Shown here: positions 1 to 64,000 of the stretch, piece after piece
Position numbering within the stretch: the stretch's first letter is position 1
How the letters are laid out: each line of letters opens with the position of its first letter
Origin: a virus
Lineage: Duplodnaviria; Caudoviricetes
IMG/VR virus record: IMGVR_UViG_3300030117_007612
Span: 64,001-128,000 of that record
Strand: one strand, 5' to 3'
DNA: 64,000 nucleotides
Program-made: the position numbers and the translations under genes
The notes under the pieces: generated by a model
Told to the model about the DNA's origin: nothing
The model's input: only the letters and a program-made list of their open reading frames with translations
Database searches by the model: none

Positions 1-3000
1 ACAGGTGCGCGCTTCAACTTAGATCCGTACGGAGATAAGACGGGCAAGCTTAGGAGAATCTTGCCTGAGCTTTTAAAATTTTATTGGTCCAAGGGTTGGG
101 TATTGAACGGTTCTTTACTCCCCGGCTTCGGCAAGAAAGACGCCGAAAAAATTGCAATTGGCTTTAATGAAAATTACACTATAAAATACATGTCTGTGTG
201 GCAATATGGATGTGAGCACGCAGCCTACACACTTAAAGAAGGACAACTATCTTCGCTTAAAAATAAGACTCCCTTTAATGATCCGACCGCCATGGCATAT
301 CTTTCTAAAGTTTTCGAAATGGAAAATGATTTAATTTCGAGAGTTCCCAAAGATTGGCTAGAGTTCCTAGAAGAATATACTTACCCAGCATTGCTTGTAA
401 GACATGCGAATCCGGGAGAATATGATCCATTTGCTCCCGGCGGCCCAATCCAACAGCAGACCATGGGCGCCATTAATGATGCGTTAGCTGGTGCCGGCGG
501 CAGTACTAACATGACCGCTGGTGACTGTATTGCTGATGATTTTGCGCAAGATTTTAAAGAAATAAAAGATTTTGTCCACGATCAGGTAATGGGCTTGGGC
601 GATGTGATTGCCTATAAATTTAGAGATAAAATATGCGGCACTGAAGATTCGGCAAGACAAGACGCTGAGGATGTTGGATGGTTTAGTGTTTATGATCCAA
701 AAACAAGAAAGAATAAAAATGTATACCTTATGGCCCAAGAACAGGCTTTTGCTCAATTGGAGGCCAATGATCAGGTCTTTGTTGAATTGTGCGCAAGGCT
801 TTTTAGTCTTCTTAATGTTAGTGGCGGCTATCAAAAGATGGACGAATTGTGGGCACAAGTATTCAGCCCGCTAAAGGAGTGCGGCCTATCAGAATTGCTA
901 TCTGACGTCATTAAGTGTCTTTTGGGCGGCTTAAGTTTAGAAGAGGCCATGGCCAAAGCAATCCTTTCTGCTTTAAACGCTATGGGCATTGAGTCCTTTG
1001 GAAAGCTTTTTGTAGGGTTGCCGCCTGATAAGCAGAGAGAAATTGAAGCGATTGTATGGAGAAGATTAGAAAGTGGAGACGTTCCCGGCTTTGAACCAGA
1101 GAGAATGCGAGCTACTCCTCCATGGGAATCTGATGTAGCAAAGGCCGGAGCTTCGCAAAGAGTGGCAACTGGGGTGGAAGATAGCCCAGTGCCGGTCGAT
1201 CGCGGCCCACCATACAGCGCGCCATCCACTAGGAGAACTCTCGGACAACAATTTGACACAGCTATAAACGACCCATATCAAGGAGTCGATCCAAACAACA
1301 TATTGCAGGTTTACATTGCTGCCTTGATAGATGTTTATGGCGACAATTTATTAGACTTGGTCGACGAGATAAACAAAATTCCGGGCGTCCCGGTTATCAC
1401 TGCCATCATCGCCACTTTGGATTGTCCTCGTCCTCCTATTTTTGATCCGGGCCTGTTCGACTGGCTTAAAGATATTCAGCTTCCATGGTGTAGAAACCAA
1501 AAAGATATTGGCTGGCCAAGAATAAATATGGCACCACCCATGTCGCTAGCTGATATTTTTAAGGCACTTCTAGAGGCCGCCAAGGAAGCGCTCTTGGAAA
1601 TGATTATGAACATCTTGACTCAAATAATCATTAAAATATGTGAGATACTTGGTGACATGATATGTAAGGCGCTAGAGGCTGTTGGTGCTTTGGCAGCTGC
1701 TTTACCGAGCTTAATCAGCGGCGAAAACTCCGTATCGAATGTACTGAGAGATGTTTTCTGTGGCCCAGACGCGTCACAAGAACAAATTGAGCAAGTTACG
1801 GCGCGATTAATAGGCACTCTTGGGGGTGGCGGCGCCGCAATGGCAGATCGTGGATTGGTAAACAACTGGACTGCCGGCGTATCTTCGATGATAACACAAA
1901 GAGAGCTAGCAGAATTGTTCACCGGCCGAGCCGATGATTCAACTATAAACATAATACATGAATTTACACAACTGGAGGTTCCAGAATTTGCTGACGCCTT
2001 AGCTTCACCCACTGACATTAGAAATCTTTTTAAGAATATTGGCGACTTATTCCCACCTGAATTTACAGGTGAGCTTTTGGACATTGTTGATGCCGATGAT
2101 TTACTTGCTGATAAGCCGATAAATCCGTCTTTATGTGCCACTCCGGAGAAGCTAGATGATTTTAAAGCCGCTCGTTGTGCGCTATTAGAAGGCCGAGCCA
2201 CCAAAGAACAGTGTGATAAACTTTATGATGACCTAAAAGATCAATTATTGGATGATCTAGAAGATATCAGCACAGTTTTCCAAAAAGGTGTGAAAGCGCA
2301 CATTGCAGATCAGTTGCCGCCACTTGTTAGCGCACCCGGCTGTCAAGATGGGCTGTTGCCTTTTGAGCCAGAAGAACATAGAGTTGCAAGAGAAAAAGTA
2401 CAAGAAAGCTTATACAAAGAAATCAAAGTTGCATACACACAAGATTTAGTCGGTGACGGACCTTGGGCATTTCAGTGGGGCGCCCTCAATCTAATACTTT
2501 CTGATGTTAATGGGGTAGCCTATACAGCCCACCAGAAAAAAGCACAAAACATGTTTAATTATGTTGACTTTATCAACGAATCCGGACCCGATCCCGGCGG
2601 ATTTCCCGAGATGCCGCCTTTGGTGGGTGAATTGATGGGCGGCCATAATGGCGCGTTCCCTGTTGATGTTGCCGGCTGGCTGCAAGATTACGTGACCTCT
2701 GGCAGCTATAGAGATCCGACAGTGCCAACTGGCATTTTTAAACCAATTGAGGGATGGCACGAATCTCAAAAAAGAAAAATAATCATAGAACCAAGCCCCA
2801 CAATCTATTCAATTTTTGGCGAAACCCAACAAGAGGTTGCATATGTGATGTTACCCGGATATAAGATGGGAGATTTAAGAGCTAAATTCAGAGACAACGC
2901 AAAAGGCATGCCAAATAAATTCAAGATCGCCGGCGTTACAGATTCAACAAAAGGTCTTGATGGAGAAAACGAGGCATATGGATATGGTTTTGACATGTGG

Positions 3001-5940
3001 ATGTCGACTTCAGACTTGGAAGTTAATGGCGGCGATATTGTATATAGAGATGGCGACTGGACATCTTTAAGAATATATGAAAGAAGAAACAACGCATACT
3101 CTGATATAATTGTAGCAAACGATAGTTCAATTAGTGCCATGTTCCCCATGGGCGCCCAAGTTGAAGCATCTCTCGGTGGCAGCGAACTAGGTGTTGGTAT
3201 TAGCCGAGTGAGACCCCCCAATTCTAAACTTCCTCATACTGCGATTATTAGAGAGCACATGGCTGCTGAAGTTAATGAAATTTTAAATAGCCTACCCCCA
3301 GTTGAATACGGTCTTCGCGATGGAAAACCTCCAGATACACCCCCATCAAACAAGTACTTACCGCAAGTTCAAAGGCTGGCTAGTTTTCTTGAGGAAAGAA
3401 AGGTATTGCCGGCCGTGGTTCCAGACGCCACCGGCTGGGGGTCTGGGACCGTTCCTTCGTCAACCTCCATTGATTTGCAATCTCTTGAAGATCTTCATGG
3501 AAATGTAATGAATCTGTTCTCCGATTTAGTTTTCCAGAAGATAGCAGAGGGAGGTATCACAAACCCTGCATTTAATTTTGGCGCCGCACCTGACGGCCTT
3601 TCACCTTCCGACATCATGTATGTCAATCCCGACAATTATACAGACGATAACGGAGACTTCCACGCCGCCGGCCAGCCTTACAGTATACCGTCTAGCGAAG
3701 CTGTTATGGGTATCAGTGCTGCTCAGTATAGTAGTTCGCCGATAGCCAATCGAATTCATTATCTAAATCCGGCAACTTTTGGTGGAACGTATGCCTCTCC
3801 GGGTATTTACATAGAACCACCAAAAAATGACGGATGGCTTGGTCTTTTTGATGCGATAATGCCAGAAGAAGATGGGTGTAAGCCTCGAAGATCAGACCTG
3901 ATTGATTTTGCTGATGTTGGTCAAAGAGTCAACGACTTGTATACCAAAATTCCTGATGATCCAAGATTAAGAATGGGTCCCGAATGTCGATTAGAAGTGC
4001 CATACGCAAGAATTCTCGATAGGGCTTCAGCCGCCGGCATCGAAGGAGTTGTAATGATAGCTATCAGAGCGTTTGCCAGCATGCATTTCATTAAAGCAAT
4101 TGCAACTTATTCAAAATTTAAACCCGTCTTTCCCGATAATTTTAGTAGCATTGTGTCTTCATTTATAATTCAAGAGATGGAAACTAGATTTAAAGAAAAC
4201 GAAAATGTTCTAGGTGATACTTTATTTAAAGATGAAAGATTTTGGTACGCCTTTTTGGAACAATGTGTTCAGATTTATGATCGCAAAGTAACTCTTGGCG
4301 AGGTTGAACCACCCGCAGCCGCCATTCAGGCTTTCAGAGCCTTAAATGATCTGCAAGAAACCTATGATTATCCGGACATGAGGGAACTACGAAAAGCCAA
4401 AAGTCAAGGTTTGCAATATTTAGATAAAACAATACACGATGTTCATTCGCTGAGATATATGAGAAATGTAAAAAACCTCCACTATGTCAGGGATACAGAG
4501 ATGCATGCAAAAAATATTATGAAATATCTCGTTGAAGAAGAGTTAAACAAACTTGGAGAGATTTTTACTCAAAACTTGAAAGATATTGGTTTTGGACCAA
4601 GAATAAAACATCTCGGAAAATATTTTATTAGCAGAGATAACGGCGCCGTAATTGCAGGAACATCGCTGCGACTAGATCAGGAGTTCTATATATCGGCCAC
4701 AGGGTTGCCACTCGTAGAGGGAAACTCTTTCTATACCTCTGGGGGGGAGTTTGCGAAACAGGATGGTAGCGAATATATTGGACAATATCATGTGCACGTC
4801 TCCGAAGGCCGCGGCCCGATTGCCATGGAAGGCCCGTTTCATAAATCGACACCCCATGAAGAATTGATACCCATTTCTAAAGACATGAGAGTTATTGGCG
4901 AAAGTGGCGATAGCCTAGGAGACGTCACAGAACTGGGAGACTCTCCAATGACCTTCGCTGCTGACGGCATGCCCGGTGGCTCTGGAGAGATCCGGCCATT
5001 TAAGCTTGAAAAATTAATGAGAATTACCCCTAAAGCCTCCGCAGAAATGGCGGCCGGCCTTCCAGCTTTGACATCCAGCCCTTCTGGATATGTGCAGCCT
5101 AGGGTGTGGACAAACTATATAAACAATCTTCCATCAACGGTTAAGAGTAGAAATATTTCTGATTACTACGGTAATTTGGAATTTGTATATGATCCGCAGA
5201 GCAACTCAGAAGAACCAATTGGCCTCAAGGCAGGTACAAGCATTGGTGTTGAATACGGCTTAAGATTGTCAATTGTGTTTGAAGACGGAACATCACATTC
5301 GGTTGCTGAAACTTTTGTCGACGCTCTCGATAAGCCGATAGCTCAATTTGAAGAATTCAATGCAGACTCTCGAATACTATACTGTTTGGTGAACAACCTA
5401 GTAGATTCTCCAGAATTTAAATTTATCACGGAATATGTTTTCCCATTACGTAAAATAACCGCTTTCGCAGCAATCTACAATTCTTATGCGTTCTTGCCTT
5501 CTGTTGGAGAATTGGTTACAAAATATGATAGCACTGATGATCTTACGGCCAAAAAGCCCGGCCGTCGAGTTGATGGAAGTGGTGCCTATGACGAGGAAAA
5601 TTCAATTAGAGGTTGGGAGCCGTATGGTAAAAGAATGAGATATCAACAAAACAACAATCCTGCCACGTGGTTTGAAAAGGGTTTTGATGAATGGGATCGC
5701 GAAGTATTAAAAAGCACCGTACCAAAGATCAGAAGCTTGTTTAAATCTTATTATAATGCCAGAGATTTTGACTGGGGAGAAGACGCCGCAGATGGTGTTG
5801 GTCATTTATTAGAACAAATGAGAGAATCAATACGACCCCCAGCCGGCGCAAAGTATTTGCCATGGTGGAAAAAACGCAAACTTAGAAAACGCCCTCTAAA
5901 TAAAAATGGAGGAATGTGCTCTTCATCAGACGAAGATTAA
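1..5940 (+). CDS. Giant hypothetical virion/baseplate-associated protein, 5'-truncated
   Basis: The frame is open from base 1 (TGARFNLDPYGDK... runs into the track's TTG at 61), so the real start is upstream of the window. At least 1979 aa; lies directly upstream of the gp25-like gene; no catalytic motif recognised. Confidence 0.6.
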   Translation, partial: TGARFNLDPYGDKTGKLRRILPELLKFYWSKGWVLNGSLLPGFGKKDAEKIAIGFNENYTIKYMSVWQYGCEHAAYTLKEGQLSSLKNKTPFNDPTAMAYLSKVFEMENDLISRVPKDWLEFLEEYTYPALLVRHANPGEYDPFAPGGPIQQQTMGAINDALAGAGGSTNMTAGDCIADDFAQDFKEIKDFVHDQVMGLGDVIAYKFRDKICGTEDSARQDAEDVGWFSVYDPKTRKNKNVYLMAQEQAFAQLEANDQVFVELCARLFSLLNVSGGYQKMDELWAQVFSPLKECGLSELLSDVIKCLLGGLSLEEAMAKAILSALNAMGIESFGKLFVGLPPDKQREIEAIVWRRLESGDVPGFEPERMRATPPWESDVAKAGASQRVATGVEDSPVPVDRGPPYSAPSTRRTLGQQFDTAINDPYQGVDPNNILQVYIAALIDVYGDNLLDLVDEINKIPGVPVITAIIATLDCPRPPIFDPGLFDWLKDIQLPWCRNQKDIGWPRINMAPPMSLADIFKALLEAAKEALLEMIMNILTQIIIKICEILGDMICKALEAVGALAAALPSLISGENSVSNVLRDVFCGPDASQEQIEQVTARLIGTLGGGGAAMADRGLVNNWTAGVSSMITQRELAELFTGRADDSTINIIHEFTQLEVPEFADALASPTDIRNLFKNIGDLFPPEFTGELLDIVDADDLLADKPINPSLCATPEKLDDFKAARCALLEGRATKEQCDKLYDDLKDQLLDDLEDISTVFQKGVKAHIADQLPPLVSAPGCQDGLLPFEPEEHRVAREKVQESLYKEIKVAYTQDLVGDGPWAFQWGALNLILSDVNGVAYTAHQKKAQNMFNYVDFINESGPDPGGFPEMPPLVGELMGGHNGAFPVDVAGWLQDYVTSGSYRDPTVPTGIFKPIEGWHESQKRKIIIEPSPTIYSIFGETQQEVAYVMLPGYKMGDLRAKFRDNAKGMPNKFKIAGVTDSTKGLDGENEAYGYGFDMWMSTSDLEVNGGDIVYRDGDWTSLRIYERRNNAYSDIIVANDSSISAMFPMGAQVEASLGGSELGVGISRVRPPNSKLPHTAIIREHMAAEVNEILNSLPPVEYGLRDGKPPDTPPSNKYLPQVQRLASFLEERKVLPAVVPDATGWGSGTVPSSTSIDLQSLEDLHGNVMNLFSDLVFQKIAEGGITNPAFNFGAAPDGLSPSDIMYVNPDNYTDDNGDFHAAGQPYSIPSSEAVMGISAAQYSSSPIANRIHYLNPATFGGTYASPGIYIEPPKNDGWLGLFDAIMPEEDGCKPRRSDLIDFADVGQRVNDLYTKIPDDPRLRMGPECRLEVPYARILDRASAAGIEGVVMIAIRAFASMHFIKAIATYSKFKPVFPDNFSSIVSSFIIQEMETRFKENENVLGDTLFKDERFWYAFLEQCVQIYDRKVTLGEVEPPAAAIQAFRALNDLQETYDYPDMRELRKAKSQGLQYLDKTIHDVHSLRYMRNVKNLHYVRDTEMHAKNIMKYLVEEELNKLGEIFTQNLKDIGFGPRIKHLGKYFISRDNGAVIAGTSLRLDQEFYISATGLPLVEGNSFYTSGGEFAKQDGSEYIGQYHVHVSEGRGPIAMEGPFHKSTPHEELIPISKDMRVIGESGDSLGDVTELGDSPMTFAADGMPGGSGEIRPFKLEKLMRITPKASAEMAAGLPALTSSPSGYVQPRVWTNYINNLPSTVKSRNISDYYGNLEFVYDPQSNSEEPIGLKAGTSIGVEYGLRLSIVFEDGTSHSVAETFVDALDKPIAQFEEFNADSRILYCLVNNLVDSPEFKFITEYVFPLRKITAFAAIYNSYAFLPSVGELVTKYDSTDDLTAKKPGRRVDGSGAYDEENSIRGWEPYGKRMRYQQNNNPATWFEKGFDEWDREVLKSTVPKIRSLFKSYYNARDFDWGEDAADGVGHLLEQMRESIRPPAGAKYLPWWKKRKLRKRPLNKNGGMCSSSDED

Positions 5941-5949
5941 AATTAGTGC

Positions 5950-5957
5950 CTAATTAC
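5950..5957 (+). promoter_or_regulatory. CTANTTA box (putative late promoter)
   Basis: CTAATTAC in the intergenic gap before the gp25-like gene. Confidence 0.4.
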
Positions 5958-5972
5958 AGTTAGGGTTTTATA

Positions 5973-6365
5973 ATGGCTGGATTATCACCAAGATTACCAT
6001 TGATGAAAAGTAGTATTGATGGTTTTGAAACAATCAAGACCATCAATGGGTTAGTTTCTCAAAATTTAAAGATGCTAATCTTAACTGCTCCCGGAGAAAG
6101 AGTTATGGAGCCAGACTTTGGCGTTGGCATCCAGTCTTACTTTTTTGAGCCAATGAGGGAAGATACCTATATAAGAATCCAACAAAGAATCAACAGTCAA
6201 GTAAGTATGTATATGCCTTTTGTAACGATAATAAATATTAGCTTTAATTCAATAGCTGATTCACCGGGAAATATTTTTGATTACGATGAGCATTATTTAG
6301 GACTGACAATAGAATACAGCATTGACTCCATAGGGGTCGTTGATGTGTTGGAGATTTTGATTTAA
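5973..6365 (+). CDS. Baseplate wedge subunit, T4 gp25/P2 gpW-like
   Basis: 130 aa with NLKMLILTAPGERVMEPDFGVGI (typical gp25-family L.T.PGER.M.PDFG motif); followed by a gp6-like gene. Confidence 0.9.
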   Translation: MAGLSPRLPLMKSSIDGFETIKTINGLVSQNLKMLILTAPGERVMEPDFGVGIQSYFFEPMREDTYIRIQQRINSQVSMYMPFVTIINISFNSIADSPGNIFDYDEHYLGLTIEYSIDSIGVVDVLEILI

Positions 6366-6380
6366 TTAATTAATATGAAT

Positions 6381-6388
6381 CTAATTAT
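6381..6388 (+). promoter_or_regulatory. CTANTTA box (putative late promoter)
   Basis: CTAATTAT before the gp6-like gene. Confidence 0.45.
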
Positions 6389-6409
6389 ACTGAGAAAGGA
6401 ACATTATTA

Positions 6410-8212
6410 ATGGGAAAGTACGATGATAGAATAATTCCAATTAATTACACCAATAGAGAATTTGCAACCATTCGCGAAGATCTGATACAGCTTGCGGAAA
6501 GGTTTTATCCCGACACATTTAAAGATTTTAGCGAAGCCTCTTTCGGCTCACTTATGATAGACACTGTTGCTTATGTTGGCGATCAGTTGTCATTTTATTT
6601 GGATTACCAAGCCAACGAGGGTTTTCTAAACTCAGCCGTTGAGTACAACAACATTGTCAGACACGCCTTGCAGCTGGGCTACAGATTCGAAGGGCGCCCA
6701 AGCACCTTTGGCAGGGTTGCCCTCTATATTATTGTACCTGCCACCGCAACTGGTATTGGTCCCGATCGGTCTTATATCCCAATCTTAAAAAGAGGAACCT
6801 CGTTTCAATCAATTAACGGGCTGATGTATATGTTGACTGAAAATATAGATTTTTCTGATCCAAAAAACAAAGTCGTGGTAGCCGAAGTGGATACTGATAC
6901 TGGCGCGCCATCTCAATATGCAATTAAGACTTATGGAAATGTTGTTTCTGGTCGTTTTGGTCAAGAAAGGTTTTCAGTCGGCCCATATGAAAAATTCAAG
7001 TCTCTCCTGCTTGAAAATCCTAACATTTCTGAAATAACAAGCGTTTACGACTCAAAGGGCAATGAATATTATGAAGTACCCTATCTTTCGCAAGATGTAA
7101 TCTATAGAGAAGTATCAAACCCAAATTATAGAAACGACAATGTTCCATCAATATTAAAGCCACTTACGGTGCCTAGAAGATTTACAACCCTTTTTGAGCG
7201 CGGCGGCGTAAGGTTGCAGTTTGGAACAGGTAACGAAGACTTGATATCAGAAGACAAGGTACCAGAACCTCAAAAATTAGCGTTAGATCTTTTCGGTAAA
7301 AATTATGTTACCAGCACGTCTTTCGATCCGTCCAATTTAGTTAGTAGCGATTACATGGGAATAGTCCCGTCAGATACTACCTTAACAGTCTCTTATCGTG
7401 CGACAAATCCAACCAATTCAAATGCTGCAGTGGGCGCTTTAAGAAGCGTTGCGGAGCCGATAGCTGAATTTGAAGATCGGACTGTTTTGGATAGTACAAA
7501 AATAGACAACGTTATTAGATCGATTGAAGTCTTTAATGAAGAGCCAATTGTGGGAGATGTCTCACTGCCTTCGTCAAATGAAATCAAAAGACGAGTTATC
7601 GATAATTTTGCAACTCAAAATAGAGCCGTAACAAGATTAGATTATGAGGCGCTGGCGCAAAGAATGCCCATTAAATTTGGCGCTATAAAAAGAGTTGCTG
7701 CACTTAAGGATCCAGATTCTCAAAAAAGAAACGTAAATTTGTATGTTTTATCTGAAGATACTGGCGGCAAACTAGCAACAGCTAATGATACTATAAAATT
7801 AAATTTAAAAACTTGGCTAAATAATTATAAAATGATTAACGACACTGTTGACATATTGGATGCAAAAATTGTCAATATAGGAATTAATTTCACAATGAAG
7901 ATTAGCAAAGATGTCGATAAGTATGTGACTATGGCCGCAGCCCTACAGGCGCTAAAAGACAAATACAGACAAGCAAGTTATATCGGGGAGCCCTTTTATC
8001 TTTCTGATGTCTACACAACCGTAAACAGATTAAAGGGGGTTGTAGATGTCGTCAATGTGCAAATAGTCAGAAAGCAGGGCAACAACTATTCATCGCATTC
8101 TTTCAACATTCACAGGAACTTATCATCCGATGGAAGATTTGTGCAGGTGCCAAAAAATGTCGCCTTAGAAGTTAAATTTCCCGACGAAGACATTAGAGGT
8201 ACTATAGTATAA
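6410..8212 (+). CDS. Baseplate wedge subunit, T4 gp6/baseplate J-like
   Basis: YTNREFATIREDL...LMIDTVAYVGDQLSFYLD N-terminus and QNRAVTRLDYE motif; follows gp25. Confidence 0.88.
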   Translation: MGKYDDRIIPINYTNREFATIREDLIQLAERFYPDTFKDFSEASFGSLMIDTVAYVGDQLSFYLDYQANEGFLNSAVEYNNIVRHALQLGYRFEGRPSTFGRVALYIIVPATATGIGPDRSYIPILKRGTSFQSINGLMYMLTENIDFSDPKNKVVVAEVDTDTGAPSQYAIKTYGNVVSGRFGQERFSVGPYEKFKSLLLENPNISEITSVYDSKGNEYYEVPYLSQDVIYREVSNPNYRNDNVPSILKPLTVPRRFTTLFERGGVRLQFGTGNEDLISEDKVPEPQKLALDLFGKNYVTSTSFDPSNLVSSDYMGIVPSDTTLTVSYRATNPTNSNAAVGALRSVAEPIAEFEDRTVLDSTKIDNVIRSIEVFNEEPIVGDVSLPSSNEIKRRVIDNFATQNRAVTRLDYEALAQRMPIKFGAIKRVAALKDPDSQKRNVNLYVLSEDTGGKLATANDTIKLNLKTWLNNYKMINDTVDILDAKIVNIGINFTMKISKDVDKYVTMAAALQALKDKYRQASYIGEPFYLSDVYTTVNRLKGVVDVVNVQIVRKQGNNYSSHSFNIHRNLSSDGRFVQVPKNVALEVKFPDEDIRGTIV

Positions 8213-8213
8213 A

Positions 8214-9851
8214 ATGGCAATTAAAAGATATTTTGCATTAAATGATAATACAATTACAAATGCCTATATGTCAGATCTTAGCACTTTGGCTACTGGATCT
8301 AATATGGGCGCCGCCGATATTCTAGAGGTCTTCTCTATTTACGGGCAAACAATATCCGCTTCTGCCACATCATCAGCGGAATTGTCAAGAGTTTTGATCA
8401 AATTCGATGTAACTGGATCTGGATTTGATAGCATAAAGTCAGAACGTACGGCTGGAAGGATTCCAAGCAGCGGTAGTGTTAACTTTTACTTAAGACTATT
8501 CAATGCACAACACGCAAGAACCGTGCCAGTAGATTATACCCTTGATATCGCCCCGGTTCAACACCACTGGCAGGAGGGCTCAGGTCTGGATATGGATACA
8601 TATAAGGATCTTACGAAAGATAGGAATGGCTCAAATTGGATGAGCGCCTCAAATTCTCCAGACAGAGCGTGGACTACTCCGGGCGGCGACTATTTGGCTA
8701 CCTACAATTATAGTCAAGACTTCTCCACCGGGCTGGAACACTTGGAGGTTGATATAACTCCGCTAGTGGAAGGCTGGATTGCCGGCACATTGGCAAACTA
8801 TGGTGTTGGGATCAAGCTTAGCGCCAGCCATGAAGCTTATTATTCAAGTTCGGTTTGGGGCTTTAGTGGCGTAAAATATGTAGACGGTATTTTATTAAAC
8901 ACGACGGGCGCCCAGAAGTCCTACTATACTAAAAGATTTTTTGGCCGCAACTCTCAATACTTTTTTAAACGGCCGGCCATAGAGGCCCGATGGGATTCTT
9001 CCAGAAAAGATAATCGCGGAAGTTTTTATTATAGCAGCTCTCTTGCGCCATCAGAGCTTAACTTAAACACACTATTTTTATATAACAGAATTCGCGGCCG
9101 CTTAACAAATATTCCGGGAATTGGCACTGGTAATATATACGTAAGTATCTATTCTGGCTCAGCTTTAAATACCGAACCATCTGGATCAAGAATTAAACTC
9201 GCAGCAGACGGAACGCACGTTGGCTCAACATATCCCTATGTTGTGACAGGTAGCCATGTTTCTACTGGTATTTATTCTTGCAAATTTGCAATTACTGGAC
9301 ACTCTGGGCCCCGAAGCACCGTCGGAGCAGCATACGATCCGGGCACCGGCTCTCTCACAAAGCTGTTTGATGTTTGGCATGATAACGCAGGAACACAGTT
9401 CTTTACCGGCACCATTGTGCCCAAGAAGCTAGACGCACAAGATTATAACGATTCAGAGCGTTATGTTACAAAGGTGGTTAACCTGAAGTCAGAATATCGC
9501 TCAAATGAGAACGCAAGATTCAGAGTATTCGCAAGACAAAAGGGGTGGAGTCCTACAATTTATACAGTAGCCAGTAGAGCAACCGAGGCCCTCCCAATTG
9601 AAAGCGGATCATACAGAGTTGTTAGATTGATTGATAATTATGAAGTTTTCCCACATGCAACTGGTGCAAACGTTGTATCGCACTCAATGATGTCGTGTGA
9701 CACGTCTGGTAACTATTTTGATCTGGACATGTCTTTGCTTGAGCCGGGCTATGCGTACGGTTTAAAATTTGCGTACTATAATGAGCTATTGCAGGACTGG
9801 GTAGAGCAACCAGAAATATTTAAATTCATGGTAGATGAGTATGAGCGTTAA
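8214..9851 (+). CDS. Virion structural protein with DNRLRE-like domain
   Basis: SRVLIKFD, W..GSG, WTTPGGD and VDITPLVEGW...NYG resemble the DNRLRE-type beta-sandwich; located between gp6-like and gp7-like genes. Confidence 0.5.
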   Translation: MAIKRYFALNDNTITNAYMSDLSTLATGSNMGAADILEVFSIYGQTISASATSSAELSRVLIKFDVTGSGFDSIKSERTAGRIPSSGSVNFYLRLFNAQHARTVPVDYTLDIAPVQHHWQEGSGLDMDTYKDLTKDRNGSNWMSASNSPDRAWTTPGGDYLATYNYSQDFSTGLEHLEVDITPLVEGWIAGTLANYGVGIKLSASHEAYYSSSVWGFSGVKYVDGILLNTTGAQKSYYTKRFFGRNSQYFFKRPAIEARWDSSRKDNRGSFYYSSSLAPSELNLNTLFLYNRIRGRLTNIPGIGTGNIYVSIYSGSALNTEPSGSRIKLAADGTHVGSTYPYVVTGSHVSTGIYSCKFAITGHSGPRSTVGAAYDPGTGSLTKLFDVWHDNAGTQFFTGTIVPKKLDAQDYNDSERYVTKVVNLKSEYRSNENARFRVFARQKGWSPTIYTVASRATEALPIESGSYRVVRLIDNYEVFPHATGANVVSHSMMSCDTSGNYFDLDMSLLEPGYAYGLKFAYYNELLQDWVEQPEIFKFMVDEYER

Positions 9852-12800
9852 GGATTTATTTGAACACGGGACATCAATTGTAAGCTTAAAAAGTGGTTCG
9901 TTAACGGACTCATTCAAAGCTGTTGAGTCCTATAGTAACATTCAACAAATCATAGAAAAACAAAATAGGTTTATACCTCCGATTGATTTTTCTACGACAT
10001 CAAATTTTGCAAAGTTTGGATCTGCAGAGCTTTATTACGACACCGCTATAAAAAGAATATATGGAAACTATCCATATGATGGTACGGCACAAGAAAAGAA
10101 TAAGTTTGACAATCAATCACTTTATATAGATAAATATATATTTGACTACCTTTACCCAAGGAGTACTGGCTATGCCATATTCTCAGCAGAGGGCTGGGGA
10201 TCTCGTACTGGAATATCAACAGACGGTTATGCGACACCCACCACATTAGAATATGTTCAGTTTAGGGGTGGTCCACATACTTCATCTTACGGTATGGACG
10301 GATTGCGAACTTCGTTTTCTGGCTCGAATGTTTATGACGAAAATATTTACGACAATATTGGCCTGCCATCTAATTTTGGCAAAGGATCTCGCACATCCAA
10401 TCTAAAATTCACAGGCAGCGATGGTGCTACAGTTGAGTTTTGGCTGAAAAAGCCATCATTTGATACCACCACAACTACACGTAGGGAGGTTATTTTTGAC
10501 CTCTGGAACAGTCAAACGGCATCTGGCCATTCGGGATCAACTTGCTATGGACGCATGATGATCGAATTAGACGGGGAGTATTCGACCGGATCTTCGTTTT
10601 TGGTCACACTCATGTCCGGTACCAGCGGATTCCAGCATAGGCGAATTGGTAGCTTGGCCGGCACCTCGTCTCTAGCTGACTGGAACCATTATGCCTTCAC
10701 CTTCTTACAGAGCGGTAGCTATCTAAAAACTAAGTTTTATGTCAACGGAGGCTTAAACGAAGAAGTAGATAGTGAATTTGTGATCGGAGGGTTTGAGCAT
10801 GGACAGCTTCAGGCCCGAATAGGAGCCCTCTTGACAGCACCAACGGGTTCTGCTGCGCCGGCAGCGTCTGGAAAGCTTTCTGCTTCTCTTGATGATTTTA
10901 GATATTGGAAAGCTGCGAGAACTTCTAGAGAGATTTCCGAATTTTATTTTGTTCCTGTTCATGGAGGAACAAATACTGATGTTGCCAACGCCACTTTAGG
11001 CGTCTACTATAAATTTAATGAAGGAATTACGGGCACATCAAGCACCGACTCGATTGTTTTAGATTATTCCGGAAGGGTGTCAAACGGCTATTGGGTTGGA
11101 CTCAACACGTCAAGTCGACATACAGGCTCAGCAATAGTTCAAGCCAGCGCAAGTAATTCAGAATTTCTTGATCCGATTATTCACCCAAACCACACCGAGG
11201 TTAAGGTTCTTAGTGAAAATCTTTCCAAATCTGGCTCGCTTCATGATCATTTGAATAATGCAATGTTGTATAATACGATGCCGACATGGATTACTGATCA
11301 GGCAGATAGAGAAGGATCGGAAGACTTAAGATATCTTTGTCATATATTGGGGGCCTATTTTGATAAGATGTATCTGCAAATTGAAAGCCTATCTGCTTTT
11401 AACAATACTCAATATCTGAGCGCTTCGTATAAAGCATTCCCTTTTTATAAGAGTGCCCTAGAAGGCAAAGGGCTGGAAGCGCCTGAAATGTTTATTGAAT
11501 CAGATATTTTAGAAAAATTTGCCCAAAGGACAGACTCGTATAATTTAAATATCGATTTAACTGAGATTAAGAATCTTATATATCAAAACATCCATTCAAA
11601 CTTAATAAACATATACAAAGCCAAGGGCACCGAAAAGGCCATCAGAAATGTAATGAGATCCTTTGGTATTGGCGATGATTTGATTAAGATGAACTTATAC
11701 GCCAATAATGCAACGTTTGAGTTATCGGATAATATACATAATCAATTTATAAAGAAAAAATATGTTAACTTTTCCAAAAAAGGACAAAGTGGTGGCGTTG
11801 TTTATCAAACTGCAGAAGCAGGCAATACAGATAGTTTTGAATTTATTTCCGGAAGTAAAGGAAATCAATATGAAAAAACACTGGGATTCACCTTGGAAGC
11901 AAATGTTATGTTTCCAAAGTATCTTAGAGATCAAACAGATGATTTTTATGATAGAAATTGGCTAACATCGTCGTTATTTGGAATGCACCGCGCAGATCAC
12001 ACGGCCAGTAGCGATGTGACTACATGGTCACCGAGCGGAAGTGATTATGCAAACTTCCAGATTCAGTTTATTAGAGATTACCCGCGCTCTAGAAGCGGCT
12101 ACTTTAGAATTTCATCCTCTAATTCTCCATATCCAATTCCTGAAATGACATCGAGTATGTTCCATGAAGTGTATGATGATGACAATTGGTTGATATCATT
12201 CACCATGCAGCCAAAACGATATAGAGAATTATCTACTGTGTCAGGCGCTAGTCATCTAGATGTGCAAGGATATGATGCAATATTTGCCGGCTATCACAAG
12301 GTGCTGGGAACGACCATTGATTCTTTCTATCTAACACAGTCCATGGAAACAACTGCGTCCCGGGATTTCTTAAAATCAGACAAAAGAGTTTATGCTGGTG
12401 CATATAGAGACAACATGACAGGAACAATGTTGTATCAAAGTGATATAAAGTTGACAGAGATGAGATATTGGGCATACTCTCTTGAGCCCGAAGAAGTCGA
12501 AAGACATGCTGTTGACATTGAAAATGCCGGAATTTTAAATCCATTTAGAATCATTGGTAACTTGGATCCTAATTTCAAAAACATGGAAGTTAGGAGAAAT
12601 GACACGTTGGCCATGCACTGGAACTTTAACAGCGTAACAACATCAGATGCTAGTGGGGAGTTTATCGTACAAGACGCCTCATCTGGCTCTTCGAATAAAA
12701 GAGATAGGTTGGGAATATTTGGAAAATATAGCGGATATCAACACACGGGTAAGGGAAAATTCTTCATAACATCCAGCAAGGAAGCAATATCATATGAATT

Positions 12801-15800
12801 TGTGAACAATGCAAAATTCAGGCACTATGAGCAGATCGCAAGCTCTGATATGATTAATATCATGAACACAGACGATCATATATTTGGCGCTAACCAAAGA
12901 CCTACAGAGTATCACTTTACAATTGAAAAGAGCATGTACGATGTTATTTCACAAGAGATAATCAATATATTTGCCGGCATCGTCGATTTTAACAACTTAA
13001 TTGGAGAGCCCGTCAATCGATACAGAGATGAATACAAAGATTTAAGTAAATTACGTACAATTTTCTTTGACAAAGTTGGAACAACTCCTGATATAAACAG
13101 GTATTTAGATTTCTATAAGTGGTTTGATGATGCTTTGTCTTTGGTTATTAGACAGTTAGTGCCTGCAACTGCTGAGATCTCAGATGATTTATACAACGTT
13201 GTAGAAGAGCACGCGCTTGAAAGAAACAAATATAAAACACCATTTCCAACTATGGAATTCAAAGATCAAATTCCCGAGACCTTCATAAGAGGTATCGAAG
13301 AACTTGAGTATAGTTGGAAATTTGGGCACTCACCACTGCCCGGATCTAATAGGCCACAATATCAAAAAGGGTTGTATTGGAAATCAAGAGCCGAAAAAGG
13401 CAGCGGCCCATCAGCAACTGTTGCGGAGCTTAGTATTAGATCTGCATCTTTGGGCCCATTCATCACCTCTGCCGCCGGCTCTAAGTATACAAATTCATTT
13501 GCAATTGATATAGGTAGAGAAGAATTAAGAGATATAATCCACTCAAATCCACATTTTAGCCAAAGCCTGCCTACCTTATCTAAAGTTGATGGCACTACGT
13601 ATTCGGGCAACGCCCACGCCATAAGGACATTTGCAAAAACGTACAAGTTTAGAGTTTCTAGTCCAGTTGAATCAGTTTTTAAAGGCGGAGTAAACTTCTC
13701 GCCCGGCAAGAGTATGGAAAAAGCCTACAATGCCGTTGCTCCTCATGGGCCTATAGAGGCACATGGATCAATAGGGGGTGTTGGGTGCGAAAATTGTAAA
13801 CTACCGGTCAACATCCTGTTTGCAAGATCTGAAGACTTTGTGCCGTACAATGATTTGTATGATCCTCTTTCTCCGCATGCAAAAATTAAAATGAAGATGA
13901 AGGTTGCACACGGCCGTGATTCTAACAAAGAGATGTTAGGATATGCTACTGCAAAATCTGCCTTCTTCTTCCCGATGAATATTATAAGCGGTACAGTTAA
14001 CCCTGACATGTTGATAAATACTGATGGCGTCGAGGTCGACCGAAAGACCGGCCGTCGACACTTGGAGACGCCCAACAATGCGTATGAGAAGAGGATCTCA
14101 GGCAGCATAACCAACATTCATAACGATGTCTATGGGCCCCACATGGAGAAGCCGATGCAAGGGCCTTTCACCGAGCATTACGTAGGTGGCCACCAGTCAC
14201 GCCATGTTTCATTAAATACAGGTTCTTGGACCAGTGGGTATAGCCACCAATTAAATCGCCCAGAAGCTTGGAGAATCTACATTGGAAGATGTGGTACTCC
14301 GGGATCCATGCCTGACGGTGCAACTGCTGTTGGAATTGTGGGTCCGGACTATCCGCCCCCTGATTTGAAATTATCACTAACTGGCGACCATCAGGTGTCA
14401 GATGTTTATCCATACATAAAATTCCCTAGGGCAGAATATTATCGCGACGGAACTGCAAAGCGCCCAGTCAATATTGGGAACATCCATCATACTACCGGTT
14501 CGCCTACAATTTTAGGTAACTTTAACCATCGGTATGATTATGTACAAACAGCCGGAAGAGCTAGTCAGAAAAGATATCTCAAAGATACATTTGAGCACAA
14601 TTATGGAGATCGTCCGCCGGGAGTATTCGGCAGCAGCAGCATAGAAACAGTTCACCACCATACATCGTCACTCTTGCCACTTAGGTTCTTGCGAGAAAAC
14701 CCAAAATCAGGATATACTTCTGCACCAACTACAGCTAGTGCGCACTTCTTCGATGTAACGAATATCCACACGCTGATATCTGTAAGCACAGGTTCGAAGG
14801 ATCACAGCATTGGCCCGGGCGGATTCGGAAACGTATTCGGCGGCATGGAGCAATCAAGAGCTGGTGGCCCCATTGAGAATACTAGCAATCGGTATGCCGG
14901 CCAGACGTCCGATTACGACGGCACCATCTTTATAGTTCCCAAGCGCCGCCGCCGAGATGGCATCTTTACAACACGCTTCTCCGCCCCGGGCGGTCCTGAA
15001 ATTATGAGTCCCGGATATTTAGATATCCATACAGGAGAATTCTCGGTATACAACAGCCTTAACTTTAGAAACTACACTGTAAGATCAAGTGGCAGCGGCG
15101 AAACAATAGGTCAAGGAATAGTCTTTAGCGATAATGTTGCCGATAAAACAACAGGCTTTAAGTCAATTAGAATGCACAACCAGATGAATACTGGTTCTGA
15201 AGATGAGAGATTGCAGATTCGTCAAGGCTTGAGAACCTTACTTACTAGACACGCTGGCCATGGATATGCAGACTCTCAGTATGGTTACGTTCCGGAATCG
15301 AGATATATTGACGAGGATGATAAAGCCCCGGCCAGTTACCACAAGATTTATCGAAACCGACGCAAACATTTGCGAGAAAGAAACACAGACATAGAGTTTA
15401 TAGCAAACACTCACCGAGGTACGGAATATACCCATGGAGACGATCGTGGTGCACCCGGCGGCGGCAGAACCATAATTACGGCCTCGAATTACGACAATTA
15501 TTGGGTTCAACATGTTATTCCGCGATCAGATCTTAACTACTCGTGGATTACTGCTTCTATATTACATGATGTCGGATCCGGCCTCGATCATATCCTCCAT
15601 CCATCGGTAGATGATCATTATGGATATCTGCCGCATTACACAGTCGGCGAGTGGCAATGGCTAGGATACCATTATAGCGGCTTTCTTTCTTCATCAACAT
15701 ATGAAATCTTATCGTCAGATCCAAAGCCCGGCAAACACAACGCCGAGGGTCCATGGGGATCGGGCAGTGCATGGAAGATACCTTACAACTTTATAAGCGC

Positions 15801-18800
15801 TAGCGACTATGTGGTTTATCATGAAACCGGAAGTACGAATCCTTTAGTGCTCGGCGCCGACAAATCAACAATTCCAGCAAATACATTGAATCACATCCCA
15901 ATTGATTTTGTTGGTTTAAATACTGTCATTTACGAAAACATCACATCCAGCACGGCACAACTGGGTTTCCATCTCGATCATCTCACAAGTTCTGACGGCC
16001 GCGGCCCATCGGCCGCGTACCTAGGCCTTCCCCAACACCCGGCATATATTAATGATTCGATGATTGATATAGCCACGTTCTCCACGCCCCACGGCCGTTA
16101 TAATGCGAGGCCACTTCTAAACATGCTAACATTGCATCGTCAAGGTCCATATGGATGGCCATCTTGGAAACAAACTAGGGGTACATCTCACCCAATAATG
16201 CGCTATGAGCGAGAAAGAAACATATTAAGGGCACCATGGGATGCCATTGAAGCACATTTTGGACTTGATCCTCAAAACAGATATTATATTCAACCGGTCA
16301 CATCAAAGTACAAACCAATTCAAGCTGACATTGCACATCCCGGCGCCCCGGGCATCGAGCGCACTCCTGATGAATACTGGAAAAGAAGCAAAGAGCCATA
16401 CGCGAGATTCTACAGCACAAACTACAATCAAATAGTCGCATTACAATCGGACAGGAGGGATATGTTATTTTTCATGGCACCTCCTCGCTTTGTCCACAAT
16501 ACTTGGTGGGACTCGCTGGCATCCACCTTGGCCGAAGACTGGGCCTCCCGCAACCCAGCCACACGTCCACCGGGCCACCCGGCACAAGGCGCCTTCTTAT
16601 ATAAAACGTTTTATAGGGAGACTGTTTGGCCAAGCAGCTTAATGACATATATGTCAAGCTCTAGAGGTCGAGTTGGACCAGTGGGCGACGATGGCGTACA
16701 TTCGACGTACGAAGAGCGTAGATGGCGAAGTACTCATGCTGATAGAGTAACGCTTGGCGAAAGCTTGAATAATTACAAAGATAACAACATCCACGTGCCA
16801 TATCACAACAGGCGATACTCGTACACTTCAGGCAGCCGACTGACACAGAGCAGTTGGCCATTGGACGCTCAGCAGGACTTTTTGACTCGCCAAGGTGATG
16901 CGACTGGGTGGGGTACTACTGGTTCTACCTCACTTAGTGGTAGCACCATTGCCGGCGACCGTGGAGTTATTCGAGGAAGCCCGGGCACTGTCAACGGGCC
17001 TCCTCGCGTGATTTTCCAAAGGCATTTGGTTGCTGTTAGTGGTTCCGGAAACACGGGATCGTTTGGTGGTCCCGGCGCCGGCCCGGGCTTGACCGGATAC
17101 AACGAAGCCATGGGTATAAGCGCCACTGGCGTGCCACTAGGCCACTTGGACCACATGAATGGTTATGGGTTTATTAGTGGCGGATATCACAGGGGCGAGG
17201 GAGAGCTGCAGAATGGATACACAATGTTCCACGGTGGCCCAACCGCGCTGTCAGGCACTGCAGTTGCCGGCGGATATTGGTCCAACCACCTAGGATATCC
17301 CATGATATTACAAATATCGCCCACAGCTCTTTATGCTAGAAAACAAACGCTGTCATCTTATCGTTCAGTGGTTGGTCCGCATGGAATTGAAGTTCCAGAA
17401 ACAGCATCAAACAAATTAGTTGCAGATGCGTTCTCTTCCTCTGCCGGATGGACCGGCAGCATGCAACCAACTACAGGATCCCCATACGCATTGTACACCG
17501 GTAGTGTCGGTAGAACTTGTTGGGGTAACATTGATCTCTTTGGAGGGGAGGCAAAATGGCAGGCCCCAGAATTAGCAGGATATGTATCAAGAAGCTTTAC
17601 TGTTACCGATGAGGGTTACTTTGACCCGATCACAATGACAACCGTTGGATTTGAATTCTCTATAGATAAAACTTGGATAAGCGCATCGTCTGAGCCTTGG
17701 TATACTTCATATGAAGATTACATTTTAGATGGGAGAGCGGTTGCCAAAGAATACTCAATTGTGCCAGAATATAACTCTTCTAGATGGATTCCCGCATCCG
17801 CTTCTGAAGCTGTGCCGGCTCCCTTTATTAGACCATTTTATGGAGGTCAGCCATATTACAACTTTATAGAAATCAATCTTGGTCATACTAGCTCGTGGAG
17901 TGAGGCAATTAAACGACATGATGAGGAAGTAGTGTTCAAGGTTTCACGTGGAGATAATCTTAAAGATTTACTTGGGGTACAAGAGAGCCTTAACAGTACC
18001 AACTGGGGAGAAGCCGCTTGGTCTTGGCCGTCCAGATTGAAATTAAAACTTGACGCTTTTGTAAAGTTTATACCATATGAAGGTTTCTACCCCGCACAAA
18101 GAACCTTGCAATTAGCTGATCAATTTTGGAAATCTCACGGCCAACAAGTTCAAGTCCATCCGGGCCGCGGCTTTCCACCGGGCCCGGGCTTTCCCGGTTC
18201 TGTTCCAGAAACGTTTGCAATGGGAGGTGCTGGATATGCAAACAGACTTACTTTTGGCACTGGTGACCCAACCATATCCCCATTTGGGGCGACTTGCAAC
18301 CCAATAGGGGGTCAAATTATACGCCATCCTTACGTCGTCGATTTCAATGGCGGCATTTCACCTTCATATAAGGATTTGTCAAGCGCGTGGCAGGCTCATT
18401 TTACTCCCTCCGGCCGCAGCATTCAATCAGGGTCACAAGGCTGGACCTATCACACGGGCTCAGAATCAATGCTACAAGGCAAGCAACTAGCTCGCCCTCT
18501 TGCCCAGACGCTATTTGCGCCCGGGATTTTATACAACTCAATCAAATCAGGGCTTGCTGTTGATTATCCAATATGTGTGTCAGAGTCTTTCGAAAGGGTT
18601 TGTGTCGCATCACACGAATATGCAGGCACATTTAACCCCACTGACACTACTACAGTTGGCGGTTTTCCTCGCCATGGCGCCGATGGAGACAAGATAGGCA
18701 TAGTGCCAACAGATTATTGGGTTATTTCGGGATCCAGAAAGGCCAACACCGACCCAACACACGGCAGATTCGACTACAGAGTACCATTTGAAGCTATAAT

Positions 18801-21543
18801 TAATCCAGCATTCGCCGGCGGAGCCTTTGATGCCCGGCCGGTGATTGATATGGAGCCACACCCCTCAGCCGCCTTGCCGCACACATATGCAGAATTGATA
18901 CCAGCATTTGACGGCAAACCATCGATCTACTCTCAAAAAGCATCAAACTTCTTCGCCGGCGTTGCTGATTTTTACTTAAAAGACAAAAAGTATACAGTAC
19001 TGCAGAGCGATGTTATTACAACTGTTCCAGTGACATCTGGAAACATATATGCAATGAGGCTTAAGCTTTACCGTTCAATGAACTTACCCAGAAAATATAA
19101 TGGAAATCCGAAAGCGAGAAATGTTATATGGGATCGCGAGGGAGATGGCACATATAACCCTCATGTGCACAATGGAATTCATTGGGGTGGTCTTGGTGTT
19201 ACCAGTTCGGTTACAAAGCTGGAGTATCCAATACCACAGGATCCAGCACCATCAGGTACGTTCCCGGGGTATATACACTGGAATCCAGCGGTTGAAAATA
19301 CTAAATTTGAGTGTGGTTGGCCCGGGGCTTCAGAGTTAAAAGAAACATTTACGATGTATTCTCGACCCACCGCCTTTGGGCCTCCGCTTGTTGGAAGATT
19401 TTTAGGTCCGTTATCTCGCTCTTGCGATCATCCAAACGCCGGCGGCGGTACCGCGGATGCAATGACCATAATGAGTCGCGCGACTAGTTCGTTTAGTAAA
19501 GGCACCCAATGGCATTGGCAATCCGAAGGGAGTGGCACTATGGATTCCATTAATGGCTACAATTGGGCTTACACACCGCCCTATTACCATGGTGAAGCGT
19601 GGATGGACATTGTATATAAGCCAACCGCTAGTGAAGAAGTGAACATAGAACAAATCTTCAATTCACCAAGAACGTACGTTAAACACTGGCGTGTCGATCC
19701 CGGACCAACTGGTTCTATTGCACATCGTGGCGGCGCCAACCAAGACACGCACATGATTGTATATGATCCTCTGCCTCCTTCAGCCAGTATAAATGATTCA
19801 GGTCAATTCTATGCCGGAAACAACATTAACTTTAACGCAATGCAGATATCTGCTTCGATCAACGTTTTCAATATTGAAAGACCACACGAAAATCGAATAT
19901 GGGATGTATCGGATCTTGGCGTATTGTATGCCACAGACCCTAGCCCTATGGGTACCGGCCTAGGCGGATTACAATCATGGGTAATTCAGCCAAAATTTGA
20001 AACACCAATGTTGAACTTCAACGACCAGTATAATATTCGAGCGCTACATGCTCCTAGAAACAATACTGAACGCCTCGCCGACAGTGGGTATATAGACATA
20101 CCAATCTACGCATCTGAATCTGTGCCCCGCGGAATGTGGCATCAATTTGGTACAATACCGCAAGAAGAAGATCAGGGGATCTTCATGTCCGTTGAAAGTA
20201 TCCCGGAAAGTTGGTTAAAAAGCCATCCTGATGTCATTCAACACGAGCCCACGATTTACAACAGTCATTATCCCGGAGACGATCGACCTCAATTGGGCGC
20301 GGCGAGGTATCGTTCTTTAGCTGAATTGATTAAGATGCCTGAGACCCCAGTGCGATTAGGAGAGATGCCATGGAGCAAAGAAGTTTCTGAATGTATTGTT
20401 GCGATACCCTACTATATTGACGAAGTGGGCAACAAACGTCACTTCAAGCTCAAGATTAGTCAACAACAATTAAATGAATATAGAATAAAACGACACTACG
20501 CCGGCTGGAAGAATATTTCAGATACAGCGTTTACTGTGGTTAACCCAGAGTCCGGACACACCATTACAAACACCGGACTAACATATCTTTTTGATAAAAT
20601 GGAAAGATTTGTTTTCCCGCCGCATCTAGACTTTTTGAGATATCCCGAAAATGTTTATAAAGCAACAGAGGAGTTAATACCGACGGGCCCGGATCCGGAG
20701 GACGCAGTTTTCTCTGTTTATGGTCCGAGAGTTATGTATGCGTTTGAAATTAAACACACTTTCGATCAGGACGACTTATCCTACATGTGGCAAAACTTAG
20801 CACCAAGAAATTTCAAATCGTATAGAAAAGTAACAGAAGAAATTAGCCACGATCTACTTTCAAGAGTTAGCATGCCGGGCGGCGGAACCAACAACACGTT
20901 CTTGAGCCGGCAAGATTTCATTGAATTTGGTGATAAGATGCGCTGGATGGTGTTTAAGGTGAAACAAAGAGGCACTCAATCCTATATGGATGTGCTACAA
21001 GGAAACAAAAACTTCAGAGAACTTGCCGACCCGGCCGTTCAGGGGGCCAACACGGAGATAGTGTTTGGTCCAGCGACTGCGGATGGCACAGAATTCCCAC
21101 CCATTCCACCTGATTGGACCGATACCGGCGCCGGCAATCTTTTGCCAGATCATGCCTACATTGTTGAACACAATTGGCCGTATGACTATTTTTCCTTGGT
21201 AGAGTCCGCCAAACTTACAGTTGATATTGAGTTTAGACCACTCCGAACTTTTGAAGATGGAAGCTCCTCGGAGGTCTACAGGCATCACGCCCCATACGGT
21301 AACACAAGTATCGAGATTAAATACCCAGAAATGTGGGAACCTAGAATTTCGTATTCCCCATCTCCCGGAGAGTTTACGGGCCCTGATGAATATATGGGCC
21401 CTGACGACGGTGGAGCGCCCACGGTGACAGATTCGGGAGCTGGCTTTACTAGTCCGACTGGCATGACATGGGCCATGCTAGATGGCTCCCCGGGCATTAT
21501 TGAAGCTTCTATGCTAGTTCTAGGAGATGATGATGATGATTAG
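9835..21543 (+). CDS. Giant (3902 aa) baseplate wedge protein, gp7/P2 gpI-like, with LamG/ConA domain(s)
   Basis: LamG-like motifs TVEFW, WNHYAFT, FYVNG, LDDFRYW (~10426-10950); IYKAKGTEKAIRNVMRSFG (~11614) resembles the gpI/gp7 K-G-T motif; gene order W-J-(x)-I. Confidence 0.6.
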   Translation: MSMSVKDLFEHGTSIVSLKSGSLTDSFKAVESYSNIQQIIEKQNRFIPPIDFSTTSNFAKFGSAELYYDTAIKRIYGNYPYDGTAQEKNKFDNQSLYIDKYIFDYLYPRSTGYAIFSAEGWGSRTGISTDGYATPTTLEYVQFRGGPHTSSYGMDGLRTSFSGSNVYDENIYDNIGLPSNFGKGSRTSNLKFTGSDGATVEFWLKKPSFDTTTTTRREVIFDLWNSQTASGHSGSTCYGRMMIELDGEYSTGSSFLVTLMSGTSGFQHRRIGSLAGTSSLADWNHYAFTFLQSGSYLKTKFYVNGGLNEEVDSEFVIGGFEHGQLQARIGALLTAPTGSAAPAASGKLSASLDDFRYWKAARTSREISEFYFVPVHGGTNTDVANATLGVYYKFNEGITGTSSTDSIVLDYSGRVSNGYWVGLNTSSRHTGSAIVQASASNSEFLDPIIHPNHTEVKVLSENLSKSGSLHDHLNNAMLYNTMPTWITDQADREGSEDLRYLCHILGAYFDKMYLQIESLSAFNNTQYLSASYKAFPFYKSALEGKGLEAPEMFIESDILEKFAQRTDSYNLNIDLTEIKNLIYQNIHSNLINIYKAKGTEKAIRNVMRSFGIGDDLIKMNLYANNATFELSDNIHNQFIKKKYVNFSKKGQSGGVVYQTAEAGNTDSFEFISGSKGNQYEKTLGFTLEANVMFPKYLRDQTDDFYDRNWLTSSLFGMHRADHTASSDVTTWSPSGSDYANFQIQFIRDYPRSRSGYFRISSSNSPYPIPEMTSSMFHEVYDDDNWLISFTMQPKRYRELSTVSGASHLDVQGYDAIFAGYHKVLGTTIDSFYLTQSMETTASRDFLKSDKRVYAGAYRDNMTGTMLYQSDIKLTEMRYWAYSLEPEEVERHAVDIENAGILNPFRIIGNLDPNFKNMEVRRNDTLAMHWNFNSVTTSDASGEFIVQDASSGSSNKRDRLGIFGKYSGYQHTGKGKFFITSSKEAISYEFVNNAKFRHYEQIASSDMINIMNTDDHIFGANQRPTEYHFTIEKSMYDVISQEIINIFAGIVDFNNLIGEPVNRYRDEYKDLSKLRTIFFDKVGTTPDINRYLDFYKWFDDALSLVIRQLVPATAEISDDLYNVVEEHALERNKYKTPFPTMEFKDQIPETFIRGIEELEYSWKFGHSPLPGSNRPQYQKGLYWKSRAEKGSGPSATVAELSIRSASLGPFITSAAGSKYTNSFAIDIGREELRDIIHSNPHFSQSLPTLSKVDGTTYSGNAHAIRTFAKTYKFRVSSPVESVFKGGVNFSPGKSMEKAYNAVAPHGPIEAHGSIGGVGCENCKLPVNILFARSEDFVPYNDLYDPLSPHAKIKMKMKVAHGRDSNKEMLGYATAKSAFFFPMNIISGTVNPDMLINTDGVEVDRKTGRRHLETPNNAYEKRISGSITNIHNDVYGPHMEKPMQGPFTEHYVGGHQSRHVSLNTGSWTSGYSHQLNRPEAWRIYIGRCGTPGSMPDGATAVGIVGPDYPPPDLKLSLTGDHQVSDVYPYIKFPRAEYYRDGTAKRPVNIGNIHHTTGSPTILGNFNHRYDYVQTAGRASQKRYLKDTFEHNYGDRPPGVFGSSSIETVHHHTSSLLPLRFLRENPKSGYTSAPTTASAHFFDVTNIHTLISVSTGSKDHSIGPGGFGNVFGGMEQSRAGGPIENTSNRYAGQTSDYDGTIFIVPKRRRRDGIFTTRFSAPGGPEIMSPGYLDIHTGEFSVYNSLNFRNYTVRSSGSGETIGQGIVFSDNVADKTTGFKSIRMHNQMNTGSEDERLQIRQGLRTLLTRHAGHGYADSQYGYVPESRYIDEDDKAPASYHKIYRNRRKHLRERNTDIEFIANTHRGTEYTHGDDRGAPGGGRTIITASNYDNYWVQHVIPRSDLNYSWITASILHDVGSGLDHILHPSVDDHYGYLPHYTVGEWQWLGYHYSGFLSSSTYEILSSDPKPGKHNAEGPWGSGSAWKIPYNFISASDYVVYHETGSTNPLVLGADKSTIPANTLNHIPIDFVGLNTVIYENITSSTAQLGFHLDHLTSSDGRGPSAAYLGLPQHPAYINDSMIDIATFSTPHGRYNARPLLNMLTLHRQGPYGWPSWKQTRGTSHPIMRYERERNILRAPWDAIEAHFGLDPQNRYYIQPVTSKYKPIQADIAHPGAPGIERTPDEYWKRSKEPYARFYSTNYNQIVALQSDRRDMLFFMAPPRFVHNTWWDSLASTLAEDWASRNPATRPPGHPAQGAFLYKTFYRETVWPSSLMTYMSSSRGRVGPVGDDGVHSTYEERRWRSTHADRVTLGESLNNYKDNNIHVPYHNRRYSYTSGSRLTQSSWPLDAQQDFLTRQGDATGWGTTGSTSLSGSTIAGDRGVIRGSPGTVNGPPRVIFQRHLVAVSGSGNTGSFGGPGAGPGLTGYNEAMGISATGVPLGHLDHMNGYGFISGGYHRGEGELQNGYTMFHGGPTALSGTAVAGGYWSNHLGYPMILQISPTALYARKQTLSSYRSVVGPHGIEVPETASNKLVADAFSSSAGWTGSMQPTTGSPYALYTGSVGRTCWGNIDLFGGEAKWQAPELAGYVSRSFTVTDEGYFDPITMTTVGFEFSIDKTWISASSEPWYTSYEDYILDGRAVAKEYSIVPEYNSSRWIPASASEAVPAPFIRPFYGGQPYYNFIEINLGHTSSWSEAIKRHDEEVVFKVSRGDNLKDLLGVQESLNSTNWGEAAWSWPSRLKLKLDAFVKFIPYEGFYPAQRTLQLADQFWKSHGQQVQVHPGRGFPPGPGFPGSVPETFAMGGAGYANRLTFGTGDPTISPFGATCNPIGGQIIRHPYVVDFNGGISPSYKDLSSAWQAHFTPSGRSIQSGSQGWTYHTGSESMLQGKQLARPLAQTLFAPGILYNSIKSGLAVDYPICVSESFERVCVASHEYAGTFNPTDTTTVGGFPRHGADGDKIGIVPTDYWVISGSRKANTDPTHGRFDYRVPFEAIINPAFAGGAFDARPVIDMEPHPSAALPHTYAELIPAFDGKPSIYSQKASNFFAGVADFYLKDKKYTVLQSDVITTVPVTSGNIYAMRLKLYRSMNLPRKYNGNPKARNVIWDREGDGTYNPHVHNGIHWGGLGVTSSVTKLEYPIPQDPAPSGTFPGYIHWNPAVENTKFECGWPGASELKETFTMYSRPTAFGPPLVGRFLGPLSRSCDHPNAGGGTADAMTIMSRATSSFSKGTQWHWQSEGSGTMDSINGYNWAYTPPYYHGEAWMDIVYKPTASEEVNIEQIFNSPRTYVKHWRVDPGPTGSIAHRGGANQDTHMIVYDPLPPSASINDSGQFYAGNNINFNAMQISASINVFNIERPHENRIWDVSDLGVLYATDPSPMGTGLGGLQSWVIQPKFETPMLNFNDQYNIRALHAPRNNTERLADSGYIDIPIYASESVPRGMWHQFGTIPQEEDQGIFMSVESIPESWLKSHPDVIQHEPTIYNSHYPGDDRPQLGAARYRSLAELIKMPETPVRLGEMPWSKEVSECIVAIPYYIDEVGNKRHFKLKISQQQLNEYRIKRHYAGWKNISDTAFTVVNPESGHTITNTGLTYLFDKMERFVFPPHLDFLRYPENVYKATEELIPTGPDPEDAVFSVYGPRVMYAFEIKHTFDQDDLSYMWQNLAPRNFKSYRKVTEEISHDLLSRVSMPGGGTNNTFLSRQDFIEFGDKMRWMVFKVKQRGTQSYMDVLQGNKNFRELADPAVQGANTEIVFGPATADGTEFPPIPPDWTDTGAGNLLPDHAYIVEHNWPYDYFSLVESAKLTVDIEFRPLRTFEDGSSSEVYRHHAPYGNTSIEIKYPEMWEPRISYSPSPGEFTGPDEYMGPDDGGAPTVTDSGAGFTSPTGMTWAMLDGSPGIIEASMLVLGDDDDD

Positions 21544-21599
21544 TGAAGATTAATTGAATACTAAAACAAAATGGATATAATTATTTGTAGGAACACAAA

Positions 21600-22661
21600 A
21601 TGGCAACGTTTTTAGATAAAAAAGAACAAGTACTAGACATTCAGCTAACATCGCATGGCAAGTATCTGCTTTCTGCCGGCAAGTTTAAGCCCGTGTTTTA
21701 TACATTTTTAGATGATAATATCATATATGATTATAATCATGCCGGCGTCGGCGAAAATCAGAAAGAGATACACAACAGAATTACGCAAAACACTCAATAT
21801 CTCCAAACTCAAACACAGTTTGATAGTCCGGAGGAACATGTAAAAGAAAAAATAGAAAAAATTAGATCTAAGGTGCCGTTATTTTTTAGTGAAGAAAACG
21901 ATATGGGCATAGAAAAGGAAATGAGCCATACAAACTTCAATAGAAAAACATATGTGTTCAACAGCACAATAGGTACAGCACCGCCAACAGGCCGTTTTGC
22001 ACCAGCATGGGAAGTTAGAATGATAAAAGGGCAAATATCCGGCTCGTCACCTTTCTTGAGTGAACCTTATGAATTAATTGATATACCTCAAATAGATATC
22101 GAAGTAACGTACAATATAAGAGAACTTTCATTACATAGCCAAGATGACATGTATGTTTCGGAAGAATTTAAAGAGTTTTATGATGAAGAATTTTACATGT
22201 ATGATATGCACAAAAGCGACACATTTAGCGACGACACCTTTCTTCAGGTCTTTGGAGAGGATCCAATTATTGATATTAAGGAATTGAATTCTTTTAGTGA
22301 GATTGAAAATTTTGAAATTGATGTTTATAGAGTCGAACAGAACTACAATAGAAAAATCGGAGGCAATGAAAAATTGGTACGACTGCATTTCGTGAAAGAC
22401 AAACAAGAAATAGTAGATGGAATACTAGTTGACGATGACGGGTACGATCCAGCAGCAGTACCAATTACGACTGATAATGTAGAATATTATTTTAATTTAC
22501 AAGTCGATTCAGATATCGATAAAAGACAATTATGCAAGGCAGTTGATAAATTGAAATCTGATAATTATTTTGTAGATATTCCAATTAATTGTGAAGATTT
22601 AGAACCTAGGCAAAGAATGGATATATATGCTTCGTCCATCGAGCCAGAGGATTGTGATTAA
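21600..22661 (+). CDS. Tail-associated protein, paralogue of the 32036/33316 N-terminal family
   Basis: FLDKKEQVLDIQLTSHGKYLLSAGKFKPVFYTFLDDNIIYD aligns with FLDNSGDIILDAVLTDLGRMRMADGDFSVNKFALGDDEVDY. Confidence 0.55.
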   Translation: MATFLDKKEQVLDIQLTSHGKYLLSAGKFKPVFYTFLDDNIIYDYNHAGVGENQKEIHNRITQNTQYLQTQTQFDSPEEHVKEKIEKIRSKVPLFFSEENDMGIEKEMSHTNFNRKTYVFNSTIGTAPPTGRFAPAWEVRMIKGQISGSSPFLSEPYELIDIPQIDIEVTYNIRELSLHSQDDMYVSEEFKEFYDEEFYMYDMHKSDTFSDDTFLQVFGEDPIIDIKELNSFSEIENFEIDVYRVEQNYNRKIGGNEKLVRLHFVKDKQEIVDGILVDDDGYDPAAVPITTDNVEYYFNLQVDSDIDKRQLCKAVDKLKSDNYFVDIPINCEDLEPRQRMDIYASSIEPEDCD

Positions 22662-25600
22662 TGAGCAAAAGTTCAGAATACACTAGCGGCAAGGAGATGT
22701 TTGGTGATTTTTTACCAAAAGTTTATATTGACAAAATAACTTTGTCTGGCAGAGAGGATCTGGGAGAGAACATGATGAAGGTTGAGGTGGAAGTGTCATT
22801 AAAAGACAGCTCCAATGCTACTGGAAACTTTTTGCTATTCGATAACCACGAACTTTGGGACCTAATCAATATAGACGTCGCAGTGACATCAGACCCAAAA
22901 GCCCAAGAGTTTATAGAAGGCCAGCGCAGCATACAAAAGCTTGCATATGCACCCGAGTGGCCACTCGGAATTATTGCGGATGACACCGGCGGGCTTGACA
23001 TGGATCCGCAATATGTGTCGCTTTTTGATGGAGAACCGGCCAATAGTTACTGGAAAGTCACTCATTCAGATCGCAGTGCGGGCGCGTGGATCCGACCAGA
23101 ATTATTTAAGGCAAACTACTCTACACAGAACCTTACAGACATTGTGCACGGCCGCTTAGGAGAGAGACCAGAAAGAGGGTTTGTTGGTGAACAAGATGCC
23201 GGCGTAGAATTACTCAAGTTGTTACCTGAAGTCGCCGAAACTCATGATAGTTCTGCTAAAGTTATCAAAACTCTCACATCAACATTTACTTTTTTTATTC
23301 ATAAGAATATGCTTACCAATTTGCAAGATGCAACTGCCCCGGTTGCCGATGATGCCATGAGTGCACTTATGGAGGTGCTCTATGGCTCCGATACCACCAG
23401 CGCCGTACCGGGCGCCCACATTTTTCCAAATGATTTGTATATATTTGCGTACGCGAGAGTAAACACAGATTCCGACTTCTGGGAAGGTGCAAGCACATCT
23501 GCCGGCGGAATAGACAACATAAACGAGATGCCAGAGCTGCAAAATGAATTTATTGGGGAAGTGGCATACGAACACATGATTGACGGTGGTGAGATCAACT
23601 TTAGAGAGTACAAATATTTTACAGAAGATGATCGTCTTTTTCAGGGCCCATTGGTATTGAATACGAATGGGGATTACGTAAAAGCTTTAAATTATGACAA
23701 CGAGAGAATTGCTAATGAAATAGCTGATAGGGTATTGTCTTTGATAGATACGGAAACCGAAAAAGAAAACGCAGCATTGATATATTATTCATACATTGTT
23801 AGCAATTTGGTTGGCTATGCTGAATACCCTGAAATGTTTTTTCAATTATATCAACAACTTAGGCTTATGTCTGATCGTCGGACTACCACATCTGCCGGCA
23901 AAATAGCAAATGCATTTTCCAATGTGATGGAACAACTCAAAGGAATATTTTTGTCGACAGAAAAAGTCTATAAAAAAATGGTTAGAAATTCTAAATATTT
24001 TGATAGGCGCGTACCCGGATCTGCATCTTCGTCTGGAATAAAATTTTGTGCCCCTTCCGAAATAGATGGCGGGTACGGCATGGGCTCGGCGGATATTTCC
24101 ACTCAGCGCAAGCTGCACTCTTGCGTATTGCCAATGTACGATCACGGACATACCGCTTTTAAGTTTGGCCCATCCCCCCACAGTAAAATATGGTTAACTT
24201 CTGACATTCCGGGAGAAAGGTTTGATCCCTCTGGTACTGACTTGAATACCGGACTTGTTACCGCCGGCGATATATCGGACCCGAGAAATCGTTTAAGCTT
24301 TGATAGAGTTAATGCCGATTTTTTGAAAAAAAGAATTAATGGCTGGTTTATGTTAAACTTGGAAAACATGATGTATAAGGCTATATATCACCCGACTGCC
24401 AAACATTTTGTGCTTACTAAGAAATTAGTGCATCATTTTGGTTTTGGTGTTATTTCAAAATACTTTTTTGTCGACCAAGTCACCCTACAAAGAGCGGCGG
24501 TAGATTATAACGATGCGTCCGAAGTTTGGGGCGTCGGCGCTGCCGGCACAGATAGTGTTTCTATGCCTGTTCTTAGTCGCACCCAAGAACACGTATTCAC
24601 ATCAACATTGACTCGTCAAGCTACTGATGATCCGGGCGATGGAACTGATATATCAAAGACTGCGACAAATCTGAGTATGCGCATAGTAAAGCCGTATTTA
24701 GAGCCTTCTATAGCTACAGGCGGTGGTGATGCAACCTTTGGTGATTCTGATATTACAACTGGTGAGGGTTATTATCCTATTGATTGGTTTGGTACCAACA
24801 ATTCCACCGAAAAATTAGGCTTACAGCGCCGGCGAGATACCTTTTCACCTTTTGAGACGGGAGCCACTGCCGATGATGATCTGTACGGCTATCCAGAGGG
24901 CCCCGGGCATTATGGCACTGGATTACATGCTCAAGTAACTCATCCGGCTTTATTAAAAAATCCCGATAAAATGGAAAAAATATTATTTTTCTATTTTTCT
25001 GAGCCTGTGATGGGAATGTTTGGTGTAGAAGATTGTTCAGCAAAAGCATCATTTACCCATAATGGCGCGCCAATAAAAAAGATTCATTTAAAATACGTGG
25101 CAGACTACAATGTAATTAATAATATTGGTGGCATGTGTTATGTTATATGGAACGAATTGAGAAGGCAGAGAAGCATAATCGAAGATTATTTGGCGTTTGC
25201 TGAAAGGGTGTGCTCTTTTGATAACCGCACTGGGAAATTTAATGAATTTTTCGGAGATCAATTTCACCAAATGTTCTATAATAACCTAGGCTATGCTTGG
25301 TGGACAAGGCCCGTAGCATATTATGTATTAGTTCAAGACTTATTGAACAACAGCTACGGCGGCAACAGCGCAGTTATGCGCGAGAAGACACTTAACATAA
25401 TCCAATCGATCGATCCAACATCTGGTACAATATATGCATTGCGTGAATTTATTGAAGACTTTAACGGTTTAGTTAATGGTTGGCATACCAATTTCCGAGG
25501 CATGCACTTGGGTGACAAGTTTGAAGAGTTAGCCGGCGTATATTCATGGCATAAGAACTTTGAACCTCGTGAAAACACGTTCTCATTCAAAAACCCCATT

Positions 25601-26848
25601 TGCGACCCATTGTTTGATTTCCCATATGGTTACGGCGCCGGCTATCATGGTGCCGGCGACTTTGGCCCTTCTACTGGTGCCGGCATGCCCCTGCCTACCG
25701 GAACATACCCAATTACAGATGCGTTTTCAACATATCATACGATTATGGAAAGCGTAGAGTACGAACAATATGCCCGGGCTATTTCACAATTTAATATGGA
25801 GACCATACGGAAATGCTCGGATGAAGGAATTGTCGACAAACAAGTGACTAGTCTCCAGCTGCTCGTAAAAAGAGCGCTCTTCTCGGCGACGTTTGAAACC
25901 CCCGGCGACGAGGTGCTGCACATACACATGACACCAATCACAACTACGGATAATAATTCGGTTAGTTCTGAAAATGTGGATCCCTATCCGCCATCCGGCA
26001 AAGGCATTCGGGCCCCCACCGCTAAACAATTTGAAATATTTGATAAATTCCTTGACGACTATTCTGACGGGTATACATCCGGCACCAACCGTACGGTCGC
26101 GTTCATCGGCGCCGGCGCCACAACTCAGACATACGATGTGCTGAGGAAAATCGAACTGGGTTTGGTCGATGAAGGAACTGCCCCCGGGGGAATGAGAAAA
26201 GGCGCGTGGGAATTATTTATGGAAGCCACATTGGCTTCTGACGGCAAGTCAGGGAATGGCACCGAAAAAGCCCTAGCCGCCGGCGTATCACGTGCAGGAG
26301 GCGGGAACTTTTACCTTCCGGAGAACACTCCCGGCAGCGAATCAGTAGTAAACAAAGCGTACGACTTTCAAGTACTTCGCGAAAGAATTAGAAAAGGTCT
26401 CCGACGCTATGTAGATCTGTATCTGCAACATTTAAAAGAATGTTCTGGCTTAACTGCAAACCAAATTAATAATCGCTATTTTGCCGGCAACTGGCCCTTT
26501 AACGCCTTGGGATATATTCAGAACGGCCCAGATTCTCAAAATCCATTTCGAGGCGCCGAAAATATGTCGAAAACCCGCGGCTGGGGCCAAATCGATCTTC
26601 CAATGCGCGAATTGATAGAAGATTTGCTTGAGGGCGTTAGAAGATTAAGGGTGATGGGCTTTTGGCCATATTTTGACATAAATGATATCCGTAGCTACAT
26701 GGATTTGGGTGCAGAAGGAGAAGGACTCGGCATCGACATCGCCCTAGGCGCCGCCGACGATGAGGGTGGATATTTCTCCCCACCGGGCGACATGATGATT
26801 TCACCCTATTTGGTTCCCGTGGAGTTCGACTTTGGATCTGGCGATTAA
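22661..26848 (+). CDS. Large hypothetical virion protein (1395 aa)
   Basis: Long ORF coupled by TAATG overlap to the previous gene; tail module context only. Confidence 0.6.
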   Translation: MSKSSEYTSGKEMFGDFLPKVYIDKITLSGREDLGENMMKVEVEVSLKDSSNATGNFLLFDNHELWDLINIDVAVTSDPKAQEFIEGQRSIQKLAYAPEWPLGIIADDTGGLDMDPQYVSLFDGEPANSYWKVTHSDRSAGAWIRPELFKANYSTQNLTDIVHGRLGERPERGFVGEQDAGVELLKLLPEVAETHDSSAKVIKTLTSTFTFFIHKNMLTNLQDATAPVADDAMSALMEVLYGSDTTSAVPGAHIFPNDLYIFAYARVNTDSDFWEGASTSAGGIDNINEMPELQNEFIGEVAYEHMIDGGEINFREYKYFTEDDRLFQGPLVLNTNGDYVKALNYDNERIANEIADRVLSLIDTETEKENAALIYYSYIVSNLVGYAEYPEMFFQLYQQLRLMSDRRTTTSAGKIANAFSNVMEQLKGIFLSTEKVYKKMVRNSKYFDRRVPGSASSSGIKFCAPSEIDGGYGMGSADISTQRKLHSCVLPMYDHGHTAFKFGPSPHSKIWLTSDIPGERFDPSGTDLNTGLVTAGDISDPRNRLSFDRVNADFLKKRINGWFMLNLENMMYKAIYHPTAKHFVLTKKLVHHFGFGVISKYFFVDQVTLQRAAVDYNDASEVWGVGAAGTDSVSMPVLSRTQEHVFTSTLTRQATDDPGDGTDISKTATNLSMRIVKPYLEPSIATGGGDATFGDSDITTGEGYYPIDWFGTNNSTEKLGLQRRRDTFSPFETGATADDDLYGYPEGPGHYGTGLHAQVTHPALLKNPDKMEKILFFYFSEPVMGMFGVEDCSAKASFTHNGAPIKKIHLKYVADYNVINNIGGMCYVIWNELRRQRSIIEDYLAFAERVCSFDNRTGKFNEFFGDQFHQMFYNNLGYAWWTRPVAYYVLVQDLLNNSYGGNSAVMREKTLNIIQSIDPTSGTIYALREFIEDFNGLVNGWHTNFRGMHLGDKFEELAGVYSWHKNFEPRENTFSFKNPICDPLFDFPYGYGAGYHGAGDFGPSTGAGMPLPTGTYPITDAFSTYHTIMESVEYEQYARAISQFNMETIRKCSDEGIVDKQVTSLQLLVKRALFSATFETPGDEVLHIHMTPITTTDNNSVSSENVDPYPPSGKGIRAPTAKQFEIFDKFLDDYSDGYTSGTNRTVAFIGAGATTQTYDVLRKIELGLVDEGTAPGGMRKGAWELFMEATLASDGKSGNGTEKALAAGVSRAGGGNFYLPENTPGSESVVNKAYDFQVLRERIRKGLRRYVDLYLQHLKECSGLTANQINNRYFAGNWPFNALGYIQNGPDSQNPFRGAENMSKTRGWGQIDLPMRELIEDLLEGVRRLRVMGFWPYFDINDIRSYMDLGAEGEGLGIDIALGAADDEGGYFSPPGDMMISPYLVPVEFDFGSGD

Positions 26849-26898
26849 TCCTCTTATAGATTAATTTGGTACAACTAAAGAATAAAGTCTAAAAAATA

Positions 26899-26906
26899 CT
26901 AATTAA
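26899..26906 (+). promoter_or_regulatory. CTANTTA box (putative late promoter)
   Basis: CTAATTAA before 26927. Confidence 0.4.
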
Positions 26907-26926
26907 TAACACGGAGGCGACACACA

Positions 26927-27832
26927 GTGCCAAAATCAAGAAGTATTCAATCACTGCAATATTCCTTTAATGAGGATATTGAACATACTAGAAAGGTTGC
27001 CAAATTTCTTTCAAAAAAATTCAGAACAAAAGGCGATCTATCTGTCAGTGAAAGCCAGATGAATAAAAAAGCACCGATTCAAATCAGGCCGAACAAAACA
27101 ATGATTAATGGTAGATCAGTTAGTCTAAAGAATAAAACACCAGATCAGTTGAATCAAATTAATAGAAATGCCGAAATTGAAACTGCATTGGGAGAAATGC
27201 AAAATTTGAGCCTAGAAGGGCTGAGAGACGATCAAAAAGCTATAGCAATGCTTTCATCGATTGGAATTTCTACGCCGGTTAACAGTATTCAATCTATTAA
27301 ACCTATCCGGAATGTATCAACATTCCCCGATGGTCAAGTAAACCCGCTGAAGAAGATTGAGCTTGACGAAACAGTTGGAGATCAAGAGTTCACAAAACTA
27401 TCAAAGAAAAAGCGAAGTCAAGTCAAACAGAACTCTAGACTGACTTCAATGAATCAATCCCAAAGAGATTATCTAATGAGAATCGCCGGCCGAATGTCTG
27501 AGCTACACAACGTTGGCCAAACTGGTTACCCAAACGTCTATAGCGCATATAGGCCGTCTATGGGCGTAACGCCCGAAGCAGTGAAACAGATCACGACAGG
27601 TCGCGGCAGAGTTATTGGATCCGGCGCAACGAGATTTATCGCTAGTCGAGCCGCCGGAATAAACCAAAAGGTGGGAATTCTTTCCTCTGCAGGGACTAGT
27701 GAACTAGATGAAATGTCGACCACAAGACCGGATCGTATTTTGTCTTCCGCCGGCACCACTTCTCCAGATGAGCTTACGGTTGACTCTGGCCCCTTTAAGC
27801 CGGCCATTACTTCCGGGAATACAACATATTAA
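26927..27832 (+). CDS. Hypothetical protein
   Basis: 301 aa, GTG start with GGAGG upstream; short internal repeat ILSSAGT x2 near the C-terminus. Confidence 0.6.
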   Translation: MPKSRSIQSLQYSFNEDIEHTRKVAKFLSKKFRTKGDLSVSESQMNKKAPIQIRPNKTMINGRSVSLKNKTPDQLNQINRNAEIETALGEMQNLSLEGLRDDQKAIAMLSSIGISTPVNSIQSIKPIRNVSTFPDGQVNPLKKIELDETVGDQEFTKLSKKKRSQVKQNSRLTSMNQSQRDYLMRIAGRMSELHNVGQTGYPNVYSAYRPSMGVTPEAVKQITTGRGRVIGSGATRFIASRAAGINQKVGILSSAGTSELDEMSTTRPDRILSSAGTTSPDELTVDSGPFKPAITSGNTTY

Positions 27833-27848
27833 CAGGAGCACCTAATCA

Positions 27849-28781
27849 ATGCCAGATTTAGAAGGTTTAGAAGAATTCAGTGAATATTGGGACTCTATTA
27901 CGGGTAAGAGATGGTCTCAATTTTTTTTGCTGTCACATTTTCAAAAATATGGCCCGAAACTCCCAGCGCCTGCAGGTACCATAACACGGGTATTTCCACC
28001 CGGCTGGAGGCACGCTCCCGGCTATAACCTAATTCACATGAGCGAGCCTCAATTTACTGGGATGTCAATAAATATGCTCGATAATATAGCCAATAACATT
28101 GAAATGAGCCACTATCCTGTTTTGGTTGAGGATAGGCTAGCCGAACCGGTTTTTTATGAGGATGTTAAATGGGTTCCGCCTCCCCCGGAGGAGGCGCTGA
28201 TCCACGGGACCCCGGGAGAGCTTGTCGACATCGGCCGATACGAAATTGACGAATATGTTAATAGTATGTTCATGCTCACATCAGCACAGCTTGAGGATGT
28301 GTCCCGCATCGGTGGTGACCCGGCCTTGGCAGCCTTTGTTGAGAAAGGTAGAAAAACGATACACACCCTTAATACTGCCGCATGGCCGGGCCAGATTGCC
28401 GGCGATGCCGACCAAGCTCTTAGAATGCTAGTAGGTGTTATGCTTGAGGGAATTGAGCCACCCATTGCAGGCAGAGAAATATATTCAAAAATTAAAGAAA
28501 AGGAACTCAATATTGACAATTTTATTTCCACCAATTTAAATAATATAAACATTGGAGCAATTCCGGAATATGAACAAATCCCTCTGGGTCCCGGCACCCC
28601 CGGCGCCACAATGTCTTCCGCTACCGATTGGTTTTCGCCGCCAACGGTTATATCGGACTCCGTGATATCAGTGCCCGCGTCCTCCGTATCCGACCCCGGG
28701 ACTGCCGATGGAATCCCTGATGCCGGCTCAGTTGGCGGTGTATTTGGCGGCGGCGGCCCCGTGGGCGGAATGTATGAATAA
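27849..28781 (+). CDS. Hypothetical protein
   Basis: 310 aa, AGGAG upstream; Pro/Gly-rich acidic C-terminus. Confidence 0.6.
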   Translation: MPDLEGLEEFSEYWDSITGKRWSQFFLLSHFQKYGPKLPAPAGTITRVFPPGWRHAPGYNLIHMSEPQFTGMSINMLDNIANNIEMSHYPVLVEDRLAEPVFYEDVKWVPPPPEEALIHGTPGELVDIGRYEIDEYVNSMFMLTSAQLEDVSRIGGDPALAAFVEKGRKTIHTLNTAAWPGQIAGDADQALRMLVGVMLEGIEPPIAGREIYSKIKEKELNIDNFISTNLNNINIGAIPEYEQIPLGPGTPGATMSSATDWFSPPTVISDSVISVPASSVSDPGTADGIPDAGSVGGVFGGGGPVGGMYE

Positions 28782-28792
28782 GGGAGAATCAT

Positions 28793-31700
28793 ATGTCTGA
28801 TATACTTTGGGCCCCGACAACTATAGTCGCTCCAGCCGACAGTGCCGATCCGGCTAGTCGACATGACCTTACCGAAGCAGAGAGAGAATTACGATTCTTT
28901 ACAAAAGCAGATCGGCGCCATGGCTTATCGCCTAGGTATTCTGATCATGCTCTGGCCGGCAAGCAATGCACATACGCCGATTCACAAATATATCAGACTC
29001 CAGAGGCAGATAATTTTAGACGTGAATTGAGAAATTTATGGAAGATAAACGAACACAATAGGTTATCAATAGAACCGCTTCCAAAATTGGATGAACTCCT
29101 AGGAGTACCGGGGGCCCCTCCTCGCTATGCTCACACCCCGTATAATTATCGACCGTCAAGTAAGGTTTCTAAAATCATATTTGGCGTTAGCAACGCAATA
29201 GTAACAAATAACACATTTTACAATAAAAGGTCGATGCCAATAAGAGTAGTGGGAGACCCACAATTTTTCCAAACAGATGAACAATGGAGAACTTATGTGG
29301 CCGGCGGAACATACAATGATGTCGAACATAAAGGTATCATACCCAGCACTCAAGTGGCGGATCACCTACACTCATCAATTGTGCCAATGACCGAAGAACA
29401 GCTAGAAAAATATAATTTAGGTGACACAAAGATAAAATATTTTGCTGATTTTAACATGTCATATAATCTTTATAATCCAAAATTTGAATCTAAGAGCAAG
29501 CAAATTTTGGAAATTGCATTGCCAAATTACTATGCTCTTTGGGCTTCTTCAAAAGTTGATCTGACAAAAACAACAAGAGCAGATCTTATTGGAAAAAGGC
29601 TGGATTATGTTATAGATGAAGAGACTGGTGAGGAGGTTTTGGCGCCCGGTCCAGCCGTACCGGTTGGCTCAGATAAGGACGGATTATATCCCTATGCGCT
29701 GTACCGCGATGCTACGTGGTATAGGCATGCAATTTTAAATAATCATATTTCTCCCGGCCGCGTTGCCGACATGTTTAGGGAAAAGAAGACCGTAGTTCCG
29801 GCAGAGACAATATACAGAACAACAAGACAAGAACAACAAATGGCCAAATATTTGGAGGGATACTCAAATAAAATACAACAAGCGGTTACAGATAATCCTG
29901 AAATATACAATTACATGAAAAATATCTTTTTCGACATTGATGCCGCAGACGAATATTTGAAGGAGCGAACTTCCGCGCAAAAAGTTGCAAAATTATTCCC
30001 AGCGAATATAAATCTCAGAATGAGAACTGAAACACCGGGCTTATTTATCGACATGCTGGAAAAAAGCAATTTAGACGGTAAGTTTATGTTGGGGCTTCAT
30101 CACGGATTTGCACAACAGTCCGACATTTATAAAACTAGAAGAAGAGGTTTTGTTAAGACAGTAGAAGAGCCGATTGAAAAAGTTGACGAAGAGGGGTTTT
30201 CATACAATCTTTTTGTGCATGAAAGTGAAGCAGTGGATTTAAATTGTATGAATTTGTTTAGCTGGTGGGACGCGGGATATAGAAATCCCGGCTCGTTTCA
30301 AAATATTAATTTTGTTGGAAGGTCAACTGAAAGCGTAAAACTCGCAACAGATGCGCAAAATCGATATCGATTTGAAAACACAACAAAGCATTTAAAATTT
30401 GCATCGCAATTGAGAAAGTTTTTTGAAGATAAGTTTGATGCGACCAATAGAAATTATGTTGATGTGCTAAAAGCCACTCCAAGCTATGTTGAAACCGTAG
30501 CATATAGAATTGTTAAACGCGGCGGCGCCGCCGAAGGCCCCAACAAGCTTACACCAATAATTCAAAATTTTTGGATTATGAATTCAAAAAGAATGGATGT
30601 GATGAGCTTTTTTGATACGCAAGTAAAATATGGAGCAAATTATAGGTACGATGTCTACGCATACAAAGTAGTTATTGGCACAAAATATAAATATAAAAAG
30701 TTAAAAATTAGCAAAAGAATATCCGGCGAAGTTAGCGCCGGCCGTGTTGATATCGACGGCGAACCGATAGAGGAGACATGTTTGTCATTCTATGATGCAG
30801 AGACGGGAGAAGACGCCGCACCACTGGCAAAGTTTGACCTAATATCCCCAGCGGATACTTCGTATACAGAAACAGTAAAGTTATTCGATTATGAAGTGCC
30901 AAGAGAACTCGGATACGAATCCGGCCGAACAGAGGGTGTGACCATGGCCACGCTAAGTGAATGGGGCGGGGGTGAAGGAAGGTTGGTACCCGATCATATA
31001 CAAGTATCACCAGACCCCTTTCTTGCTGATTTTGAAATTGAATATGAGCCATCTGCTGAGATTATTGAAGTTCCTTTGTTCGCCTATAATGGCACAGTGC
31101 TTGAAAGCCCGACGTCAAAGCCGGGAATTGAGGTTTTCAAAGTTGAAAACAGAGAAGACACGGCAGGATTTAGGATTAGATTTGATGATGTCCCCACATC
31201 AGAAATGCCGCGAATAGTCACAGCAGGCGACGAAGAATACAGAAGGCGATACCTGCTATCAAATGGTTTTCCAACTAATGCAGAAATTAGATATGACTCA
31301 GTTAGTCCTATTGTGGGCTTAGAGGTTTATAGAACTGAAAGAACCCCATACTTATGGTCGGATTTTAATGGCGAAATGCACAATTTCATTCGCACCCAGC
31401 CCGGAACATCAAATTATGTTTTTATGGAAAAAATAAAAACCAACATAAAGTATTATTACATGTTTAGGTCTGTCGATAGCCACGACACACCCGGGCAATG
31501 TTCTGAGATTTATGAAGTGGAATTAGTCAAAAAAGGAGACATTACATATCCAGTTGTCAAGGTTCATGAAATTCCAACAAGAGATGAACTATCAAAACGC
31601 ATGCAGCAGTTATCGAAACCAATTCGAAGACTTATTAGGATATCTCCCTCCATCTCACAAAGAGTTTTAAACCATAAAAAATTAGCAGAATATGGCACAG

Positions 31701-32017
31701 GATACGAAGCTATGCGACATGTCAGAATGGGAGATGAAAATAAATTTACAATCTGGGATGAACAAAAATTTAAAATCCGCTTAACATCTAAGAAAACTGG
31801 TCGTAAAATTGATTTAAATATAAAATTTAAAACAAACAATATAGAAAAAGCAAGAGAGCCGGATTCTCCACTTGAGCCGGAGTCGCCTTCATCGATACTC
31901 GGGTCTTCGACCACGGTATCGTCGGCGGAATTGGGTGCCGACTTGGCTCCGGCCGGGATCGGGTCGGTCGGACCAACCGGGATCGGGTCGGCCGGATCTG
32001 TGACAATTGGGGACTAG
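28793..32017 (+). CDS. Large hypothetical virion protein (1074 aa)
   Basis: GGGAG upstream; beta-rich FN3-like-looking segments (YRYDVYAYKVV, YYYMFRSVD). Confidence 0.55.
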   Translation: MSDILWAPTTIVAPADSADPASRHDLTEAERELRFFTKADRRHGLSPRYSDHALAGKQCTYADSQIYQTPEADNFRRELRNLWKINEHNRLSIEPLPKLDELLGVPGAPPRYAHTPYNYRPSSKVSKIIFGVSNAIVTNNTFYNKRSMPIRVVGDPQFFQTDEQWRTYVAGGTYNDVEHKGIIPSTQVADHLHSSIVPMTEEQLEKYNLGDTKIKYFADFNMSYNLYNPKFESKSKQILEIALPNYYALWASSKVDLTKTTRADLIGKRLDYVIDEETGEEVLAPGPAVPVGSDKDGLYPYALYRDATWYRHAILNNHISPGRVADMFREKKTVVPAETIYRTTRQEQQMAKYLEGYSNKIQQAVTDNPEIYNYMKNIFFDIDAADEYLKERTSAQKVAKLFPANINLRMRTETPGLFIDMLEKSNLDGKFMLGLHHGFAQQSDIYKTRRRGFVKTVEEPIEKVDEEGFSYNLFVHESEAVDLNCMNLFSWWDAGYRNPGSFQNINFVGRSTESVKLATDAQNRYRFENTTKHLKFASQLRKFFEDKFDATNRNYVDVLKATPSYVETVAYRIVKRGGAAEGPNKLTPIIQNFWIMNSKRMDVMSFFDTQVKYGANYRYDVYAYKVVIGTKYKYKKLKISKRISGEVSAGRVDIDGEPIEETCLSFYDAETGEDAAPLAKFDLISPADTSYTETVKLFDYEVPRELGYESGRTEGVTMATLSEWGGGEGRLVPDHIQVSPDPFLADFEIEYEPSAEIIEVPLFAYNGTVLESPTSKPGIEVFKVENREDTAGFRIRFDDVPTSEMPRIVTAGDEEYRRRYLLSNGFPTNAEIRYDSVSPIVGLEVYRTERTPYLWSDFNGEMHNFIRTQPGTSNYVFMEKIKTNIKYYYMFRSVDSHDTPGQCSEIYEVELVKKGDITYPVVKVHEIPTRDELSKRMQQLSKPIRRLIRISPSISQRVLNHKKLAEYGTGYEAMRHVRMGDENKFTIWDEQKFKIRLTSKKTGRKIDLNIKFKTNNIEKAREPDSPLEPESPSSILGSSTTVSSAELGADLAPAGIGSVGPTGIGSAGSVTIGD

Positions 32018-32021
32018 TTAA
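32014..32021 (+). promoter_or_regulatory. CTANTTA box (putative late promoter)
   Basis: CTAGTTAA before 32036. Confidence 0.35.
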
Positions 32022-32035
32022 TAAAAGGAATTAAT

Positions 32036-33241
32036 ATGGCATCATTTTTAAAAAATTCACACGATATTATAGTCGACGCCGTGTTGACAACCCAAGGGCG
32101 TTATTATATCGCAGAAGGAAAAGAATCACAAAAAATTACACAATTCGCGCTTTTTGATGATGAAATAGATTATTCGTTGTATAGAAGCAAGTATGGCTGC
32201 TTCGGTGAAGAGCACGCTAGTGGGAGTGCTTATTTTGATTTAGATATTTTACAACGACCTGTGCTTGAAGCATTTACTAGGGGATCTGCAATTGGTAAAA
32301 GCAAGCTGGTTACATTAGATGGTAATCCCGATTATTTACCAATCATAAGACCAAACTACAATAGAAAAGACTATTTTCCACAAGTTGATTCTTCTCCGAC
32401 TTGGGGCGCCGAGTCCACGCGTGGCGAAGCACCGGAAGCCGGCCGAGGAATTGAAGAGGGCTTTGTGGTTATTTTTGATGAAGATACACTGCACAAGTTG
32501 AACGGCCACGACTTCGATGAGGGCATAGCTAACTCATACAGCGTGCTGGGGGAAAGATCTGCAAGAGGGATTAATTTTCTAAATGCATTTCAACCAACGG
32601 CGACGGACTGTGGCGGTTGTATTTCGGTTGAACACGGGATTGATTCAAAGGGTACCGCAATGGATGTGATATCACCATATGATACCGATGAATATTTAAA
32701 TTCTGATTATGGATTGTGGGAAACTGATTTTTACATACAATTTAATCCAATGTTTGGTTTTCCTTGTGATATCGCCGGCTCTCAAAGACAAGGTGGATAT
32801 AACACTTTGGGAGAATTTGATCTTGCAACACCAAAATTTGAAACCAGATTTAGGACAGAGGGGTACACTAGTCTTGCTCCGGGCACAATACAGATGATAG
32901 CTCCCCAAGAAACAACGCCCTTAGAGACCGTAATTCATGGGCCCAGAAGCTATAGATTGAATTTTAAATTAACTTTAGGCAATGGGACATACGTAGATTA
33001 TCCACTATCTCATTATCCATTATCAATCTTACACAATCCGGATGAATTTGATAGAATTGGGGCACTACTAACAACAGAGGTGTCATTAAAGATATTCGGA
33101 GAGGATGTGACGTACGCCACGGCTATAGCCAATTCCAATTATTATGGATACAAGTATGTGGATACAGAAGTAAAAATTATTTCAGGAACAACAGGATACG
33201 GAGTCACGATACCGCTTAGGTATATAAGACTATTTACATGA
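32036..33241 (+). CDS. Tail-collar/fibre-attachment-like protein (N-half family, paralogue 1)
   Basis: DAVLTTQGRYYIAEG..ITQFALFDDEIDYSLY; shares GSAY.DL.I.Q.PVLEAFT and C-terminal YKYVDT.V....TTGY...IP with the next gene. Confidence 0.55.
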   Translation: MASFLKNSHDIIVDAVLTTQGRYYIAEGKESQKITQFALFDDEIDYSLYRSKYGCFGEEHASGSAYFDLDILQRPVLEAFTRGSAIGKSKLVTLDGNPDYLPIIRPNYNRKDYFPQVDSSPTWGAESTRGEAPEAGRGIEEGFVVIFDEDTLHKLNGHDFDEGIANSYSVLGERSARGINFLNAFQPTATDCGGCISVEHGIDSKGTAMDVISPYDTDEYLNSDYGLWETDFYIQFNPMFGFPCDIAGSQRQGGYNTLGEFDLATPKFETRFRTEGYTSLAPGTIQMIAPQETTPLETVIHGPRSYRLNFKLTLGNGTYVDYPLSHYPLSILHNPDEFDRIGALLTTEVSLKIFGEDVTYATAIANSNYYGYKYVDTEVKIISGTTGYGVTIPLRYIRLFT

Positions 33242-33289
33242 GACATAAAATCATAATGCAATATAAGTGGAAGAAAACACTCTTAAATA

Positions 33290-33297
33290 CTAATTAT
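33290..33297 (+). promoter_or_regulatory. CTANTTA box (putative late promoter)
   Basis: CTAATTAT before 33316. Confidence 0.45.
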
Positions 33298-33315
33298 ATT
33301 CAGCGAGGAAAATAA

Positions 33316-34344
33316 ATGGCTTTTTTAGATAACTCAGGCGACATCATACTGGACGCTGTGTTGACTGATTTGGGACGAATGAGAATGGCAGACGGAGACT
33401 TTTCAGTTAATAAGTTTGCACTCGGTGACGATGAGGTTGACTACGGCCTTTACGATATAAATCATGTTAGCGGAAGCGCGTACCATGATTTAAAAATTAT
33501 GCAGACACCGGTACTGGAGGCCTTCACAAATAATACCTCTGTCATCAAAAGTAATCTAATGACAATAGACGGCAGTGCTTTGTATCTCCCGGTGTTAAAG
33601 ATAAACACTGCCGGCGATGGCCACAAGGGCGATCCTGTCAATCCCGGCACTGCCGGCGGCGATGTCTTCTTGGTTATTTATGATGAAAATACGCGAACAA
33701 TGATGGACGGCACAGATTCAGAATCCGCTTCCCCGACCGCCACATCTGTCAAGGTTATCGGAGGCTCTTCTCCCCAGAAAAATTATTTAAATGGATACAG
33801 CCCATCCAGCACCGACGGTCGAATTGTTGTTGATCAGGGGCTCGACAGTCCGGATATATCTAAGTTTAGAACGTCTTATTTAACAGCCGGCTCTATGAAC
33901 TTGGTAGAATCGGACTATCTGATTGAGATCGATAGCCGTTTGGGGAAAATTACCGATGTGAACGGAAGCACACTTCCAACCGGCCCCTCAGATGATGACA
34001 ACATGGCTGCGTACATAATGAATGCAACCACAGCAATGGGAACCAGTTTTGTTAGTATCGATCCGAGCGATGTATACCCAACCGCAACTCCAATACAAGG
34101 CCCTTGCGGAACACGAATTAGATTTAAAATTGATGTCAATGGTACTGAATTAGGCGGAAATGATAATTTGCTAGATAAATTGGGAAAAGACCTCACAACC
34201 GGCGTATCCACCACTATGTTCGATAGCAACATCCTTAGTTCAGGCGGTAGCTACAAGTATGTTGATACGATGGTGAGAGTTCGCGGCATGACAACCGGGT
34301 ACGCCCTTGACATACCAGTGAGATTTTTGAAGAAGTTAACATAA
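33316..34344 (+). CDS. Tail-collar/fibre-attachment-like protein (N-half family, paralogue 2)
   Basis: DAVLTDLGRMRMADGDFSVNKFALGDDEVDYGLY; clear paralogue of 32036. Confidence 0.55.
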   Translation: MAFLDNSGDIILDAVLTDLGRMRMADGDFSVNKFALGDDEVDYGLYDINHVSGSAYHDLKIMQTPVLEAFTNNTSVIKSNLMTIDGSALYLPVLKINTAGDGHKGDPVNPGTAGGDVFLVIYDENTRTMMDGTDSESASPTATSVKVIGGSSPQKNYLNGYSPSSTDGRIVVDQGLDSPDISKFRTSYLTAGSMNLVESDYLIEIDSRLGKITDVNGSTLPTGPSDDDNMAAYIMNATTAMGTSFVSIDPSDVYPTATPIQGPCGTRIRFKIDVNGTELGGNDNLLDKLGKDLTTGVSTTMFDSNILSSGGSYKYVDTMVRVRGMTTGYALDIPVRFLKKLT

Positions 34345-34368
34345 TTTATATAACATAAAGAGAATAAG

Positions 34369-35487
34369 ATGGCAAGAATATTTAAAAACTTAGCAGCTGC
34401 AGATAGCACAACAACAAAAACATTATTACATGAAGCAATCCCTATCACTGGGGCGATAATAAATTCCGGAACTTATGCAAATAATAATATTAAAAATTAT
34501 ACTCACGGCATGTTCCAATCAGTTTATGATTATCCTTATTTAAGTTCTTCAGCGAACCATATATTTGATATAACAATGGGTTATTCTGAAACGTCATGCT
34601 TGTCAGCATCGACTAACGTTCAACACGAAAAGAAGACAAATATTTATTATCAAATGGCAAAAATGCTAGTGGGTCATAGCTCATCGGGTGAAATTCAAAA
34701 ATTCGATCCTGACGGCGACTTTAGCACAACCAGCACCAAGATGACTGATGTGTTCTTCCTCAACTTTTCTCGTCTTTTGACAAAAGACGAAATCAAAAAA
34801 GGTTCATTTACTTTAGAGCTTGGCATGGAGCCATCCACTGGCGCCGACCTCCATGAATTAAGAGCAAAAATAATTGATTACAATGCCGCATCGGACTACC
34901 GAGTCAATTCTCCCGCCGGCGAATACGGTTTTTTGTATATCACGAACTCATCCGGTGCACCGGTTTCAGGAACGCACGACCCTACATCTATTAAAGCTGG
35001 TTTAATTTACTATCAAGCCGGCATCGTTGTATTAACTTCCTCAATATTTTCACCAACTGGCTCTAGCCAGATTATTCCTAGTGGCTACTTAAGCAAATCA
35101 ATTGACCTGAACCCCTCGTTTGTTTCAGTTACAGGCTCTCCGCATGCATTGGTTCAGGCAATTACAGGCGGCGCCATTACGGCATCAGCAGACGCGCTCA
35201 GACAGAGAATCTACAACATCTCCTTCAATAACACAACGGAGATTCATTCAAAGATTTACTTCTGCAGATTAGCTCACAATGAATTCAATTACAGCACTAA
35301 TCCAACTTACCTAACCTCGTCCAAGATTGTAGTTAAAAACTCGGCGACGGATACGGCCGTTTCCTATGTTACTGGAATTGGACTCTACAATGCATCCAAC
35401 GAATTGTTAGCTGTAGCCAAGTTGTCCGAGCCATTGAGAAAGGACGAATCAACAGAATTGACGTTAAGAGTGAGATTGGACTACTAA
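34369..35487 (+). CDS. Tail/baseplate structural protein (C-half family, paralogue 1)
   Basis: C-terminal FNYSTNPTY...YVTGIGLYNASNELLAVAKLSEPLRK, shared with the next gene. Confidence 0.55.
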   Translation: MARIFKNLAAADSTTTKTLLHEAIPITGAIINSGTYANNNIKNYTHGMFQSVYDYPYLSSSANHIFDITMGYSETSCLSASTNVQHEKKTNIYYQMAKMLVGHSSSGEIQKFDPDGDFSTTSTKMTDVFFLNFSRLLTKDEIKKGSFTLELGMEPSTGADLHELRAKIIDYNAASDYRVNSPAGEYGFLYITNSSGAPVSGTHDPTSIKAGLIYYQAGIVVLTSSIFSPTGSSQIIPSGYLSKSIDLNPSFVSVTGSPHALVQAITGGAITASADALRQRIYNISFNNTTEIHSKIYFCRLAHNEFNYSTNPTYLTSSKIVVKNSATDTAVSYVTGIGLYNASNELLAVAKLSEPLRKDESTELTLRVRLDY

Positions 35488-35491
35488 TGAA

Positions 35492-36706
35492 ATGGCATTT
35501 AAGAAATTCAATCCAGAAGAAGTCTTAATAAATACAATTCAAGCTTATCCGAAGTGTGAATTTTTCATATACAACGGGCGCATATTTTACAACAAAACAC
35601 CAGAATTATCTGGCGCTTTTAATGCTAACGCTAATAGCGTTCCGACCGGCCACATAAGCTTGTATGAAATGAATGTCGATAAACTAAGTGGTTCGAATAA
35701 TTATTCATACCCTTTTATCACAAAAGACAGCACGCTGTCATCATTCAAAACTGTGTCTACAACCGCTTTTCATACCGGATTTGGATTTGGAGACACGCTA
35801 ACTAGTTCGTATCCGCTTTCCGCTAGTATTACGCGAGAATATATCGTATCAGCCGTTGACACATCAAACAGGAAAAGAATACTAGCATTGCAGAGCACGC
35901 TAGATCATTATAAAAAAATAAGTCGCCATTATGCTTTCACTGAGAATGGTCGACCCGATGCGGTCCCTTTGTATGGAGATAAGGCAACCCAAAAAATTAA
36001 TTTGATTTCCATACCTTCTATTTTTTATGGTACAGAAATCAAAAAAGGCACAATTGACCTGAAGTATTATATAAGTGGTACACTTATTGGTCAAATAAAA
36101 GACGAGAAAAGAAATGGTGAGCTTATACAAATAGGCCCCGAAGGCTCTAACGGATCTGGTTCAGTAGCGGGCGTTGCATTATATAAAGAGGGCTTTCTTC
36201 TTTTAACCGGAAGCTGGGCCTTGGACACAAATAGTTTCAATTACGTTTCCGATTTAACAGTTAAAAATAATCCAGCATGGCTATTCTGGGGTGTTGGTGC
36301 GAATGATGGGTTCGCCCCCTCGGACTCCGGAAGGACAAGTTTAATATCCAGTAGTTATAATTTAGCATTTTCTGGTTCGCAACAAATTCAAACCGTGACA
36401 ATGTTGGCACACGCGAAGATAGGGCAAGCAAATTATTCTACAAATCCCACATATATTAGGAGCGGCTCAGTAGATTTGCGAAACACAGGAAGTTTTGGGT
36501 ACGTTGAAAATGAACACAGAGTCTTAAAAAATATAGCCAGTTCTAGTTTTGCAGATGTTCCGGGCGTTTATGAAAAACAAGTATACATTTCCAGAGTTGC
36601 AATTTACGACAAAGACAAAAACTTAATTGGCGTTGCTACAGTTGCTAATCCGGTTAGAAAGCCAAGTGGTCGAAGTTTAACGTTTAAACTTAAGGTTGAT
36701 TTATAG
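35492..36706 (+). CDS. Tail/baseplate structural protein (C-half family, paralogue 2)
   Basis: C-terminal ANYSTNPTY...YISRVAIYDKDKNLIGVATVANPVRK; internal EIKKG motif shared with 34369. Confidence 0.55.
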   Translation: MAFKKFNPEEVLINTIQAYPKCEFFIYNGRIFYNKTPELSGAFNANANSVPTGHISLYEMNVDKLSGSNNYSYPFITKDSTLSSFKTVSTTAFHTGFGFGDTLTSSYPLSASITREYIVSAVDTSNRKRILALQSTLDHYKKISRHYAFTENGRPDAVPLYGDKATQKINLISIPSIFYGTEIKKGTIDLKYYISGTLIGQIKDEKRNGELIQIGPEGSNGSGSVAGVALYKEGFLLLTGSWALDTNSFNYVSDLTVKNNPAWLFWGVGANDGFAPSDSGRTSLISSSYNLAFSGSQQIQTVTMLAHAKIGQANYSTNPTYIRSGSVDLRNTGSFGYVENEHRVLKNIASSSFADVPGVYEKQVYISRVAIYDKDKNLIGVATVANPVRKPSGRSLTFKLKVDL

Positions 36707-36717
36707 TATAGTGAGTT

Positions 36718-37287
36718 ATGATTCTAGGAATTGATATATCAACAAGTATCACGGGCTTCTCCATTGTCGGCGATCAAAAACTGCTGCATTATGGCTCAGT
36801 CGATCTTAGAAAGCATGACGATCTTTTTGACAAAGCGAATTTTCTCAAAGAACACCTAGAAGATTATTTTGAGGCTTACCAGCTTGATAATGATTCAGGT
36901 TGGGGTGGATCAAGATTTCCAATAACAAATATTTACATTGAACAGCCGCTCCATATGTTTATGAAGGGCAAGTCTTCCGCCAGCACCCTGTCTAAATTAA
37001 TGAGATTTAACGGAATAGTATCTTATATTGTATATGAACTCTTTGAAATTAAGCCACAATACATCGCAGCAACCACGGCACGAAAACAATGTGGCATTAA
37101 AGTGAAGCGCGGCGAAAAAGCAAAAGAAGTAGTTTTAGAGCACCTATTGACAAACGAGTCTGCCTTTAAAATAGAATATACAAGATTTGGAAACCCAAAA
37201 CCTGAATCTTATGATAGAGCAGATGCAATTGTTATCGCGAAAGCTGGCGCTATTATAGAGGAAAAAAATACCTTAAATAAACGTTGA
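36718..37287 (+). CDS. RuvC-like Holliday junction resolvase
   Basis: ILGIDISTSITG (catalytic D), YIEQP (E) and YDRADA (D..D) give the RNase H-fold RuvC acidic residues. Confidence 0.85.
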   Translation: MILGIDISTSITGFSIVGDQKLLHYGSVDLRKHDDLFDKANFLKEHLEDYFEAYQLDNDSGWGGSRFPITNIYIEQPLHMFMKGKSSASTLSKLMRFNGIVSYIVYELFEIKPQYIAATTARKQCGIKVKRGEKAKEVVLEHLLTNESAFKIEYTRFGNPKPESYDRADAIVIAKAGAIIEEKNTLNKR

Positions 37288-37312
37288 CACATTTAATTTT
37301 GTGTGTTATAGT
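37284..37312 (+). promoter_or_regulatory. Sigma70-type promoter upstream of the PPIase
   Basis: TTGACA (37284-89), 17-nt spacer, TATAGT (37307-12), with extended -10 TG. Confidence 0.8.
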
Positions 37313-37343
37313 TGTTAAGCAATTTCATTAAAAAGGAGAAATA

Positions 37344-37787
37344 ATGAAAGTAAAAACTGGAAGCAATGTGAGTGTACACTATCGTGGCACTCTCTTAAAA
37401 GATGGAACCGAATTTGATAATTCGCGCACCCGTGGTCAGACCTTGGATTTTCAAGTGGGCGTTACTGCGATGATTAGTGGATTCACTGACGCTCTAATTG
37501 GAATGACTGAGGGTCAAACAAAGACTGTCACACTAACACCAAGCCAAGCATATGGAGATCGAGATCCCGCGGCACTTCAGCCGGTACCCAAGGATGCCTT
37601 TGGAGAAAACTTTACACAGCTTGAAGTTGGGGAAACCGTTCAAGGTCAACGACCCGATGGCGGCTCTTTTTTGGCCAAGGTGCACGAATTGAATGAAGAG
37701 GTCGCAGTCCTTGATTTGAATCACCCTCTTGCCGGCGAAGATCTCAATTTTGAGATTGAGCTTGTTTCTGTTCAAGAACCTGAATAA
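37344..37787 (+). CDS. FKBP-type peptidyl-prolyl cis-trans isomerase, SlyD/FkpB-like with insert-in-flap domain
   Basis: VSVHYRGTL.DGTEFDNS, G....ISGF..AL.GM, AYG and DLNHPLAGEDLNFEIELV; AGGAG SD; no His-rich SlyD tail. Confidence 0.92.
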   Translation: MKVKTGSNVSVHYRGTLLKDGTEFDNSRTRGQTLDFQVGVTAMISGFTDALIGMTEGQTKTVTLTPSQAYGDRDPAALQPVPKDAFGENFTQLEVGETVQGQRPDGGSFLAKVHELNEEVAVLDLNHPLAGEDLNFEIELVSVQEPE

Positions 37788-37792
37788 ATTTC

Positions 37793-37821
37793 TTGACTTA
37801 TTTGGCCTAGCATACTAATAT
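37793..37821 (+). promoter_or_regulatory. Probable sigma70-type promoter upstream of primase
   Basis: TTGACT (37793-98), 17-nt spacer, TAATAT (37816-21). Confidence 0.55.
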
Positions 37822-37835
37822 ATAGTTGAGGGCAC

Positions 37836-38774
37836 ATGCATACCAAAGACGCAATAAATACCCTAAGTGCGGTGTTGGGCACTTGTAGAAAACTAAGCAA
37901 TGATGAGTATTATTTCAAATGCCCTGCATGCGATCATCGAAAGCATAAGCTCGCTATTAATTTGGATAAAAATGCTTTTCATTGTTGGATTTGTGATTAT
38001 CGCGGCCGTAATATTCGCCGGCTTGTTAGGCGTTTTGGTACGTTTGCACAATTACAAGCATGGGACAGATTATCAGGCCAAGTTGATCTTACAGTATTTG
38101 ATTCTTTGTTCGATTCGAGCGTCACTGAGCCGGAAGAAATATTACAACTACCGGTAGAATTCAAAAGCTTAGCAAACAATAGGGCGCCCGCCACTGGCAT
38201 TGCTGCCTTATCGTATTTAAAGAACAGAGACATCACTAAAGAAGATATACTTAAATGGAAAATAGGGTACTGCTTTTCAGGCGAATATGAAAACAGAATT
38301 ATAATTCCTTCTTTTAATAAAGATGGAGATTTGAATTATTTTATTGCGAGAAATTATTCCAATGATTATAAAAAATATAAAAATCCCAAAGCCTCTAAGA
38401 ATATCATTTTTAACGAGCTATATATTGACTGGAATACTGACCTTGTTTTAGTTGAAGGAGTTTTTGATGCTATTCGGGCCGGAAACGCTGCTCCTATATT
38501 GGGTTCAACCCTACGGGCAGAATCAAAATTATTACGAAAGATTGTACAAAACGACACCCCAATCTATGTCGCCTTGGATCCCGACGCTGCCGCAAAAGAG
38601 CGTAAAATTATTCAAATGCTCTTGCGATATGATATCGAGGTTTATAAAGTCGATGTATCTGGCTACGAAGACGTAGGTTCCATGCCAAAAGGTGTTTTTG
38701 AAGAAAGAAAAAGCAACGCCAATTTAATAGATAGAGACGATTATTTGCTATTGGATTTGCTGTCCGCAGTATAA
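37836..38774 (+). CDS. DNA primase (Zn-binding domain + TOPRIM)
   Basis: CPACDH...CWIC zinc finger; RIIIP; VEGVFDA and LDPD TOPRIM acidic motifs. Confidence 0.9.
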   Translation: MHTKDAINTLSAVLGTCRKLSNDEYYFKCPACDHRKHKLAINLDKNAFHCWICDYRGRNIRRLVRRFGTFAQLQAWDRLSGQVDLTVFDSLFDSSVTEPEEILQLPVEFKSLANNRAPATGIAALSYLKNRDITKEDILKWKIGYCFSGEYENRIIIPSFNKDGDLNYFIARNYSNDYKKYKNPKASKNIIFNELYIDWNTDLVLVEGVFDAIRAGNAAPILGSTLRAESKLLRKIVQNDTPIYVALDPDAAAKERKIIQMLLRYDIEVYKVDVSGYEDVGSMPKGVFEERKSNANLIDRDDYLLLDLLSAV

Positions 38775-38779
38775 AACGC

Positions 38780-38808
38780 TTGACAGGTCTAAATCAATAA
38801 GATATAAT
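38780..38808 (+). promoter_or_regulatory. Consensus sigma70 promoter upstream of the SbcD-SbcC fusion
   Basis: Perfect TTGACA (38780-85), 17-nt spacer, TATAAT (38803-08); GGGAGG SD before the GTG at 38828. Confidence 0.9.
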
Positions 38809-38827
38809 CTATGTATAGGGAGGCAGT

Positions 38828-41800
38828 GTGAAATTTGCACATATCAGTGATACTCACATTAAAAATCTAAAGTACCACTACGAATATCGAGTCGTTTTTG
38901 AGCAGCTTTATGAAAAGTTGCGAGAAGAAAAGGTTGACTACATTATTCATTGTGGCGATGTTGCGCATACGAAAACTCAGATATCACCTGAGTATGTTGA
39001 GATGTGTTCATTGTTTTTTGAGAATCTTGCTAATATTGCGCCAACTTACGCAATTTTGGGCAACCACGACGGCAACTTGAAGAACAGTAGTCGTCAAGAT
39101 GCTTTGACGCCGATATTTAACGCGCTTAATCATCCGAACCTTTTCTTGCTAAAAGATTCAGGCGAAACCATTTTGGATGATAAATTTTGCCTTAATGTGT
39201 TGTCTGTTTTTGATCGTGACAATTGGATCAAGCCGTCCGATTCTGACAAGATAAATATTGCACTTTATCATGGTTCTATATCTAATTGCAAGACTGATAT
39301 AAACTGGACGATGACCAATGGCGAGGATGAAATTGGCATCTTTGATGGCTTCGACTTTGCAATGTTGGGAGATATTCATCGGCGCCAATTCTTAGATGAA
39401 GCCGGCCGAGTATGGTATGCAGGTTCCACAGTACAACAGAACCATGGCGAAACAAATGACAAGGGAATATTGATTTGGAATATTGAATCTAAGGACGATT
39501 GGGACATCGACCCTGTTGTTTTCAAGAATCCCAAACCCTTTGTAACGTTGGAGTTAACACAGAAAGGCAGAATGCCTAAAGGTGCAGATGTTCCGGAAGG
39601 CGCGCGCCTTAGACTGGTAAGCAATAACAACTTGCCGTTAAGTGTTATGAAGCGCGCCATTGACATCGCGAAGCATCGTTTTAAACCAGAAAGTGTTACG
39701 TTTCTTAATCGTGCCGCCGGCGAGCGCGGTGATGTGAGTGAAATCACAGACACACTTAAGACTGAGAATCTTCGTGATATAAATATTCAAGAAGAATTGA
39801 TGGATGAGTATCTAAAGGAGTACCAAGTTGACTCTTCCACAATGGAAAAGATTTACGAATTGAATCGAAAATATAAAAAGCTGGTAGAAAATAGCGATGA
39901 TATATCGAGAAACGTGAATTGGAGACTGACAAATTTTGAATTTGATAACTTGTTTAATTACGGAGAAGGCAACAATGTAAGCTTTGAGGATCTCAATGGG
40001 ATTACAGGGATCTTCGGCAAGAACTATTCTGGCAAGAGTAGCATTATTGATGCTGTACTTTGGACACTCTTTAATACAACCTCGAAAAACGAACGTAAGA
40101 ACCTCAATGTCATTAATCAGAACAAAGAGTTCTGCCGCGGCAAACTGACAATCGATGTAGGCCACCTAAGATATACAGTCGAAAGAACAGCTGAAAAATA
40201 TATTAAGCGCCTAAAGGGTGAGGAAACTCTAGAAGCCAAGACCGATTTAAATTTTGAGGTGCATGATCAGGCGACTGGGGAAACTGTATCTTTAAATGGC
40301 CTGAGTCGCAACAACACTGATGCCAACATACGCCGTCATTTTGGTGAGTGCGAAGATTTTCTAATCTCTTCAATGGCCTCACAGCACGGTGCTCTATCAT
40401 TCATTGACGAAGGCTCAACACGCCGTAAAGAAATAATTGCAAAGTTTCTTGATTTAGAGATATTTGAAAAGAAATTTAAATTAGCTAAAGAGGATTCGAC
40501 TGATCTTAAGGGCGCCCTCCGTCGCTTAGAGAGCAGAAATTACGACGAAGAGATAGTCGAGGCCTCCGCCACCTTAGAAGAGAAGAGGGTGGAACTGAAG
40601 CGCCACGAAACTCAATGCGAAATTTTAAAAACAAAAATCGACGATATTACAGAAACGTGTGAATCACTAAAGAATAGTATTGAGGCGATTCCAGAAGAAG
40701 TTATAAATGTAATAGACACAAAGCGGGAAATCAAAAAGAGAAACATGCAGATCGCCTCCTTAGAATTGGAAGGCGCAGAGAACAAAAACATATTAATATC
40801 CAAAAAGGCTACATCTGAAAAGATCATAGAATACCTTGCGAAAATTGATATTGATGCACTGAATCGACAAAACAGCATAATTACAAACCTATCAACACAA
40901 AGACAAGAACAGGAAAACATTTTAAATGATCTGCTCTCCCAAATAGAACAGATTGAGAAAAAGTCAAAATTGCTAGATGGGATTCCTTGCGGCTCTGATT
41001 ATCCTCAGTGTAAGTTTATTAGAGACGCTAATGTCGCTGTTGCAAACTTGCCACACGTGCAACAAGAAAGAGAAAACTCACAAACTCAGTTTAAAATTTT
41101 AGATAAAAAACTATCAAGCATGCGACCGAAAACAGTCGAAGAGCAGCTTGAAAAATACAATCTAGTTTTGCAAAAACAAAACACCGTTACTCATGAGATT
41201 GCGGATTTAAATTTATCAATCGAAAAAGGTCAAGCTTCAATTGAAAGATTAACCTATGAATTGAAAGAGTTTGAGCAGAAAAAACAAAAATATGAAGAAA
41301 ATAAAGAAGTCATCGAAAACTTTGAAGAGTTCTCATCAGAATTAGCAACTTGTCATGCCAACTTAGAGAAGGCAGAGAAACAATACAACAAATGTGAAAA
41401 TCAAAAACTTGAACTTTACAAAGAAATAGGATCATCCGAAGAACGCGTACAAAGCATAAAAGAACAAAAACAGGAATACTTATCTTTACGGGAGGAGTAT
41501 TCAGCCTATGATCTTTATATGCGTTGCATGCATACATCTGGCATTGCTTACGATATTATTAAACGCAAACTTCCAGTTATCAACCAAGAGATCGCGAAAG
41601 TCCTAGCAAACATCGTTGACTTTGAAATATTCTTTGAAGATTCTGGAAAGAAATTTGATATTTTTATCAAGCACCCTCGACACGAACCGAGACCGATTGA
41701 AATGGCATCCGGCGCCGAAAAAACCATGGGGGCCATGGCAATTCGTTTGGCGCTCTTGAGTGTTTCGTCGTTGCCCAAGAGTGATTTATTTATTCTTGAT

Positions 41801-41977
41801 GAACCCGGCACAGCATTAGATGAAGAAAATATGGAAGGTTTTATTCGTATTTTGGAACTAATTAAAGTGTATTTCAAGAACGTCTTGTTGATCTCGCACC
41901 TTGACTCTCTCAAGGACTGTGTTGATATGCAAATTGTGATTGAAAAGAAATCAGGATATGCAAAAGTAAATCAATAG
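38828..41977 (+). CDS. Fused SbcD/Mre11 nuclease - SbcC/Rad50 ATPase (T4 gp47+gp46 equivalent)
   Basis: Phosphoesterase motifs DTH, GD, GNHD, HG, GDIH, YAGS; Walker A GKNYSGKS; coiled coil with CGSDYPQC; signature ASGAEK; Walker B FILDEP; H-loop ISH. Confidence 0.93.
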   Translation: MKFAHISDTHIKNLKYHYEYRVVFEQLYEKLREEKVDYIIHCGDVAHTKTQISPEYVEMCSLFFENLANIAPTYAILGNHDGNLKNSSRQDALTPIFNALNHPNLFLLKDSGETILDDKFCLNVLSVFDRDNWIKPSDSDKINIALYHGSISNCKTDINWTMTNGEDEIGIFDGFDFAMLGDIHRRQFLDEAGRVWYAGSTVQQNHGETNDKGILIWNIESKDDWDIDPVVFKNPKPFVTLELTQKGRMPKGADVPEGARLRLVSNNNLPLSVMKRAIDIAKHRFKPESVTFLNRAAGERGDVSEITDTLKTENLRDINIQEELMDEYLKEYQVDSSTMEKIYELNRKYKKLVENSDDISRNVNWRLTNFEFDNLFNYGEGNNVSFEDLNGITGIFGKNYSGKSSIIDAVLWTLFNTTSKNERKNLNVINQNKEFCRGKLTIDVGHLRYTVERTAEKYIKRLKGEETLEAKTDLNFEVHDQATGETVSLNGLSRNNTDANIRRHFGECEDFLISSMASQHGALSFIDEGSTRRKEIIAKFLDLEIFEKKFKLAKEDSTDLKGALRRLESRNYDEEIVEASATLEEKRVELKRHETQCEILKTKIDDITETCESLKNSIEAIPEEVINVIDTKREIKKRNMQIASLELEGAENKNILISKKATSEKIIEYLAKIDIDALNRQNSIITNLSTQRQEQENILNDLLSQIEQIEKKSKLLDGIPCGSDYPQCKFIRDANVAVANLPHVQQERENSQTQFKILDKKLSSMRPKTVEEQLEKYNLVLQKQNTVTHEIADLNLSIEKGQASIERLTYELKEFEQKKQKYEENKEVIENFEEFSSELATCHANLEKAEKQYNKCENQKLELYKEIGSSEERVQSIKEQKQEYLSLREEYSAYDLYMRCMHTSGIAYDIIKRKLPVINQEIAKVLANIVDFEIFFEDSGKKFDIFIKHPRHEPRPIEMASGAEKTMGAMAIRLALLSVSSLPKSDLFILDEPGTALDEENMEGFIRILELIKVYFKNVLLISHLDSLKDCVDMQIVIEKKSGYAKVNQ

Positions 41978-41989
41978 GAGGTGCACGTG

Positions 41990-42187
41990 ATGGCACAAAC
42001 AAAAGCATTTTTAGACACATGGTTGTCAAAGTTGACCTCTCGGAAACTTATGGTCTGGATAACAGCCACTGCCCTTACTTACGTGGGTCATGTGAGCAGC
42101 GAAGATTGGGTTATAATTTCTGCAATTTATATTGGCGGCCAAACAATAATCGATGGCATTGCTCGCCTCCGGGGTCATAATGATTAA
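41990..42187 (+). CDS. Putative holin-like small membrane protein
   Basis: 65 aa from the ATG at 41990 (AGGAGG SD), two hydrophobic segments; SRK before the first TM segment is typical of small holins. Confidence 0.55.
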   Translation: MAQTKAFLDTWLSKLTSRKLMVWITATALTYVGHVSSEDWVIISAIYIGGQTIIDGIARLRGHND

Positions 42188-42563
42188 AAAACAAATTGTT
42201 GAATTTGTAATAAAATATTGGAAGGAAATAGCAGTAGCGGCATTGGTGGTGGTGGTGATTTTAAAAATGAAGCATGATTACAAACTGATGCAAACCGCTT
42301 ACGAAACTAGAATAGAATCCACACAAGCCCAAATCGAAGGACTAAAGGAGATTCACAAAAAAGAATTGGAAGAGAAGCGACTCCTGATGGAAAGTTTCCT
42401 AGAATCAATGGCAGCAATTGAAAGCGATTACGAGGAGGCAAGAGCAGAACTTGAAGACCTCCGACGAGATAAGAAAGAAGATTATACAAAAAAGTTCAGA
42501 CAAGACAAGGAACAACTAATTAAAGATATAGAAACAACATTCGGGATTGAGTATGTTCCTTAA
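42180..42563 (+). CDS. Putative i-spanin-like protein (N-terminal TM + coiled coil)
   Basis: Start corrected to the ATG at 42180, overlapping the holin stop; WKEIAVAALVVVVILKM TM followed by a charged helical region. Confidence 0.5.
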   Translation: MIKKQIVEFVIKYWKEIAVAALVVVVILKMKHDYKLMQTAYETRIESTQAQIEGLKEIHKKELEEKRLLMESFLESMAAIESDYEEARAELEDLRRDKKEDYTKKFRQDKEQLIKDIETTFGIEYVP

Positions 42564-42975
42564 ATTACTACTAATGTTGTCACTGGCGGCAAATGCAACC
42601 GAGCCCGCTAAGTTCACTATGTTAGAGTACAAACAGCCAGCACCCTTTGAGGGTGTTTTGTTTAATGAATTTGCAATATCAACAGTGCTATCTGATTATG
42701 AAATAGCCGCCTATTCATGCGATATAAGAACTGATTATGAATTAAAAAAGTTGCAAGAAAAATATAATTTTGAATTTGAAAATCTAAAAATAGAACACAA
42801 CTCGCTGATCAATGAGTACGATTTATTCATAATGCAGAAGGATAGAGAAATAAATTCTTTAACCACTGCTCTAAAAAAAACTTCGCCCCGCTACAAATGG
42901 CTGTGGTTTGCTGGTGGGATCCTCATTGGTGGTGCAAGTTCATATGGCGTATATAAATTGTACAATGAAAAATGA
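42553..42975 (+). CDS. Secreted coiled-coil protein with C-terminal TM (spanin-like partner?)
   Basis: MFLKLLLMLSLAANA signal-peptide-like N-terminus without lipobox Cys; coiled coil; C-terminal WLWFAGGILIGGASSYGVY. Confidence 0.45.
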   Translation: MFLKLLLMLSLAANATEPAKFTMLEYKQPAPFEGVLFNEFAISTVLSDYEIAAYSCDIRTDYELKKLQEKYNFEFENLKIEHNSLINEYDLFIMQKDREINSLTTALKKTSPRYKWLWFAGGILIGGASSYGVYKLYNEK

Positions 42976-43351
42976 AAAAGATCTAAATTACATCGCCGCC
43001 GTCGAAAAAGCAATTGCAAAGAAATATGGACAAGAGACGGTACAAAATCCGAAAGGAAATTGGGACGATGAAAAGGAAAAAGAGTACCTTCAACAGATCA
43101 AGGAATTTGCGCAAAAACAACGCAAAATCGAAGAAGGCTCAGAGAAGGTAGATGTTAATGGCATTTTGGTGTCAAAAAAACTACTTAATAAAGAACCCGC
43201 AGGTTCTTGTCCTGTTTGCGGAAAGTATCTTTCTATTGCAAAAGATGACATATGCATCGCAAAATTTAATTGCTGCTTTCAGTGTTACGTAAAATGGGTC
43301 GAGGATCGAGAGGAAAGATGGGCATCTGGATGGCGACCAAATGAAGATTGA
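42965..43351 (+). CDS. Hypothetical protein with C-terminal Cys cluster (putative zinc finger)
   Basis: Start at ATG 42965; CPVC...C....CCFQC. Confidence 0.6.
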   Translation: MKNEKDLNYIAAVEKAIAKKYGQETVQNPKGNWDDEKEKEYLQQIKEFAQKQRKIEEGSEKVDVNGILVSKKLLNKEPAGSCPVCGKYLSIAKDDICIAKFNCCFQCYVKWVEDREERWASGWRPNED

Positions 43352-43649
43352 CGACATTAGAGATTTGATAAGACAAGAGCTTCTTAGTAGAACAAATCAT
43401 GACGTACGTGAAATTAAAAACGAAGTAAATGAGCCACAGCCACCCGACAATGAAGGTCGCATGGCGAAGTCGGAATTATATAAGCTTAAGAATTATGCAG
43501 AAAAGGTAAGCGACATGATAAGCGACACAGAACAACTAGAAGGGTGGGTCCAGTCAAAAATAACTAAGGCTGCTGACTACTTAAGCTCAGTTGCGCACTA
43601 TTTAGAGTATGAGAAATCAAGAGAGTTTTCTCAAGAAGGAGAAGAATAA
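43341..43649 (+). CDS. Small head-module protein with leader-helix variant
   Basis: MKIDDIRDLIRQEL N-terminus; EGRMAKSEL...EGWVQSKITKAADYLSSVAHYLEYE helical domain. Confidence 0.65.
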   Translation: MKIDDIRDLIRQELLSRTNHDVREIKNEVNEPQPPDNEGRMAKSELYKLKNYAEKVSDMISDTEQLEGWVQSKITKAADYLSSVAHYLEYEKSREFSQEGEE

Positions 43650-44206
43650 TGGCTTCAGTGATGGACGTAATCAAAGGATTATCGCAAGCCGCAGCCAATG
43701 TTTACGACGGAGCATTGGATGAAAATGGTAATTATTTAGACGTTGGACTTAGAAGAGAGGAAGGCAACCCCCTAATTGATGAGAGAGTCATTGATGGTTT
43801 TAATGTGAAATTTCATGGCAATAGAATGATACTTTGTTATCATACCGCCGTCAAATTAAAAGAAATCCACAACGGCGGCTTTGAATCAGAAATAGAAAGT
43901 CAAATAAACCAAATCGCCAAATTTTTAAAAACTGAATATCGCAAAGTTACAGGCGACAATGTTTCGCTCACTGCGGAAGGTGAAGTTGACATTTTGGTGC
44001 AAAGCGCTGGCTATCATCGCTCTTGGATTCAGGCTTACATGACTTATAACATTGGCGGCATTGAAGAAGTTCAAACTGTTGGCCAAGCTAGTGAAGATTC
44101 TATGGAGGCTTCTTATCGAAAATTTCTCGATCAAGGAGGCTTTAAAGAGAAGGAAACAAAATCTCGCAAAGCCAATGTTAAAGCAAAGGATAATAAGGAT
44201 AAATAA
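43649..44206 (+). CDS. Hypothetical protein
   Basis: 185 aa, TAATG-coupled, AGGAG SD. Confidence 0.7.
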   Translation: MASVMDVIKGLSQAAANVYDGALDENGNYLDVGLRREEGNPLIDERVIDGFNVKFHGNRMILCYHTAVKLKEIHNGGFESEIESQINQIAKFLKTEYRKVTGDNVSLTAEGEVDILVQSAGYHRSWIQAYMTYNIGGIEEVQTVGQASEDSMEASYRKFLDQGGFKEKETKSRKANVKAKDNKDK

Positions 44207-44209
44207 ATT

Positions 44210-44659
44210 ATGAAACTTACAAAAGAAATACTTAGAGAGATCATTAAGGAAGAAATAGAGAATGCCCGCGATGTGTCAGAGGGCCCTATTGGCTCCGTTG
44301 CCCCTATGTCCACTACAGGCCAACGACGCCCACGTGGCACTGCTCCAAGTCGACCAGTAGAGGAGCCGGATGCTGCAGTGGGTGGGGAAACGACCATGGA
44401 AATTGGAGCTGTCGAAAACATTAAATCGAGACTGGATCAATATATCGCCCAGCCCGGAAACCAAATGAAAGGAAGATTCAACGGTTTGCTCAATTTTCTT
44501 GATGCATATTTGGCCTCTCAAGGTTTGGGCGTTAAAGGCGATTATAGAAAAGAGCGCGGTACCGATACACAACGTAGAACTAAATCAAGACAGGTTGTGC
44601 AAAGAGGCAAAGGCTCTGCTGCTGGCATTGGATTAAAAGAAGGAGAATCCGAAGAATGA
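44210..44659 (+). CDS. IIxEE-leader family protein
   Basis: MKLTKEILREIIKEEI N-terminus. Confidence 0.7.
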   Translation: MKLTKEILREIIKEEIENARDVSEGPIGSVAPMSTTGQRRPRGTAPSRPVEEPDAAVGGETTMEIGAVENIKSRLDQYIAQPGNQMKGRFNGLLNFLDAYLASQGLGVKGDYRKERGTDTQRRTKSRQVVQRGKGSAAGIGLKEGESEE

Positions 44660-44754
44660 AAAACGTACTACACAGATTAGCAAACTTATTTAATAGCGAA
44701 CACTGCTGCTGCTGCTGCGGCTGCTGTAGTTGCGCCGGAGCATGTTGCAAATGA
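44656..44754 (+). CDS. Cys-rich microprotein (32 aa, 10 Cys), metallothionein-like
   Basis: MKNVLHRLANLFNSEHCCCCCGCCSCAGACCK*; ATGA overlaps with both neighbours; AGGAG at 44641; absent from the ORF track because of its size. Confidence 0.7.
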   Translation: MKNVLHRLANLFNSEHCCCCCGCCSCAGACCK

Positions 44755-44981
44755 AAATCACAAAAGAACAATTGCGTAAGATTATTATGGAGGAGATATC
44801 CTCTGAAGGTGTTGTTGACATGGGCGGCGAGCCAGTTGTCACTGGCCCAGAAGGTGATGCATCCGGAGAGGCCCAAGCCGGCGCTCGCCTTAAAGATGTT
44901 ATTTTATATCTCGAAGGTAATGAAAGAGACGACTTGGCCGAACCACTTCGCAAGATTCAAGAAATGCTAGAGATGCTATAA
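44751..44981 (+). CDS. IIxEE-leader family protein
   Basis: Start corrected to ATG 44751: MKITKEQLRKIIMEEI. Confidence 0.7.
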   Translation: MKITKEQLRKIIMEEISSEGVVDMGGEPVVTGPEGDASGEAQAGARLKDVILYLEGNERDDLAEPLRKIQEMLEML

Positions 44982-45009
44982 TTATCGGCAGCAGGATAGG
45001 AGACTCACA

Positions 45010-45438
45010 ATGAAGATTACTGAATCGGAAATCATAAAATATATTAAAGAAGAGATGGAGTCTGATTCGGCTTTAGCTGATGCAATTGTAAAACTGTCCA
45101 ATAAGATAGACAACCTAGACGTGAGCATTGACTATCTGGCATCGGCTCTTACTGGCGAAGATGTTTTAGATATTGGCCTCGCGCAAAAAGCTTTTGGCAG
45201 ATTCAGAGCCGCCCCAACTGTAAGTGTTGGCCGTTCTGACATGTCAGAGGGCCTCGTTACAGAAGATGTCTACGACGAGGCGAAGCAAATTGCTAAAGAT
45301 CCCAAACAGATAGATCATCTCTTCCAGCTTCTACAGGCCGTCGTTAGCGTAGCTGCTGATATGAATATGATGGGTATGCGGCTAATGAAATTAGGAGATC
45401 TTCACAAACATGCGACAGAAAAATTCAAAAACAATTAG
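45010..45438 (+). CDS. IIxEE-leader family protein
   Basis: MKITESEIIKYIKEEM; AGGAG SD. Confidence 0.7.
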   Translation: MKITESEIIKYIKEEMESDSALADAIVKLSNKIDNLDVSIDYLASALTGEDVLDIGLAQKAFGRFRAAPTVSVGRSDMSEGLVTEDVYDEAKQIAKDPKQIDHLFQLLQAVVSVAADMNMMGMRLMKLGDLHKHATEKFKNN

Positions 45439-45685
45439 TAAGTTACAACTTAGGCAGATTGTCAAAGAAGAACTTAGGGCCGTTTTGAACGAAGGGCATT
45501 ATCATGACATGGGCGGCGAAGACGAAATGTACGATGCTTTGGATCCACATGGCATTGCAAAGATGTCAGATGCACAATTAGTAGATGCTGCCTACCGTGA
45601 TGGAATTGAAGAAATTCTAGTTTTAGACAACGAAGGCGATCTTGTAAATCGTGAAGAAGTCATAATGGCACTGAAAAATGTATGA
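45410..45685 (+). CDS. IIxEE-leader family protein
   Basis: ISKLQLRQIVKEELRAVLNE near the N-terminus; stop overlaps the terminase start. Confidence 0.65.
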   Translation: MRQKNSKTISKLQLRQIVKEELRAVLNEGHYHDMGGEDEMYDALDPHGIAKMSDAQLVDAAYRDGIEEILVLDNEGDLVNREEVIMALKNV

Positions 45686-47265
45686 GCTTTCAATTAACCA
45701 AAAAAGATATGATGAAAGAGATCCTAAAGTGCGGCAAGGATCCGACATACTTTCTTAATACATATGCAAGAATTTCACACCCCCTGCACGGCACTATACC
45801 TTTCAGAACATACGATTTTCAACAAGAATTACTAGACGATTTTAATGATTATCGTTTTAATGTGATATTAAAAGCCCGCCAGTTAGGTATTTCGACCATA
45901 ACTGCGGGCTATGTTGTTTGGCTGATGTTGTTTCATCGCGATAAAAACGTTTTGGTTATGGCAACCAAGTTTGGTACCGCCGCAAACCTCGTTAAAAAAG
46001 TCAAAAGCATAATGAAAAACCTGCCTGACTTTATAAAAATTGCAGAAATTTCTGTTGACAACCGTACATCATTCGAATTATCAAATGGATCTTTTATTAA
46101 AGCTTCCTCAACTTCTGGTGATGCTGGTCGTTCTGAATCACTCTCCCTGCTTGTGCTTGATGAGGCTGCTCACATTGAGGGACTAGAAGAGTTGTGGACC
46201 GGTCTATATCCCACGCTGTCAACGGGTGGTAGGTGTATTGCACTATCAACCCCAAATGGTGTTGGAAATTGGTTTCACAAAACATACATGGAAGCTGACT
46301 CTGGGGCAAACAATTTTCACCCCACGAACTTACCATGGGATGTGCATCCAGATCGCGATCAGCAATGGTTTGAAAAAGAGACAGCAAATATGTCTAGACG
46401 ACAAATTGCTCAAGAGCTAGAGTGTAATTTTAATACTTCTGGCGAAACTGTAATTGATCCGGAAGATTTGGAAAAGCTAGCAAAAAACGTGAGAGAGCCA
46501 AAATACAAAACAGCATTTGATAGAAATTTTTGGATTTGGGAAGAGCACGATCCATCGTGCAATTATCTCATGGTTGCTGATGTTGCAAGAGGCGATGGGA
46601 CCGACTATTCTGTATTTCACATTATCAAGCTTGAAACTTTAGAGATCATAGGGGAATACCAAGGGAAACCCACACCAGACTTATTTGGCAATATGATTAA
46701 TCAAATAGGTAGAGAGTTTGGAGATTGTTTGGTTGTTGTTGAAAACAACAGTATCGGATACGCTGTATTGGAAAAATTGGTTGAGTTTGGATATCCGAAT
46801 GTTTACTATTCAGTTAAGTCAACACATGAATATATCGATCAATATCAAGCCGAAAGCCAAACAAATGCGGTGATGGGCTTTTCAACTACTTCAAAGACGC
46901 GTCCTTTAATAGTTGCCAAACTTGAAGAATTCATAAGAAATGAACTAATTACTGTGAATTCTGGTCGTTTAATAAACGAAATGAGGACTTTTATTTGGCA
47001 GTACGGAAAACCACAGGCCATGAGAGGGTACAACGATGACTTGGTTATGTCGTTGGCAATTGCATGTTGGATTAGGGACACCGCACTCCAAGTTAACCAA
47101 AGAAGCATGGATTATCAAAGGGCTTTTTTAAGCTCTATAGTCTACACAAAAACGAGTTTTGATACTACAATTAAGGGAATGGACAAAAACAAAAGCACAA
47201 AAATGACCGATAGAATAGCTGAACAAAAAGAAAGCTATGATCATTTAATGTGGCTAATAAAGTGA
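45682..47265 (+). CDS. terL: Terminase large subunit (T4 gp17-like)
   Basis: KARQLGIST Walker A, LLVLDEAAHI Walker B, STPNG motif III, nuclease VADVARG...DYS and NDDLVMSLAIA. Confidence 0.97.
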   Translation: MSFQLTKKDMMKEILKCGKDPTYFLNTYARISHPLHGTIPFRTYDFQQELLDDFNDYRFNVILKARQLGISTITAGYVVWLMLFHRDKNVLVMATKFGTAANLVKKVKSIMKNLPDFIKIAEISVDNRTSFELSNGSFIKASSTSGDAGRSESLSLLVLDEAAHIEGLEELWTGLYPTLSTGGRCIALSTPNGVGNWFHKTYMEADSGANNFHPTNLPWDVHPDRDQQWFEKETANMSRRQIAQELECNFNTSGETVIDPEDLEKLAKNVREPKYKTAFDRNFWIWEEHDPSCNYLMVADVARGDGTDYSVFHIIKLETLEIIGEYQGKPTPDLFGNMINQIGREFGDCLVVVENNSIGYAVLEKLVEFGYPNVYYSVKSTHEYIDQYQAESQTNAVMGFSTTSKTRPLIVAKLEEFIRNELITVNSGRLINEMRTFIWQYGKPQAMRGYNDDLVMSLAIACWIRDTALQVNQRSMDYQRAFLSSIVYTKTSFDTTIKGMDKNKSTKMTDRIAEQKESYDHLMWLIK

Positions 47266-47274
47266 GTTTAAAAT

Positions 47275-49236
47275 ATGGCAATTAATCCTAAAAATCCAAG
47301 AAATCCGCAATCTCAATTATTCAAGAGTTTGACAAGATTGTTTTCCGGACCAATCATTAACTATCGTAGTCAGACCGGTCGAAAGATCAGAAGACAACAC
47401 TTGGATAAATATTCGTCAAGGTTCCGTTCAGCCAGTGGGCAACAGTTTAAACGGAGTACCTACAATCCACTAGACGTCGTTGCTGTTAATGCAATTGCAA
47501 ATCAAAGAAGAAGCGAAAGATATATTGACTTCGATCAAATGGAATACATGCCAGAGATTGCCTCGTCCTTAGACATATACGCAGATGAGATGACAACACA
47601 TTCAAGTCTCCAGCCAATGTTAAAAATACACTGCACCAACGAAGAAATCAAAGCAGTGCTTGATGTTCTGTATCACAACATAATGAACATTAATTACAAT
47701 TTATTTGGATGGTGCCGAACGATGTCTAAATACGGCGACTTCTTTTTGTATTTAGATATCGACGAAAAATATGGAGTTAAGTCAACCATAGCCCTGCCCT
47801 CTCAGGAGGTCGAAAGGCTTGAGGGATTAGACGCAACAAACCCAAATTATATTCAATATCAGTGGAATAATGCCGGAATGACGTTTGAGAATTGGCAGAT
47901 ATCTCACTTTAGAATCTTAGGAAACGATAAGTATGCGCCATACGGTACATCAATTTTAGAGCCGGCCCGAAGGATTTGGCGCCAACTTACTTTAATGGAA
48001 GACGCAATGATGGCATATCGTGTCATTCGCTCACCAGAGAGAAGGGTCTTCAAGATCGATGTTGGTTCAATTCCACCACAAGATGTCGAACAGTATATGC
48101 AAAAAATTGTAACACAGATGAAGCGCCACCAAGTTGTTGATCCTGACACCGGGCGCGTTGACCTTAGATATAATCCATTAAGTATTGAGGAGGATTACTT
48201 TATTCCTGTTCGTGCAAATTCCTCATCTGATATAACAACGCTCCCGGGCGGCTCGAACGCAACAGAGATTGACGATATTAAATATTTAAGAGATAAGCTG
48301 TTTTCTGCATTAAAGGTGCCACAATCTTATTTGTCACGCGGCGAAGGCGCCGATGAAGACAAAACGACATTAGCACAAAAAGATATCAGATTCGCAAGAA
48401 CCATTCAAAGATTACAGCGCGTTGTAGTATCTGAGTTAGAAAAGATTGGAATCATTCACTTATACACATTAGGTTTTAGAGGAGACGATCTTCTCAGTTT
48501 CAAGTTGGCATTAAACAATCCATCAAAAATCGCAGAACTGCAGGAACTTGAACACTGGAGATCTAAATTTGATACGGCCGCTGCAGCAAATGAGGGTTAT
48601 TTTTCGAGACGATGGGTTGCTGAAAAACTATTCAATATGTCCGAAGAAGAATTCCTTCGCAATCAAAGAGAGTTGTTTTATGATCGCAAGCAGGATTCTG
48701 CGTTGCAAGCGATTGCCGAAGCAGGCGCCCTCGGCGCCGAAGGCGGCGGATTGGGTGGCGATTTGGGTGGTGACCTAGGAGGCCTCGAAGCCGCCGAGGG
48801 ACCCGAAGCAGATCTAGAAACCGCACCGCCCCCCGCCGATGAGGTACCCCCGGGTGACGAATCAATGCTTCTCACTTCCCCAGAGGGCCCACCCCCGGGC
48901 CATAGAGATTCGCCTACAATTTATAAATCACCAGACGGCCATGGCACCAGCAAATATCATAGAGTAAAAGTCGACCAACGTCGTCTTGGGGCTTTAAGAA
49001 GAAACATGGCTAGGGCTGCCTCTCCGGAGGTAAATACCTATAGAAAGAACAATCTAGGCGCGCCAGAATTAAGAACCCATGCTCGCGGAAGTATTTACGA
49101 GCAACAAGGCCCTATTTATAATGACAATGAAAATCGTCTGTTCGAAATCAATCACGAAGTTAGGGGCTTAATTAAGTCGCTTGAAGAAAAAGAAAACATA
49201 GTGGAGTTAAAAAAGGATGAAACCAAAGCACAATAA
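47275..49236 (+). CDS. Portal vertex protein (T4 gp20-like)
   Basis: ARRIWRQLTLMEDAMMAYRVIRSPERRVFKIDVG, EDYFIPVR, DDIKYLRDKLFSALKVPQS; directly after terL. Confidence 0.96.
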   Translation: MAINPKNPRNPQSQLFKSLTRLFSGPIINYRSQTGRKIRRQHLDKYSSRFRSASGQQFKRSTYNPLDVVAVNAIANQRRSERYIDFDQMEYMPEIASSLDIYADEMTTHSSLQPMLKIHCTNEEIKAVLDVLYHNIMNINYNLFGWCRTMSKYGDFFLYLDIDEKYGVKSTIALPSQEVERLEGLDATNPNYIQYQWNNAGMTFENWQISHFRILGNDKYAPYGTSILEPARRIWRQLTLMEDAMMAYRVIRSPERRVFKIDVGSIPPQDVEQYMQKIVTQMKRHQVVDPDTGRVDLRYNPLSIEEDYFIPVRANSSSDITTLPGGSNATEIDDIKYLRDKLFSALKVPQSYLSRGEGADEDKTTLAQKDIRFARTIQRLQRVVVSELEKIGIIHLYTLGFRGDDLLSFKLALNNPSKIAELQELEHWRSKFDTAAAANEGYFSRRWVAEKLFNMSEEEFLRNQRELFYDRKQDSALQAIAEAGALGAEGGGLGGDLGGDLGGLEAAEGPEADLETAPPPADEVPPGDESMLLTSPEGPPPGHRDSPTIYKSPDGHGTSKYHRVKVDQRRLGALRRNMARAASPEVNTYRKNNLGAPELRTHARGSIYEQQGPIYNDNENRLFEINHEVRGLIKSLEEKENIVELKKDETKAQ

Positions 49237-50038
49237 AAAAAGAAATACTGCTTTTATATACGAATCTTTAATTAAAGAAATTACTAAAAGTATTATTGAA
49301 AAAAATGATAAAAAGAAAATCAAAACACTGAAGATAGTGAAGAAATATTTTTCAACTGGGTGTATTTTGAGAGAGGAGCTGGAACTTTACAAGAGTCTTT
49401 ATGAAAACTGTGCTTTGGAGAAAGACGAATGCGAAAAAGTTCTCAAAGAAGCTAAACTGCAACATAGATTCCTAAACCCACAGGTAGTGTTTAAGCAGCA
49501 GACAAAACTAATCAACGAGATTAACAAAGAATTAAGCTCGGATGTTTATAACAATTTTATTCCAAACTACAAAACCTTGGCATCCATATCTCAGATATTT
49601 AGTGGAAAACTAAACCCCAAGTCATCGATATTGTTGGAAAAAGAAATAGTTCAATATATGTGTGATACTTCCACTATTGATGAAAAAAATCTCAAACCAA
49701 TTGACAACCTTGTATTAAAGTCGTTTATTGGCAAATTCAATGAAAAGTATTCAAATGATTTATTAAGCGAGCAAAAATTGCTTTTAAGTCATTATATATC
49801 TTCTTTCTCGGATAACGGTGTTCAATTAAAAATGTTTTTGAATGAGGAATTGAGCAGATTAAAAACTGAATTAAAGAAATCACTATCTTTGGATGAGATT
49901 TCAAGCGATTCCATAATGTGTGAAAAAATAAACACCCTAATGGAAAAACTCAATTCTTATTCTAAAGTTGCAATAGATGAGAAAATGCTACGACAGATTT
50001 TAAAAACCCAAAATTTAGTTAAGGGAATTTATGAATAA
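49217..50038 (+). CDS. Hypothetical head-module protein
   Basis: 273-aa helical protein beginning KHNKKRNTAFIYESL, overlapping the portal end. Confidence 0.7.
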   Translation: MKPKHNKKRNTAFIYESLIKEITKSIIEKNDKKKIKTLKIVKKYFSTGCILREELELYKSLYENCALEKDECEKVLKEAKLQHRFLNPQVVFKQQTKLINEINKELSSDVYNNFIPNYKTLASISQIFSGKLNPKSSILLEKEIVQYMCDTSTIDEKNLKPIDNLVLKSFIGKFNEKYSNDLLSEQKLLLSHYISSFSDNGVQLKMFLNEELSRLKTELKKSLSLDEISSDSIMCEKINTLMEKLNSYSKVAIDEKMLRQILKTQNLVKGIYE

Positions 50039-50586
50039 TGTCTGTTAGCGTATCCATTGGAAAAGAACTTAATAAGCCAAAACAAAATCTCATAAGGCTT
50101 GAATTAAATATTCGTAAAGCCCTCAATGGCGATCTTATGATTTTCGATCATGGTGATATTGATATTGTTTTAAGTCCTGATGGCAATAAAATTGTAACGT
50201 TCGCGAAGGAGAACATGTCCGATACGGTATACGGCGCCCAAAATAGATTGTTTACTTTCCTTAGAAAAAAAGGAGTGATTGTTCCTGAGTCAGTTCAAGC
50301 AGGCAATGTGTATGGCTCAATGGAAGCAGTCATATTAGAATCAGTTGATGAAAACTTAAGCTCATCAAAGATTGCATTGTTAAATATTTCAAAATTTATT
50401 GATGATGAGCGGCCTTACTTTGAATTCGTCGATAGTATTGTTGATGAGTTTGAAGATGACATGACGGATCCGGAAAATATCGATAGCACTGATTTGGGAG
50501 ATGTTGAGCACTCTGTTGAAAAGGGCTCTATTAGGAAGGGATATGTGAGAGATCCATATTCTTTAAGTTATTTATACACAATTTAA
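50038..50586 (+). CDS. Hypothetical protein
   Basis: 182 aa, TAATG-coupled. Confidence 0.7.
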   Translation: MSVSVSIGKELNKPKQNLIRLELNIRKALNGDLMIFDHGDIDIVLSPDGNKIVTFAKENMSDTVYGAQNRLFTFLRKKGVIVPESVQAGNVYGSMEAVILESVDENLSSSKIALLNISKFIDDERPYFEFVDSIVDEFEDDMTDPENIDSTDLGDVEHSVEKGSIRKGYVRDPYSLSYLYTI

Positions 50587-50587
50587 A

Positions 50588-50595
50588 CTATTTAT
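50588..50595 (+). promoter_or_regulatory. CTANTTA box (putative late promoter)
   Basis: CTATTTAT before 50623. Confidence 0.5.
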
Positions 50596-50622
50596 AAGAG
50601 AAAGGTTTTAGGAGATTAAAAA

Positions 50623-51024
50623 ATGCCAGCAAATTCATGGAGATATCCACCCGGCTTAAACAACGTTGGATCATACCAAGTATCGGGTATGCCATATATC
50701 ACAGGCTCGGCTTCATTGACTTCGGGTAGTGAACACAAGATATCGTTCCCGAAAGTAACACGTGCTGTGACGGTGATGAACCACTCAAGTAACACTCTAA
50801 GGTTTTCGTTTGCCCCTACGGGGTCTAACGGAGATAGGGTTCAAACAGGGTTTCATTATATTGAACTAGATAGTGATGAAGATTCATTTAAATTGAATGT
50901 TAAATGTAAGGAGATTTATGTATCTTCTACAGCGGGCACAGTTGAGTATCGTGTTATTGCGGAATTGACCAATATTGATACCAATTCCATGGGTCCAATA
51001 TCCGGCTCTGGACTCACTGATTAA
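50623..51024 (+). CDS. Small beta-rich virion-like protein
   Basis: GLNNVGSYQVSGMPYITGS N-terminus; AGGAG SD; upstream CTATTTAT box. Confidence 0.65.
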   Translation: MPANSWRYPPGLNNVGSYQVSGMPYITGSASLTSGSEHKISFPKVTRAVTVMNHSSNTLRFSFAPTGSNGDRVQTGFHYIELDSDEDSFKLNVKCKEIYVSSTAGTVEYRVIAELTNIDTNSMGPISGSGLTD

Positions 51025-51038
51025 GAAGGGCAATAACA

Positions 51039-52976
51039 ATGGGGTTCAAACCGGGAAAGGGCGAAATTGCTGAAACTTTTAAAATCAGCGATGGAAGCAT
51101 AAAAGTAAAAGAGCAAGCAAATGCTGAAGCAGATGAAGCTGCTTACGGACAACTTTGGGTTAAATCAAATACTCCGTGCGATTTGTTTTTCACTGACGAC
51201 AGTGGCCAAGATATTCGATTAACTAACGACGGTGCTTTAGCTAGCTCTGGTGGCACGCTATCTGGCCTAGGCAGTACTGACAATGCCGTGCTGCGTGCAA
51301 ATGGCACCGGTGGCGAAACAGCCCAAGGGTCTGCAGCAACGATTACCGATGCCGGCGTTGTGTCTGGCAGCTCATATACGGGCTTTGCAACCCGCACAGA
51401 AAAAGTTGAGGTTACATCAGTCTCTGCATCCAGTGCTCAAGCAGCAACACTTTCTGGATCAGCAGCAACACTTGATAATTTAACCCTTGGAAACACCGCT
51501 GTTACATCAGATGCCGGCGAATTAAACCTACTTGACGGCAGCAGTGCCGGCTCGATTGCAAACAGTAAAGCTGTTGTTTATAGCTCAGTTGGAATTGTAA
51601 CAGGAAGCTCTCACAAAGCTTTCTCTGCAATTGCTACAGAAGGGGAATTTGCAACATCAGTTTCCTCCTCTCTGCATTTAGGCTCTATGATTTCCGCAAG
51701 CTTAACTGTTAGCGGCGGCCAACATCAAGGGTTTAGAGGTGACTTCGCGTTACTGTCTGGGTCTTCTGTCACAGTCGATAACGTCACGATTAAGAACACC
51801 GGCAGAGTAACCGGCAGCTTTATTGATTATAATTACGCTTTCGAACCCGACGCAGTAATCACTGCGCTTGAAATTGACGTTGACAAGGTAACCGCCACTA
51901 CGTCAAGTAATTTAATAACAGGGATTAAGGTTGATCTCGACAACACAACGGCCACTAACGGTACGAACACGATGATTGGCGGAAGCTTTACTCCAACATT
52001 AACGCACGCAGCGGATGCCGGAATATCGATTGTAAAAGGTGTTGAGATTGTGGCAACTGCCGGCGGCAATGGCCAAGGCACAGCCAGAGGCATCGAGATT
52101 AAATCTTCTGGTGGAGACTATAATCAAGGAATTTATATGAACGTTGCTAACGGTGGCGTAGACCTGAAGTGTGTAAGCTCTGCGGACGCTGGTGACTTCT
52201 TTACAATCTCTTGCGGTACCAATGGTGAAACAACACTTAAAACTAATGACGACGATGATGGAAATGCCAATTTTATTTGTGAAGCCGATGGCAATTTTAA
52301 AATTGACGCTAAAAATATCATTAAACTTGATTCTGAAATTGGCGACATACACTTTTTAGATAATGGCACTACTATGCTCGCCATTGATCTTGACAGCACC
52401 TCTGGATCAATCGGCGCCGACTTAATTTTCAAAGTCGAAGATGATGCCAAGAACTTAGTATTCCAGCAGAACAATGGTTCTGAGGTCGCAAGAATTCAAC
52501 ACACTGGTTCACTGGGATCAAACTGGAGAAGTGTAGAGCCGGGCCTCAACCACAAAAGGCAGGTGTTGGAAGTTTTGGCCGACGGCGCATCAGTAACGGC
52601 CACTCTCGCAGCATCGAATAGCGGGTGCATTGTGCTAGCAATACCCGTTAATGATGATATTGTAATTGTTTTACCCGCGGGTACCCCGGGCCTGTTCTAT
52701 GATATTTGGCTGGGTGAAGACGTTCCAAGTGGCAAAACTGTTAAAATTCGAACAAACGGAACAGACAACAATGATAGCATATATGGCTACTTTACTGTGC
52801 CCGCCGGCGGCAGTGGTGACGAAGTGACTTTTGACTTTACTGGCGACGTCTTAACCCTACAGGCAAACACAGCCAAGGGTGCGTGGGTTAAAGTAACCAA
52901 CGTTGTCGGCGGATCAAATGAAATTTGGCATGCTGAAGTCATCTCACAAACTGTTGCTCTGGTTGACAACTCATAG
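51039..52976 (+). CDS. Fibre/spike-like structural protein (mosaic)
   Basis: G/S/T/A-rich; TSDAGELNLLDG motif; shares modules with 56414 and 58699. Confidence 0.6.
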   Translation: MGFKPGKGEIAETFKISDGSIKVKEQANAEADEAAYGQLWVKSNTPCDLFFTDDSGQDIRLTNDGALASSGGTLSGLGSTDNAVLRANGTGGETAQGSAATITDAGVVSGSSYTGFATRTEKVEVTSVSASSAQAATLSGSAATLDNLTLGNTAVTSDAGELNLLDGSSAGSIANSKAVVYSSVGIVTGSSHKAFSAIATEGEFATSVSSSLHLGSMISASLTVSGGQHQGFRGDFALLSGSSVTVDNVTIKNTGRVTGSFIDYNYAFEPDAVITALEIDVDKVTATTSSNLITGIKVDLDNTTATNGTNTMIGGSFTPTLTHAADAGISIVKGVEIVATAGGNGQGTARGIEIKSSGGDYNQGIYMNVANGGVDLKCVSSADAGDFFTISCGTNGETTLKTNDDDDGNANFICEADGNFKIDAKNIIKLDSEIGDIHFLDNGTTMLAIDLDSTSGSIGADLIFKVEDDAKNLVFQQNNGSEVARIQHTGSLGSNWRSVEPGLNHKRQVLEVLADGASVTATLAASNSGCIVLAIPVNDDIVIVLPAGTPGLFYDIWLGEDVPSGKTVKIRTNGTDNNDSIYGYFTVPAGGSGDEVTFDFTGDVLTLQANTAKGAWVKVTNVVGGSNEIWHAEVISQTVALVDNS

Positions 52977-52992
52977 AGGATATAAGTAGGCG

Positions 52993-53217
52993 ATGCCATA
53001 CACATCATCAGGCAAGTGCGTTTATAAAAAAAACAAAGATGGCTCTCGTGGTAAAAAAGTGGGATGTACAAAGGGTCCCGTAAAGCAGTACCTTAAGGCT
53101 TTGTATGCTAATACCGATGAGGGCTTGGATAAAACTGTAACAGAAGAAACAATGAGACTAATTATTAGAGAAGAATTACAAGAATATCTAAAGGAGATTA
53201 CAAATGACAATGGATGA
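52993..53217 (+). CDS. Small basic protein with C-terminal IIREE helix
   Basis: MPYTSSGKCVYKK...GC...; C-terminal TEETMRLIIREELQEYLKE. Confidence 0.65.
   Translation: MPYTSSGKCVYKKNKDGSRGKKVGCTKGPVKQYLKALYANTDEGLDKTVTEETMRLIIREELQEYLKEITNDNG
53158..53165 (+). promoter_or_regulatory. CTANTTA box (putative late promoter) upstream of the tubulin gene
   Basis: CTAATTAT embedded in the upstream ORF, starting 46 nt before ATG 53204. Confidence 0.35.
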
Positions 53218-54253
53218 TTTTGATTTTATAGATCACTATGGCGAAGCCGAAGAGGTAGCCAACGAAGATCAGCTACCAGATAACGAAGTTGGCTCATCGC
53301 TAAACTGTGCTATTATTGGCGTTGGTGGAGGGGGCGGCAAAATGGCAAAAGCCTTTTTAGATATCGGCTACAATAAAACATTGTTGATTAATACTACTCC
53401 AAAAGATATCCCAAGCGACGTCGATGAATCACATGTAGTGCTGATTCCGGATGCTGATGGGATCGGAAAAGATGTCAGCTTGGGTAAATCCGTACTTGAC
53501 GCCAATAGCGCCGTTGTTGAAGATGCCTTGCGGACAAAACTTGGCAAGGTTGATTGGCTTATCGTATTATCAGGCGGTGGCGGAGGTACTGGTAGTGCCA
53601 CTGCTTCATTGCATTCTGTTTTCGAAAGATACTTAAAATCTGTTCAGGCCGATGGTGACATACTTTATGTCGCATCGTGGCCAACAGCACAAGAGTGCTT
53701 GAATCCCACAATTAGCAAAAATGCACTGTCACTTATTAATGACGTATCAAAGCACTCGCACATTGTGATCGACAATGAAAGGCAGGTTAAGTTACTCAGA
53801 GGCAAGGTTGGCATGCTTGGAATGTTTCCGTTTGCCAATACGGCGTTTGCCAAGCTTTTAACGCAGGTGCTCAGATTGTCTGCAGAACAGTCACCAATCC
53901 AGTCTTTTGATTCAAAAGATCTTGCTAGGTGCTTAAGCACAGATGGTAGAATGTTTATTGGGTCTACGATGATTGCTGACCCGGCCAGTCCCAACCTTGG
54001 ATCGATGATTTTACAAAATTGCCTGAAGCGCTCTCCCTGCCCGCAGCCCTCTGGGCGCCCAAAAACAGGCACACTACTATTGGTGGTGAGCCCTGAGATG
54101 GCGTCTGATCCAGAGATCAGCAAGCACCTAGATAATGCAATTTCGTACGTCGGAGGAAGAACAGAGACACTTTTTTCCGGAGTCTATGTTAAAGAGAACG
54201 TACCGGGCTTGGTTGCTATCTTGTGCATGAATGGTTTACCCAAAGGAAATTAG
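53204..54253 (+). CDS. Tubulin/FtsZ-family GTPase (PhuZ/TubZ/CetZ-like)
   Basis: GVGGGGGK, INTT, GIGKD, signature SGGGGGTGS, IVIDNE, FPFANT and T7-loop-like SFDSKDL. Confidence 0.92.
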   Translation: MTMDDFDFIDHYGEAEEVANEDQLPDNEVGSSLNCAIIGVGGGGGKMAKAFLDIGYNKTLLINTTPKDIPSDVDESHVVLIPDADGIGKDVSLGKSVLDANSAVVEDALRTKLGKVDWLIVLSGGGGGTGSATASLHSVFERYLKSVQADGDILYVASWPTAQECLNPTISKNALSLINDVSKHSHIVIDNERQVKLLRGKVGMLGMFPFANTAFAKLLTQVLRLSAEQSPIQSFDSKDLARCLSTDGRMFIGSTMIADPASPNLGSMILQNCLKRSPCPQPSGRPKTGTLLLVVSPEMASDPEISKHLDNAISYVGGRTETLFSGVYVKENVPGLVAILCMNGLPKGN

Positions 54254-54267
54254 CGGGAGATGTTAAA

Positions 54268-54735
54268 ATGAAAATAAGCAGACACCGCCTCATGCAGATT
54301 ATTCAAGAAGAGTATGATATAATGTTGCGTTCTGAAAAAAAAGAACGACTTGACGAAAGTGTTGTTTTAGAAGCTTCCATGTCTCAAAGCGAGGTGGCTC
54401 TCGCTTCAATTGAATCGGCGATTAACGGCACCTTGCACAATTTGTTAAAAGACTTTGTAGCTGAAACGGAAATTAAAAGCATTGTCGATAGTGCAGCTGA
54501 CGCCGTTGCAGGCAGGATTGGCATTGAGCTAGAAAGCATATATAATGAAAAGCAGGCACCTCTTGAGGAGGTGGTGATGACTCAAGAGCCAATGGATATT
54601 CTAGAAGAATTAAGAAGCTTGACAAATAAGTTATCATCGATATCCGGCAACGCACAGCCGTTTGAAAATATAGCATCGGATATGATAATACAGATTAATG
54701 ATTTAGAGGAAATTTTAACAACGGAGAAGGAATGA
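54268..54735 (+). CDS. IIxEE-leader family protein
   Basis: Start corrected to ATG 54268 (GGGAG SD): MKISRHRLMQIIQEEY. Confidence 0.7.
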   Translation: MKISRHRLMQIIQEEYDIMLRSEKKERLDESVVLEASMSQSEVALASIESAINGTLHNLLKDFVAETEIKSIVDSAADAVAGRIGIELESIYNEKQAPLEEVVMTQEPMDILEELRSLTNKLSSISGNAQPFENIASDMIIQINDLEEILTTEKE

Positions 54736-55067
54736 TAGAGTTGCTTAATTTATTGTGGTTTGTACTGGCGGCGTATGGTTTAACTCAAATTCTTATTTAC
54801 GGAACAATTTTCAACAAGATAAGGCCGACTAAACAGTGGCTTAATGGATTTGGAGAATTATTCCACTGCCCCATGTGTATGGGTTTTTGGGTTGGCGTAT
54901 TTTTATGCGGCGTTAGTACGTATACGCAACTATTTACGTTTGAGACATCTTTAATAAATTATTTTATTTTAGGTTGTGTTAGTTCAGGTACATCATATAT
55001 CCTGAACGTTTTATTTTGCGATAACGGAATACAAATAGGAGTTAGAAATGGGAAAGACATGGACTAG
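54732..55067 (+). CDS. Small membrane protein with CxxC (DUF1360-like)
   Basis: Three hydrophobic segments and LFHCPMCMGFW, resembling the DUF1360 C-P-x-C-x-x-x-W motif. Confidence 0.55.
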   Translation: MIELLNLLWFVLAAYGLTQILIYGTIFNKIRPTKQWLNGFGELFHCPMCMGFWVGVFLCGVSTYTQLFTFETSLINYFILGCVSSGTSYILNVLFCDNGIQIGVRNGKDMD

Positions 55068-55113
55068 TAAATGGATGTTGCAGCCAGTTCGCCATTGCTG
55101 CAAGGGGAGTTAG
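55048..55113 (+). CDS. Putative 21-aa microprotein
   Basis: MGKTWTSKWMLQPVRHCCKGS*; AGGAG SD upstream; stop 2 nt before the protease ATG. Confidence 0.45.
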   Translation: MGKTWTSKWMLQPVRHCCKGS

Positions 55114-55115
55114 CT

Positions 55116-55721
55116 ATGGGTAAGGTACTTTTACGAGAATTTTATGAATTATGTGAAGGGGGCGTCTGTCAGGATCTTTTAACCGAGGAAGAGAAGAGGT
55201 TTGTGGCCGGCGGCGGTATGATTTTGTCTGGAATTATGCAAAAATCAGACACTGTTAATGGAAATGGAAGAATTTATCCACACAAAGTTCTTGTTCGTGA
55301 GGTTGAAAACTACTCTAAGCTTGTAAAAGAGCGACGAGCGCTCGGAGAATTAGACCACCCAGACGACTCAGTGATCAATCTTAAGAATGCATCACACCTT
55401 TGCACCAGCATATGGTGGGAGGGGCAAGATGTCATGGGCAAGGTTAGAATTTTGGACACACCATCTGGAAAAGTACTGCAAGAGCTTGTAAAATCAGGTG
55501 TTAGCCTCGGAATTTCTTCAAGAGGAATGGGTTCTGTTAAAGAAAGCCAAAATGGCACAATTGTTGAAGATGATTTTCAGTTAATTTGTTTTGATTTTGT
55601 ATCAGAACCCTCAACACCCGGCGCCTACATGATGAAAGAGTCTAAAAGCTTAAAAGAATCAAACATCTTCACAAAAGCAGATAAAATCAACAGATTAATC
55701 AACGAGGCTCTAGATGAATAA
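55116..55721 (+). CDS. Prohead core protein protease (T4 gp21-like)
   Basis: NGNGRIYP, GELDHP (catalytic His), GISSRGMGS (catalytic Ser), DFVSEPS; start corrected to ATG 55116 (GGGGAG SD). Confidence 0.96.
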   Translation: MGKVLLREFYELCEGGVCQDLLTEEEKRFVAGGGMILSGIMQKSDTVNGNGRIYPHKVLVREVENYSKLVKERRALGELDHPDDSVINLKNASHLCTSIWWEGQDVMGKVRILDTPSGKVLQELVKSGVSLGISSRGMGSVKESQNGTIVEDDFQLICFDFVSEPSTPGAYMMKESKSLKESNIFTKADKINRLINEALDE

Positions 55722-56130
55722 GGCAGATTTAAAGAAGCTTATAAAACCACTAGTGAAAGAGTGCGTACAAGAAACCCTTCTAGAAGAAGGGTTGCTTTCT
55801 GGAATTGTAAGTGAGGTGGTAAAAGGAGTTTCCTCGGCACCACCAATCGTCGAGAAGGCAAAAACAGCAAAAACAGCACCGAAACAAGAACTTGATTACA
55901 AAAGAATAGCAGAGACCAAAAAGAAGATAAATCAACACCAAAAAAGACTATTAGACGCCATCGGCTCAGACGCCTACAATGGCGTTGATTTATTTGAGGG
56001 TACAAAACCGATTTCTGATAGCGGTGCCCCCAAGCCGGGCTCAACTGATTTGGGAGAACATGACGATCCGGGTGTTCCTTTCGCCGGACCATTGGCTGAA
56101 GCTTCCAAAATGTGGGGTAAATTAGTTTAA
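55714..56130 (+). CDS. Head-module protein with leader-helix variant
   Basis: MNKADLKKLIKPLVKECVQETLLEE. Confidence 0.65.
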   Translation: MNKADLKKLIKPLVKECVQETLLEEGLLSGIVSEVVKGVSSAPPIVEKAKTAKTAPKQELDYKRIAETKKKINQHQKRLLDAIGSDAYNGVDLFEGTKPISDSGAPKPGSTDLGEHDDPGVPFAGPLAEASKMWGKLV

Positions 56131-56361
56131 ATGAGAAAAAAATGTAATGTACATTTAAAATCCAGAAGAAACGAGCCGGCAGATCGGCTTATTAGAAGGT
56201 TTATAAAAAAAGTAAAAAAAGAGAAGATTGTTGAAGAAGTTAGAGATCGAAAGCATTATAAAAAGCCATCGGTCAAAAAGAAGCAAAAGAGGATTAAAGC
56301 CCAACGCGAAAGGAAAAGACAAGAAGCCCGACGGTTAAGACGTCGGCAAAGGCGCAAATAG
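56131..56361 (+). CDS. rpsU: Phage-encoded 30S ribosomal protein bS21
   Basis: NEPADRLIRRFIKK...EEVRDRKHYKKPS matches the bS21 pattern NE..D..LRRF.....EVR.R..Y.KP; highly basic. Confidence 0.9.
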   Translation: MRKKCNVHLKSRRNEPADRLIRRFIKKVKKEKIVEEVRDRKHYKKPSVKKKQKRIKAQRERKRQEARRLRRRQRRK

Positions 56362-56372
56362 TTTTATTTTAA

Positions 56373-56380
56373 CTATTTAT
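56373..56380 (+). promoter_or_regulatory. CTANTTA box (putative late promoter)
   Basis: CTATTTAT before 56414. Confidence 0.5.
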
Positions 56381-56413
56381 GTTTAAGTATCAGTATGTGG
56401 AGTATGTGAGTAG

Positions 56414-58699
56414 ATGGGAATAGGATGGGCATATATCGATTGTGATCCCGAGATTGTAACGGGATCGACCGGGCCAACTGGCTCAGTTATGTTTAAAGAT
56501 GGCCATAGATCTATTCGTGGTCAAGAAGAGCTTATGTGGATCCGCCCGGCCGCAGCTATCTCTGAGGGATTTACAATTGCATCGGGCAGTGCGTACACAA
56601 GCACACTCGACGTCGGCGCCACCTTCCACCCGCCATTCCTCCAAGTATCAGGAAACATAAGAGTTAGCGGCACAATTTTTGCAAACAGTTTCGATGTTAT
56701 AACAACAACTTTAACTGAGATACATCAGTCTGGATCAACCAGCTTTGGTCAGGGTGTTAACCGCGATAAACACAGCTTTTCAGGTTCCTTACAGGTAACA
56801 GGCGCCAGCACGCTGAATGCAATAAATTCATATGTTTTAGATAGATTTGGAATTGGCGAAAAAGAACCGAAATCTACACCTCACAGCGCAGGGTCTTCGA
56901 ATGATGCGAAGGCAGAAATATCAGTTGCTGATGGCGAGGCTTTAACGGCACTTGTAATCGATGCGAATGATGTCGATGAAGTAGCAATGCACATCGAAGC
57001 AGCACAAACAACCGCTAATGTTTTAGAAATTACAGCAGATGCAGTGACAACAGCAAATGTAATTGATGTTTCAGCAGACGCTCTAACTTCAGGCGCCGCG
57101 ATGAAAATTCAAGACAACTCAGCAAACAACACTTCCAGAGATTTAGTGCTTATTCATCAACAACACGCTAGCGCTACCTCAGCTACTGCATTGAAAGTTA
57201 TATCTGCAGGCGCCCAGACTGGAATGCTCTTGGACAAGAACTATTCGAGCGTTAATGCATCGACCGTCACTGGCTTCACTATTGACTTAGATAAAACTGG
57301 CACTTCGACTACTGCGAACACGATCTATGGGGCTACCATCGACGTGGATAACACAACAGCAACAGCCGGCGTCAATAACATGACTGGTATTCAGGTGACC
57401 CCGACCTTGACACATGCTGCAAACGCCGGCACGCCAACTGTAAAAGGCGCAGTCATTACTGCAACCGGCGGTGGCAACGGCACATCAGCCGCCACCGGCA
57501 TGGAGTTGACTGCTACTGGCGCCGATACCAACAAGGGTCTCATAATCAACTGTGCTGATGGAGGTCAGGATTTGCTAATTGTTAGCTCTGCCGACACCGC
57601 GGACTATTTTGCAATTGAAGTAACAGCCGCCGGCGCAACCACCCTTAAAACGTATGAGGATGGCTCCGATCACGGCGCAGATCTTACAATGGATATTGAT
57701 GGCGCAATTAAGATTGACGGCGACGGGGTTGAGATAGAAAATGATTCAGACTCGGGAGCAACGGCCCTTCTTATTGATAATGATGATACAGACGCGATTG
57801 CCCTTAGTATCGCCGCTGAGAATATTGATGCGAATGTTGTTGATATTGCAGCAGATGCGGTTACAACTGCTAAGGCGCTTAATATTTCAGCGGATGCGCT
57901 CACGACTGGTACTGCGTTTTATGTCGAAAGCGAATCAACGAACAACAGCACTAGAAATGTAGCAGCAGTTGTGCAAAACGCCGGCGCTGCCATTAACGCC
58001 ACTGCGCTACTTGTACAATCTGATAGTAACGGCGGCGTTGCTGGCATTAAAATTGATAGAAATGCAAACGGTACTGCAGCTGTTGATGCTGTAACCGGTC
58101 TTCAAATCGATCTAGATCAGACTGGAGAGATCACAAGCGCCACCGGTGTTGTGGTTGGAATCCAAACAGATATCGAAACCAACGTCGCCGGCGACGGCAC
58201 GTTAAATTCCTATGGTCACAGAATTGTGATGACCGGCGATGCTGATGGAACACATACAAACACTGGCCTTTCAATTAATTTAGGTCAGGCCGACATCAAC
58301 ACTCATATTGAGTTACTTTCTTCCGCCGATACCGGCGATAAATGCACGATTTCAACAGGTCTCGCCGGCGCAACAACAATTTTAACGGTTGATGATGATG
58401 GTGCGGACGCCCATCTTACAATAAATCCCGATGGCAATTTACTTCTTAATGCTGCTGGTGACATTATAGTCGATCCAACTGGCAATGATATTCTTCCTCT
58501 TAACGATAATGACATTAGCTTGGGTTCTGCTTCGAATCGATGGGCGCACATTTATACAACACTTATTACAACTGGTGACCTTCGTTTAAATAATGATAGA
58601 GGCGATTGGTTGATTGTCGAGGAAGCAGACTATTTGAGTATAAGGAATCAAAAAACAGGAAAGCTGTACAAATTCGTATTAGAGGAGATTAAAGAGTAA
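56414..58699 (+). CDS. Fibre-like structural protein
   Basis: A/T/G/D-rich beta repeats; C-terminal RWAHIYT..ITTGDLRLNN.RGDW...TGKLYKFVLEEI resembles the C-terminal domain of T4-like cyanophage fibres. Confidence 0.7.
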   Translation: MGIGWAYIDCDPEIVTGSTGPTGSVMFKDGHRSIRGQEELMWIRPAAAISEGFTIASGSAYTSTLDVGATFHPPFLQVSGNIRVSGTIFANSFDVITTTLTEIHQSGSTSFGQGVNRDKHSFSGSLQVTGASTLNAINSYVLDRFGIGEKEPKSTPHSAGSSNDAKAEISVADGEALTALVIDANDVDEVAMHIEAAQTTANVLEITADAVTTANVIDVSADALTSGAAMKIQDNSANNTSRDLVLIHQQHASATSATALKVISAGAQTGMLLDKNYSSVNASTVTGFTIDLDKTGTSTTANTIYGATIDVDNTTATAGVNNMTGIQVTPTLTHAANAGTPTVKGAVITATGGGNGTSAATGMELTATGADTNKGLIINCADGGQDLLIVSSADTADYFAIEVTAAGATTLKTYEDGSDHGADLTMDIDGAIKIDGDGVEIENDSDSGATALLIDNDDTDAIALSIAAENIDANVVDIAADAVTTAKALNISADALTTGTAFYVESESTNNSTRNVAAVVQNAGAAINATALLVQSDSNGGVAGIKIDRNANGTAAVDAVTGLQIDLDQTGEITSATGVVVGIQTDIETNVAGDGTLNSYGHRIVMTGDADGTHTNTGLSINLGQADINTHIELLSSADTGDKCTISTGLAGATTILTVDDDGADAHLTINPDGNLLLNAAGDIIVDPTGNDILPLNDNDISLGSASNRWAHIYTTLITTGDLRLNNDRGDWLIVEEADYLSIRNQKTGKLYKFVLEEIKE

Positions 58700-61600
58700 T
58701 GGCCAAAATAGTAATAACCTCAGCAGGTATATCCGGTTCAGCAGGATCGGTAGCCATTACAGGCTCATTTGTTGTTACCGGATCCGAAGGCGAAATTACA
58801 GTTTCCGGAAGCGGAACCGAGCTTAGTGGCGCCCATGGATCCTCGACCACCACATCGGGCTCATCTACATTCTACGACGCCGCCGGCAGCAGCACGTCAA
58901 CCTCTGCGACTGGCTCAGTATCTACCGGCTCAGCAGGCTCCGCAACGCACGGCTCTGGTTCCTCAACATACACCGATGCTGATGGCACACACTCAACTTC
59001 TGCAACTGGTTCATACACTACGGGTTCCGGCGGATCAACATCGACAACATCAGGCTCTACATCCCACACAAGTGCTGATGGTAGCACCACTTCGACATCT
59101 GCGACTGGTTCTTATATTAGTGGCTCCGGAGGCGGAGCCGGAACTGGCTCTGGCGGCTCAGCAACCCACAGTTCGGGTTCATCAATTTACACAAGCGCTG
59201 ACGGTAGCACACACTCAACTTCTGCAACTGGCTCATTAACCACAGGCTCAGGAGGTTCCACCGAAACAACATCAGGATCTACATCGTATACAGACGCTGG
59301 TGGAAGCACCACTACTGTTTCTGCAACTGGTTCATATACCACAGGTTCTGGAGGTTCCACCGAAACAACAACGGGATCATCTACATACACAGGCGCTGAT
59401 GGTGGCACAGCCATAGTCTCTTCAGTTGGATACGTAGCTAGTGGTTCCGGTGGAGAGTCATCTACAACATCTGGCTCAACCAGCTACACAGACGCTGGTG
59501 GAAGCAGTACTTCGACATCTGCGACCGGCTCATCTATGACTGGTTCGGGCGGATCTGCAACCCATGGATCGGGTTCATCCACATATACAGACGCCGGCGG
59601 ATGTACTGGGTCGATGTCCGCAACTGGTTCATACACTACGGGTTCCGGCGGATCAACATCGACAACATCAGGCTCGACCACACACACAGACGCTGGTGGA
59701 AGCAGTACTTCGACATCTGCGACCGGCTCATCTATGACTGGTTCGGGCGGATCTGCAACCCATGGATCGGGTTCATCCACATATACAGACGCCGGCGGAA
59801 GTACCACTTCGACATCTGCGACTGGCTCTTATATGAGCGGGTCGACCCCGGGAACCACTACCACAACGCCGGGCGGGACTACATACGAAGACACAGACAG
59901 CACAACTATGCACTCAACCAGTGGTTCGCACTATAGTGGCTCAACGCCGGAAAGCGGCTCTGCCGGCAGCACAACGATTACAGATGGCACAGTTGAGGTA
60001 ACTGGATCCGTCACAATTTCTGGCTCAAGCCCCGCCTTAACAATTATGGCCGGCGAACTAATAGTTAGTGGCTCATCGATACTTGGCTCAACCATCGACC
60101 ACACAACCACTATAGGCAGCCACCTTACAGCATCCTATGGATTGGTTGCGCCAACACACGGAATTAGCGGAGCATATGTTACAGCCTATGATGGTCGTTT
60201 CCCGGGTCACGTGTCATCATCTCTTTATAAAGGCTCGATGGTCTCTGCTAGCTTGTTAGTGACAGGTGGAGAAGTTAAAGCACACCGCGGTACATTCGGC
60301 TTGATGGTTACTGAGTTTCTTACGATGTCAAAGGGCGCCCTTGTTGAGGATGATGACAAAGTCCACTTTGGCACAGATCAAGAATCACACATCAGGTACG
60401 ATGAGGCCGGCCAAGATTTCCTAACAATTTCAGGCTCAGATGCAGGTGGCCTTGTTCTAAGCGGTTCTAGCTTGGTAATCGACACTGACACCGTGGAAAG
60501 CGGTTCCCGCGCCGGCGGCGGAAGCTACTTGGCTATGACAACAACTGGTAAAATTGTGTTGTCGACTCCAGATGGCGGCGGCGGCGGTTCCGCTAGAAGC
60601 GTTTCGGGTGATGACGACGATGGCGTTATAACTTGGAAAACATCTGATAACACTTTTACTGTTGAGGGCAATCTTACTTTTGACGGTAACACACTTACCG
60701 TCGGCGGTCTGGGCGTTGTAACCGGTAGTCAGTTAATGGCGTATGGCATAACCGGATCGCTAGCGACAATTCAAGAGATTACTGGTGGCTGGGCTGATAT
60801 GCATAAGTTTGCCGGCGACAAGGTCGAAGTTGGCACTCACGTTTCATCTTCGCTTCTGTATGGTACAACATTGTCTGCGTCAACTCTTGTAAGTGGCGGT
60901 TTGCATATGGGCCATACCGGCAAATTTGATATTCTGTCAGCATCGACGGTGTATGCTCACGCCTTCTCCCCATCGACCGTATCAGCATCTACAGAAATAA
61001 CCGGCGGCGCCGTCTCGGCATTTGGAATTACTGGAACACTCGGAACATTCAGTGGCGTCGTCAGTGCATCTTCTTACGAAGGTTTTGCTGTGCGAACCAC
61101 ACACGGAGAACACGCTGGTACAGTCTCTGCATCAGTATTCATAGGATCGAATGTATCAGCCTCAACAGAAATCACCGGTGGTTGGCACAGAGGACACACT
61201 GGCAAATTTGATATTCTGTCAGCATCGACGATACATGCTCATGTCTTCTCTCCATCGACTATCTCCGCCTCGCTATATTTAACTGGTGGTCATGTTTATG
61301 CATACGGTATAACCGGCTCAAAAGCGACAATTACAAGCATCAGTGCTACGGAAGTCACATCATCTGTATTGTTGGGATATTCGCATACTGGCGACGAATT
61401 AATTGCACACAGCCATGTATCAGCGGCTCTATTCTTAACCGGTGGGCACGTCTATGCTTACGGCGTTACCGCTTCATTGGGAACATTCAGCGGCGTCGTC
61501 AGTGCGTCTTCTTATGAGGGTTTTGCCGTACGAACTACTCATGGCGAACATGCTGGCACAGTTTCTGCATCAGTATTCATAGGATCGAATGTATCAGCTT

Positions 61601-63054
61601 CTACGGAAATCACCGGTGGTTGGCATAGGGGACACACCGGCAAATTTGACATTCTGTCAGCATCGACGGTGCATGCTCACGTCTTCTCCCCATCGACCGT
61701 ATCAGCATCTATAGAAATAACTGGTGGCGCAGTCTCCGCTTACGGAATTACTGGTACGCTGGGCACATTCAGTGGCGTTGTCAGTGCATCTTCTTATGAA
61801 GGTTTTGCTGTACGAACCACACACGGAGAACATGCCGGCACAGTCTCCGCATCAGTATTCATAGGATCGAACGTGTCAGCTTCTACGGAAATCACCGGTG
61901 GTTGGCATAGAGGATTCAAATTTGAAGGACCCAAGGGTGAATTTGCAACACATGTTTCGTCTTCACTGTTGTTTGGTACAACATTGTCTGCCTCCACTAT
62001 TGTAAGCGGTGGTTTGCACATGGGACACACTGGCAAATTTGATATTCTGTCAGCATCAACCATGTACGCTCATGTTTGGGCGCCTACGACCGTATCAGCA
62101 TCTACAGAAATAACTGGTGGCGCAGTCTCCGCTTACGGAGTCACTGGTACACTTGGAACATTCTTTGGACTGCTCTCGGCATCCTCTGTGCACGGCTTCT
62201 CTCATGTTGGAGGTGAGGCTACATATACCGGATTCGTCGAAGCCGGCACTTATATGAGCGCATCTACTCACTTTACAGGTGGTCACGTATATGCTTACGG
62301 AGTCACTGGTACACTTGGAACGTTCTTCGGTCTTCTTTCAGCATCCTCTGTGCATGCCTTCTCTCACATTGGAGGCGAAGCGGTATACACAGGTTTCGTT
62401 GAAGCTGGAACCCACATGAGCGCATCTACTCACTTTACAGGTGGTCACGTATACGGATACGGCTTAACAGGTTCACAGGCAACTTTGACACATGCAGCAA
62501 CATCGCCGCCAACATATGCGTCATCGCAATTAAGACTAAACTATGATGATGCTAATTTTGCTTTTGTCGGAGTTGACTCAATTGGAAGCCTTTCAATTGA
62601 ATCCACAGCGATGTCGTCTCGCCAAAAGGGTGTTGACGCACTCCCTGCAAACAAATCGCATGGAGAAATAGTGTTCTTCGGAACAGAGGACTCCAACGAT
62701 ACTCTGGCCATAGGAAAGCTTATGTATCTTGCAACGGGTGGGATCTGGAAGCACGCTGACGCTGACGCGGTAGCATCATGTGGTGGTGTCATGCTTGGCA
62801 TTGCACTGGGCACTGGGATATCAGATGGATTATTGGTCAATGGTTACGCAAACATATCGGGCACACTGACGGCATCGCCGGTGTATAAATTAACCCACGG
62901 ATCAGCACTTTATGTATCTACGACGCCGGGAGAGATGACCCAAACACAGCCCACAGCAAGCGGGGATGTATCGCGAGTGATCGGTTATGCAGTAAGCTCT
63001 TCTACTGGTAAGACGATATATTTTAATCCAAGTGGTGATTGGGTTGAGCAGTGA
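58699..63054 (+). CDS. Long repetitive fibre (possible head fibre)
   Basis: 33-aa S/T/G repeats, His-containing SAS...G repeats, and a C-terminal LMYL..GGIWKHADA...LYVSTTPG...VIGYA...IYFNP domain resembling capsid-cement/DUF2190-type domains. Confidence 0.65.
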   Translation: MAKIVITSAGISGSAGSVAITGSFVVTGSEGEITVSGSGTELSGAHGSSTTTSGSSTFYDAAGSSTSTSATGSVSTGSAGSATHGSGSSTYTDADGTHSTSATGSYTTGSGGSTSTTSGSTSHTSADGSTTSTSATGSYISGSGGGAGTGSGGSATHSSGSSIYTSADGSTHSTSATGSLTTGSGGSTETTSGSTSYTDAGGSTTTVSATGSYTTGSGGSTETTTGSSTYTGADGGTAIVSSVGYVASGSGGESSTTSGSTSYTDAGGSSTSTSATGSSMTGSGGSATHGSGSSTYTDAGGCTGSMSATGSYTTGSGGSTSTTSGSTTHTDAGGSSTSTSATGSSMTGSGGSATHGSGSSTYTDAGGSTTSTSATGSYMSGSTPGTTTTTPGGTTYEDTDSTTMHSTSGSHYSGSTPESGSAGSTTITDGTVEVTGSVTISGSSPALTIMAGELIVSGSSILGSTIDHTTTIGSHLTASYGLVAPTHGISGAYVTAYDGRFPGHVSSSLYKGSMVSASLLVTGGEVKAHRGTFGLMVTEFLTMSKGALVEDDDKVHFGTDQESHIRYDEAGQDFLTISGSDAGGLVLSGSSLVIDTDTVESGSRAGGGSYLAMTTTGKIVLSTPDGGGGGSARSVSGDDDDGVITWKTSDNTFTVEGNLTFDGNTLTVGGLGVVTGSQLMAYGITGSLATIQEITGGWADMHKFAGDKVEVGTHVSSSLLYGTTLSASTLVSGGLHMGHTGKFDILSASTVYAHAFSPSTVSASTEITGGAVSAFGITGTLGTFSGVVSASSYEGFAVRTTHGEHAGTVSASVFIGSNVSASTEITGGWHRGHTGKFDILSASTIHAHVFSPSTISASLYLTGGHVYAYGITGSKATITSISATEVTSSVLLGYSHTGDELIAHSHVSAALFLTGGHVYAYGVTASLGTFSGVVSASSYEGFAVRTTHGEHAGTVSASVFIGSNVSASTEITGGWHRGHTGKFDILSASTVHAHVFSPSTVSASIEITGGAVSAYGITGTLGTFSGVVSASSYEGFAVRTTHGEHAGTVSASVFIGSNVSASTEITGGWHRGFKFEGPKGEFATHVSSSLLFGTTLSASTIVSGGLHMGHTGKFDILSASTMYAHVWAPTTVSASTEITGGAVSAYGVTGTLGTFFGLLSASSVHGFSHVGGEATYTGFVEAGTYMSASTHFTGGHVYAYGVTGTLGTFFGLLSASSVHAFSHIGGEAVYTGFVEAGTHMSASTHFTGGHVYGYGLTGSQATLTHAATSPPTYASSQLRLNYDDANFAFVGVDSIGSLSIESTAMSSRQKGVDALPANKSHGEIVFFGTEDSNDTLAIGKLMYLATGGIWKHADADAVASCGGVMLGIALGTGISDGLLVNGYANISGTLTASPVYKLTHGSALYVSTTPGEMTQTQPTASGDVSRVIGYAVSSSTGKTIYFNPSGDWVEQ
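58825..59850 (+). repeat. Tandem ~99-nt (33-aa) coding repeats, about 10 units
   Basis: Unit SATGSYTT-GSGGSTET-TSGSTSYT-DAGGSTTTV; 59488-59601 is identical to 59686-59799 (offset 198 nt). Confidence 0.9.
60780..62470 (+). repeat. Dispersed and tandem coding repeats within the fibre
   Basis: FSGVVSASSYEGFAVRTTHGEHAG block at 61048, 61486 and 61768; GHTGKFDILSAST x4; 162-nt tandem duplication at 62134/62296. Confidence 0.9.
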
Positions 63055-63119
63055 TAATTGCTAAACAAATGCTCATCCCCATGCGTCGAATTAAAAACGT
63101 CTTTTATGTCAATTAGTTA

Positions 63120-63127
63120 CTATTTAT
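63120..63127 (+). promoter_or_regulatory. CTANTTA box (putative late promoter)
   Basis: CTATTTAT before the scaffold gene. Confidence 0.5.
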
Positions 63128-63161
63128 TTTTGAAATATAATTAAATTTTGGAGAATTTTAT

Positions 63162-64000
63162 ATGTCATCGATGCTCGACCAAGCAATTATAGACGCCACT
63201 GCCCTAAAAGAGGCGGCTCTTAAAAACGCAGAAAACGCAATTGTTGAAAAATATTCCAGCGAGGTTAAGCAAACGCTTGACAAACTGCTTGAACAAGACG
63301 CACCTCTTGCAATGGATCCTTTGGGAATGGATGCGGGCCCGGAGCCCATGGACGATCCTGCACCAGACACTCCGCTTGCTGCACTTGATGGAGACAAAGC
63401 ATGTCCATGCCCCGATGAAGATGAACAAATTGAATTGGATATTGATCTTTCGGCGCTTTCCAAGGCTGCAGCAGACCTAACAACATCCGACATGGGATCT
63501 GCAGAGGACCAAGAAGCCGTTTTACAACAAGTTGCCGAGTCCGAAGATTTTGAAATTTCAGACGATGTTATCGTCGAATTATTATCCGAGGATGAGTCCG
63601 AAGAACAAGAGATTGATGATTCAGAAGTTATTGAAGAAGAAGAGGAAGAATTGCTCGATGAAGATGAGGAATTAGAATACTCTTTTGAAGATGAATTAGT
63701 AGATAAGATTTATGAAAAATTGACGGTTGATTTAAAACCGGCATTATCTGGCTGGGCTGGACGCCCGGCTGAGCACATTGAAGCTGAAATGGAAAGAGAG
63801 TTAGCACGCCGACGCGACGATGAAGTCGAAGAAGACGTAAAGGCTCTCAAAAAGGCTGTAGAAGAATTGATGGAAGAGAACAACTCTCTTAAAGATCAAA
63901 ATGAAAAGTTTTCATCCGCAGTGGTTGCGCTGAAAGATAAACTCGACGAAGTTAATCTTTCAAATGCAAGATTGCTGTATACGAACCGAATACTCAGTAG
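63162..64000 (+). CDS. Prohead scaffold/core protein (T4 gp22-like), 3'-truncated
   Basis: MSSMLDQAIIDATALKEAALKNAENAIVEKYSSEVK..., very acidic middle and coiled coil ending LDEVNLSNARLLYTNRILS; GGAG SD; open to the window end, so not in the track. Confidence 0.75.
   Translation, partial: MSSMLDQAIIDATALKEAALKNAENAIVEKYSSEVKQTLDKLLEQDAPLAMDPLGMDAGPEPMDDPAPDTPLAALDGDKACPCPDEDEQIELDIDLSALSKAAADLTTSDMGSAEDQEAVLQQVAESEDFEISDDVIVELLSEDESEEQEIDDSEVIEEEEEELLDEDEELEYSFEDELVDKIYEKLTVDLKPALSGWAGRPAEHIEAEMERELARRRDDEVEEDVKALKKAVEELMEENNSLKDQNEKFSSAVVALKDKLDEVNLSNARLLYTNRILS

Follow-up and report, generated by a model that had tools for sequence, protein, structure and literature searches.

Palindrome avoidance is a textbook trait of phages, since such words serve as restriction sites. 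A marine relative of phage T4 (genome 203,368 bases, CheckV 100% complete) raises the opposite question: why is the palindrome GCCGGC iterated through nearly all the genes of a large part of it? The window analysed here is a stretch of 64,000 nucleotides (64 kb) of this genome with all its genes on the + strand, and 10 kb of it gave no match by megablast against 50,697 phage records. An earlier sequence-only reading had put its G+C content at ~41% and the number of GCCGGC sites at 80-85 by eye; computation corrected the former to 42.6% and settled the latter at exactly 86.

Iteration of GCCGGC and its coding context

The 86 sites, scattered across nearly all genes of the window, exceeded every null model that we applied. 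Base composition predicts 6.0 sites and dinucleotide shuffles gave 9.4 ± 3.2, with 18 as the largest value. Shuffling synonymous codons within each gene, which preserves the protein (hence its dipeptides) and the codon usage of the gene, yielded 20.9 ± 4.6, and a codon shuffle that also preserves dinucleotides yielded 30.8 ± 4.6. The whole genome behaved in the same way: 182 GCCGGC sites were observed against 17.6 expected from base composition and, with gene-wise and dinucleotide-preserving synonymous shuffles as null models, against 56.7 ± 6.8 (codon shuffle; z 18) and 77 ± 7.5 (second null; z 14-16). A 3.2-fold excess therefore remains under the codon- and dipeptide-preserving shuffle for which the sequence-only reading had called, and GCCGGC ranks first by over-representation among the 2080 strand-collapsed hexamers of the genome in both null models. 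The example positions given in that reading (493, 2671, 8781, 25637/25652/25679, 33610/33652, 57365/57425 and 60511) are all true GCCGGC sites. Its impression that GGCGCC, CCCGGG and CGGCCG are also frequent (50, 23 and 28 copies in the window) holds for the whole genome as well, with 121 vs 50, 40 vs 18 and 68 vs 33 observed and expected, respectively; GCCGGC and GGCGCC are the top palindromes of the genome. The sparse stretch at 36-48 kb is likewise real; it contains fewer Ala-Gly slots and has a lower third-position G+C content, but the observed/expected ratio is the same there as elsewhere (2.9-3.6-fold).

Most copies had been read as Ala-Gly encoded by GCC-GGC, and we indeed found this spelling at 143 of the 182 genomic sites (79%). 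It accounts for 37% of the 385 Ala-Gly pairs, compared with ~11% expected from codon usage. In the 1395-residue open reading frame at 22661-26848, 12 of the 14 Ala-Gly pairs are spelled GCCGGC. GCC and GGC are common codons, all-G+C words are generally somewhat raised (non-palindromic hexamers 1.48-fold), and CCSGG is truly increased by CCWGG avoidance (285 vs 171). These observations would suit a by-product of coding or composition, that is, of codon-pair preference, G+C patches, CCWGG avoidance or duplicated protein repeats. However, the excess occurs in all three codon phases (143 vs 45, 12 vs 1.8 and 23 vs 6.4 observed and expected), including phase 1, where 12 sites were found vs 1.8 expected even though GCCGGC there requires the rare Arg codon CGG. 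It also persists in the gene-wise, dinucleotide-preserving and 20-codon block shuffles, is missing from four outgroup phages treated by the identical method, and is hardly shared by the non-palindromic twins GGCGGC and GCCGCC, which reach merely 1.1-1.4-fold (maximum 1.36-fold). Such a by-product is thus a highly improbable source of the signal. Outside genes, three sites fall in about 12 kb, which is too little DNA for judging enrichment.

Each of the component explanations was excluded on its own evidence. Codon usage and dipeptide content are ruled out by the two synonymous shuffles, and local G+C patches by shuffles in blocks of 100, 40 and 20 codons together with the twins; with 20-codon blocks, the genome has 182 GCCGGC vs 107 expected (z 11.7), whereas the twins have z of about 2. 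A translational codon-pair preference is ruled out because phases 1 and 2 show the excess as well. Among Ala-Gly pairs ending in S, the palindromic GCCGGC alone is up while GCCGGG, GCGGGC and GCGGGG are all down, and GCT, GCA and GCG before GGC are each about halved. The flanks of the sites are diverse, showing only the ordinary Y...R codon signal and no longer motif, and nearly all 12-mers at the sites are unique, so duplicated repeats are not the source. CCWGG avoidance, which the sequence-only reading had allowed for as a full explanation, fails because the relative G004 retains 155 CCWGG sites and yet has a 2.65-fold GCCGGC excess. The same reading had left it open whether the true unit is GCCGGC, RCCGGY or CCGG. 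The last two are rejected: ACCGGC/GCCGGT occurs 82 times vs 82 expected, ACCGGT is at 1.28-fold, and CCGG outside GCCGGC and CCSGG numbers 319 vs 315, leaving GCCGGC itself as the enriched word. The enrichment of GCCGGC is a DNA-level, frame-independent and palindrome-specific property.

A general excess of perfect, spacer-less palindromes

GCCGGC does not stand alone. Perfect palindromes that lack a spacer and are rich in G+C are in excess as a class, and this hexamer marks the peak of that excess. Across the genome, we counted 1308 perfect palindromes with arms of 4 bases or more vs 936 expected (1.40-fold), 406 vs 242 with arms of 5 or more (1.65-1.68-fold) and 115 vs 64 with arms of 6 or more (1.79-1.87-fold), with z values of 4-9 for maximal arms of 4-7. 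When the arm-4 palindromes centred on GCCGGC or GGCGCC are set aside, 1180 vs 908 remain, and the excess holds whichever of the three phases the palindrome centre falls in. When 1-12 bases separate the arms, in contrast, inverted repeats show no enrichment in the genome comparable to that at spacer 0 (0.97-1.32-fold vs 1.4-1.8-fold), which rules out RNA or single-strand hairpins. At arm 4, the genome gains 374 perfect palindromes and loses 202 and 126 quasi-palindromes with one mismatch at the two inner positions (211 and 110 under the dinucleotide-preserving null). The same gain and loss are seen in the relative G002, which has ~75% nucleotide identity to the phage and saturated synonymous sites.

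The size of the excess follows duplex stability. The observed/expected ratio of palindromic 8-mers climbs from 1.12 to 6.46 with nearest-neighbour stability, while that of non-palindromic 8-mers climbs just from 1.01 to 2.05; even 10-base palindromes whose arm lacks G or C stand at 1.33-fold. The signature hence obeys a statistical law, self-complementarity × stability, which applies to perfect words with spacer 0 only and in every reading phase. CCWGG, CTCGAG and GAGCTC are avoided completely by the phage, and most other G+C-rich palindromes are enriched. Examples from the window are collected in Table 1.

Table 1. Clustered sites, long perfect palindromes and a site-poor stretch in the window
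Feature	Position	Remark
Three GCCGGC in 48 bases (25637, 25652, 25679)	25637..25684	In the 1395-aa ORF 22661-26848
12-base perfect palindrome GGCGCCGGCGCC	26108..26119	Two GGCGCC sites enclose a nested GCCGGC
14-base perfect palindrome CGTCGCCGGCGACG	58183..58196	Centre is GCCGGC
14-base perfect palindrome CGGCGGCGCCGCCG	30520..30533	Centre is GGCGCC; genome position 94526, arm 7
16-base perfect palindrome CCGAGTGGCCACTCGG	22953..22968	Has no GCCGGC or GGCGCC core; instance of the general palindrome excess
GCCGGC-poor stretch (6 sites)	36000..48000	Genome bins starting 100001 and 110001

Distribution in the phage family and turnover of sites

The profile recurs in related marine phages, a family that comprises at least 596 contigs. 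GCCGGC is in excess in the relatives G002 (2.9-fold), G003 (2.2-fold) and G004 (2.65-fold), although their sets of avoided sites differ, and over 58 family loci (756 kb) GCCGGC reaches 2.31-fold and GGCGCC 2.07-fold. Portal identity goes down to 64%, and the family nevertheless has GCCGGC at 2.3-fold. The profile of the 64 palindromic hexamers correlates within the family (Spearman 0.50-0.65) but hardly with that of phage Mel-JY01 (0.07). Analysed by the same method, the four outgroups T4, Syn9, immuto and Mel-JY01 have no GCCGGC excess, and their palindromes are in deficit (0.81-0.92-fold; 0.88-fold in the T4 control). Bacterial bins to which related phage contigs had been assigned lack the signature as well, with ~0.03 GCCGGC per kb vs ~0.4-0.7 on the phage contigs. 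Four such contigs sit in bins that belong to as many different phyla; this is evident mis-binning and gives no host identification. Within the genome itself, the last 23 kb (180-203 kb) lack the signature: palindromes are at 0.86-fold, and 2 GCCGGC sites occur vs about 11 expected at the genome's rate. This terminal region is hyperplastic.

Individual sites are not conserved. In orthologous Ala-Gly pairs we found no positional conservation of GCCGGC (odds ratios 1.1-1.7, p ≥ 0.49), and the sites show no regular spacing, being random among the Ala-Gly slots (CV 1.39 vs 1.22 ± 0.11). Between two close strains (G000 and G001) that differ at 1.8% of aligned bases, GCCGGC turns over at 9.7% per site; 14 unenriched hexamers turn over at 0-24% in this comparison, a neutral hexamer being expected to do so at 10%, and GCCGGC turnover is ~0.7 of that of the comparison hexamers, with a wide error. 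The lack of conservation, the irregular spacing and the near-neutral turnover argue against GCCGGC copies that each serve as a functional protein-binding site, a candidate that we therefore reject. The sequence-only reading had taken the iteration as a HIP-like signature (in the sense of the highly iterated palindromes of cyanobacteria) of a methylation or repair system, or as a genome-wide protein-binding site. What stood of this is the HIP-type signature itself, DNA-level, frame-independent and palindrome-specific; individually functional binding sites are not supported by the data above, nor is a methylation or repair system encoded by the phage, in whose genome no C5 methyltransferase or Vsr was found. 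Taken together, the distribution and the site-level data point to a process that is intrinsic to the phage family rather than to a site-specific function.

The comparison of the two close strains did not reveal a mutational event directly. Palindrome-linked two-base clusters are only slightly above expectation: 12 of 123 lie inside a palindrome with arms of at least 4 in either strain, vs about 9.8 expected, and 7 vs 4.3 for arms of at least 5. One symmetric double change, GGGTACCC/GGATATCC, separates the strains.

Origin of the bias and comparison with known systems

We tentatively favour the explanation that a DNA-level bias acts throughout the genome and shows most plainly in GCCGGC; templated mutation by strand switching is the leading candidate for it. 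The statistical law, the family distribution and the absent site conservation are shown by the data, and the molecular mechanism is inferred. Quasi-palindrome correction by template switching was reportedly described in phage T4 by Ripley in 1982. A bias intrinsic to the phage family would convert near-palindromes into perfect, spacer-less palindromes with an efficiency that rises with the pairing stability of the self-complementary word. It may operate by strand switching across a replication or recombination fork, in which a nascent 3' end would pair anew with the complementary arm of the opposite strand, copy a few bases from that arm and then go back to its own template. Such a process would be Ripley-type quasi-palindrome correction in an intermolecular form that needs no loop. 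GCCGGC would come out on top because it is all-G+C and self-complementary, fits the common Ala-Gly pair with common codons and meets no restriction pressure in this lineage. Template switching between the arms of inverted repeats was first found in phage T4 and is the usual explanation of an excess of short perfect inverted repeats, an excess that grows with arm length (PMC5941160). A classical intramolecular template switch would also raise spacered inverted repeats, but these do not rise; with spacers of 1-12 bases not enriched, only a cross-fork switch would fit. Against this reading, T4, in which templated mutation was discovered, has no excess (0.88-fold), which calls for a cause particular to the family. 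The last 23 kb of the genome should likewise bear the mark of a bias tied to replication alone, unless that region is recently foreign.

Somewhat less likely, selection may act weakly on how densely G+C-rich self-complementary words fill the genome, with no individual site mattering. It would leave the same steady state as biased mutation, and the present data would fit either. A DNA-binding, condensing, packaging or partition protein with a loose palindrome preference, or a physical property of the words, would be candidates for what is selected. Maintenance of the signature in a family that has diverged as deeply as the portal sequences indicate speaks for selection, as do the restriction of the excess to perfect palindromes, the single 23-kb hyperplastic region without the signature (a function could apply to part of the genome) and the relative turnover of ~0.7, a value in keeping with 2Ns of about 1. 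Against it, dozens of different palindromes are enriched according to pairing stability rather than one recognisable consensus, neither positional conservation nor regular spacing is seen, and no candidate protein has been identified.

A true HIP-type mechanism appears unlikely. Here a host cytosine methyltransferase covering GCCGGC and GGCGCC, together with methyl-directed or very-short-patch mismatch repair, would turn near-sites into sites. The two words that rank top among palindromes in this phage are the exact end points of the G-meC repair model of Elhai (2015) for rCCGGy and GrCGyC methylases (PMC4390886), and GCTGGC/GCCAGC, which lie one transition away, show a mild depletion (0.70-0.78, z -2.1 to -3.8). 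However, the transversion neighbours GCAGGC/GCCTGC are equally depleted (0.74-0.83), and with 0.78 for transition and 0.74 for transversion neighbours the depletion is not selective for T:G derivatives; deviants at the outer position lie at 0.8-1.0, except CCCGGC at 2.25-fold, which is due to CCWGG avoidance. In the 203-kb genome we found no C5 methyltransferase (PF00145), no N4/N6 beta-class methylase (PF01555) and no Vsr (PF03852), the first and last of which the sequence-only reading had suggested searching for, and a dCMP-hydroxymethylase/thymidylate-synthase family enzyme was not found in the phage either. A phage methylase, Vsr or enzyme of the latter family is hence rejected as the source; a D12 adenine-methylase-like match at genome positions 179489-179677 is weak and sub-threshold. 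Relatives whose differing avoided sites imply different restriction-modification environments share the same signature, bins holding related phage contigs do not carry it, RCCGGY members besides GCCGGC are not enriched, and no methylase explains the enrichment of A+T-rich 10-base palindromes.

This large and abundant marine family both purges a few sites fully and enriches most other G+C-rich palindromes, and in doing so separates two forces that are usually confounded. It supplies a quantitative rule for any explanation: perfect words only, spacer-less only, scaling with duplex stability, with sites unconserved. Why highly iterated palindromes arise has, to our knowledge, been unsettled for about 30 years; this phage system is small and evolves fast, and its hundreds of sequenced relatives, which variously carry or lack the signature, make the HIP question testable. 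In practical terms, the signature tells these phage contigs from the bacterial bins that wrongly hold them. It is possible, if doubtful, that the marine T4-like family has a built-in process, tied to replication or recombination, that writes perfect spacer-less palindromes by pairing stability and overrides avoidance, and that other large phages in which G+C-only palindromes are iterated perhaps share it; this law could then also supply the mechanistic core that HIP has lacked, with methylases only deciding which palindromes survive.

Among known systems, E. coli has very-short-patch repair coupled to Dcm, which makes CCWGG commoner and its T:G derivatives rarer and resembles the phage case as a repair bias enriching a palindromic methylase site. 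Unlike E. coli, the phage has neither Vsr nor a C5 methylase, its depletion of one-off neighbours is not transition-specific, and CCWGG is absent rather than enriched. Quasi-palindrome correction is like the phage signature in that perfect inverted repeats are in excess relative to imperfect ones, longer arms bring a larger excess and coding frame makes no difference; its first description, moreover, came from a T4-type replication system. In contrast to T4, where the control is in deficit, the excess lies within the genes of this phage family; it depends strongly on G+C and pairing stability, unlike the published process, and no individual templated event was caught in the phage comparison. 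It is also limited to spacer 0, whereas published template-switch surveys include spacered inverted repeats (PMC5941160). There is also a likeness to the highly iterated palindromes of cyanobacteria, namely HIP1 (GCGATCGC) and the 'alternate HIPs' GGCGCC, rCCGGy/GCCGGC and GCsGC (Elhai 2015, PMC4390886; Xu et al. 2018, PMC5861425). HIP1 is conserved between genomes beyond chance and quasi-periodic (Xu et al. 2018, PMC5861425), whereas GCCGGC in the phage has neither positional conservation nor periodicity, and it exceeds a codon-preserving null by 2-3-fold (10-fold over base composition) compared with 15-300-fold reported for HIP1. HIPs are carried by cellular genomes and consist of one dominant word, whereas the signature described here is carried by a lytic-type phage family that encodes no cognate cytosine methyltransferase and enriches many palindromes by a stability law. 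The phage signature resembles HIP sequences without being a demonstrated HIP: in both, a short G+C-rich palindrome occurs far above expectation in every reading phase, and in both the over-representation may be the by-product of a DNA-level process rather than of site function.

The excess of GCCGGC as a DNA-level signal

The 203,368-base IMG/VR virus record, whose CheckV completeness is 100%, encodes a T4-type portal and large terminase together with a fused Mre11/Rad50-like nuclease; 205 of its 222 ORFs lie on the + strand and the coding fraction of the whole genome is 94%. Its closest cultured relatives, Microcystis phage Mel-JY01 and Flavobacterium phage immuto, are remote (portal identity 38-39%), and a scan of viral contigs revealed a related portal on at least 596 contigs. 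We compared this genome (G000) with a close strain (G001, DNA identity 97-99% over 99 kb) and with three more distant family members: G002 and the complete relatives G003 (204 kb, terminal repeats) and G004 (196 kb).

Consistent with the sequence-only reading that GCCGGC is highly iterated, an exact count gave 86 sites in the window, and every coordinate cited in that reading is a true site. The window expectation was 6.0 from base composition, 9.4 ± 3.2 from dinucleotide shuffles, and 20.9 ± 4.6 or 30.8 ± 4.6 from two codon shuffles. In the first of these (N1) synonymous codons were permuted inside each gene, leaving protein, dipeptides and gene codon usage unchanged, and the second (N2) also preserved all dinucleotides. 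The enrichment thus remained under the codon- and dipeptide-preserving shuffle that the reading had proposed as a check: the whole genome carries 182 sites versus 56.7 ± 6.8 under N1 (z 18) and 77 ± 7.5 under N2 (z 14-16), and GCCGGC ranked first of 2080 strand-collapsed hexamers under both. Other G+C palindromes were also frequent in the genome, as had been noticed by eye (GGCGCC, 121 vs 50; CGGCCG, 68 vs 33; CCCGGG, 40 vs 18).

Ala-Gly encoded as GCC-GGC accounts for 143 of the 182 sites, and 37% of the 385 Ala-Gly pairs are written this way, about 11% being expected. The two other codon phases were equally over-represented (12 vs 1.8 and 23 vs 6.4), the former demanding the rare Arg codon CGG. 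The remaining G/C-ending Ala-Gly pairs (GCCGGG, GCGGGC and GCGGGG) fell below expectation, no comparable effect was found at Ala-Ala or Gly-Gly pairs, and the non-palindromic twins GGCGGC/GCCGCC reached 1.36x at most. Local G+C patches were ruled out as the cause, because the excess survived block shuffles (182 vs 71, 88 and 107 for blocks of 100, 40 and 20 codons; z 11.7 for the last) in which the twins gave a z of only about 2. Repeats are not responsible either, since a search of the flanks found no longer motif and the 12-mers surrounding the sites are almost all unique. Taken together, the GCCGGC excess is a DNA-level signal, and its origin as a by-product of coding or composition is essentially excluded.

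Coordinates of the window and of features of the phage genome
Feature	Coordinates	Strand	Observation
Window	genome 64001-128000		
Fused nuclease ORF	window 38828-41977	+	1049 aa; calcineurin-like phosphoesterase (Mre11-like) joined to SMC/Rad50-like ATPase; counterpart of T4 gp47 and gp46 in a single polypeptide
Methylase-like signal (L114)	genome 179489-179677		single such signal; weak match, below threshold (E 3.5e-4, 17 bits), to the D12-class adenine DNA methyltransferase family, inside a 261-aa open frame
Last 23 kb, past window end	genome 180001-203368		GCCGGC, 2; GGCGCC, 4; G+C higher (43-52%) despite these few sites
Double substitution, G000 vs G001	genome about 185718		symmetric; 10-base palindrome stays perfect (TGGGTACCCA vs TGGATATCCA); both changes synonymous in one of three frames; the appearance expected of a templated change, but a single case

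Distribution along the genome and across the family

Throughout the first 180 kb, GCCGGC was over-represented (observed/expected 1.7-7) in each 10-kb bin, as were palindromes in each 30-kb region (1.36-1.58x). The last 23 kb, where the palindrome ratio is 0.86x as in ordinary phages, appears to be a separate regime or to have a separate origin.

GCCGGC reached 2.9x in G002, 2.2x in G003 and 2.65x in G004; it ranked first among hexamers in G002 and G004, whereas two words that overlap it had higher z-scores in G003 and left it third; GGCGCC stood at about 2x in all three. Among 58 family loci (756 kb) the ratios were 2.31x for GCCGGC, 2.07x for GGCGCC and 1.14x for GGCGGC. The profile of the 64 palindromic hexamers correlated between family members (Spearman 0.50-0.65), and lineage-specific zeros overlie this common profile: G003 is without CGATCG, CACGTG, GACGTC, CCGCGG, CGCGCG and CGTACG, and words that contain GTAC are avoided in G004. 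CGTCTC is likewise avoided in G004, and CTCCTC in both G004 and G002. GCCGGC itself was lost in a few CCGG-avoiding lineages (L019, L027). The fully avoided sites of each relative are usable fingerprints of the restriction systems met by its lineage. The same scripts detected no excess of GCCGGC or GGCGCC in T4, Syn9, immuto and Mel-JY01, whose palindrome ratios were 0.81-0.92.

Four related phage contigs (L118-L121) sit in public metagenome-assembled genome bins of four separate phyla, labelled Flavobacteriaceae, Acidiferrobacteraceae, Legionellales and Methanobacteriota, most likely through mis-binning. GCCGGC density sets these contigs apart from their bins, two of which (1.5-1.8 Mb) have 10 of 56 and 7 of 29 GCCGGC sites on the lone phage contig. 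Because it is present across the family, absent from the outgroups and concentrated on phage contigs in the bins, the signature belongs to the phage lineage and not to a shared cellular background.

CCWGG is nearly absent from G000, with 1 site in 203 kb versus about 245 (codon shuffles) or about 230 (base composition); among 209 Pro-Gly cases CCT-GGN never occurs and CCA-GGN occurs once. Such a pattern is typical of restriction avoidance, differs between relatives (G003, 0 sites; G004, 155) and accounts for the rise in CCSGG. CCWGG avoidance does not account for GCCGGC, since G004 retains its CCWGG sites and yet shows the 2.65x enrichment. Nor is the unit RCCGGY (ACCGGC/GCCGGT, 82 vs 82; ACCGGT, 1.28x) or CCGG (319 vs 315 outside GCCGGC and CCSGG), two other possibilities raised in the sequence-only reading. 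CTCGAG and GAGCTC are missing from G000 and from G001-G004 and almost missing from the 58 loci, where 17 and 3 copies stand against expectations of 91 and 106; strong depletion extends to CAGCTC/GAGCTG and CAGCTG. Because the lack of CTCGAG and GAGCTC spans lineages that otherwise differ in what they avoid, its cause may be a family-encoded nuclease or a restriction system common to all the hosts.

Perfect palindromes and turnover of sites

GCCGGC is not a lone motif but part of a wider palindrome pattern. Hexamer palindromes with G/C (S) at both outer arm positions were over-represented (SSSSSS 2.27x; SSWWSS, W being A/T, 1.55x) compared with non-palindromes of equal pattern (1.48x and 0.97x). 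Perfect palindromes without a spacer numbered 1308 vs 936 ± 27 for arms of at least 4, 406 vs 242 for at least 5 and 115 vs 64 for at least 6; removal of the GCCGGC and GGCGCC cores still left 1180 vs 908 in the arm-4 count. The excess was seen with the centre in each of the three phases, and 10-base palindromes whose arms consist of A and T alone still reached 1.33x. It was confined to perfect palindromes: words with one mismatched pair stood at about 1.0, and mismatches at the two inner positions were depleted by roughly the amount gained (+374 vs -202 and -126), a result repeated under N2 and in G002. With nearest-neighbour duplex stability, observed/expected rose from 1.12 to 6.46 for palindromic 8-mers, versus 1.01 to 2.05 for non-palindromic 8-mers of equal stability. 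Hairpins in RNA or single-stranded DNA were ruled out, because identical arms with a spacer of 1-12 bases reached only 0.97-1.32x.

The evidence indicates that the sites are not functional one by one. Across 99,247 aligned bases with 1,808 mismatches, G000 and G001 have 84 GCCGGC sites in common, 7 only in G000 and 11 only in G001, a turnover of 9.7% against a neutral hexamer expectation of 10% and 0-24% for 14 unenriched comparison hexamers. Where an Ala-Gly pair is conserved in G002, G003 or G004, its being written GCCGGC in one genome did not predict how it is written in the other (odds ratios 1.1-1.7, p >= 0.49). Sites were randomly placed among the available Ala-Gly slots, with no regular spacing and mild between-gene heterogeneity. 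Neutral-like turnover, unconserved state and irregular spacing argue against a set of individually functional protein-binding sites, a form of the earlier suggestion of a genome-wide binding site.

Possible causes and comparison with known systems

Any explanation has to accommodate the requirement for self-complementarity, the restriction to perfect, spacer-0 palindromes, an excess that follows pairing stability and not one consensus, its presence in all reading phases, a steady state with neutral-like turnover, and its being intrinsic to one phage family. A base-pairing-dependent process fits these facts best. We tentatively propose templated mutation by strand switching at the fork, which may plausibly be the cause: a nascent 3' end would jump onto the opposite strand's complementary arm and then return to its template, making a quasi-palindrome perfect, and the spacer-0 restriction would follow because the intermolecular form requires no loop. 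Templated mutation by arm switching, a process discovered in T4, is what an excess of perfect inverted repeats is usually attributed to (PMC5941160). Our confidence is held down because no templated event was caught directly in the G000-G001 clusters, where the result was only suggestive, because T4 is without the footprint and the last 23 kb are exempt, and because weak selection on palindrome density is equivalent in that it would yield the same steady state. We regard such selection as possible, if rather unlikely.

The HIP (highly iterated palindrome)/methylase model of Elhai predicts exactly GCCGGC and GGCGCC as end points (PMC4390886), a striking match to the observed words. The sequence-only reading had likewise proposed a HIP-like signature of a methylation/repair system; the palindromic, DNA-level and HIP-like character was upheld, but a search of the full genome found neither a C5 methyltransferase nor a Vsr endonuclease. 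Moreover, the same signature occurs under differing restriction regimes, and A+T-rich palindromes are over-represented as well, so that we consider this model improbable. A search of the 203-kb genome for an N4/N6 beta-class methylase also found none.

What this analysis adds is the dependence on perfect, spacer-0 pairing and its stability, together with a family-intrinsic signature independent of host background, as well as site-conservation tests and the exclusion of the alternative explanations previously raised. Compared with template-switch correction, two of four footprints were found in this phage and one, that of spacers, failed, while the substitution clusters that form the fourth gave a result no more than suggestive. 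The pattern works in the manner of a HIP, and a cause may be common to both; unlike in HIP, the phage encodes no cognate methylase and its GCCGGC sites show neither conservation nor periodicity.

Follow-up and report, generated by a model that had tools for sequence, protein, structure and literature searches.

The genome and its T4-like genes

The window analysed here is a stretch of 64,000 bp (G000:C1:64001-128000) from a virus record of 203,368 bp, which CheckV rates as 100% complete. The record represents an uncultured marine, T4-like phage with a genome of 203 kb. T4-like replication and structural genes are present in it, and marine metagenomes are the source of all sequencing runs holding the phage. 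On the plus strand, the window carries an open reading frame of 3,902 aa (9835..21543), a DnaG-type primase gene (37836..38774), a large terminase gene (45682..47265) and a gp20-like portal gene (47275..49236), the last of which served as a marker for relatives and for tree building. The nearest cultured relatives of both the primase and the terminase are Flavobacterium phage immuto and Microcystis phage Mel-JY01, with terminase identities of 46.6% and 43.5%, respectively; across the two proteins, identity to the best cultured relatives is only 35–47%. We found neither a near-identical record among cultured phages nor a cultured member of the group. A search for tyrosine integrases, limited to the PF00589 class, gave no match in the phage genome. 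Throughout the window (1..64000), three words have a count of zero on both strands: CCWGG, GAGCTC and CTCGAG. These palindromes or pseudopalindromes are established sites of EcoRII/MvaI/BstNI, SacI and XhoI, respectively.

CCWGG is absent from the window and nearly absent from the genome

A preliminary description of the window, made by eye from its letters, had claimed that CCWGG is absent where several tens of sites are expected. An exact search of both strands returned 0, and the computed expectation, ~40–73 sites depending on the null model, bears out the second part of the claim as well. Dinucleotide shuffles of the window gave 79 strand matches, equivalent to ~40 sites, and zero was never approached in any shuffle. 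A maximal-order Markov model predicted 54 sites (z = −9.0) and ranked CCWGG as the most under-represented of all 4–6-letter words in the window. Synonymous-codon shuffling of the 40 genes contained entirely in the window yielded 73.3 ± 6.3 sites, with a minimum of 60 among 200 shuffles; the 3,902-aa open reading frame has the highest expectation of all (~26 sites by synonymous shuffle) and contains none. The control words that the preliminary description had listed as common are indeed frequent in the window: CCCGG 76, CCGGG 63, GATC 272, GGACC 22, GGTCC 20 and GAATTC 20.

The whole genome contains a single CCWGG, compared with 182 expected from the Markov model (z = −16.6) or 245.5 ± 12.4 from the synonymous shuffle. 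The depletion affects every 20-kb bin, the intergenic DNA holds no site, and the accessory genes, defined as the 88 for which two complete relatives have no homologue, contain 0 sites vs 54 expected. The sole site (CCCCAGGT) lies at genome position 128,969, which is 969 bases beyond the end of the window, and corresponds to a CCA-GGT Pro-Gly pair in the gp23-type major capsid gene. It was confirmed as real in contigs from two runs. We considered this site as a conserved signal and rejected the idea: it is polymorphic, with CCA in the genome studied (G0) and CCG in the closely related strain G6, and other site-free relatives with a single site have it elsewhere.

The purge proceeds through synonymous codons and is specific to the central W

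Codon-context tables revealed the loss of CCWGG in all three reading frames and on both strands. The word has been removed solely through synonymous codon choice. Pro-Gly pairs in the window are always encoded by CCC-GGN (34) or CCG-GGN (43) and never by CCA or CCT, exactly as the preliminary description had it. Genome-wide, 207 of the 208 Pro-Gly pairs use CCC or CCG before GGN, and CCA and CCT make up 61% of the other Pro codons. Similarly, no NCC codon precedes TGG or AGG, and neither CAG nor CTG occurs with C immediately before it and G immediately after it. The purge targets DNA rather than protein.

The purge is also specific to the central W. None of CCSGG, CCGG, GATC and GGCC is depleted, and CCSGG is in fact raised in the genome (321 vs 185 expected). 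The only other words with a zero count genome-wide are the palindromes GAGCTC (0 vs 16 expected, or 0 vs 29 by shuffle) and CTCGAG (0 vs 12 expected, or 0 vs 24 by shuffle).

Avoidance is maintained between strains and labile among relatives

Comparison of the genome with that of strain G6, which is ~98% identical, identified 1,799 SNPs. Only one of these creates a CCWGG, against ~15.5 expected (Poisson P ~3e-6); selection against the word is therefore still active. Strain G6 itself has 0 sites where 90 are expected.

With the portal gene as marker, we gathered >596 related marine contigs, built a tree and mapped CCWGG avoidance on it. Among 84 related loci, 17 were free of CCWGG, 14 partly depleted and 35 normal; the pooled counts were 6 vs 417 expected for the site-free loci and 398 vs 437 expected for the normal ones. 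On the portal tree, the state changes between free and normal at least five times, with sister lineages differing from one another. Complete relatives display both states (0 of 215 expected sites in G3 and 155 of 203 in G1), and the residual sites of partly depleted relatives have mixed flanks.

Each of seven large relatives proved to have its own set of near-zero words. The 19 words flagged in these genomes include 12 true palindromes, together with CCWGG, whereas just 3% of all tested words are palindromes. Every flagged palindrome is a classical type II site; CGATCG, CCGCGG, GACGTC, TTCGAA, GTCGAC and CAGCTG are examples. GAGCTC is missing from nearly the whole family, with 3 occurrences vs 102 expected in 1.13 Mb and none in ten records totalling 681 kb, some of which overlap the 1.13-Mb set; CTCGAG is largely missing across the family too. 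The near-universal absence of GAGCTC stands beside other avoided words that vary by lineage.

Host clues and modification genes

The preliminary description had proposed the loss of CCWGG as a host-prediction clue, a use that is valid in principle and yielded no host here. A Shine-Dalgarno motif is found in 48% of the phage genes, and such strong use argues against a Bacteroidota host. Metagenome bins that contain contigs of relatives carry the labels Flavobacteriaceae, Acidiferrobacteraceae, Legionellales and Methanobacteriota. These labels are best read as mis-binning; the four are unrelated, and binning therefore gives no host. The bins in question do contain GAGCTC and CTCGAG. The closest homologues of NeuB were all on short metagenomic contigs, and of the 400 species of one class that were sampled, 3 had SacI-family genes, a count that carries no information on the host.

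Searches of the phage genome for modification genes gave no match to PF00145, PF01555, PF01702 (TGT/DpdA), PF06508 (QueC) or PF00303; accordingly, no C5-methylase, 7-deazaguanine or hydroxymethyl-pyrimidine pathway was detectable. One open reading frame resembles a D12 methylase, with a match below threshold only. Pfam coverage of restriction enzymes is poor, which limits these negative results as well as those for phage nucleases given below; an unrecognized DNA modification or a phage-borne nuclease may have escaped these searches.

Counter-selection by a host restriction enzyme is the probable cause

The data above demonstrate the depletion of CCWGG and its codon-level mechanism; they also show that the loss is specific, varies among relatives and is still being maintained. 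We attribute the loss, with a probability of roughly 0.78, to counter-selection by a CCWGG-specific restriction enzyme of the host. The identity of both the selecting agent and the host is inferred. The preliminary description had suggested either selection by a host CCWGG system or erosion of 5mC sites; the former fits all the evidence, and the latter is not supported, aligned sites showing no deamination signature.

According to this model, the phage would be a virulent T4-like marine myovirus whose DNA is unmodified or lightly modified, and its hosts would carry a CCWGG-cutting type II enzyme of EcoRII/MvaI/BstNI specificity along with SacI-like (GAGCTC) and XhoI-like (CTCGAG) activities. 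Genome copies bearing a site would be cut on entry; site-creating mutations would therefore be purged and site-destroying ones fixed. Because selection of this kind targets DNA, proteins would be kept and synonymous codons alone would change. CCW-GGN would thereby be converted to CCS-GGN and NCC-TGG/AGG to NCA/G/T-TGG/AGG, and NNC-CAG-G and NNC-CTG-G contexts would use CAA or other Leu codons. In their survey, Rusinov et al. (2018, PMC6286503) report that avoidance is typically seen in dsDNA phages that are non-temperate, and for type II sites of the orthodox kind.

The loss of GAGCTC may reflect a phage-intrinsic factor, because it extends to nearly the whole family, the other avoided words vary by lineage, and SacI genes are found in so few of the species sampled. 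It is unlikely, however, that the absence of GAGCTC, and largely that of CTCGAG, results from a conserved phage nuclease directed against host or rival DNA, with a CCWGG nuclease as a second weapon in some clades.

The data establish a lethal effect or a cost of the word in DNA, and not the class of enzyme that reads it. A non-classical host defence that recognizes CCWGG, for example a sequence-guided nuclease or a modification-dependent system, could thus select against the site in place of a type II enzyme. We regard this as distinctly unlikely, since Rusinov et al. (2018, PMC6286503) find scarcely any avoidance outside orthodox type II sites, and since classical type II palindromes form the overwhelming majority of the words co-avoided in the family.

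Alternatively, the phage might itself encode a CCWGG nuclease without a methylase partner, aimed at host or competitor DNA, and keep its own genome free of targets. The family-wide avoidance of GAGCTC is more easily explained by a conserved phage factor of this sort than by an enzyme common to all hosts. Nevertheless, no phage protein matched PF15515 (MvaI_BcnI), PF09019 (EcoRII-C), PF09566 (SacI) or PF04555 (XhoI) at E ≤ 0.1, the first two of these negatives being weak because neither CCWGG-nuclease model matched any control genome. Moreover, only three genes of the phage, tiny open reading frames of 78–112 aa, are present in the site-free relatives G3 and G4 yet missing from the normal relatives G1 and G2, and no nuclease-sized gene was found to co-vary with the CCWGG-free state. 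Two larger candidates were rejected. A 291-aa protein (G000 163886-164761), with no match in Pfam, PHROG or PDB, is the product of a core gene that also occurs in CCWGG-normal genomes, and for the second candidate, a 211-aa protein, the match was to an endolysin-related PHROG. These findings make a self-directed purge of this kind very unlikely.

CCWGG is the target of Dcm, and methylated sites could in theory be worn away by 5mC deamination with no selection on the word. CCTAGG, which holds both deamination products, is over-represented (25 vs 9.4), which counts in favour of such erosion. However, no C5-methylase (PF00145) was found in the phage or five relatives, and NCT is not enriched over NCA or NCG before the Trp codon TGG. 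When 52 aligned sites were compared between site-free and site-bearing relatives, just 6 of the 75 base differences were C>T at position 2 or G>A at position 4, and 29 were central W>S changes. Mutation bias can neither take 246 expected sites to 1 nor explain the zero counts of GAGCTC and CTCGAG, which leaves erosion with hardly any credibility. An artefact of composition, codon pairs or assembly, for which we found no supporting point, can be dismissed: both strands and all three frames are affected, the expected count runs from tens to hundreds under null models that preserve dinucleotides, tetranucleotides or proteins plus codon usage, assemblies made independently are just as free of sites (0/90 in G6 and 0/215 in G3), and relatives of like G+C content have normal counts.

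Comparison with other phages

Coliphages T7 and T3 have few EcoRII (CCWGG) sites, and Staphylococcus phage K is devoid of GATC. Our literature search on the avoidance of CCWGG by phages yielded general restriction-modification papers only. The phage studied here shares with the known site-avoiding phages the specific, DNA-level loss of nearly all copies of a short palindromic type II word. It too is a dsDNA phage, and it may likewise be virulent and lack a cognate methylase, given that no PF00589 integrase and no C5-methylase were found and that its structural and replication genes are T4-like. It differs from them in that the purge has been traced to codon contexts and strain SNPs, with a host enzyme that we infer, and in that a genome of 203 kb has three zeroed words, CCWGG among them. 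Another difference is that the trait toggles within one uncultured marine family, whose sets of avoided words are lineage-specific. Because restriction-site avoidance is textbook biology, the phenomenon is a known one, and the present phage is a very clean but ordinary case of site loss evading host restriction enzymes.

The cultured relative immuto provides a different solution. In immuto, all G is replaced by fdPreQ1 through DpdA3, and the modified DNA resists restriction (PMC10516641). Immuto and the phage studied here are related T4-like myoviruses that share 46.6% identity in the terminase and 38% in the primase; genes near the terminase, portal and capsid are similarly ordered in both, and host restriction is a problem common to the two. 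In contrast to the phage studied here, immuto has kept its sites and shows no avoidance, with observed/expected counts of 40/57 for CCWGG and 4/6 for GAGCTC. Its solution is chemical, whereas our phage, which has no TGT/DpdA or QueC match, solves the problem by site loss. The two also differ in the Shine-Dalgarno motif, found in 2% of immuto genes vs 48% here.

For an uncultured family of marine phages that is abundant and has genomes of ~200 kb, these observations provide a very clean quantitative case of site loss: the purge is complete and codon-silent, and strain SNPs demonstrate its maintenance. Two anti-restriction strategies can be compared naturally within this group, namely complete guanine replacement in the cultured relative and site loss in phages such as the one described here. 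Given host methylomes or restriction-modification repertoires, the lineage-specific sets of zeroed type II sites could fingerprint matches between phages and host strains.

Absence of CCWGG from the window

An exact search of both strands of the 64-kb window found no CCWGG (CCAGG/CCTGG) site, as a reading by eye had claimed. This count is nowhere near expectation: a maximal-order Markov model predicts 54 sites (z = -9.0), under which CCWGG is the most depleted word among lengths 4-6. The expectation varies with the null model chosen, from 79 strand matches, or about 40 sites, in dinucleotide shuffles to 73.3 ± 6.3 (minimum 60 over 200 shuffles) when the synonymous codons of the 40 genes wholly inside the window were shuffled. 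Control words are common (CCCGG 76, CCGGG 63, GATC 272, GGWCC 42, GAATTC 20), and Pro-Gly is written CCC-GGN 34 times, CCG-GGN 43 times and never with CCA or CCT; both points had been made in the preliminary description. Exact counting fully confirms the absence of CCWGG, which is highly significant.

The source is an IMG/VR virus record of 203,368 bp, rated 100% complete, with a G+C content of 42.2% and ~90% of its genes on one strand. It is a T4-like myovirus, present in marine metagenomes of several studies, and no integrase was found in the genome. Genes identified in the window encode a baseplate wedge, primase, SbcCD-like fusion, large terminase, portal and prohead protease, and a gp23-type capsid gene lies just beyond the window end. 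A 1,049-aa ORF (window 38828-41977, +) carries an SbcD-like nuclease N-terminus and an SbcC-like ATPase in one gene, the equivalents of T4 gp47 and gp46, fused. Adjoining the head genes, a 349-aa ORF (window 53204-54253, +) is a possible phage tubulin: it scores right at the curated cut-off for the Tubulin/FtsZ GTPase domain (PF00091, E 9e-8) and has a weak match to the PhuZ PHROG. Elsewhere, a 396-aa ORF (genome 152484-153674; L114:4484-5674) contains the C-terminal part only of a family A DNA polymerase domain and may represent a polymerase that has been split or swapped. Blastp against the called ORFs of relatives found it in the complete relative G3 only; a tblastn re-check no longer lists absence from the relatives G1 and G2, and the G3-only distribution may be a gene-calling artefact.

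Genome-wide purge and ongoing selection

The whole genome contains one CCWGG site in 203 kb, compared with 182 expected by the Markov model (z = -16.6) and 245.5 ± 12.4 by synonymous shuffle. All 20-kb bins, each with 17-47 expected sites, are empty except the one holding that site. No site occurs in intergenic DNA or in the 88 accessory genes (54 expected), defined as those without a homologue in two complete relatives. The purge extends over all three reading frames through synonymous choices alone. Pro-Gly uses CCC/CCG-GGN in 207 of 208 cases, whereas elsewhere 61% of Pro codons are CCA or CCT; in front of TGG or AGG no Ala, Pro, Ser or Thr codon ends in CC, and no CAG or CTG has C before it and G after it. 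As a by-product, CCSGG (CCCGG/CCGGG) rises to 321 sites vs 185 expected. Because CCSGG is raised while CCWGG is lost, the agent must tell W from S at the centre, and its specificity is of the established EcoRII/MvaI/BstNI type, not CCNGG. Only two other words have a count of zero, both palindromes: GAGCTC (29 expected by shuffle) and CTCGAG (24).

Several words are over-represented. The palindromes GCCGGC and GGCGCC are strongly in excess in the window and the whole genome (179 vs 53 and 119 vs 47 by synonymous shuffle), and so are CCTAGG, GCTAGC and G/C runs generally; relatives show a similar but weaker tendency (1.2-1.3 fold, Markov expectation).

Selection against CCWGG is ongoing. A ~98% identical strain, G6, aligns over 100,381 bases with 1,799 SNPs, of which one creates CCWGG, compared with 15.5 expected after stratification by synonymous status and by transition or transversion (Poisson P about 3e-6). 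This SNP is the genome's sole CCWGG, in the capsid gene, where CCA-GGT stands in place of the CCG-GGT of G6. The site is present in contigs from two sequencing runs belonging to separate studies, indicating a real polymorphism. EcoRII-type enzymes require two sites for cleavage, and such an enzyme could tolerate a lone site.

Avoided words across the phage family

IMG/VR holds >596 portal relatives with 64-81% identity. Among the loci around them, 17 are site-free (pooled CCWGG 6 observed/417 expected), 14 partly depleted (70/204) and 35 normal (398/437). In the portal tree most site-free members belong to two of the three clades, the free/normal state must have changed at least five times, and sister lineages differ (0/23 vs 14/27; 0/9 vs 7/18; 0/19 vs 7/19). 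The large relatives bear out this split: G3 (204 kb, complete, terminal repeats) has 0/215, G6 (102 kb) 0/90, G4 (146 kb) 5/124, G7 (82 kb) 5/80, G1 (196 kb, complete) 155/203 and G2 (136 kb) 88/102. Four family contigs (L082-L085; PAAD01000063.1, PBOB01000007.1, PBLX01000051.1, PBHR01000019.1) sit in public metagenome-assembled genomes labelled Flavobacteriaceae, Acidiferrobacteraceae, Legionellales and Methanobacteriota, most likely as mis-binned phage DNA.

GAGCTC is lost almost family-wide, with 3 sites, all in one contig, vs 102 expected in 1.13 Mb, and none in ten records totalling 681 kb, some of which overlap the 1.13-Mb set. CTCGAG is absent from most relatives and normal in G2 (17/19), G9 and G15. 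A screen of all 4-6-base words in seven large genomes gave each its own set of near-zero words. Further avoided words were CGATCG (0/37), CCGCGG (0/23), CGCGCG (0/20), GACGTC (0/19), CACGTG (0/18) and CGTACG (0/12) in G3; TTCGAA (0/20), CAGCTG (0/15), GTCGAC (0/14) and CAGCTC (1/23) in G4; GACGCC (0/20), GCACGC (0/21) and CAGCTC (0/14) in G2; and CGTCTC (3/26) in G1. Twelve of the 19 flagged words are true palindromes, with CCWGG in addition, whereas palindromes are 3% of the words tested; a few flagged words with expectations near 9-12 may be chance. In G2 (L128-L134) and G4 (L135-L142), GAGCTC, CAGCTG and CAGCTC/GAGCTG are all at or near zero, as if SAGCTS were avoided, whereas the studied genome lost GAGCTC alone among these words.

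Origin of the site loss

Of the two readings first proposed, selection through a host restriction system that targets CCWGG stands, on indirect evidence, as the best explanation (probability about 0.78). Near-family-wide GAGCTC loss could reflect either an enzyme that every host shares or a factor conserved in the phages, and a phage-encoded nuclease, an unlikely source of the site loss overall, is somewhat more attractive there. Profile models capture restriction enzymes poorly, which leaves room for such a nuclease, but the genome gave no match to SacI (PF09566), XhoI (PF04555), MvaI/BcnI (PF15515) or EcoRII-C (PF09019) nuclease models, the last two carrying little weight since they were also silent in 14/14 control genomes. 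The studied genome shares with site-free G3 and G4 just three ORFs (78-112 aa) that normal G1 and G2 lack. A 291-aa candidate was rejected as a core gene.

The other initial reading, erosion of 5mC sites by deamination, was rejected because few changes are of deamination type (position-2 C>T or position-4 G>A, 6/75, vs 29/75 for central W>S, with differences at all five positions when 52 CCWGG sites of site-bearing relatives were aligned to site-free ones, in pairs partly of the same lineage and so not fully independent), NCT is not enriched over NCA/NCG before Trp, and no C5-methylase (PF00145) matched in the genome.

Nor were matches found there to N4/N6-methylase (PF01555), TGT/DpdA (PF01702), QueC (PF06508) or the thymidylate-synthase family including pyrimidine hydroxymethylases (PF00303). 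C5-methylase was absent from all five relatives tested, indicating that CCWGG-normal lineages are not protected by C5-methylation. A 255-aa ORF (genome 179315-180082; L001:1327-2094) resembles D12-class N6-adenine methylases below threshold (17 bits vs a cut-off of 22) and, if a real methylase, could explain the lack of GATC avoidance.

Hosts and cultured relatives

In 48% of genes GGAG/GAGG occurs between -20 and -4, vs 7% for an intragenic control position, and it stands upstream of starts in 42-47% in five relatives (G1-G4, G7), unlike 2% in Flavobacterium phage immuto (L086), the nearest cultured relative. Because Bacteroidota largely do without Shine-Dalgarno initiation, the probable host is a lineage that uses such motifs and not a flavobacterium, despite that kinship, and the same usage argues against Bacteroidota as hosts of the whole family.

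Immuto replaces all G with fdPreQ1 via DpdA3 and resisted restriction enzymes (PMC10516641), consistent with its keeping sites (CCWGG 40/57, GAGCTC 4/6 in 50 kb). The distant cultured relative Microcystis phage Mel-JY01 (L087, bases 1-50000) has no GATC (106 expected), no GCCGGC (7 expected) and 198 CCSGG sites, a purge far more extreme than that studied here.

Restriction-site avoidance in phages is well known (PMC6286503), and the purge is itself of known type; the modest added value lies in the family-wide comparison, in which the combinatorial, lineage-specific sets of classical type II words are the product expected of varying host restriction repertoires.

Follow-up and report, generated by a model that had tools for sequence, protein, structure and literature searches.

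In phage T4, a capsid-targeting sequence (CTS) is borne by the internal proteins IPI, IPII and IPIII and by Alt (Mullaney and Black 1996; PMC9026906, PMC3012670, PMC9958956). Processing of this 10-residue tag needs residues 8 and 10, which are the P3 and P1 positions (PMC9026906), and the question of how T4 proteins reach the scaffolding core is still called mysterious (PMC9958956). Propeptides are also found on the T4 head proteins gp21, gp23 and gp24; gp23 is cut after residue 65, and gp24 loses the decapeptide MAKINELLRE (PMC9958956). The giant phages phiKZ, 201phi2-1 and SPN3US contain propeptide-bearing ejection or inner-body proteins, and their diverged gp21 homologues cut at S/A-x-E (PMC9026906, PMC5694885, PMC7411985).

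A leader system was identified in an uncultured 203-kb marine T4-like phage, of which a stretch of 64,000 nucleotides (the window) was analysed. The leader genes fill four variable slots in a conserved head module, consisting of TerL, the gp20 portal, the gp21-type S77 protease and the gp23 capsid protein (Table 1). This system is probably a variant of the known T4-type kind, at a far larger scale. The leader resembles the T4 CTS in being a short Met1 peptide that starts with MK and recurs on small proteins with nothing else in common. Each finishes with (L/I)-x-E, the motif at which the gp21 protease cuts, and a homologue of this protease is encoded here; in both systems the cargo genes are hypervariable among related phages. 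However, the leader does not resemble the T4 tag MKTYQEFIAE in sequence, is 14-16 rather than 10 residues long, and has an invariant Glu at P1'. Two interchangeable tag classes occur here, and many of the bearers lie inside the head operon. There are 5-7 class-1 and 6 class-2 bearers per genome, with at least 115 cargo clusters in the clade sample, whereas T4 has 3-4 proteins. The T4 tag was proved by GFP and nuclease fusions, while the function of the leader is predicted from sequence. The propeptides of gp24, gp23 and gp21 are also comparable: the hydrophobic-hydrophobic-basic-Glu form at the end of the gp24 decapeptide recurs at candidate sites in the capsid protein (ELLRE↓x), the protease (M-x-K-x-LLRE↓), the protein at 49217 (AL(I/V)(R/K)E↓) and the leader (IIKE↓). 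The T4 propeptides differ in that they belong to single essential structural proteins and do not move among many cargoes as a tag. In the giant phages, too, a gp21-type protease cuts many head-internal proteins after Glu, and large protein sets are delivered with the DNA. However, they have another cut motif and no single conserved N-terminal tag on unrelated proteins, and their packaging was established by virion proteomics, in contrast to the sequence signatures used here.

Table 1. Head-module genes and leader-bearing ORFs in and next to the window (window numbering).
Coordinates	Strand	Feature	Evidence
43341..43649	+	102-aa protein, diverged leader MKIDDIRDLIRQEL, Q in place of E14	
44210..44659	+	149-aa leader protein MKLTKEILREIIKEEI, orphan cargo	17.1 bits, relatives-only HMM
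44751..44981	+	76-aa leader protein MKITKEQLRKIIMEEI, acidic orphan cargo	17.7 bits, relatives-only HMM; cargo pI 4.05
45010..45438	+	142-aa leader protein MKITESEIIKYIKEEM with conserved SIDYLASALTGED domain; largest cargo family	
45410..45685	+	91-aa protein, leader at residues 7-22 KTISKLQLRQIVKEEL	19.3 bits, relatives-only HMM
45682..47265	+	Large terminase, T4 type	Terminase_6N 2.9e-8; phrog_2 5.9e-52
47275..49236	+	Portal protein, T4 gp20 family	Portal_T4 9.5e-79
49217..50038	+	Conserved head-module protein; candidate N-terminal propeptide ending AL(I/V)(R/K)E, residue 21	
52993..53217	+	74-aa Cys/Lys-rich protein, C-terminal leader-like helix MRLIIREEL	
53204..54253	+	Tubulin/FtsZ-like GTPase beside leader slots	PF00091 33.0 bits, exactly the gathering score; phrog PhuZ 5e-4
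54268..54735	+	155-aa leader protein MKISRHRLMQIIQEEY, slot directly upstream of DUF1360 and protease	15.3 bits, relatives-only HMM; cargo pI 4.21
55071..55721	+	Prohead protease, T4 gp21 family (S77)	Peptidase_S77 PF03420 5.7e-33
55714..56130	+	Conserved 138-aa protein right after protease; leader-related N-terminus ending LVKE, residue 16	
63162..64000	+	Start of 362-aa very acidic helical protein P0002, ends 64250, directly upstream of major capsid protein	
64276-66033		Major capsid protein, beyond the window	Gp23 family 1.3e-73

The leader was compared across 159 related IMG/VR loci, 80 found through the protease and 79 found only by the core LKQIIKEE. Its consensus is MKITKSQLKQIIKEE(I/L), which nearly always begins at the start codon. 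In the protease-found loci, ATG or GTG stands exactly at the leader start in 104 of 111 HMM matches (about 94%), and all 93 leader HMM matches of at least 12 bits are on the coding strand. The core-only loci form an independent sample, in which ATG or GTG lies exactly 7 codons before the core in 82 of 109 LKQIIKEE matches (75%). E14 is invariant (100% of 95 leaders), and position 12 is I or V in about 98% of the same leaders. All 50 leaders of alignment A1 have E15, as do 91/95 of the larger set. Past residue 16 the conservation ends.

Third codon positions in the leader are near-free, with five Leu codons at L8 for example, while the amino acids are kept to residue 16; thus the DNA is not the conserved object. 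Upstream of the leader genes, nothing in common was found except a Shine-Dalgarno site. The aligned sequences strongly support selection on the leader at the peptide level. These data bear on a reading with no address function, in which the bearers are paralogues that diverge fast and keep their first codons because these make translation efficient, or the gene starts are DNA-level recombination sites for cassette exchange. The leader genes do stand in tandem within hypervariable slots, with fusions and domain swaps, and their starts are AAA-rich, which is a codon usage that favours initiation. However, translation effects are not known to extend to codon 16, and such a reading is at odds both with the near-free third positions beside conserved amino acids and with cargoes of 40 to 400 aa that have no detectable similarity. 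It is very improbable.

The preliminary description listed eight leader-like strings, all of which are present on the + strand at the positions it gave. Six are at start codons (43341, 44210, 44751, 45010, 54268, and 55714, the last from residue 5), one starts from residue 7 in ORF 45410, and one spans residues 54-63, near the C-terminus, in ORF 52993. The ATG at 44751 is internal to an ORF at 44730-44981. An HMM built from 45 leaders of related contigs, with zero window sequences, was searched against 243 proteins. The matches in 45410, 44751, 44210 and 54268 had i-E-values of 1e-5 to 2e-4, and the next-best match scored 6.1 bits. The leader likeness among the window ORFs exceeds chance. A six-frame leader search of the whole genome found five ORFs and nothing further. 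The observation behind the described count of seven to eight was real, but the robust count is five, plus two by homology and one weak.

Two of the window leaders were judged from their families. The protein at 45010 alone scores just 2.1 bits with the relatives-only HMM; its family members P0015 and P0017 have the canonical leader, and M1, T4, I12, E14 and E15 are invariant in the family alignment A2. The leader at 43341 is not significant by HMM. Its cargo domain is joined to canonical leaders in three related loci (L166, L126 and L083), and its N-terminus aligns with those leaders given a one-residue deletion. By family homology, 43341 and 45010 are diverged leaders. The protein at 45010 belongs to a 26-member cargo cluster, and its AF2 model is helical with low confidence. 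In the metagenome protein P0013, the 45410 cargo sits behind a 45010-type domain as a fusion. The absence of Glu at P1 in 43341 is a point against cleavage.

The class-2 leader, MKLLxENWRxF(L/I)xE, is unrelated to class 1 and heads six ORFs in the same genome (14000-19481). The two classes share an equal 14-residue length, and the hydrophobic positions 1, 4/5, 8, 11 and 12 match. The ending (L/I/V)12-x-E14 is present in 34 of 35 copies, from a search pattern that also permitted D or N, and class 2 is also found in the head slots of relatives. Class 2 (M-K-L-L-F-x5-F) presumably resembles the loosely defined N-terminal ClpX motif, which we take as a lead only. The genome has a ClpP homologue (CLP_protease 3.9e-28; 109722-110399 in window numbering), whose own N-terminal extension contains IIKE. 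The leader might be a recognition sequence for another enzyme, either a Clp degradation tag or a leader of the RiPP-like sort on which a modifying enzyme acts, by which many small proteins would be timed or modified. The ClpP gene is about 65 kb away, however, and the only radical-SAM gene (single PF04055 match, genome 51283) is inside a glycan cluster, at a distance of 57 kb from the class-1 genes and 32 kb from those of class 2. Among the conserved neighbours of the leader slots, no modifying enzyme and no radical-SAM/SPASM protein was found; they are head genes instead. As recognition by another enzyme would also leave the (L/I/V)-x-E ending unexplained, it is considered improbable.

The protease scores 114.5 bits against a curated cut-off of 27, with Portal_T4 upstream and Gp23 downstream. 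Its identity to T4 gp21 is 33% (E 6e-30), and GEL(D/N)HP and SSRG(M/L)GS are kept. Its translation probably begins at 55116, so that the N-terminus would be MGKVLLRE↓F; in relatives, stop codons precede the protease start M-x-K-x-LLRE. The ELLRE↓x of the capsid protein is invariant and aligns residue for residue with FLTE↓A of T4 gp23 (LRE↓V vs LTE↓A), and ELLRE is identical to the end of the gp24 decapeptide (PMC9958956). The protein at 49217 was found in 75/80 loci, with its N-terminal motif kept in the orthologues, and the 55714 family has PLVKE near the N-terminus. The pattern [ILVM][ILV][KR]E is enriched in the head proteins (12 of 30 sites), a partly circular count in which the leaders themselves are included. 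The cutting specificity of the protease is probably conserved with T4, as judged from these sites. I12-x-E14 of the leader agrees with the T4 L/I-x-E rule; conservation in the leader peaks at positions 12 and 14, which correspond to P3 and P1 for the protease.

After the predicted cut, the leader P1' would be an invariant Glu, which counts against cleavage. The residue following known T4 sites is Ala or Ser, and the residue after the candidate sites in the phage's capsid protein, protease and 49217 is variable, unlike that of the leader. Since the invariant Glu differs from both, E15 may have another purpose and may not be required for cleavage. An uncleaved helix for partner binding or oligomerisation, unrelated to the capsid, might tether small effectors to one hub, such as polymerase, ribosome, chaperone, membrane or phage tubulin, and would fit an E15 that is invariant though cleavage has no need of it. 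As derived from the consensus, the leader helix is amphipathic, with a hydrophobic stripe (M1, L8, I11, I12, L16) beside a lysine stripe (K2, K5, K9, K13); amphipathic helices of such kind bind grooves or membranes. Some leader genes are outside the head module, and the tubulin gene commonly adjoins leader slots. However, a binding helix would need neither the exact Met1 start (104/111 and 82/109) nor a fixed end at residue 14-16, and it does not predict that two unrelated classes converge on equal length and an (L/I/V)-x-E ending, or that the top-conserved positions coincide with P3 and P1. Such a helix is unlikely, though less so than recognition by another enzyme.

At least one leader gene is present in 28 of the 32 module-spanning loci. 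In about 20 relatives, leader ORFs adjoin DUF1360, between DUF1360 and the protease and just upstream of the latter. All leader-only-reached records with a detectable head region have S77, including the only complete record. When motif matches were mapped against head genes, the proposed link to the head module was borne out by the four slots and the 28 loci, but it is not strict. In one genome (G002), three or four leader genes form a cluster 50 kb from the head genes, beside a replication-type gene, and in another (G004) one leader gene lies 100 kb away. Because T4 internal-protein genes are likewise dispersed, the distant leader genes are a weak objection. The tubulin gene is a frequent neighbour of leader slots, and its connection with the leader is one of neighbourhood only. 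The protein at 63162 (P0002), for which no family was found, had been proposed as the scaffold; it is only a candidate, by position and composition.

The 169 distinct leader bearers fall into 115 cargo clusters (E 1e-3), and leader identity across the clusters is 67%. The cargo is mostly acidic, and its domains are shuffled among families. A Pfam family is absent in 60 of the 61 longest cargo proteins; the sole exception is a pentapeptide-repeat protein, which we take to be of the DNA-mimic type. The cargo parts of the window proteins form separate BLAST clusters, as the preliminary description had claimed in calling them unrelated, and no Pfam or PHROG family was found for them, that of 44210 included. 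Its modular leader on diverse proteins was also confirmed: the peptide lies at Met1 of many unrelated cargo proteins, is under peptide-level selection, and has the I-x-E ending in a phage with a gp21-family protease.

Sequence signatures and T4 precedent suggest docking, cleavage, packaging and ejection, and the leader is rather likely to be a capsid-targeting propeptide of the T4-like kind, specific to this lineage. Its amphipathic helix, about 14 residues long at the N-terminus, would dock small proteins of unrelated sequence onto the prohead core during assembly. A cut after I12-x-E14 by the S77 protease of gp21 type (55116-55721) would then remove the leader, and the freed cargo would remain in the capsid and exit with the DNA at infection. 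Some acidic cargoes might instead be expelled in a scaffold-like manner.

The protein at 55714 was found in 63/80 loci and occupies the place that gp22 holds in T4. Its orthologues start with MKKSDLKQLIKPLVKE, of which S(D/Q)LKQ(L/I)IK is common to the leader, and in one relative (L076) a near-canonical leader is present on the ORF at this position. A wider and rather doubtful proposal is that two interchangeable tags of 14 residues form a capsid-loading code throughout the clade; the tags may imitate the N-terminus of a conserved core protein, namely the 55714 family. Tagged proteins would co-assemble with the core, be trimmed and be injected, and the more than 100 orphan cargo families might form a large and so far unused library of injected take-over and anti-defence effectors.

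Should the leader prove to be a capsid address, the presence of MKITKSQLKQIIKEE or MKLLxENWRxFLxE at the N-terminus would be a simple rule for recognising which proteins are injected along with the DNA by abundant uncultured phages of the ocean; T4 proteins of the injected kind include anti-restriction factors. The two tag classes, with hundreds of variants and conserved candidate partners, would also be a natural comparative data set on core localisation, and would be a source of new tags with which to load foreign proteins into phage heads.

With the relatives-only HMM, the C-terminal copy in 52993 scores 3.3 bits, which by itself is not significant. Cutting there would leave the cargo attached to the helix, which speaks against cleavage of this copy. 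The C-termini of the 52993 family have either a class-1-like segment (VIREELKKYLQE) or a class-2-like segment (VIMEGWRGYLSE).

All eight leader-like strings quoted in the preliminary description are present where it had placed them. A six-frame profile search of the whole genome found five copies of the leader (a shared N-terminal peptide on otherwise unrelated small proteins) in 203 kb and no others; all are within window positions 44210-54268. An HMM was also made solely from the leaders of related contigs, to avoid circularity. This HMM recovered ORFs 45410 (19.3 bits), 44751 (17.7), 44210 (17.1), and 54268 (15.3), named by their window starts; their i-E-values range from 1e-5 to 2e-4, and no other protein exceeds 6.1 bits. 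ORF 45010 scored low alone; M1, T4, I12, E14, and E15 are invariant in its family alignment, and other family members have the canonical leader. ORF 43341 was missed by the relatives-only HMM. Three relatives have its cargo domain, the part behind the leader, joined to canonical leaders; its N-terminus can be aligned with those leaders after a one-residue deletion, and the Glu at P1, the position preceding the putative cut, is lost. The 55714 orthologues begin with MKKSDLKQLIKPLVKE, having S(D/Q)LKQ(L/I)IK in common with the leader, and a short variant of the leader, MKKSELKQIIKEE, is intermediate between them. The C-terminal copy in ORF 52993 is weak (3.3 bits). The HMM, family-alignment, and domain-fusion results thus divide the seven or eight copies originally proposed into five robust, two accepted by homology, and one doubtful (52993).

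Two samples of relatives were analyzed. The first contained 80 IMG/VR loci recovered via the protease (70-85% identity, about 1 Mb, including complete contigs of about 200 kb). All 93 profile matches of at least 12 bits share the strand of the genes, and 104 of 111 matches of at least 10 bits start exactly at ATG or GTG. The second, independent sample was obtained with a DNA pattern for LKQIIKEE alone, which matched at least 120 stretches; ATG or GTG is exactly seven codons upstream in 82 of 109 matches. The leader consensus is MKITKSQLKQIIKEE(I/L). E14 is invariant; E15 is invariant in a 50-leader alignment and present in 91 of 95 leaders of the larger set. Position 12 is I or V in about 98%, and conservation does not extend past residue 16. 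Third codon positions vary almost without constraint (five codons are used for L8), and only a Shine-Dalgarno site is common upstream of the leader genes; therefore, the leader is selected as a peptide, not as DNA. An explanation at the DNA level, or by translation alone, is contradicted by this codon analysis and is highly improbable; nucleotide-level conservation as a recombination cassette was ruled out on the same grounds. A tblastn search of 50,697 phage records with a 20-aa leader gave no match, the query being too short.

The cargo is diverse. The 169 distinct leader-bearing proteins form 115 clusters (BLASTP, 1e-3), or 86 at a lax limit of 0.1; leader identity between different cargo clusters averages 67%. 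No Pfam family was found for 60 of the 61 longest proteins, the exception being a pentapeptide-repeat protein. Pfam and PHROG searches with the window's leader proteins gave no match, a homologue search for 45010 found unnamed marine metagenome proteins only, and the ESM Atlas gave only viral hypothetical clusters for 54268 and 55714. Acidic cargo predominates, with pI below 5.5 in 70%, versus 37% of the small proteins of this genome. Cargo domains are also shuffled: a 45010-type domain is joined to the 45410 cargo in a metagenome protein (P0013); in two related loci (L040 and L046), its partner is the 43341 cargo, which is found directly behind the leader as well. A 352-aa ORF of a relative (G001; L085 6766-7824) carries the leader twice, the canonical one at Met1 and another, complete with Met, at residue 228; it is either an in-frame fusion of two leader genes or contains an internal start.

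The leader region is a T4-type head module. The virus record is 203,368 bp long, the window being its bases 64001-128000, and the + strand carries nearly all window genes. The relatives share the gene order g42153, g42547, g42908, g43649, TerL, portal, g49217, g50038, DUF1360, protease, g55714, S21, and g50623. Within this order, four variable slots hold leader genes, and 28 of 32 loci spanning the head module contain at least one. The proposed clustering around head genes is supported by these slots, but it is not absolute: in one relative (G002), three or four leader genes lie beside a large replication-type gene at a distance of 50 kb, and in another (G004) a single one is 100 kb away. Of the 79 loci retrieved with only the leader pattern, 52 contain head-module genes in the fetched piece. 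The S77 protease was found in 7 of 23 other such records, including the sole complete one; the rest are fragments of large genomes.

Features of the head module and of leader-related loci (window coordinates unless another source is named)
Feature	Position	Strand	Remarks
Three conserved small genes ahead of leader slots	42153-43351	+	TM segment and coiled coil; signal peptide and C-terminal TM segment; Cys-rich zinc-finger-like
Large terminase (TerL)	45682-47265	+	Terminase_6N; phrog_2 5.9e-52
Portal	47275-49236	+	Portal_T4 9.5e-79
Tubulin/FtsZ-like GTPase	53204-54253	+	PF00091, score exactly equal to Pfam gathering score
DUF1360 membrane protein	54732-55067		
Prohead protease	55071-55721	+	Peptidase_S77 5.7e-33
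bS21 homologue	56131-56361	+	Ribosomal_S21 1.6e-12; in head module directly 3' of 55714 gene
Thr/Ala/Gly-rich ORFs, very large (761 and 1451 aa)	56414-58699, 58699-63054	+	Between protease region and scaffold-like gene
P0002, very acidic helical scaffold-like protein (362 aa)	63162-64250		Runs past window end
P0001, Gp23-family major capsid protein	64276-66033		1.3e-73; beyond window end
ClpP homologue	109722-110399 (L206 1722-2399)		CLP_protease 3.9e-28; outside window
Slot 1	Before g42153		Often after tubulin gene
Slot 2	Between g42908 and g43649		
Slot 3	Between g43649 and TerL		
Slot 4	Between DUF1360 and protease		
Leader-bearing pentapeptide-repeat protein	L069 9438-9971		Pentapeptide 1.3e-33; slot just 5' of protease
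Six adjacent class-2 ORFs	Genome 14000-19481 (L207 1000-6481)		50,000 to 44,500 bases before window start
Next ORF after class-2 ORFs	Genome 19472-19945		NUDIX domain 3.4e-13; leader merely degenerate
Shared N-terminus of phage immuto	L205 9023-10323 and 16633-16860		Two ORFs before TerL; similar one on ORF after protease

The tubulin/FtsZ-like gene of the relatives is upstream of g42153, adjoining the leader slots; in this genome, it is relocated between the portal region and the protease. The g43649 product (185 aa) is conserved, its gene being directly 5' of TerL in many relatives, and is a candidate small terminase; no family was found for it or for the three genes at 42153-43351. The bS21 gene is kept in 50 of 80 related loci. 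The 761- and 1451-aa ORFs contain internal repeats similar to those of 51039-52976; a family search gave none for either, and most relatives are without both here.

The T4 late-promoter consensus (TATAAATA) was observed 5 times versus 4.2 expected, never before a leader gene; sigma-70-like sites and terminators occur at chance-level frequency. No shared promoter was found upstream of the leaders, and no promoter signal links these genes to late expression. The leader genes might be co-transcribed with TerL, as suggested by their tight packing with it: the ORFs at 44210-45685 overlap or abut.

The N-terminal 10 residues of the T4 internal protein IPIII are enough for a protein to be loaded into the prohead; within this tag, residues 4 and 7 serve targeting, residues 8 and 10 serve processing, and gp21 cleaves after L/I-x-E (PMC9026906). 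The T-even internal proteins are diverse outside the tag (PMC3012670). T4 gp24 sheds the decapeptide MAKINELLRE, and gp23 is cut after residue 65, LTE↓A (PMC9958956). The protease of this phage shares 33% identity with gp21 and retains the GEL(D/N)HP and SSRG(M/L)GS blocks. Its true start is probably 55116, giving the N-terminus M-G-K-V-LLRE, rather than the first ATG at 55071, because relatives show stop codons in this stretch and begin with M-x-K-x-LLRE at the equivalent of 55116. The two best-kept late leader positions, I12 and E14, correspond to P3 and P1 in an L/I-x-E-type site, and conservation stops just beyond. ELLRE is invariant in the capsid protein and is followed by variable residues (18 relatives); BLASTP aligned its LRE↓V with the gp23 cut site. 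Two conserved neighbours have AL(I/V)(R/K)E (49217) and PLVKE (55714) near their N-termini. Because of these motifs, the gp24 decapeptide, and the protease N-terminus, protease specificity seems to be conserved with T4. The 4-mer [ILVM][ILV][KR]E is enriched in head proteins, which is weak support since the leaders themselves contribute to the count. The invariant Glu at leader P1', just after the putative cut, differs from known T4 sites. In the T4 tag, Asp in place of residue 10 prevents processing.

We consider it reasonably probable that the leader is a capsid-targeting sequence. The sequence features behind the original interpretation stood (a Met1 tag, an L/I-x-E end, a gp21-type protease, and unrelated cargo); docking, cleavage, packaging, and ejection of the leader proteins are steps that we infer from them. 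A non-cleaved helix that binds a partner would also fit the amphipathicity of the leader and its few distant loci, but is rather unlikely given the strict Met1 position, fixed length, and shared ending. AF2 modelled the 45010 family as entirely helical (mean pLDDT 53, too weak for fold searches), with the leader as a low-confidence helix at 5-18. A predicted complex of the 44751 leader protein with P0002 and the 55714 protein scored 0.00, with poorly folded chains, and weighs neither for nor against the reading.

A second leader class, MKL(L/I)xENW(R/N)x(F/Y)(L/I)xE, begins six adjacent ORFs, and its cargo includes a DnaJ (J) domain (5.9e-16). It has no sequence relationship to the first class, yet has the same 14-residue length and hydrophobic positions (1, 4/5, 8, 11, and 12). 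The (L/I/V)12-x-E14 ending is found in 34 of 35 class-2 copies across relatives, whose head-module slots also hold this class; 25 of the 35 copies are directly behind MK. Members of the 52993 family differ at one and the same C-terminal position: some have a segment like class 1 there, and another has one like class 2. Convergence of two unrelated tags on one geometry and one protease-type ending is expected of an address-plus-cleavage system and not of the rival readings. One of these, a degradation tag or enzyme-recognition leader, would suit a phage that encodes ClpP; it is improbable, as ClpP and the sole radical-SAM gene are both far from the leader genes. A radical-SAM maturase for the leader was ruled out by this distance. 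The ClpP homologue has a 55-residue N-terminal extension containing IIKE, and its gene is followed by a GroEL-like gene at 112611.

The closest known system is that of the T4 capsid-targeting sequence and internal proteins. At the sequence level, both have a gp21-type protease, a Met1 tag, an L/I-x-E ending, and unrelated cargo. However, the tag here is longer and unrelated, with an invariant EE; there are two tag classes, and the genes are placed inside the head operon. The sample contains at least 115 cargo clusters, whereas T4 has three or four such proteins. In the full-text library searched, no paper contained QIIKEE, and "capsid targeting" was paired with "cyanophage" solely in a general review of T4 head assembly (PMC9026906). 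The cultured relative Flavobacterium phage vB_FspM_immuto_2-6A has its own shared N-terminus, M(A/E)(D)NF(N/D)L.(S/K)FL.ENKL...(L/I)LKE, which appears to be a leader peculiar to its lineage, in the same slots. Lineage-specific tags may thus be general in marine T4-like phages.

What the first reader, a model, noticed from the sequence alone, without database searches (positions are those of the whole stretch)
44656..44754. Hidden 32-aa microprotein with 10 cysteines (metallothionein-like) inside the head operon
Seen: MKNVLHRLANLFNSEHCCCCCGCCSCAGACCK*. Its ATG overlaps the upstream stop and its TGA overlaps the downstream ATG (ATGA coupling on both sides), with AGGAG upstream. A (TGC)5 run encodes the Cys tract and could vary by slippage. 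The two other + frames have stops and no usable start. Inference: a metal-binding (Zn/Cu/Cd) or redox peptide expressed with morphogenesis genes. I do not know of phage metallothioneins in head modules.
Basis: partly seen in the sequence, partly recalled or inferred. Interest (0 to 1): 0.75.

Follow-up and report, generated by a model that had tools for sequence, protein, structure and literature searches.

The report
Hidden ten-cysteine microprotein family of ocean phages
The 32-codon reading frame is a real gene, one member of a large, unannotated family of tiny proteins with ten cysteines that many large marine phages carry, and that most likely folds around a metal-sulfur cluster, though metal binding has not been tested.

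Summary
The ORF at 44656-44754 (+) exists as described: MKNVLHRLANLFNSEHCCCCCGCCSCAGACCK, ATGA overlaps at both ends, and AGGAG 10 nt upstream.

It is not a chance frame. Degenerate DNA patterns recovered at least 145 distinct homologues from IMG/VR and marine metagenome contigs. All fit M-K-x-Φ-L-H-[KR]-L-x-N-L-F-[ND]-x-x-H-C5-G-C2 plus three more Cys.
- 93% have exactly 10 Cys and 94% exactly 2 His.
- 83-98% have a Shine-Dalgarno-like site.
- pN/pS is 0.2-0.4 in the coding frame only.

Gene callers almost never call it. There are 8 hits among 1.84 billion protein representatives and none in Pfam, PHROGs, NCBIfam or PDB.

Carriers are T4-like marine myoviruses of 150-290 kb (TerL 47-65% identical). 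The five nearest complete relatives lack the gene. In the window it is a 95-nt cassette flanked by the repeat AATGAAAA, inserted at the start codon of an 'MKITK' gene. Its place next to the head genes is peculiar to this lineage.

Slippage is not supported: the run has five Cys in 144/145 members. No RiPP maturase or attenuator structure was found.

Best reading, inferred and untested: a metal-thiolate cluster microprotein with a docking helix. Some variants carry AT-hook-like tails. It matches no metallothionein family by sequence.

The parts
44656..44754 (+). Microprotein gene (32 codons + TGA): basic amphipathic helix (residues 2-13, His6), then His16-Cys5-Gly-Cys2-Ser-Cys-Ala-Gly-Ala-Cys2-Lys
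   Evidence: Searches give the sequence. Searches give at least 145 distinct homologues. Searches give pN/pS of 0.20 and 0.40 in this frame only. AlphaFold2 predicts a helix at residues 2-11 and coil elsewhere.
44641..44645 (+). Shine-Dalgarno-like AGGAG, 10 nt upstream of the ATG
   Evidence: GGAG, GAGG or AGGA lies 4-16 nt upstream in 121 of 145 family members, and a looser match in 142 of 145.
44704..44718 (+). (TGC)5 run encoding Cys17-Cys21
   Evidence: In homologues the five codons are mixed TGC/TGT. Run length is 5 in 144 of 145. Contigs of three studies show no indel.
44655..44662 (+). Left copy of the 8-nt direct repeat AATGAAAA, bounding the 95-nt cassette. It holds the microgene's ATG and the upstream TGA.
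   Evidence: The nearest distinct relative, L086, has a single copy (GAATAATGAAAATTACAAAAG) and no cassette.
44750..44757 (+). Right copy of AATGAAAA. It holds the microgene's TGA and the ATG of the downstream gene.
44210..44659 (+). Upstream 149-aa gene (MKLTKEILREIIKEE...) of the 'MK[IL]TK' small-protein set. Its stop overlaps the microgene's start.
   Evidence: No PHROG hit.
44751..44981 (+). Downstream 76-aa gene (MKITKEQLRKIIMEE...). Its start overlaps the microgene's stop.
   Evidence: In about half of the family's loci the next gene has this N-terminal motif.

Best explanation
The ORF is a genuine protein-coding gene. It is one member of a large unannotated family of 31-36-residue microproteins. 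The family is carried as a single-copy accessory gene by a broad clade of T4-like marine myoviruses of 150-290 kb.

Shown:
- The family exists and is under purifying selection on the peptide.
- Members have a ribosome-binding site and are tightly packed or coupled with neighbouring genes.
- Distribution is sporadic, indicating gain and loss.
- In this window the gene sits on a 95-nt cassette bounded by the repeat AATGAAAA. The cassette lies exactly at the start codon of an MKITK-family gene, so coupling is kept on both sides.

Inferred:
- The ligand set is fixed at 10 Cys + 2 His (His6 in the helix; His16 before C5-G-C2), while the last three Cys change arrangement (C-x2-C-x-G-x-C, C-x2-G-C-C, C-C-C). 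This suggests the peptide folds around a polynuclear metal-thiolate cluster. Candidates are roughly 3-4 Zn/Cd, several Cu(I), or an Fe-S cluster.
- The basic amphipathic N-terminal helix would dock the peptide to a partner. In the variants with AT-hook-like RRRGRPRK tails the partner would be DNA.

It would thus work like a minimal metallothionein or cluster module in the infected cell. It is not a sequence member of any metallothionein family. Which metal it binds, and what it does for the phage, are unknown.
For: Homologues and conservation:
- 87 IMG/VR contigs were found with the H-C5-G-C2 pattern.
- An N-terminus-anchored pattern that requires only H-C-C found 57 contigs. Of these, 53 have HCCCCCGCC; the variants read HCCCCGTC, HCCCCCYCC and HCCCCCDCC.
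- 87 of the first 120 metagenome hits belong to the family, including Tara scaffolds.
- There are 145 unique peptides: 135 with exactly 10 Cys and 136 with exactly 2 His. G-CC follows the run in 140.
- One of the two 9-Cys members (L124) carries an extra His.

Selection:
- Synonymous codon variation occurs at conserved L, H, N, F and C positions.
- pN/pS is 0.20 over 22 codons and 0.40 over the 13 N-terminal codons that the pattern did not constrain. Other frames give 0.8-1.8.

Gene signals:
- A Shine-Dalgarno-like site is present in 121-142 of 145 members.
- 61 of 74 contexts have an overlap or a gap of 15 nt or less to the next gene.

Structure and sequence hints:
- The AlphaFold2 model has a helix at residues 2-11 and an unstructured, low-confidence Cys region. 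I read that as fitting a fold that needs a cofactor; this is inference, not a result.
- Six variants have AT-hook-like or basic tails.
- The C-x2-C-x-G-x-C tail resembles the DnaJ zinc motif C-x2-C-x-G-x-G (my own knowledge).

Cassette origin:
- Alignment with L086, L087 and L088.
- The five nearest complete relatives lack the gene.
Against: - No metal-binding data exist, and none can be produced here.
- No hit to any metallothionein, zinc-finger or Fe-S family in Pfam, NCBIfam or PDB, even at E up to 10.
- Five consecutive Cys are unusual for known metal sites.
- Part of the invariance of H-C5-G-C2 comes from how the homologues were found, although relax that constraint.
- No conserved partner gene points to a pathway.
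Confidence: 0.55

Rival explanations
1. Thiol or disulfide peptide that acts without a metal. Possibilities: a redox buffer or radical scavenger, a covalent cross-linker, or a small basic peptide that travels with the phage DNA (packaged, internal-protein-like). The ten Cys would act through their thiols or five disulfides.
For: - An even and fixed number of Cys (10) would also fit five disulfides.
- Net charge averages about +3, and some variants have AT-hook-like tails.
- The gene sits among small genes whose shared MK[IL]TK..IIKEE N-termini look like T4 capsid-targeting sequences. A T4 gp21-type prohead protease (Peptidase_S77) occurs near the microgene in one carrier locus.
Against: - The bacterial cytoplasm is reducing, and no signal peptide is present.
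- The two conserved His fit metal ligation better.
- The microprotein itself lacks the L/I-x-E cleavage motif of the neighbouring proteins.
- In most genomes it follows early or middle replication genes rather than head genes.
Confidence: 0.15
2. Ribosomally synthesised, post-translationally modified peptide (RiPP) precursor. The conserved N-terminal helix would be the leader. The Cys-rich C-half would be the core, converted for example to thiazoles as in streptolysin S-type TOMMs (SagA has a CCCCC run), or cross-linked by a radical SAM enzyme.
For: - Leader-plus-Cys-rich-core layout.
- F-x-x-x-L in many leaders (MKKFLHKL) resembles the FxxxB recognition motif of TOMM leaders (my own knowledge).
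- A run of five Cys, as in SagA.
Against: - No YcaO in the 203-kb genome.
- The only radical SAM gene lies 57 kb away in a sulfotransferase/cytidylyltransferase cluster.
- No maturase family appears among the listed families from 95 representative neighbour proteins of other carriers (only 25 of the 48 matched families were shown).
- No NCBIfam RiPP-precursor model matches.
- The 'core' is more conserved than the 'leader', the reverse of most RiPPs.
- There is no leader cleavage motif.
Confidence: 0.07
3. Regulatory leader ORF. The run of Cys codons would make its translation, and through stop-start overlap that of the next gene, depend on charged tRNA-Cys. This would act as a sulfur or cysteine sensor. 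The peptide itself would have no function.
For: - ATGA or TAATG overlap with the downstream gene in 33 of 74 contexts.
- Ten Cys codons in 16.
- In one contig (L162) a cysK/cysM-type cysteine synthase follows after 6 nt.
Against: - The whole peptide is conserved, including the helix, both His and Gly22, with pN/pS of 0.4 outside the run.
- The total Cys count is fixed even where positions move.
- C-terminal AT-hook extensions make no sense for a pure leader.
- Downstream genes differ between loci.
- No terminator or antiterminator is present, and folding is no better than shuffles (z = 0.42).
- There is no Cys-codon bias; TGC and TGT are roughly even.
Confidence: 0.07
4. Chance ORF in a 95-nt insertion scar or spacer, with no product.
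For: - Absent from the nearest relative at the same slot.
- The only near-identical copy (L001) differs by one non-synonymous change.
Against: At least 145 distinct homologues with protein-level conservation, Shine-Dalgarno-like sites and synonymous variation.
Confidence: 0.01

Closest known systems
Bacterial metallothioneins (SmtA/BmtA, Pfam PF02069; mycobacterial MymT)
   Same: Very small and Cys-dense. The ligand inventory (10 Cys + 2 His) is close to SmtA's Zn4Cys9His2 cluster (my own knowledge). Cys-Cys, C-x-C and C-x2-C spacings occur.
   Different: No sequence similarity. It is about half the size. It has a run of five Cys, a conserved basic amphipathic N-terminal helix with two Phe, is phage-encoded, and some variants have AT-hook tails. 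Metal binding is untested.
Streptolysin S-type TOMM precursors (SagA, ClosA, LlsA)
   Same: Short peptide with an N-terminal leader-like part followed by a poly-Cys stretch (CCCCC in SagA).
   Different: No cyclodehydratase or dehydrogenase genes in the genome, and none among the listed families next to other carriers. Few Ser/Thr. No cleavage site. The Cys region is more conserved than the N-terminus.
Amino-acid-run leader peptides of attenuators (hisL, pheL and similar)
   Same: Tiny ORF with a run of one codon type directly upstream of, and coupled to, another gene.
   Different: The peptide sequence is under selection throughout. No alternative hairpins. Downstream genes vary.
Accessory small genes in the plastic regions of T4-like phages (internal-protein loci with a conserved capsid-targeting N-terminus)
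   Same: The gene sits among small, fast-changing genes that share an N-terminal motif. It is gained and lost as a cassette at conserved gene starts (8-nt repeat). Carriers have T4-type portal, gp32 and prohead protease genes.
   Different: The microprotein has its own, different N-terminus and no L/I-x-E site. Whether its neighbours are internal proteins is itself untested.
DnaJ-type zinc knuckle (C-x2-C-x-G-x-G)
   Same: The commonest tail of the family reads C-x2-C-x-G-x-C.
   Different: It occurs once, not as paired repeats. It is preceded by C5-G-C2. There is no profile match.

Membership tests
Metallothionein (any Pfam/NCBIfam family) | Sequence match to a metallothionein family profile | tested here: not met
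   No Pfam or NCBIfam hit at E up to 10 for four family members. No PDB hit with the family profile.
Metallothionein (operational definition) | Low mass and high Cys content in C-C, C-x-C and C-x2-C motifs | tested here: met
   31-36 residues; 10 Cys (about 30%) in 135 of 145 members.
Metallothionein (operational definition) | Few or no aromatic residues | tested here: not met
   Phe at consensus position 12 in over 90% of members, often also at position 4, and two conserved His. These lie in the N-terminal helix, outside the Cys region.
Metallothionein (operational definition) | Binds metals in thiolate clusters at a defined stoichiometry | not testable with these tools
   Needs purified peptide, ICP-MS, native MS and spectroscopy.
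TOMM / streptolysin S-like RiPP precursor | YcaO cyclodehydratase (and dehydrogenase) encoded with the precursor | tested here: not met
   No YcaO in the complete 203-kb genome. None among the 25 listed families (of 48) from neighbour proteins of other carriers.
TOMM / streptolysin S-like RiPP precursor | Match to a curated precursor model | tested here: not met
   NCBIfam scan, no hit at E up to 10.
Radical-SAM-modified Cys-rich RiPPs (SCIFF/ranthipeptide type) | Adjacent radical SAM/SPASM maturase | tested here: not met
   The single radical SAM gene lies 57 kb away in a sugar-modification cluster. None listed among the neighbours of other carriers.
Attenuator leader peptide | Run of the sensed codon | tested here: met
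   5 + 2 + 3 Cys codons.
Attenuator leader peptide | Alternative RNA hairpins or a terminator between leader and regulated gene | tested here: not met
   Stop and start overlap, so there is no spacer. Folding z-score is 0.42, and there is no terminator-like site nearby.
Attenuator leader peptide | Peptide sequence outside the run is not itself conserved | tested here: not met
   The N-terminal 13 codons have pN/pS of 0.40 against 0.8-1.8 in other frames.

The most novel reading that the evidence does not exclude
This is the first virus-encoded metal-cluster (metallothionein-like) microprotein family. It would be a tiny auxiliary gene, invisible to gene callers and widespread in ocean phages, with a previously unseen His-Cys5-Gly-Cys2 cluster motif. 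It would capture or redirect scarce trace metals (Zn, Cu, Fe) or reduced sulfur during infection, and in some variants deliver the cluster to DNA through an AT-hook.
Probability: 0.3. Interest if true: 0.85.

Novelty: new variant of a known kind. Interest (0 to 1): 0.72.

Why it matters
- **Missed by annotation.** A conserved gene family present in many abundant marine phages has escaped annotation almost completely. There are 8 hits among 1.84 billion protein representatives. The typical 31-34-residue members tested are absent from a 15-billion-protein collection.
- **A simple, testable chemical hypothesis.** The motif is sharply defined: 10 Cys + 2 His, with five consecutive Cys. A 32-residue peptide can be synthesised and titrated with metals.
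- **If it binds metals,** it would add trace-metal or sulfur handling to the known ways ocean viruses reprogramme their hosts. It would also provide a new minimal cluster-binding scaffold.
- **If it does not,** five invariant consecutive cysteines under strong selection still need explaining.
- **Microgene mobility.** It is also a clean example of a microgene moving as a cassette that fits exactly between two coupled genes.

Tried and rejected
**Searches that gave nothing**
- tblastn of the peptide against 50,697 GenBank phage records: no match. The query is short and low-complexity filtering is on, so this is uninformative.
- blastn of the surrounding 3.6 kb against the same collection: no match.
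- PHROGs, Pfam and NCBIfam scans of four members: nothing.
- PDB profile search: nothing.
- ESM Atlas search by features: no usable hit.
- Literature searches (metallothionein + phage; the motif string; small phage genes + cysteine) found nothing on this family.

**Predictions that gave no answer**
- Complex prediction, two copies plus four Zn: 'no answer', score 0.15, below the mark. This is not evidence either way.

**Alternative readings checked**
- Structured RNA element: folding no better than shuffles (z = 0.42). No promoter or terminator at the site.
- Cultured relatives: Flavobacterium phage immuto, Microcystis phage Mel-JY01 and LR756508 lack the motif. The single C4-x-C2 match in immuto is antisense inside a tail-spike gene.
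- Linked cysteine synthase: adjacent in one contig only. It lies 11 and 65 kb away in two carriers and is absent from this genome.

**Expression**
- No RNA holder was listed for the stretch, so expression was not examined.

**Neighbourhoods**
- Neighbour clustering found no gene constantly next to the microgene.

Full report
**1. The observation**

The window carries an ORF at 44656-44754 on the + strand, encoding MKNVLHRLANLFNSEHCCCCCGCCSCAGACCK.
- Its ATG (44656-44658) overlaps the TGA of the upstream 149-aa ORF (44210-44659).
- Its TGA (44752-44754) overlaps the ATG of the downstream 76-aa ORF (44751-44981).
- AGGAG lies at 44641-44645, 10 nt before the start.
- Five TGC codons occupy 44704-44718.
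- The other two forward frames are closed.

**2. Setting**

The window is bases 64001-128000 of a 203,368-bp IMG/VR virus record that CheckV rates complete. All large ORFs are on the + strand. Gene order around the ORF:
- DnaG-like primase, 37836-38774
- SbcCD-like nuclease, 38828-41977
- a run of small genes without PHROG hits, 42153-45685
- large terminase, 45682-47265
- T4-type portal, 47275-49236

Most of the small genes start with MK[IL]TK..L..II.EE. The nearest cultured phages by terminase are Flavobacterium phage immuto (46.6%) and Microcystis phage Mel-JY01 (43.5%).

**3. Not conserved in place**

One IMG/VR contig (L001/L005/L085) is about 99% identical here. It has the same ORF with one change, R7K.

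The next relative (L086; terminase 96%, downstream protein 89% identical) has both flanking genes but no ORF. There the upstream stop and downstream start overlap directly (GAATAATGAAAATTACAAAAG). L087 and L088 (77%) also lack it.

The window therefore holds a 95-nt cassette bounded by the 8-nt direct repeat AATGAAAA (44655-44662 and 44750-44757). None of five near-complete genomes with terminase 73-77% identical has a C4-x-C2 motif in a family context; the one match is antisense inside a 490-aa ORF.

**4. Widely conserved elsewhere**

- The degenerate DNA pattern for H-C5-G-C2 hit 87 IMG/VR contigs. About 83 encode a peptide with the same N-terminus, MKxΦLH[KR]LxNLF[ND]xxH.
- A second pattern was anchored on the N-terminus and required only H-C-C. 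It returned 57 contigs. Of these, 53 have HCCCCCGCC, three have single-residue variants (HCCCCGTC, HCCCCCYCC, HCCCCCDCC), and one copy is cut by the locus end.
Of those hits, 87 are family members.
- Pooled, there are 145 distinct peptides of 31-49 residues:
  - 135 have exactly 10 Cys and 136 exactly 2 His.
  - The first run is five Cys in 144, followed by G-C-C in 140.
  - The last three Cys appear as C-x2-C-x-G-x-C, C-x2-G-C-C, C-C-C and other arrangements.
  - One of the two 9-Cys members (L124) has an extra His.
- In 185,579 cellular species genomes the pattern gave 20 hits. Eighteen are unrelated high-GC frames. The two real ones lie in MAGs labelled Pelagibacter and Halobacteriovorax. 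The Pelagibacter-labelled contig also carries a terminase 65% identical to the window's, so it is a misbinned phage contig. The other MAG has a related terminase on a different contig.

**5. It is coding**

- At conserved Leu, His, Asn, Phe, Cys and Gly positions the codons vary synonymously.
- Pairwise pN/pS is 0.20 over 22 codons. It is 0.40 over the 13 N-terminal codons that no search pattern constrained. The two other frames give 0.8-1.8.
- GGAG, GAGG or AGGA lies 4-16 nt upstream in 121 of 145 members, and a looser purine-rich match in 142.
- In 61 of 74 distinct contexts the next gene overlaps or starts within 15 nt.
- RNA folding of the region is no better than shuffles (z = 0.42). No promoter- or terminator-like site lies at the ORF.

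**6. Hidden from annotation**

- A profile of 71 members searched against 1.84 billion protein representatives found 8 proteins. These were mostly the longer tailed variants or read-through miscalls.
- The window's peptide and three typical members are absent from a 15-billion-protein collection. The few clusters present carry no name.
- There are no hits in Pfam, PHROGs, NCBIfam, PDB or the ESM Atlas, and none in the literature.

**7. Who carries it, and where**

- Four large carriers (190-289 kb) have terminases 47-62% identical to the window's and one copy each.
- In them the gene lies 60-130 kb from the terminase. The head-module position is therefore peculiar to the window's lineage.
- Across loci the commonest neighbours are a DnaG-like primase immediately upstream (16 loci), a probable RuvC-like resolvase (identified by sequence resemblance only; no Pfam hit), SbcCD, an M50 peptidase, and downstream small genes starting MK[IL]TK... 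or MKLLLENWRKY....
- No gene is constantly adjacent.
- Other neighbours are ordinary T4-like genes: portal gp20, prohead protease S77, gp32, RecA-like, Thy1.
- Marine metagenome runs from several studies hold the stretch. Contigs from three studies span 44543-44801 with no indel in the Cys run. One of them carries the R7K variant.
- The same runs contain other family members, visible as partial matches that diverge after the conserved core (table 7).

**8. Slippage**

This idea is not supported.
- Run length is 5 in 144 of 145 members.
- In most members the run is a TGC/TGT mixture rather than a pure repeat.
- No length variant appears in the population contigs.

**9. Function**

The RiPP reading was tested and found no support.
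- There is no YcaO in the genome.
- The one radical SAM gene is 57 kb away, between a sulfotransferase and a cytidylyltransferase.
- No maturase family was listed among 95 representative neighbour proteins.
- No precursor model matches.

The leader-peptide reading fails on three counts: the whole peptide is conserved, downstream genes vary, and no RNA switch is present.

What remains is the sequence logic.
- A fixed set of 10 Cys + 2 His is kept while the tail is rearranged.
- The C-x2-C-x-G-x-C tail is zinc-knuckle-like.
- The N-terminal helix is basic and amphipathic (AlphaFold2 helix 2-11; the rest is coil at pLDDT about 60-66).
- Six variants have AT-hook-like or basic C-terminal tails, for example ...KVVRRRGRPRKNK.

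I read this as a peptide that folds around a polynuclear metal-thiolate cluster and uses the helix or tail to dock to a partner, which would be DNA in the tailed forms. This is inference. Neither the metal nor the benefit to the phage is known.

A self-association test with zinc gave no answer. A cysteine synthase gene directly follows the microgene in one contig. Elsewhere it is distant or absent, so it is only a hint.

**10. Comparison and verdict**

- It works, at best guess, like a minimal metallothionein, but it fails sequence membership of every metallothionein family tested.
- It resembles streptolysin S precursors only in the poly-Cys run.
- It behaves evolutionarily like the accessory small genes of T4-like plastic regions: gained and lost as a cassette at conserved gene starts.
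- The gene is real and widespread, and I found no annotation or description of it. The function is open.
- I rate it a new variant of a known kind (Cys-rich cluster-binding microproteins), with a substantial chance of being something not yet described.

I saw the same motif next to the microgene in many other phages and a T4 gp21-type protease in one carrier locus. I did not test that idea further.

Noticed in passing
window 42153-45685 (also 54223-56130); L003, L086 and many L098-L184 loci: Many otherwise unrelated small proteins share an N-terminal MK[IL]TKxxLxxIIKEE motif. It ends in I-x-E, like the T4 capsid-targeting sequence and gp21 cleavage site. A second set starts MKLLLENWRKY. A Peptidase_S77 (T4 prohead protease) gene occurs in one carrier locus. 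These could be internal head proteins.
   Followed up: partly
L162:437-1183: In one 38.8-kb phage contig the microgene is followed after 6 nt by a cysK/cysM-type cysteine synthase (TIGR01136, E = 1e-56, cut by the locus end). cysK-like genes also occur in carriers G002 and G004, but 11 and 65 kb from the microgene. There are none in this genome or in five non-carriers.
   Followed up: partly
L121, L144, L148, L155, L167, L252, L285; P0002, P0004: A subset of family members carries a C-terminal basic extension with an AT-hook-like core (RRRGRPRK or TRRGRPKKK). This suggests DNA association.
   Followed up: no
L127:609-830 (- strand): Two tandem copies of the microgene. The second is shortened and degenerate (MKKILNKKHCCCCCGCCKWPIPL...), apparently a decaying duplicate.
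   Followed up: no
L200 (NHHP01000006.1, 'Pelagibacter sp. TMED166' MAG) and L196 ('Halobacteriovorax' MAG): Both MAGs contain contigs of this phage clade. In the first, the microgene contig also carries a terminase 65% identical to the window's, and a second contig carries another terminase. This looks like binning contamination, or possibly a host hint.
   Followed up: partly
P0005 (114 aa, from the protein-representative search): A protein whose first ~80 residues look to me like the N-terminus of an LL-diaminopimelate aminotransferase (not checked with any tool), joined to the C-terminal two-thirds of the microprotein. Probably a chimeric contig or miscalled frame.
   Followed up: no
G000:C1:49783-53319 (outside the window, L211): A sulfotransferase, a 565-aa radical SAM protein and a cytidylyltransferase lie in a row, a likely sugar or nucleotide-sugar modification cluster in the phage.
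   Followed up: partly
window 1-5940, 9835-21543, 22661-26848, 58699-63054: Very large ORFs (over 1979 aa, 3902 aa, 1395 aa, 1451 aa) on the + strand. Not examined.
   Followed up: no
window 53204-54253: A 349-aa protein with weak PHROG matches, including tubulin PhuZ (E = 5e-4).
   Followed up: no
L128:7616-8074 (- strand): A 150-codon open frame extremely rich in Cys (…CCHCCCCGCCCGCCHCCCCCGCCHCCCCCCC…) without the family's N-terminus. It could be a repeat read out of frame or a different Cys-rich protein.
   Followed up: no
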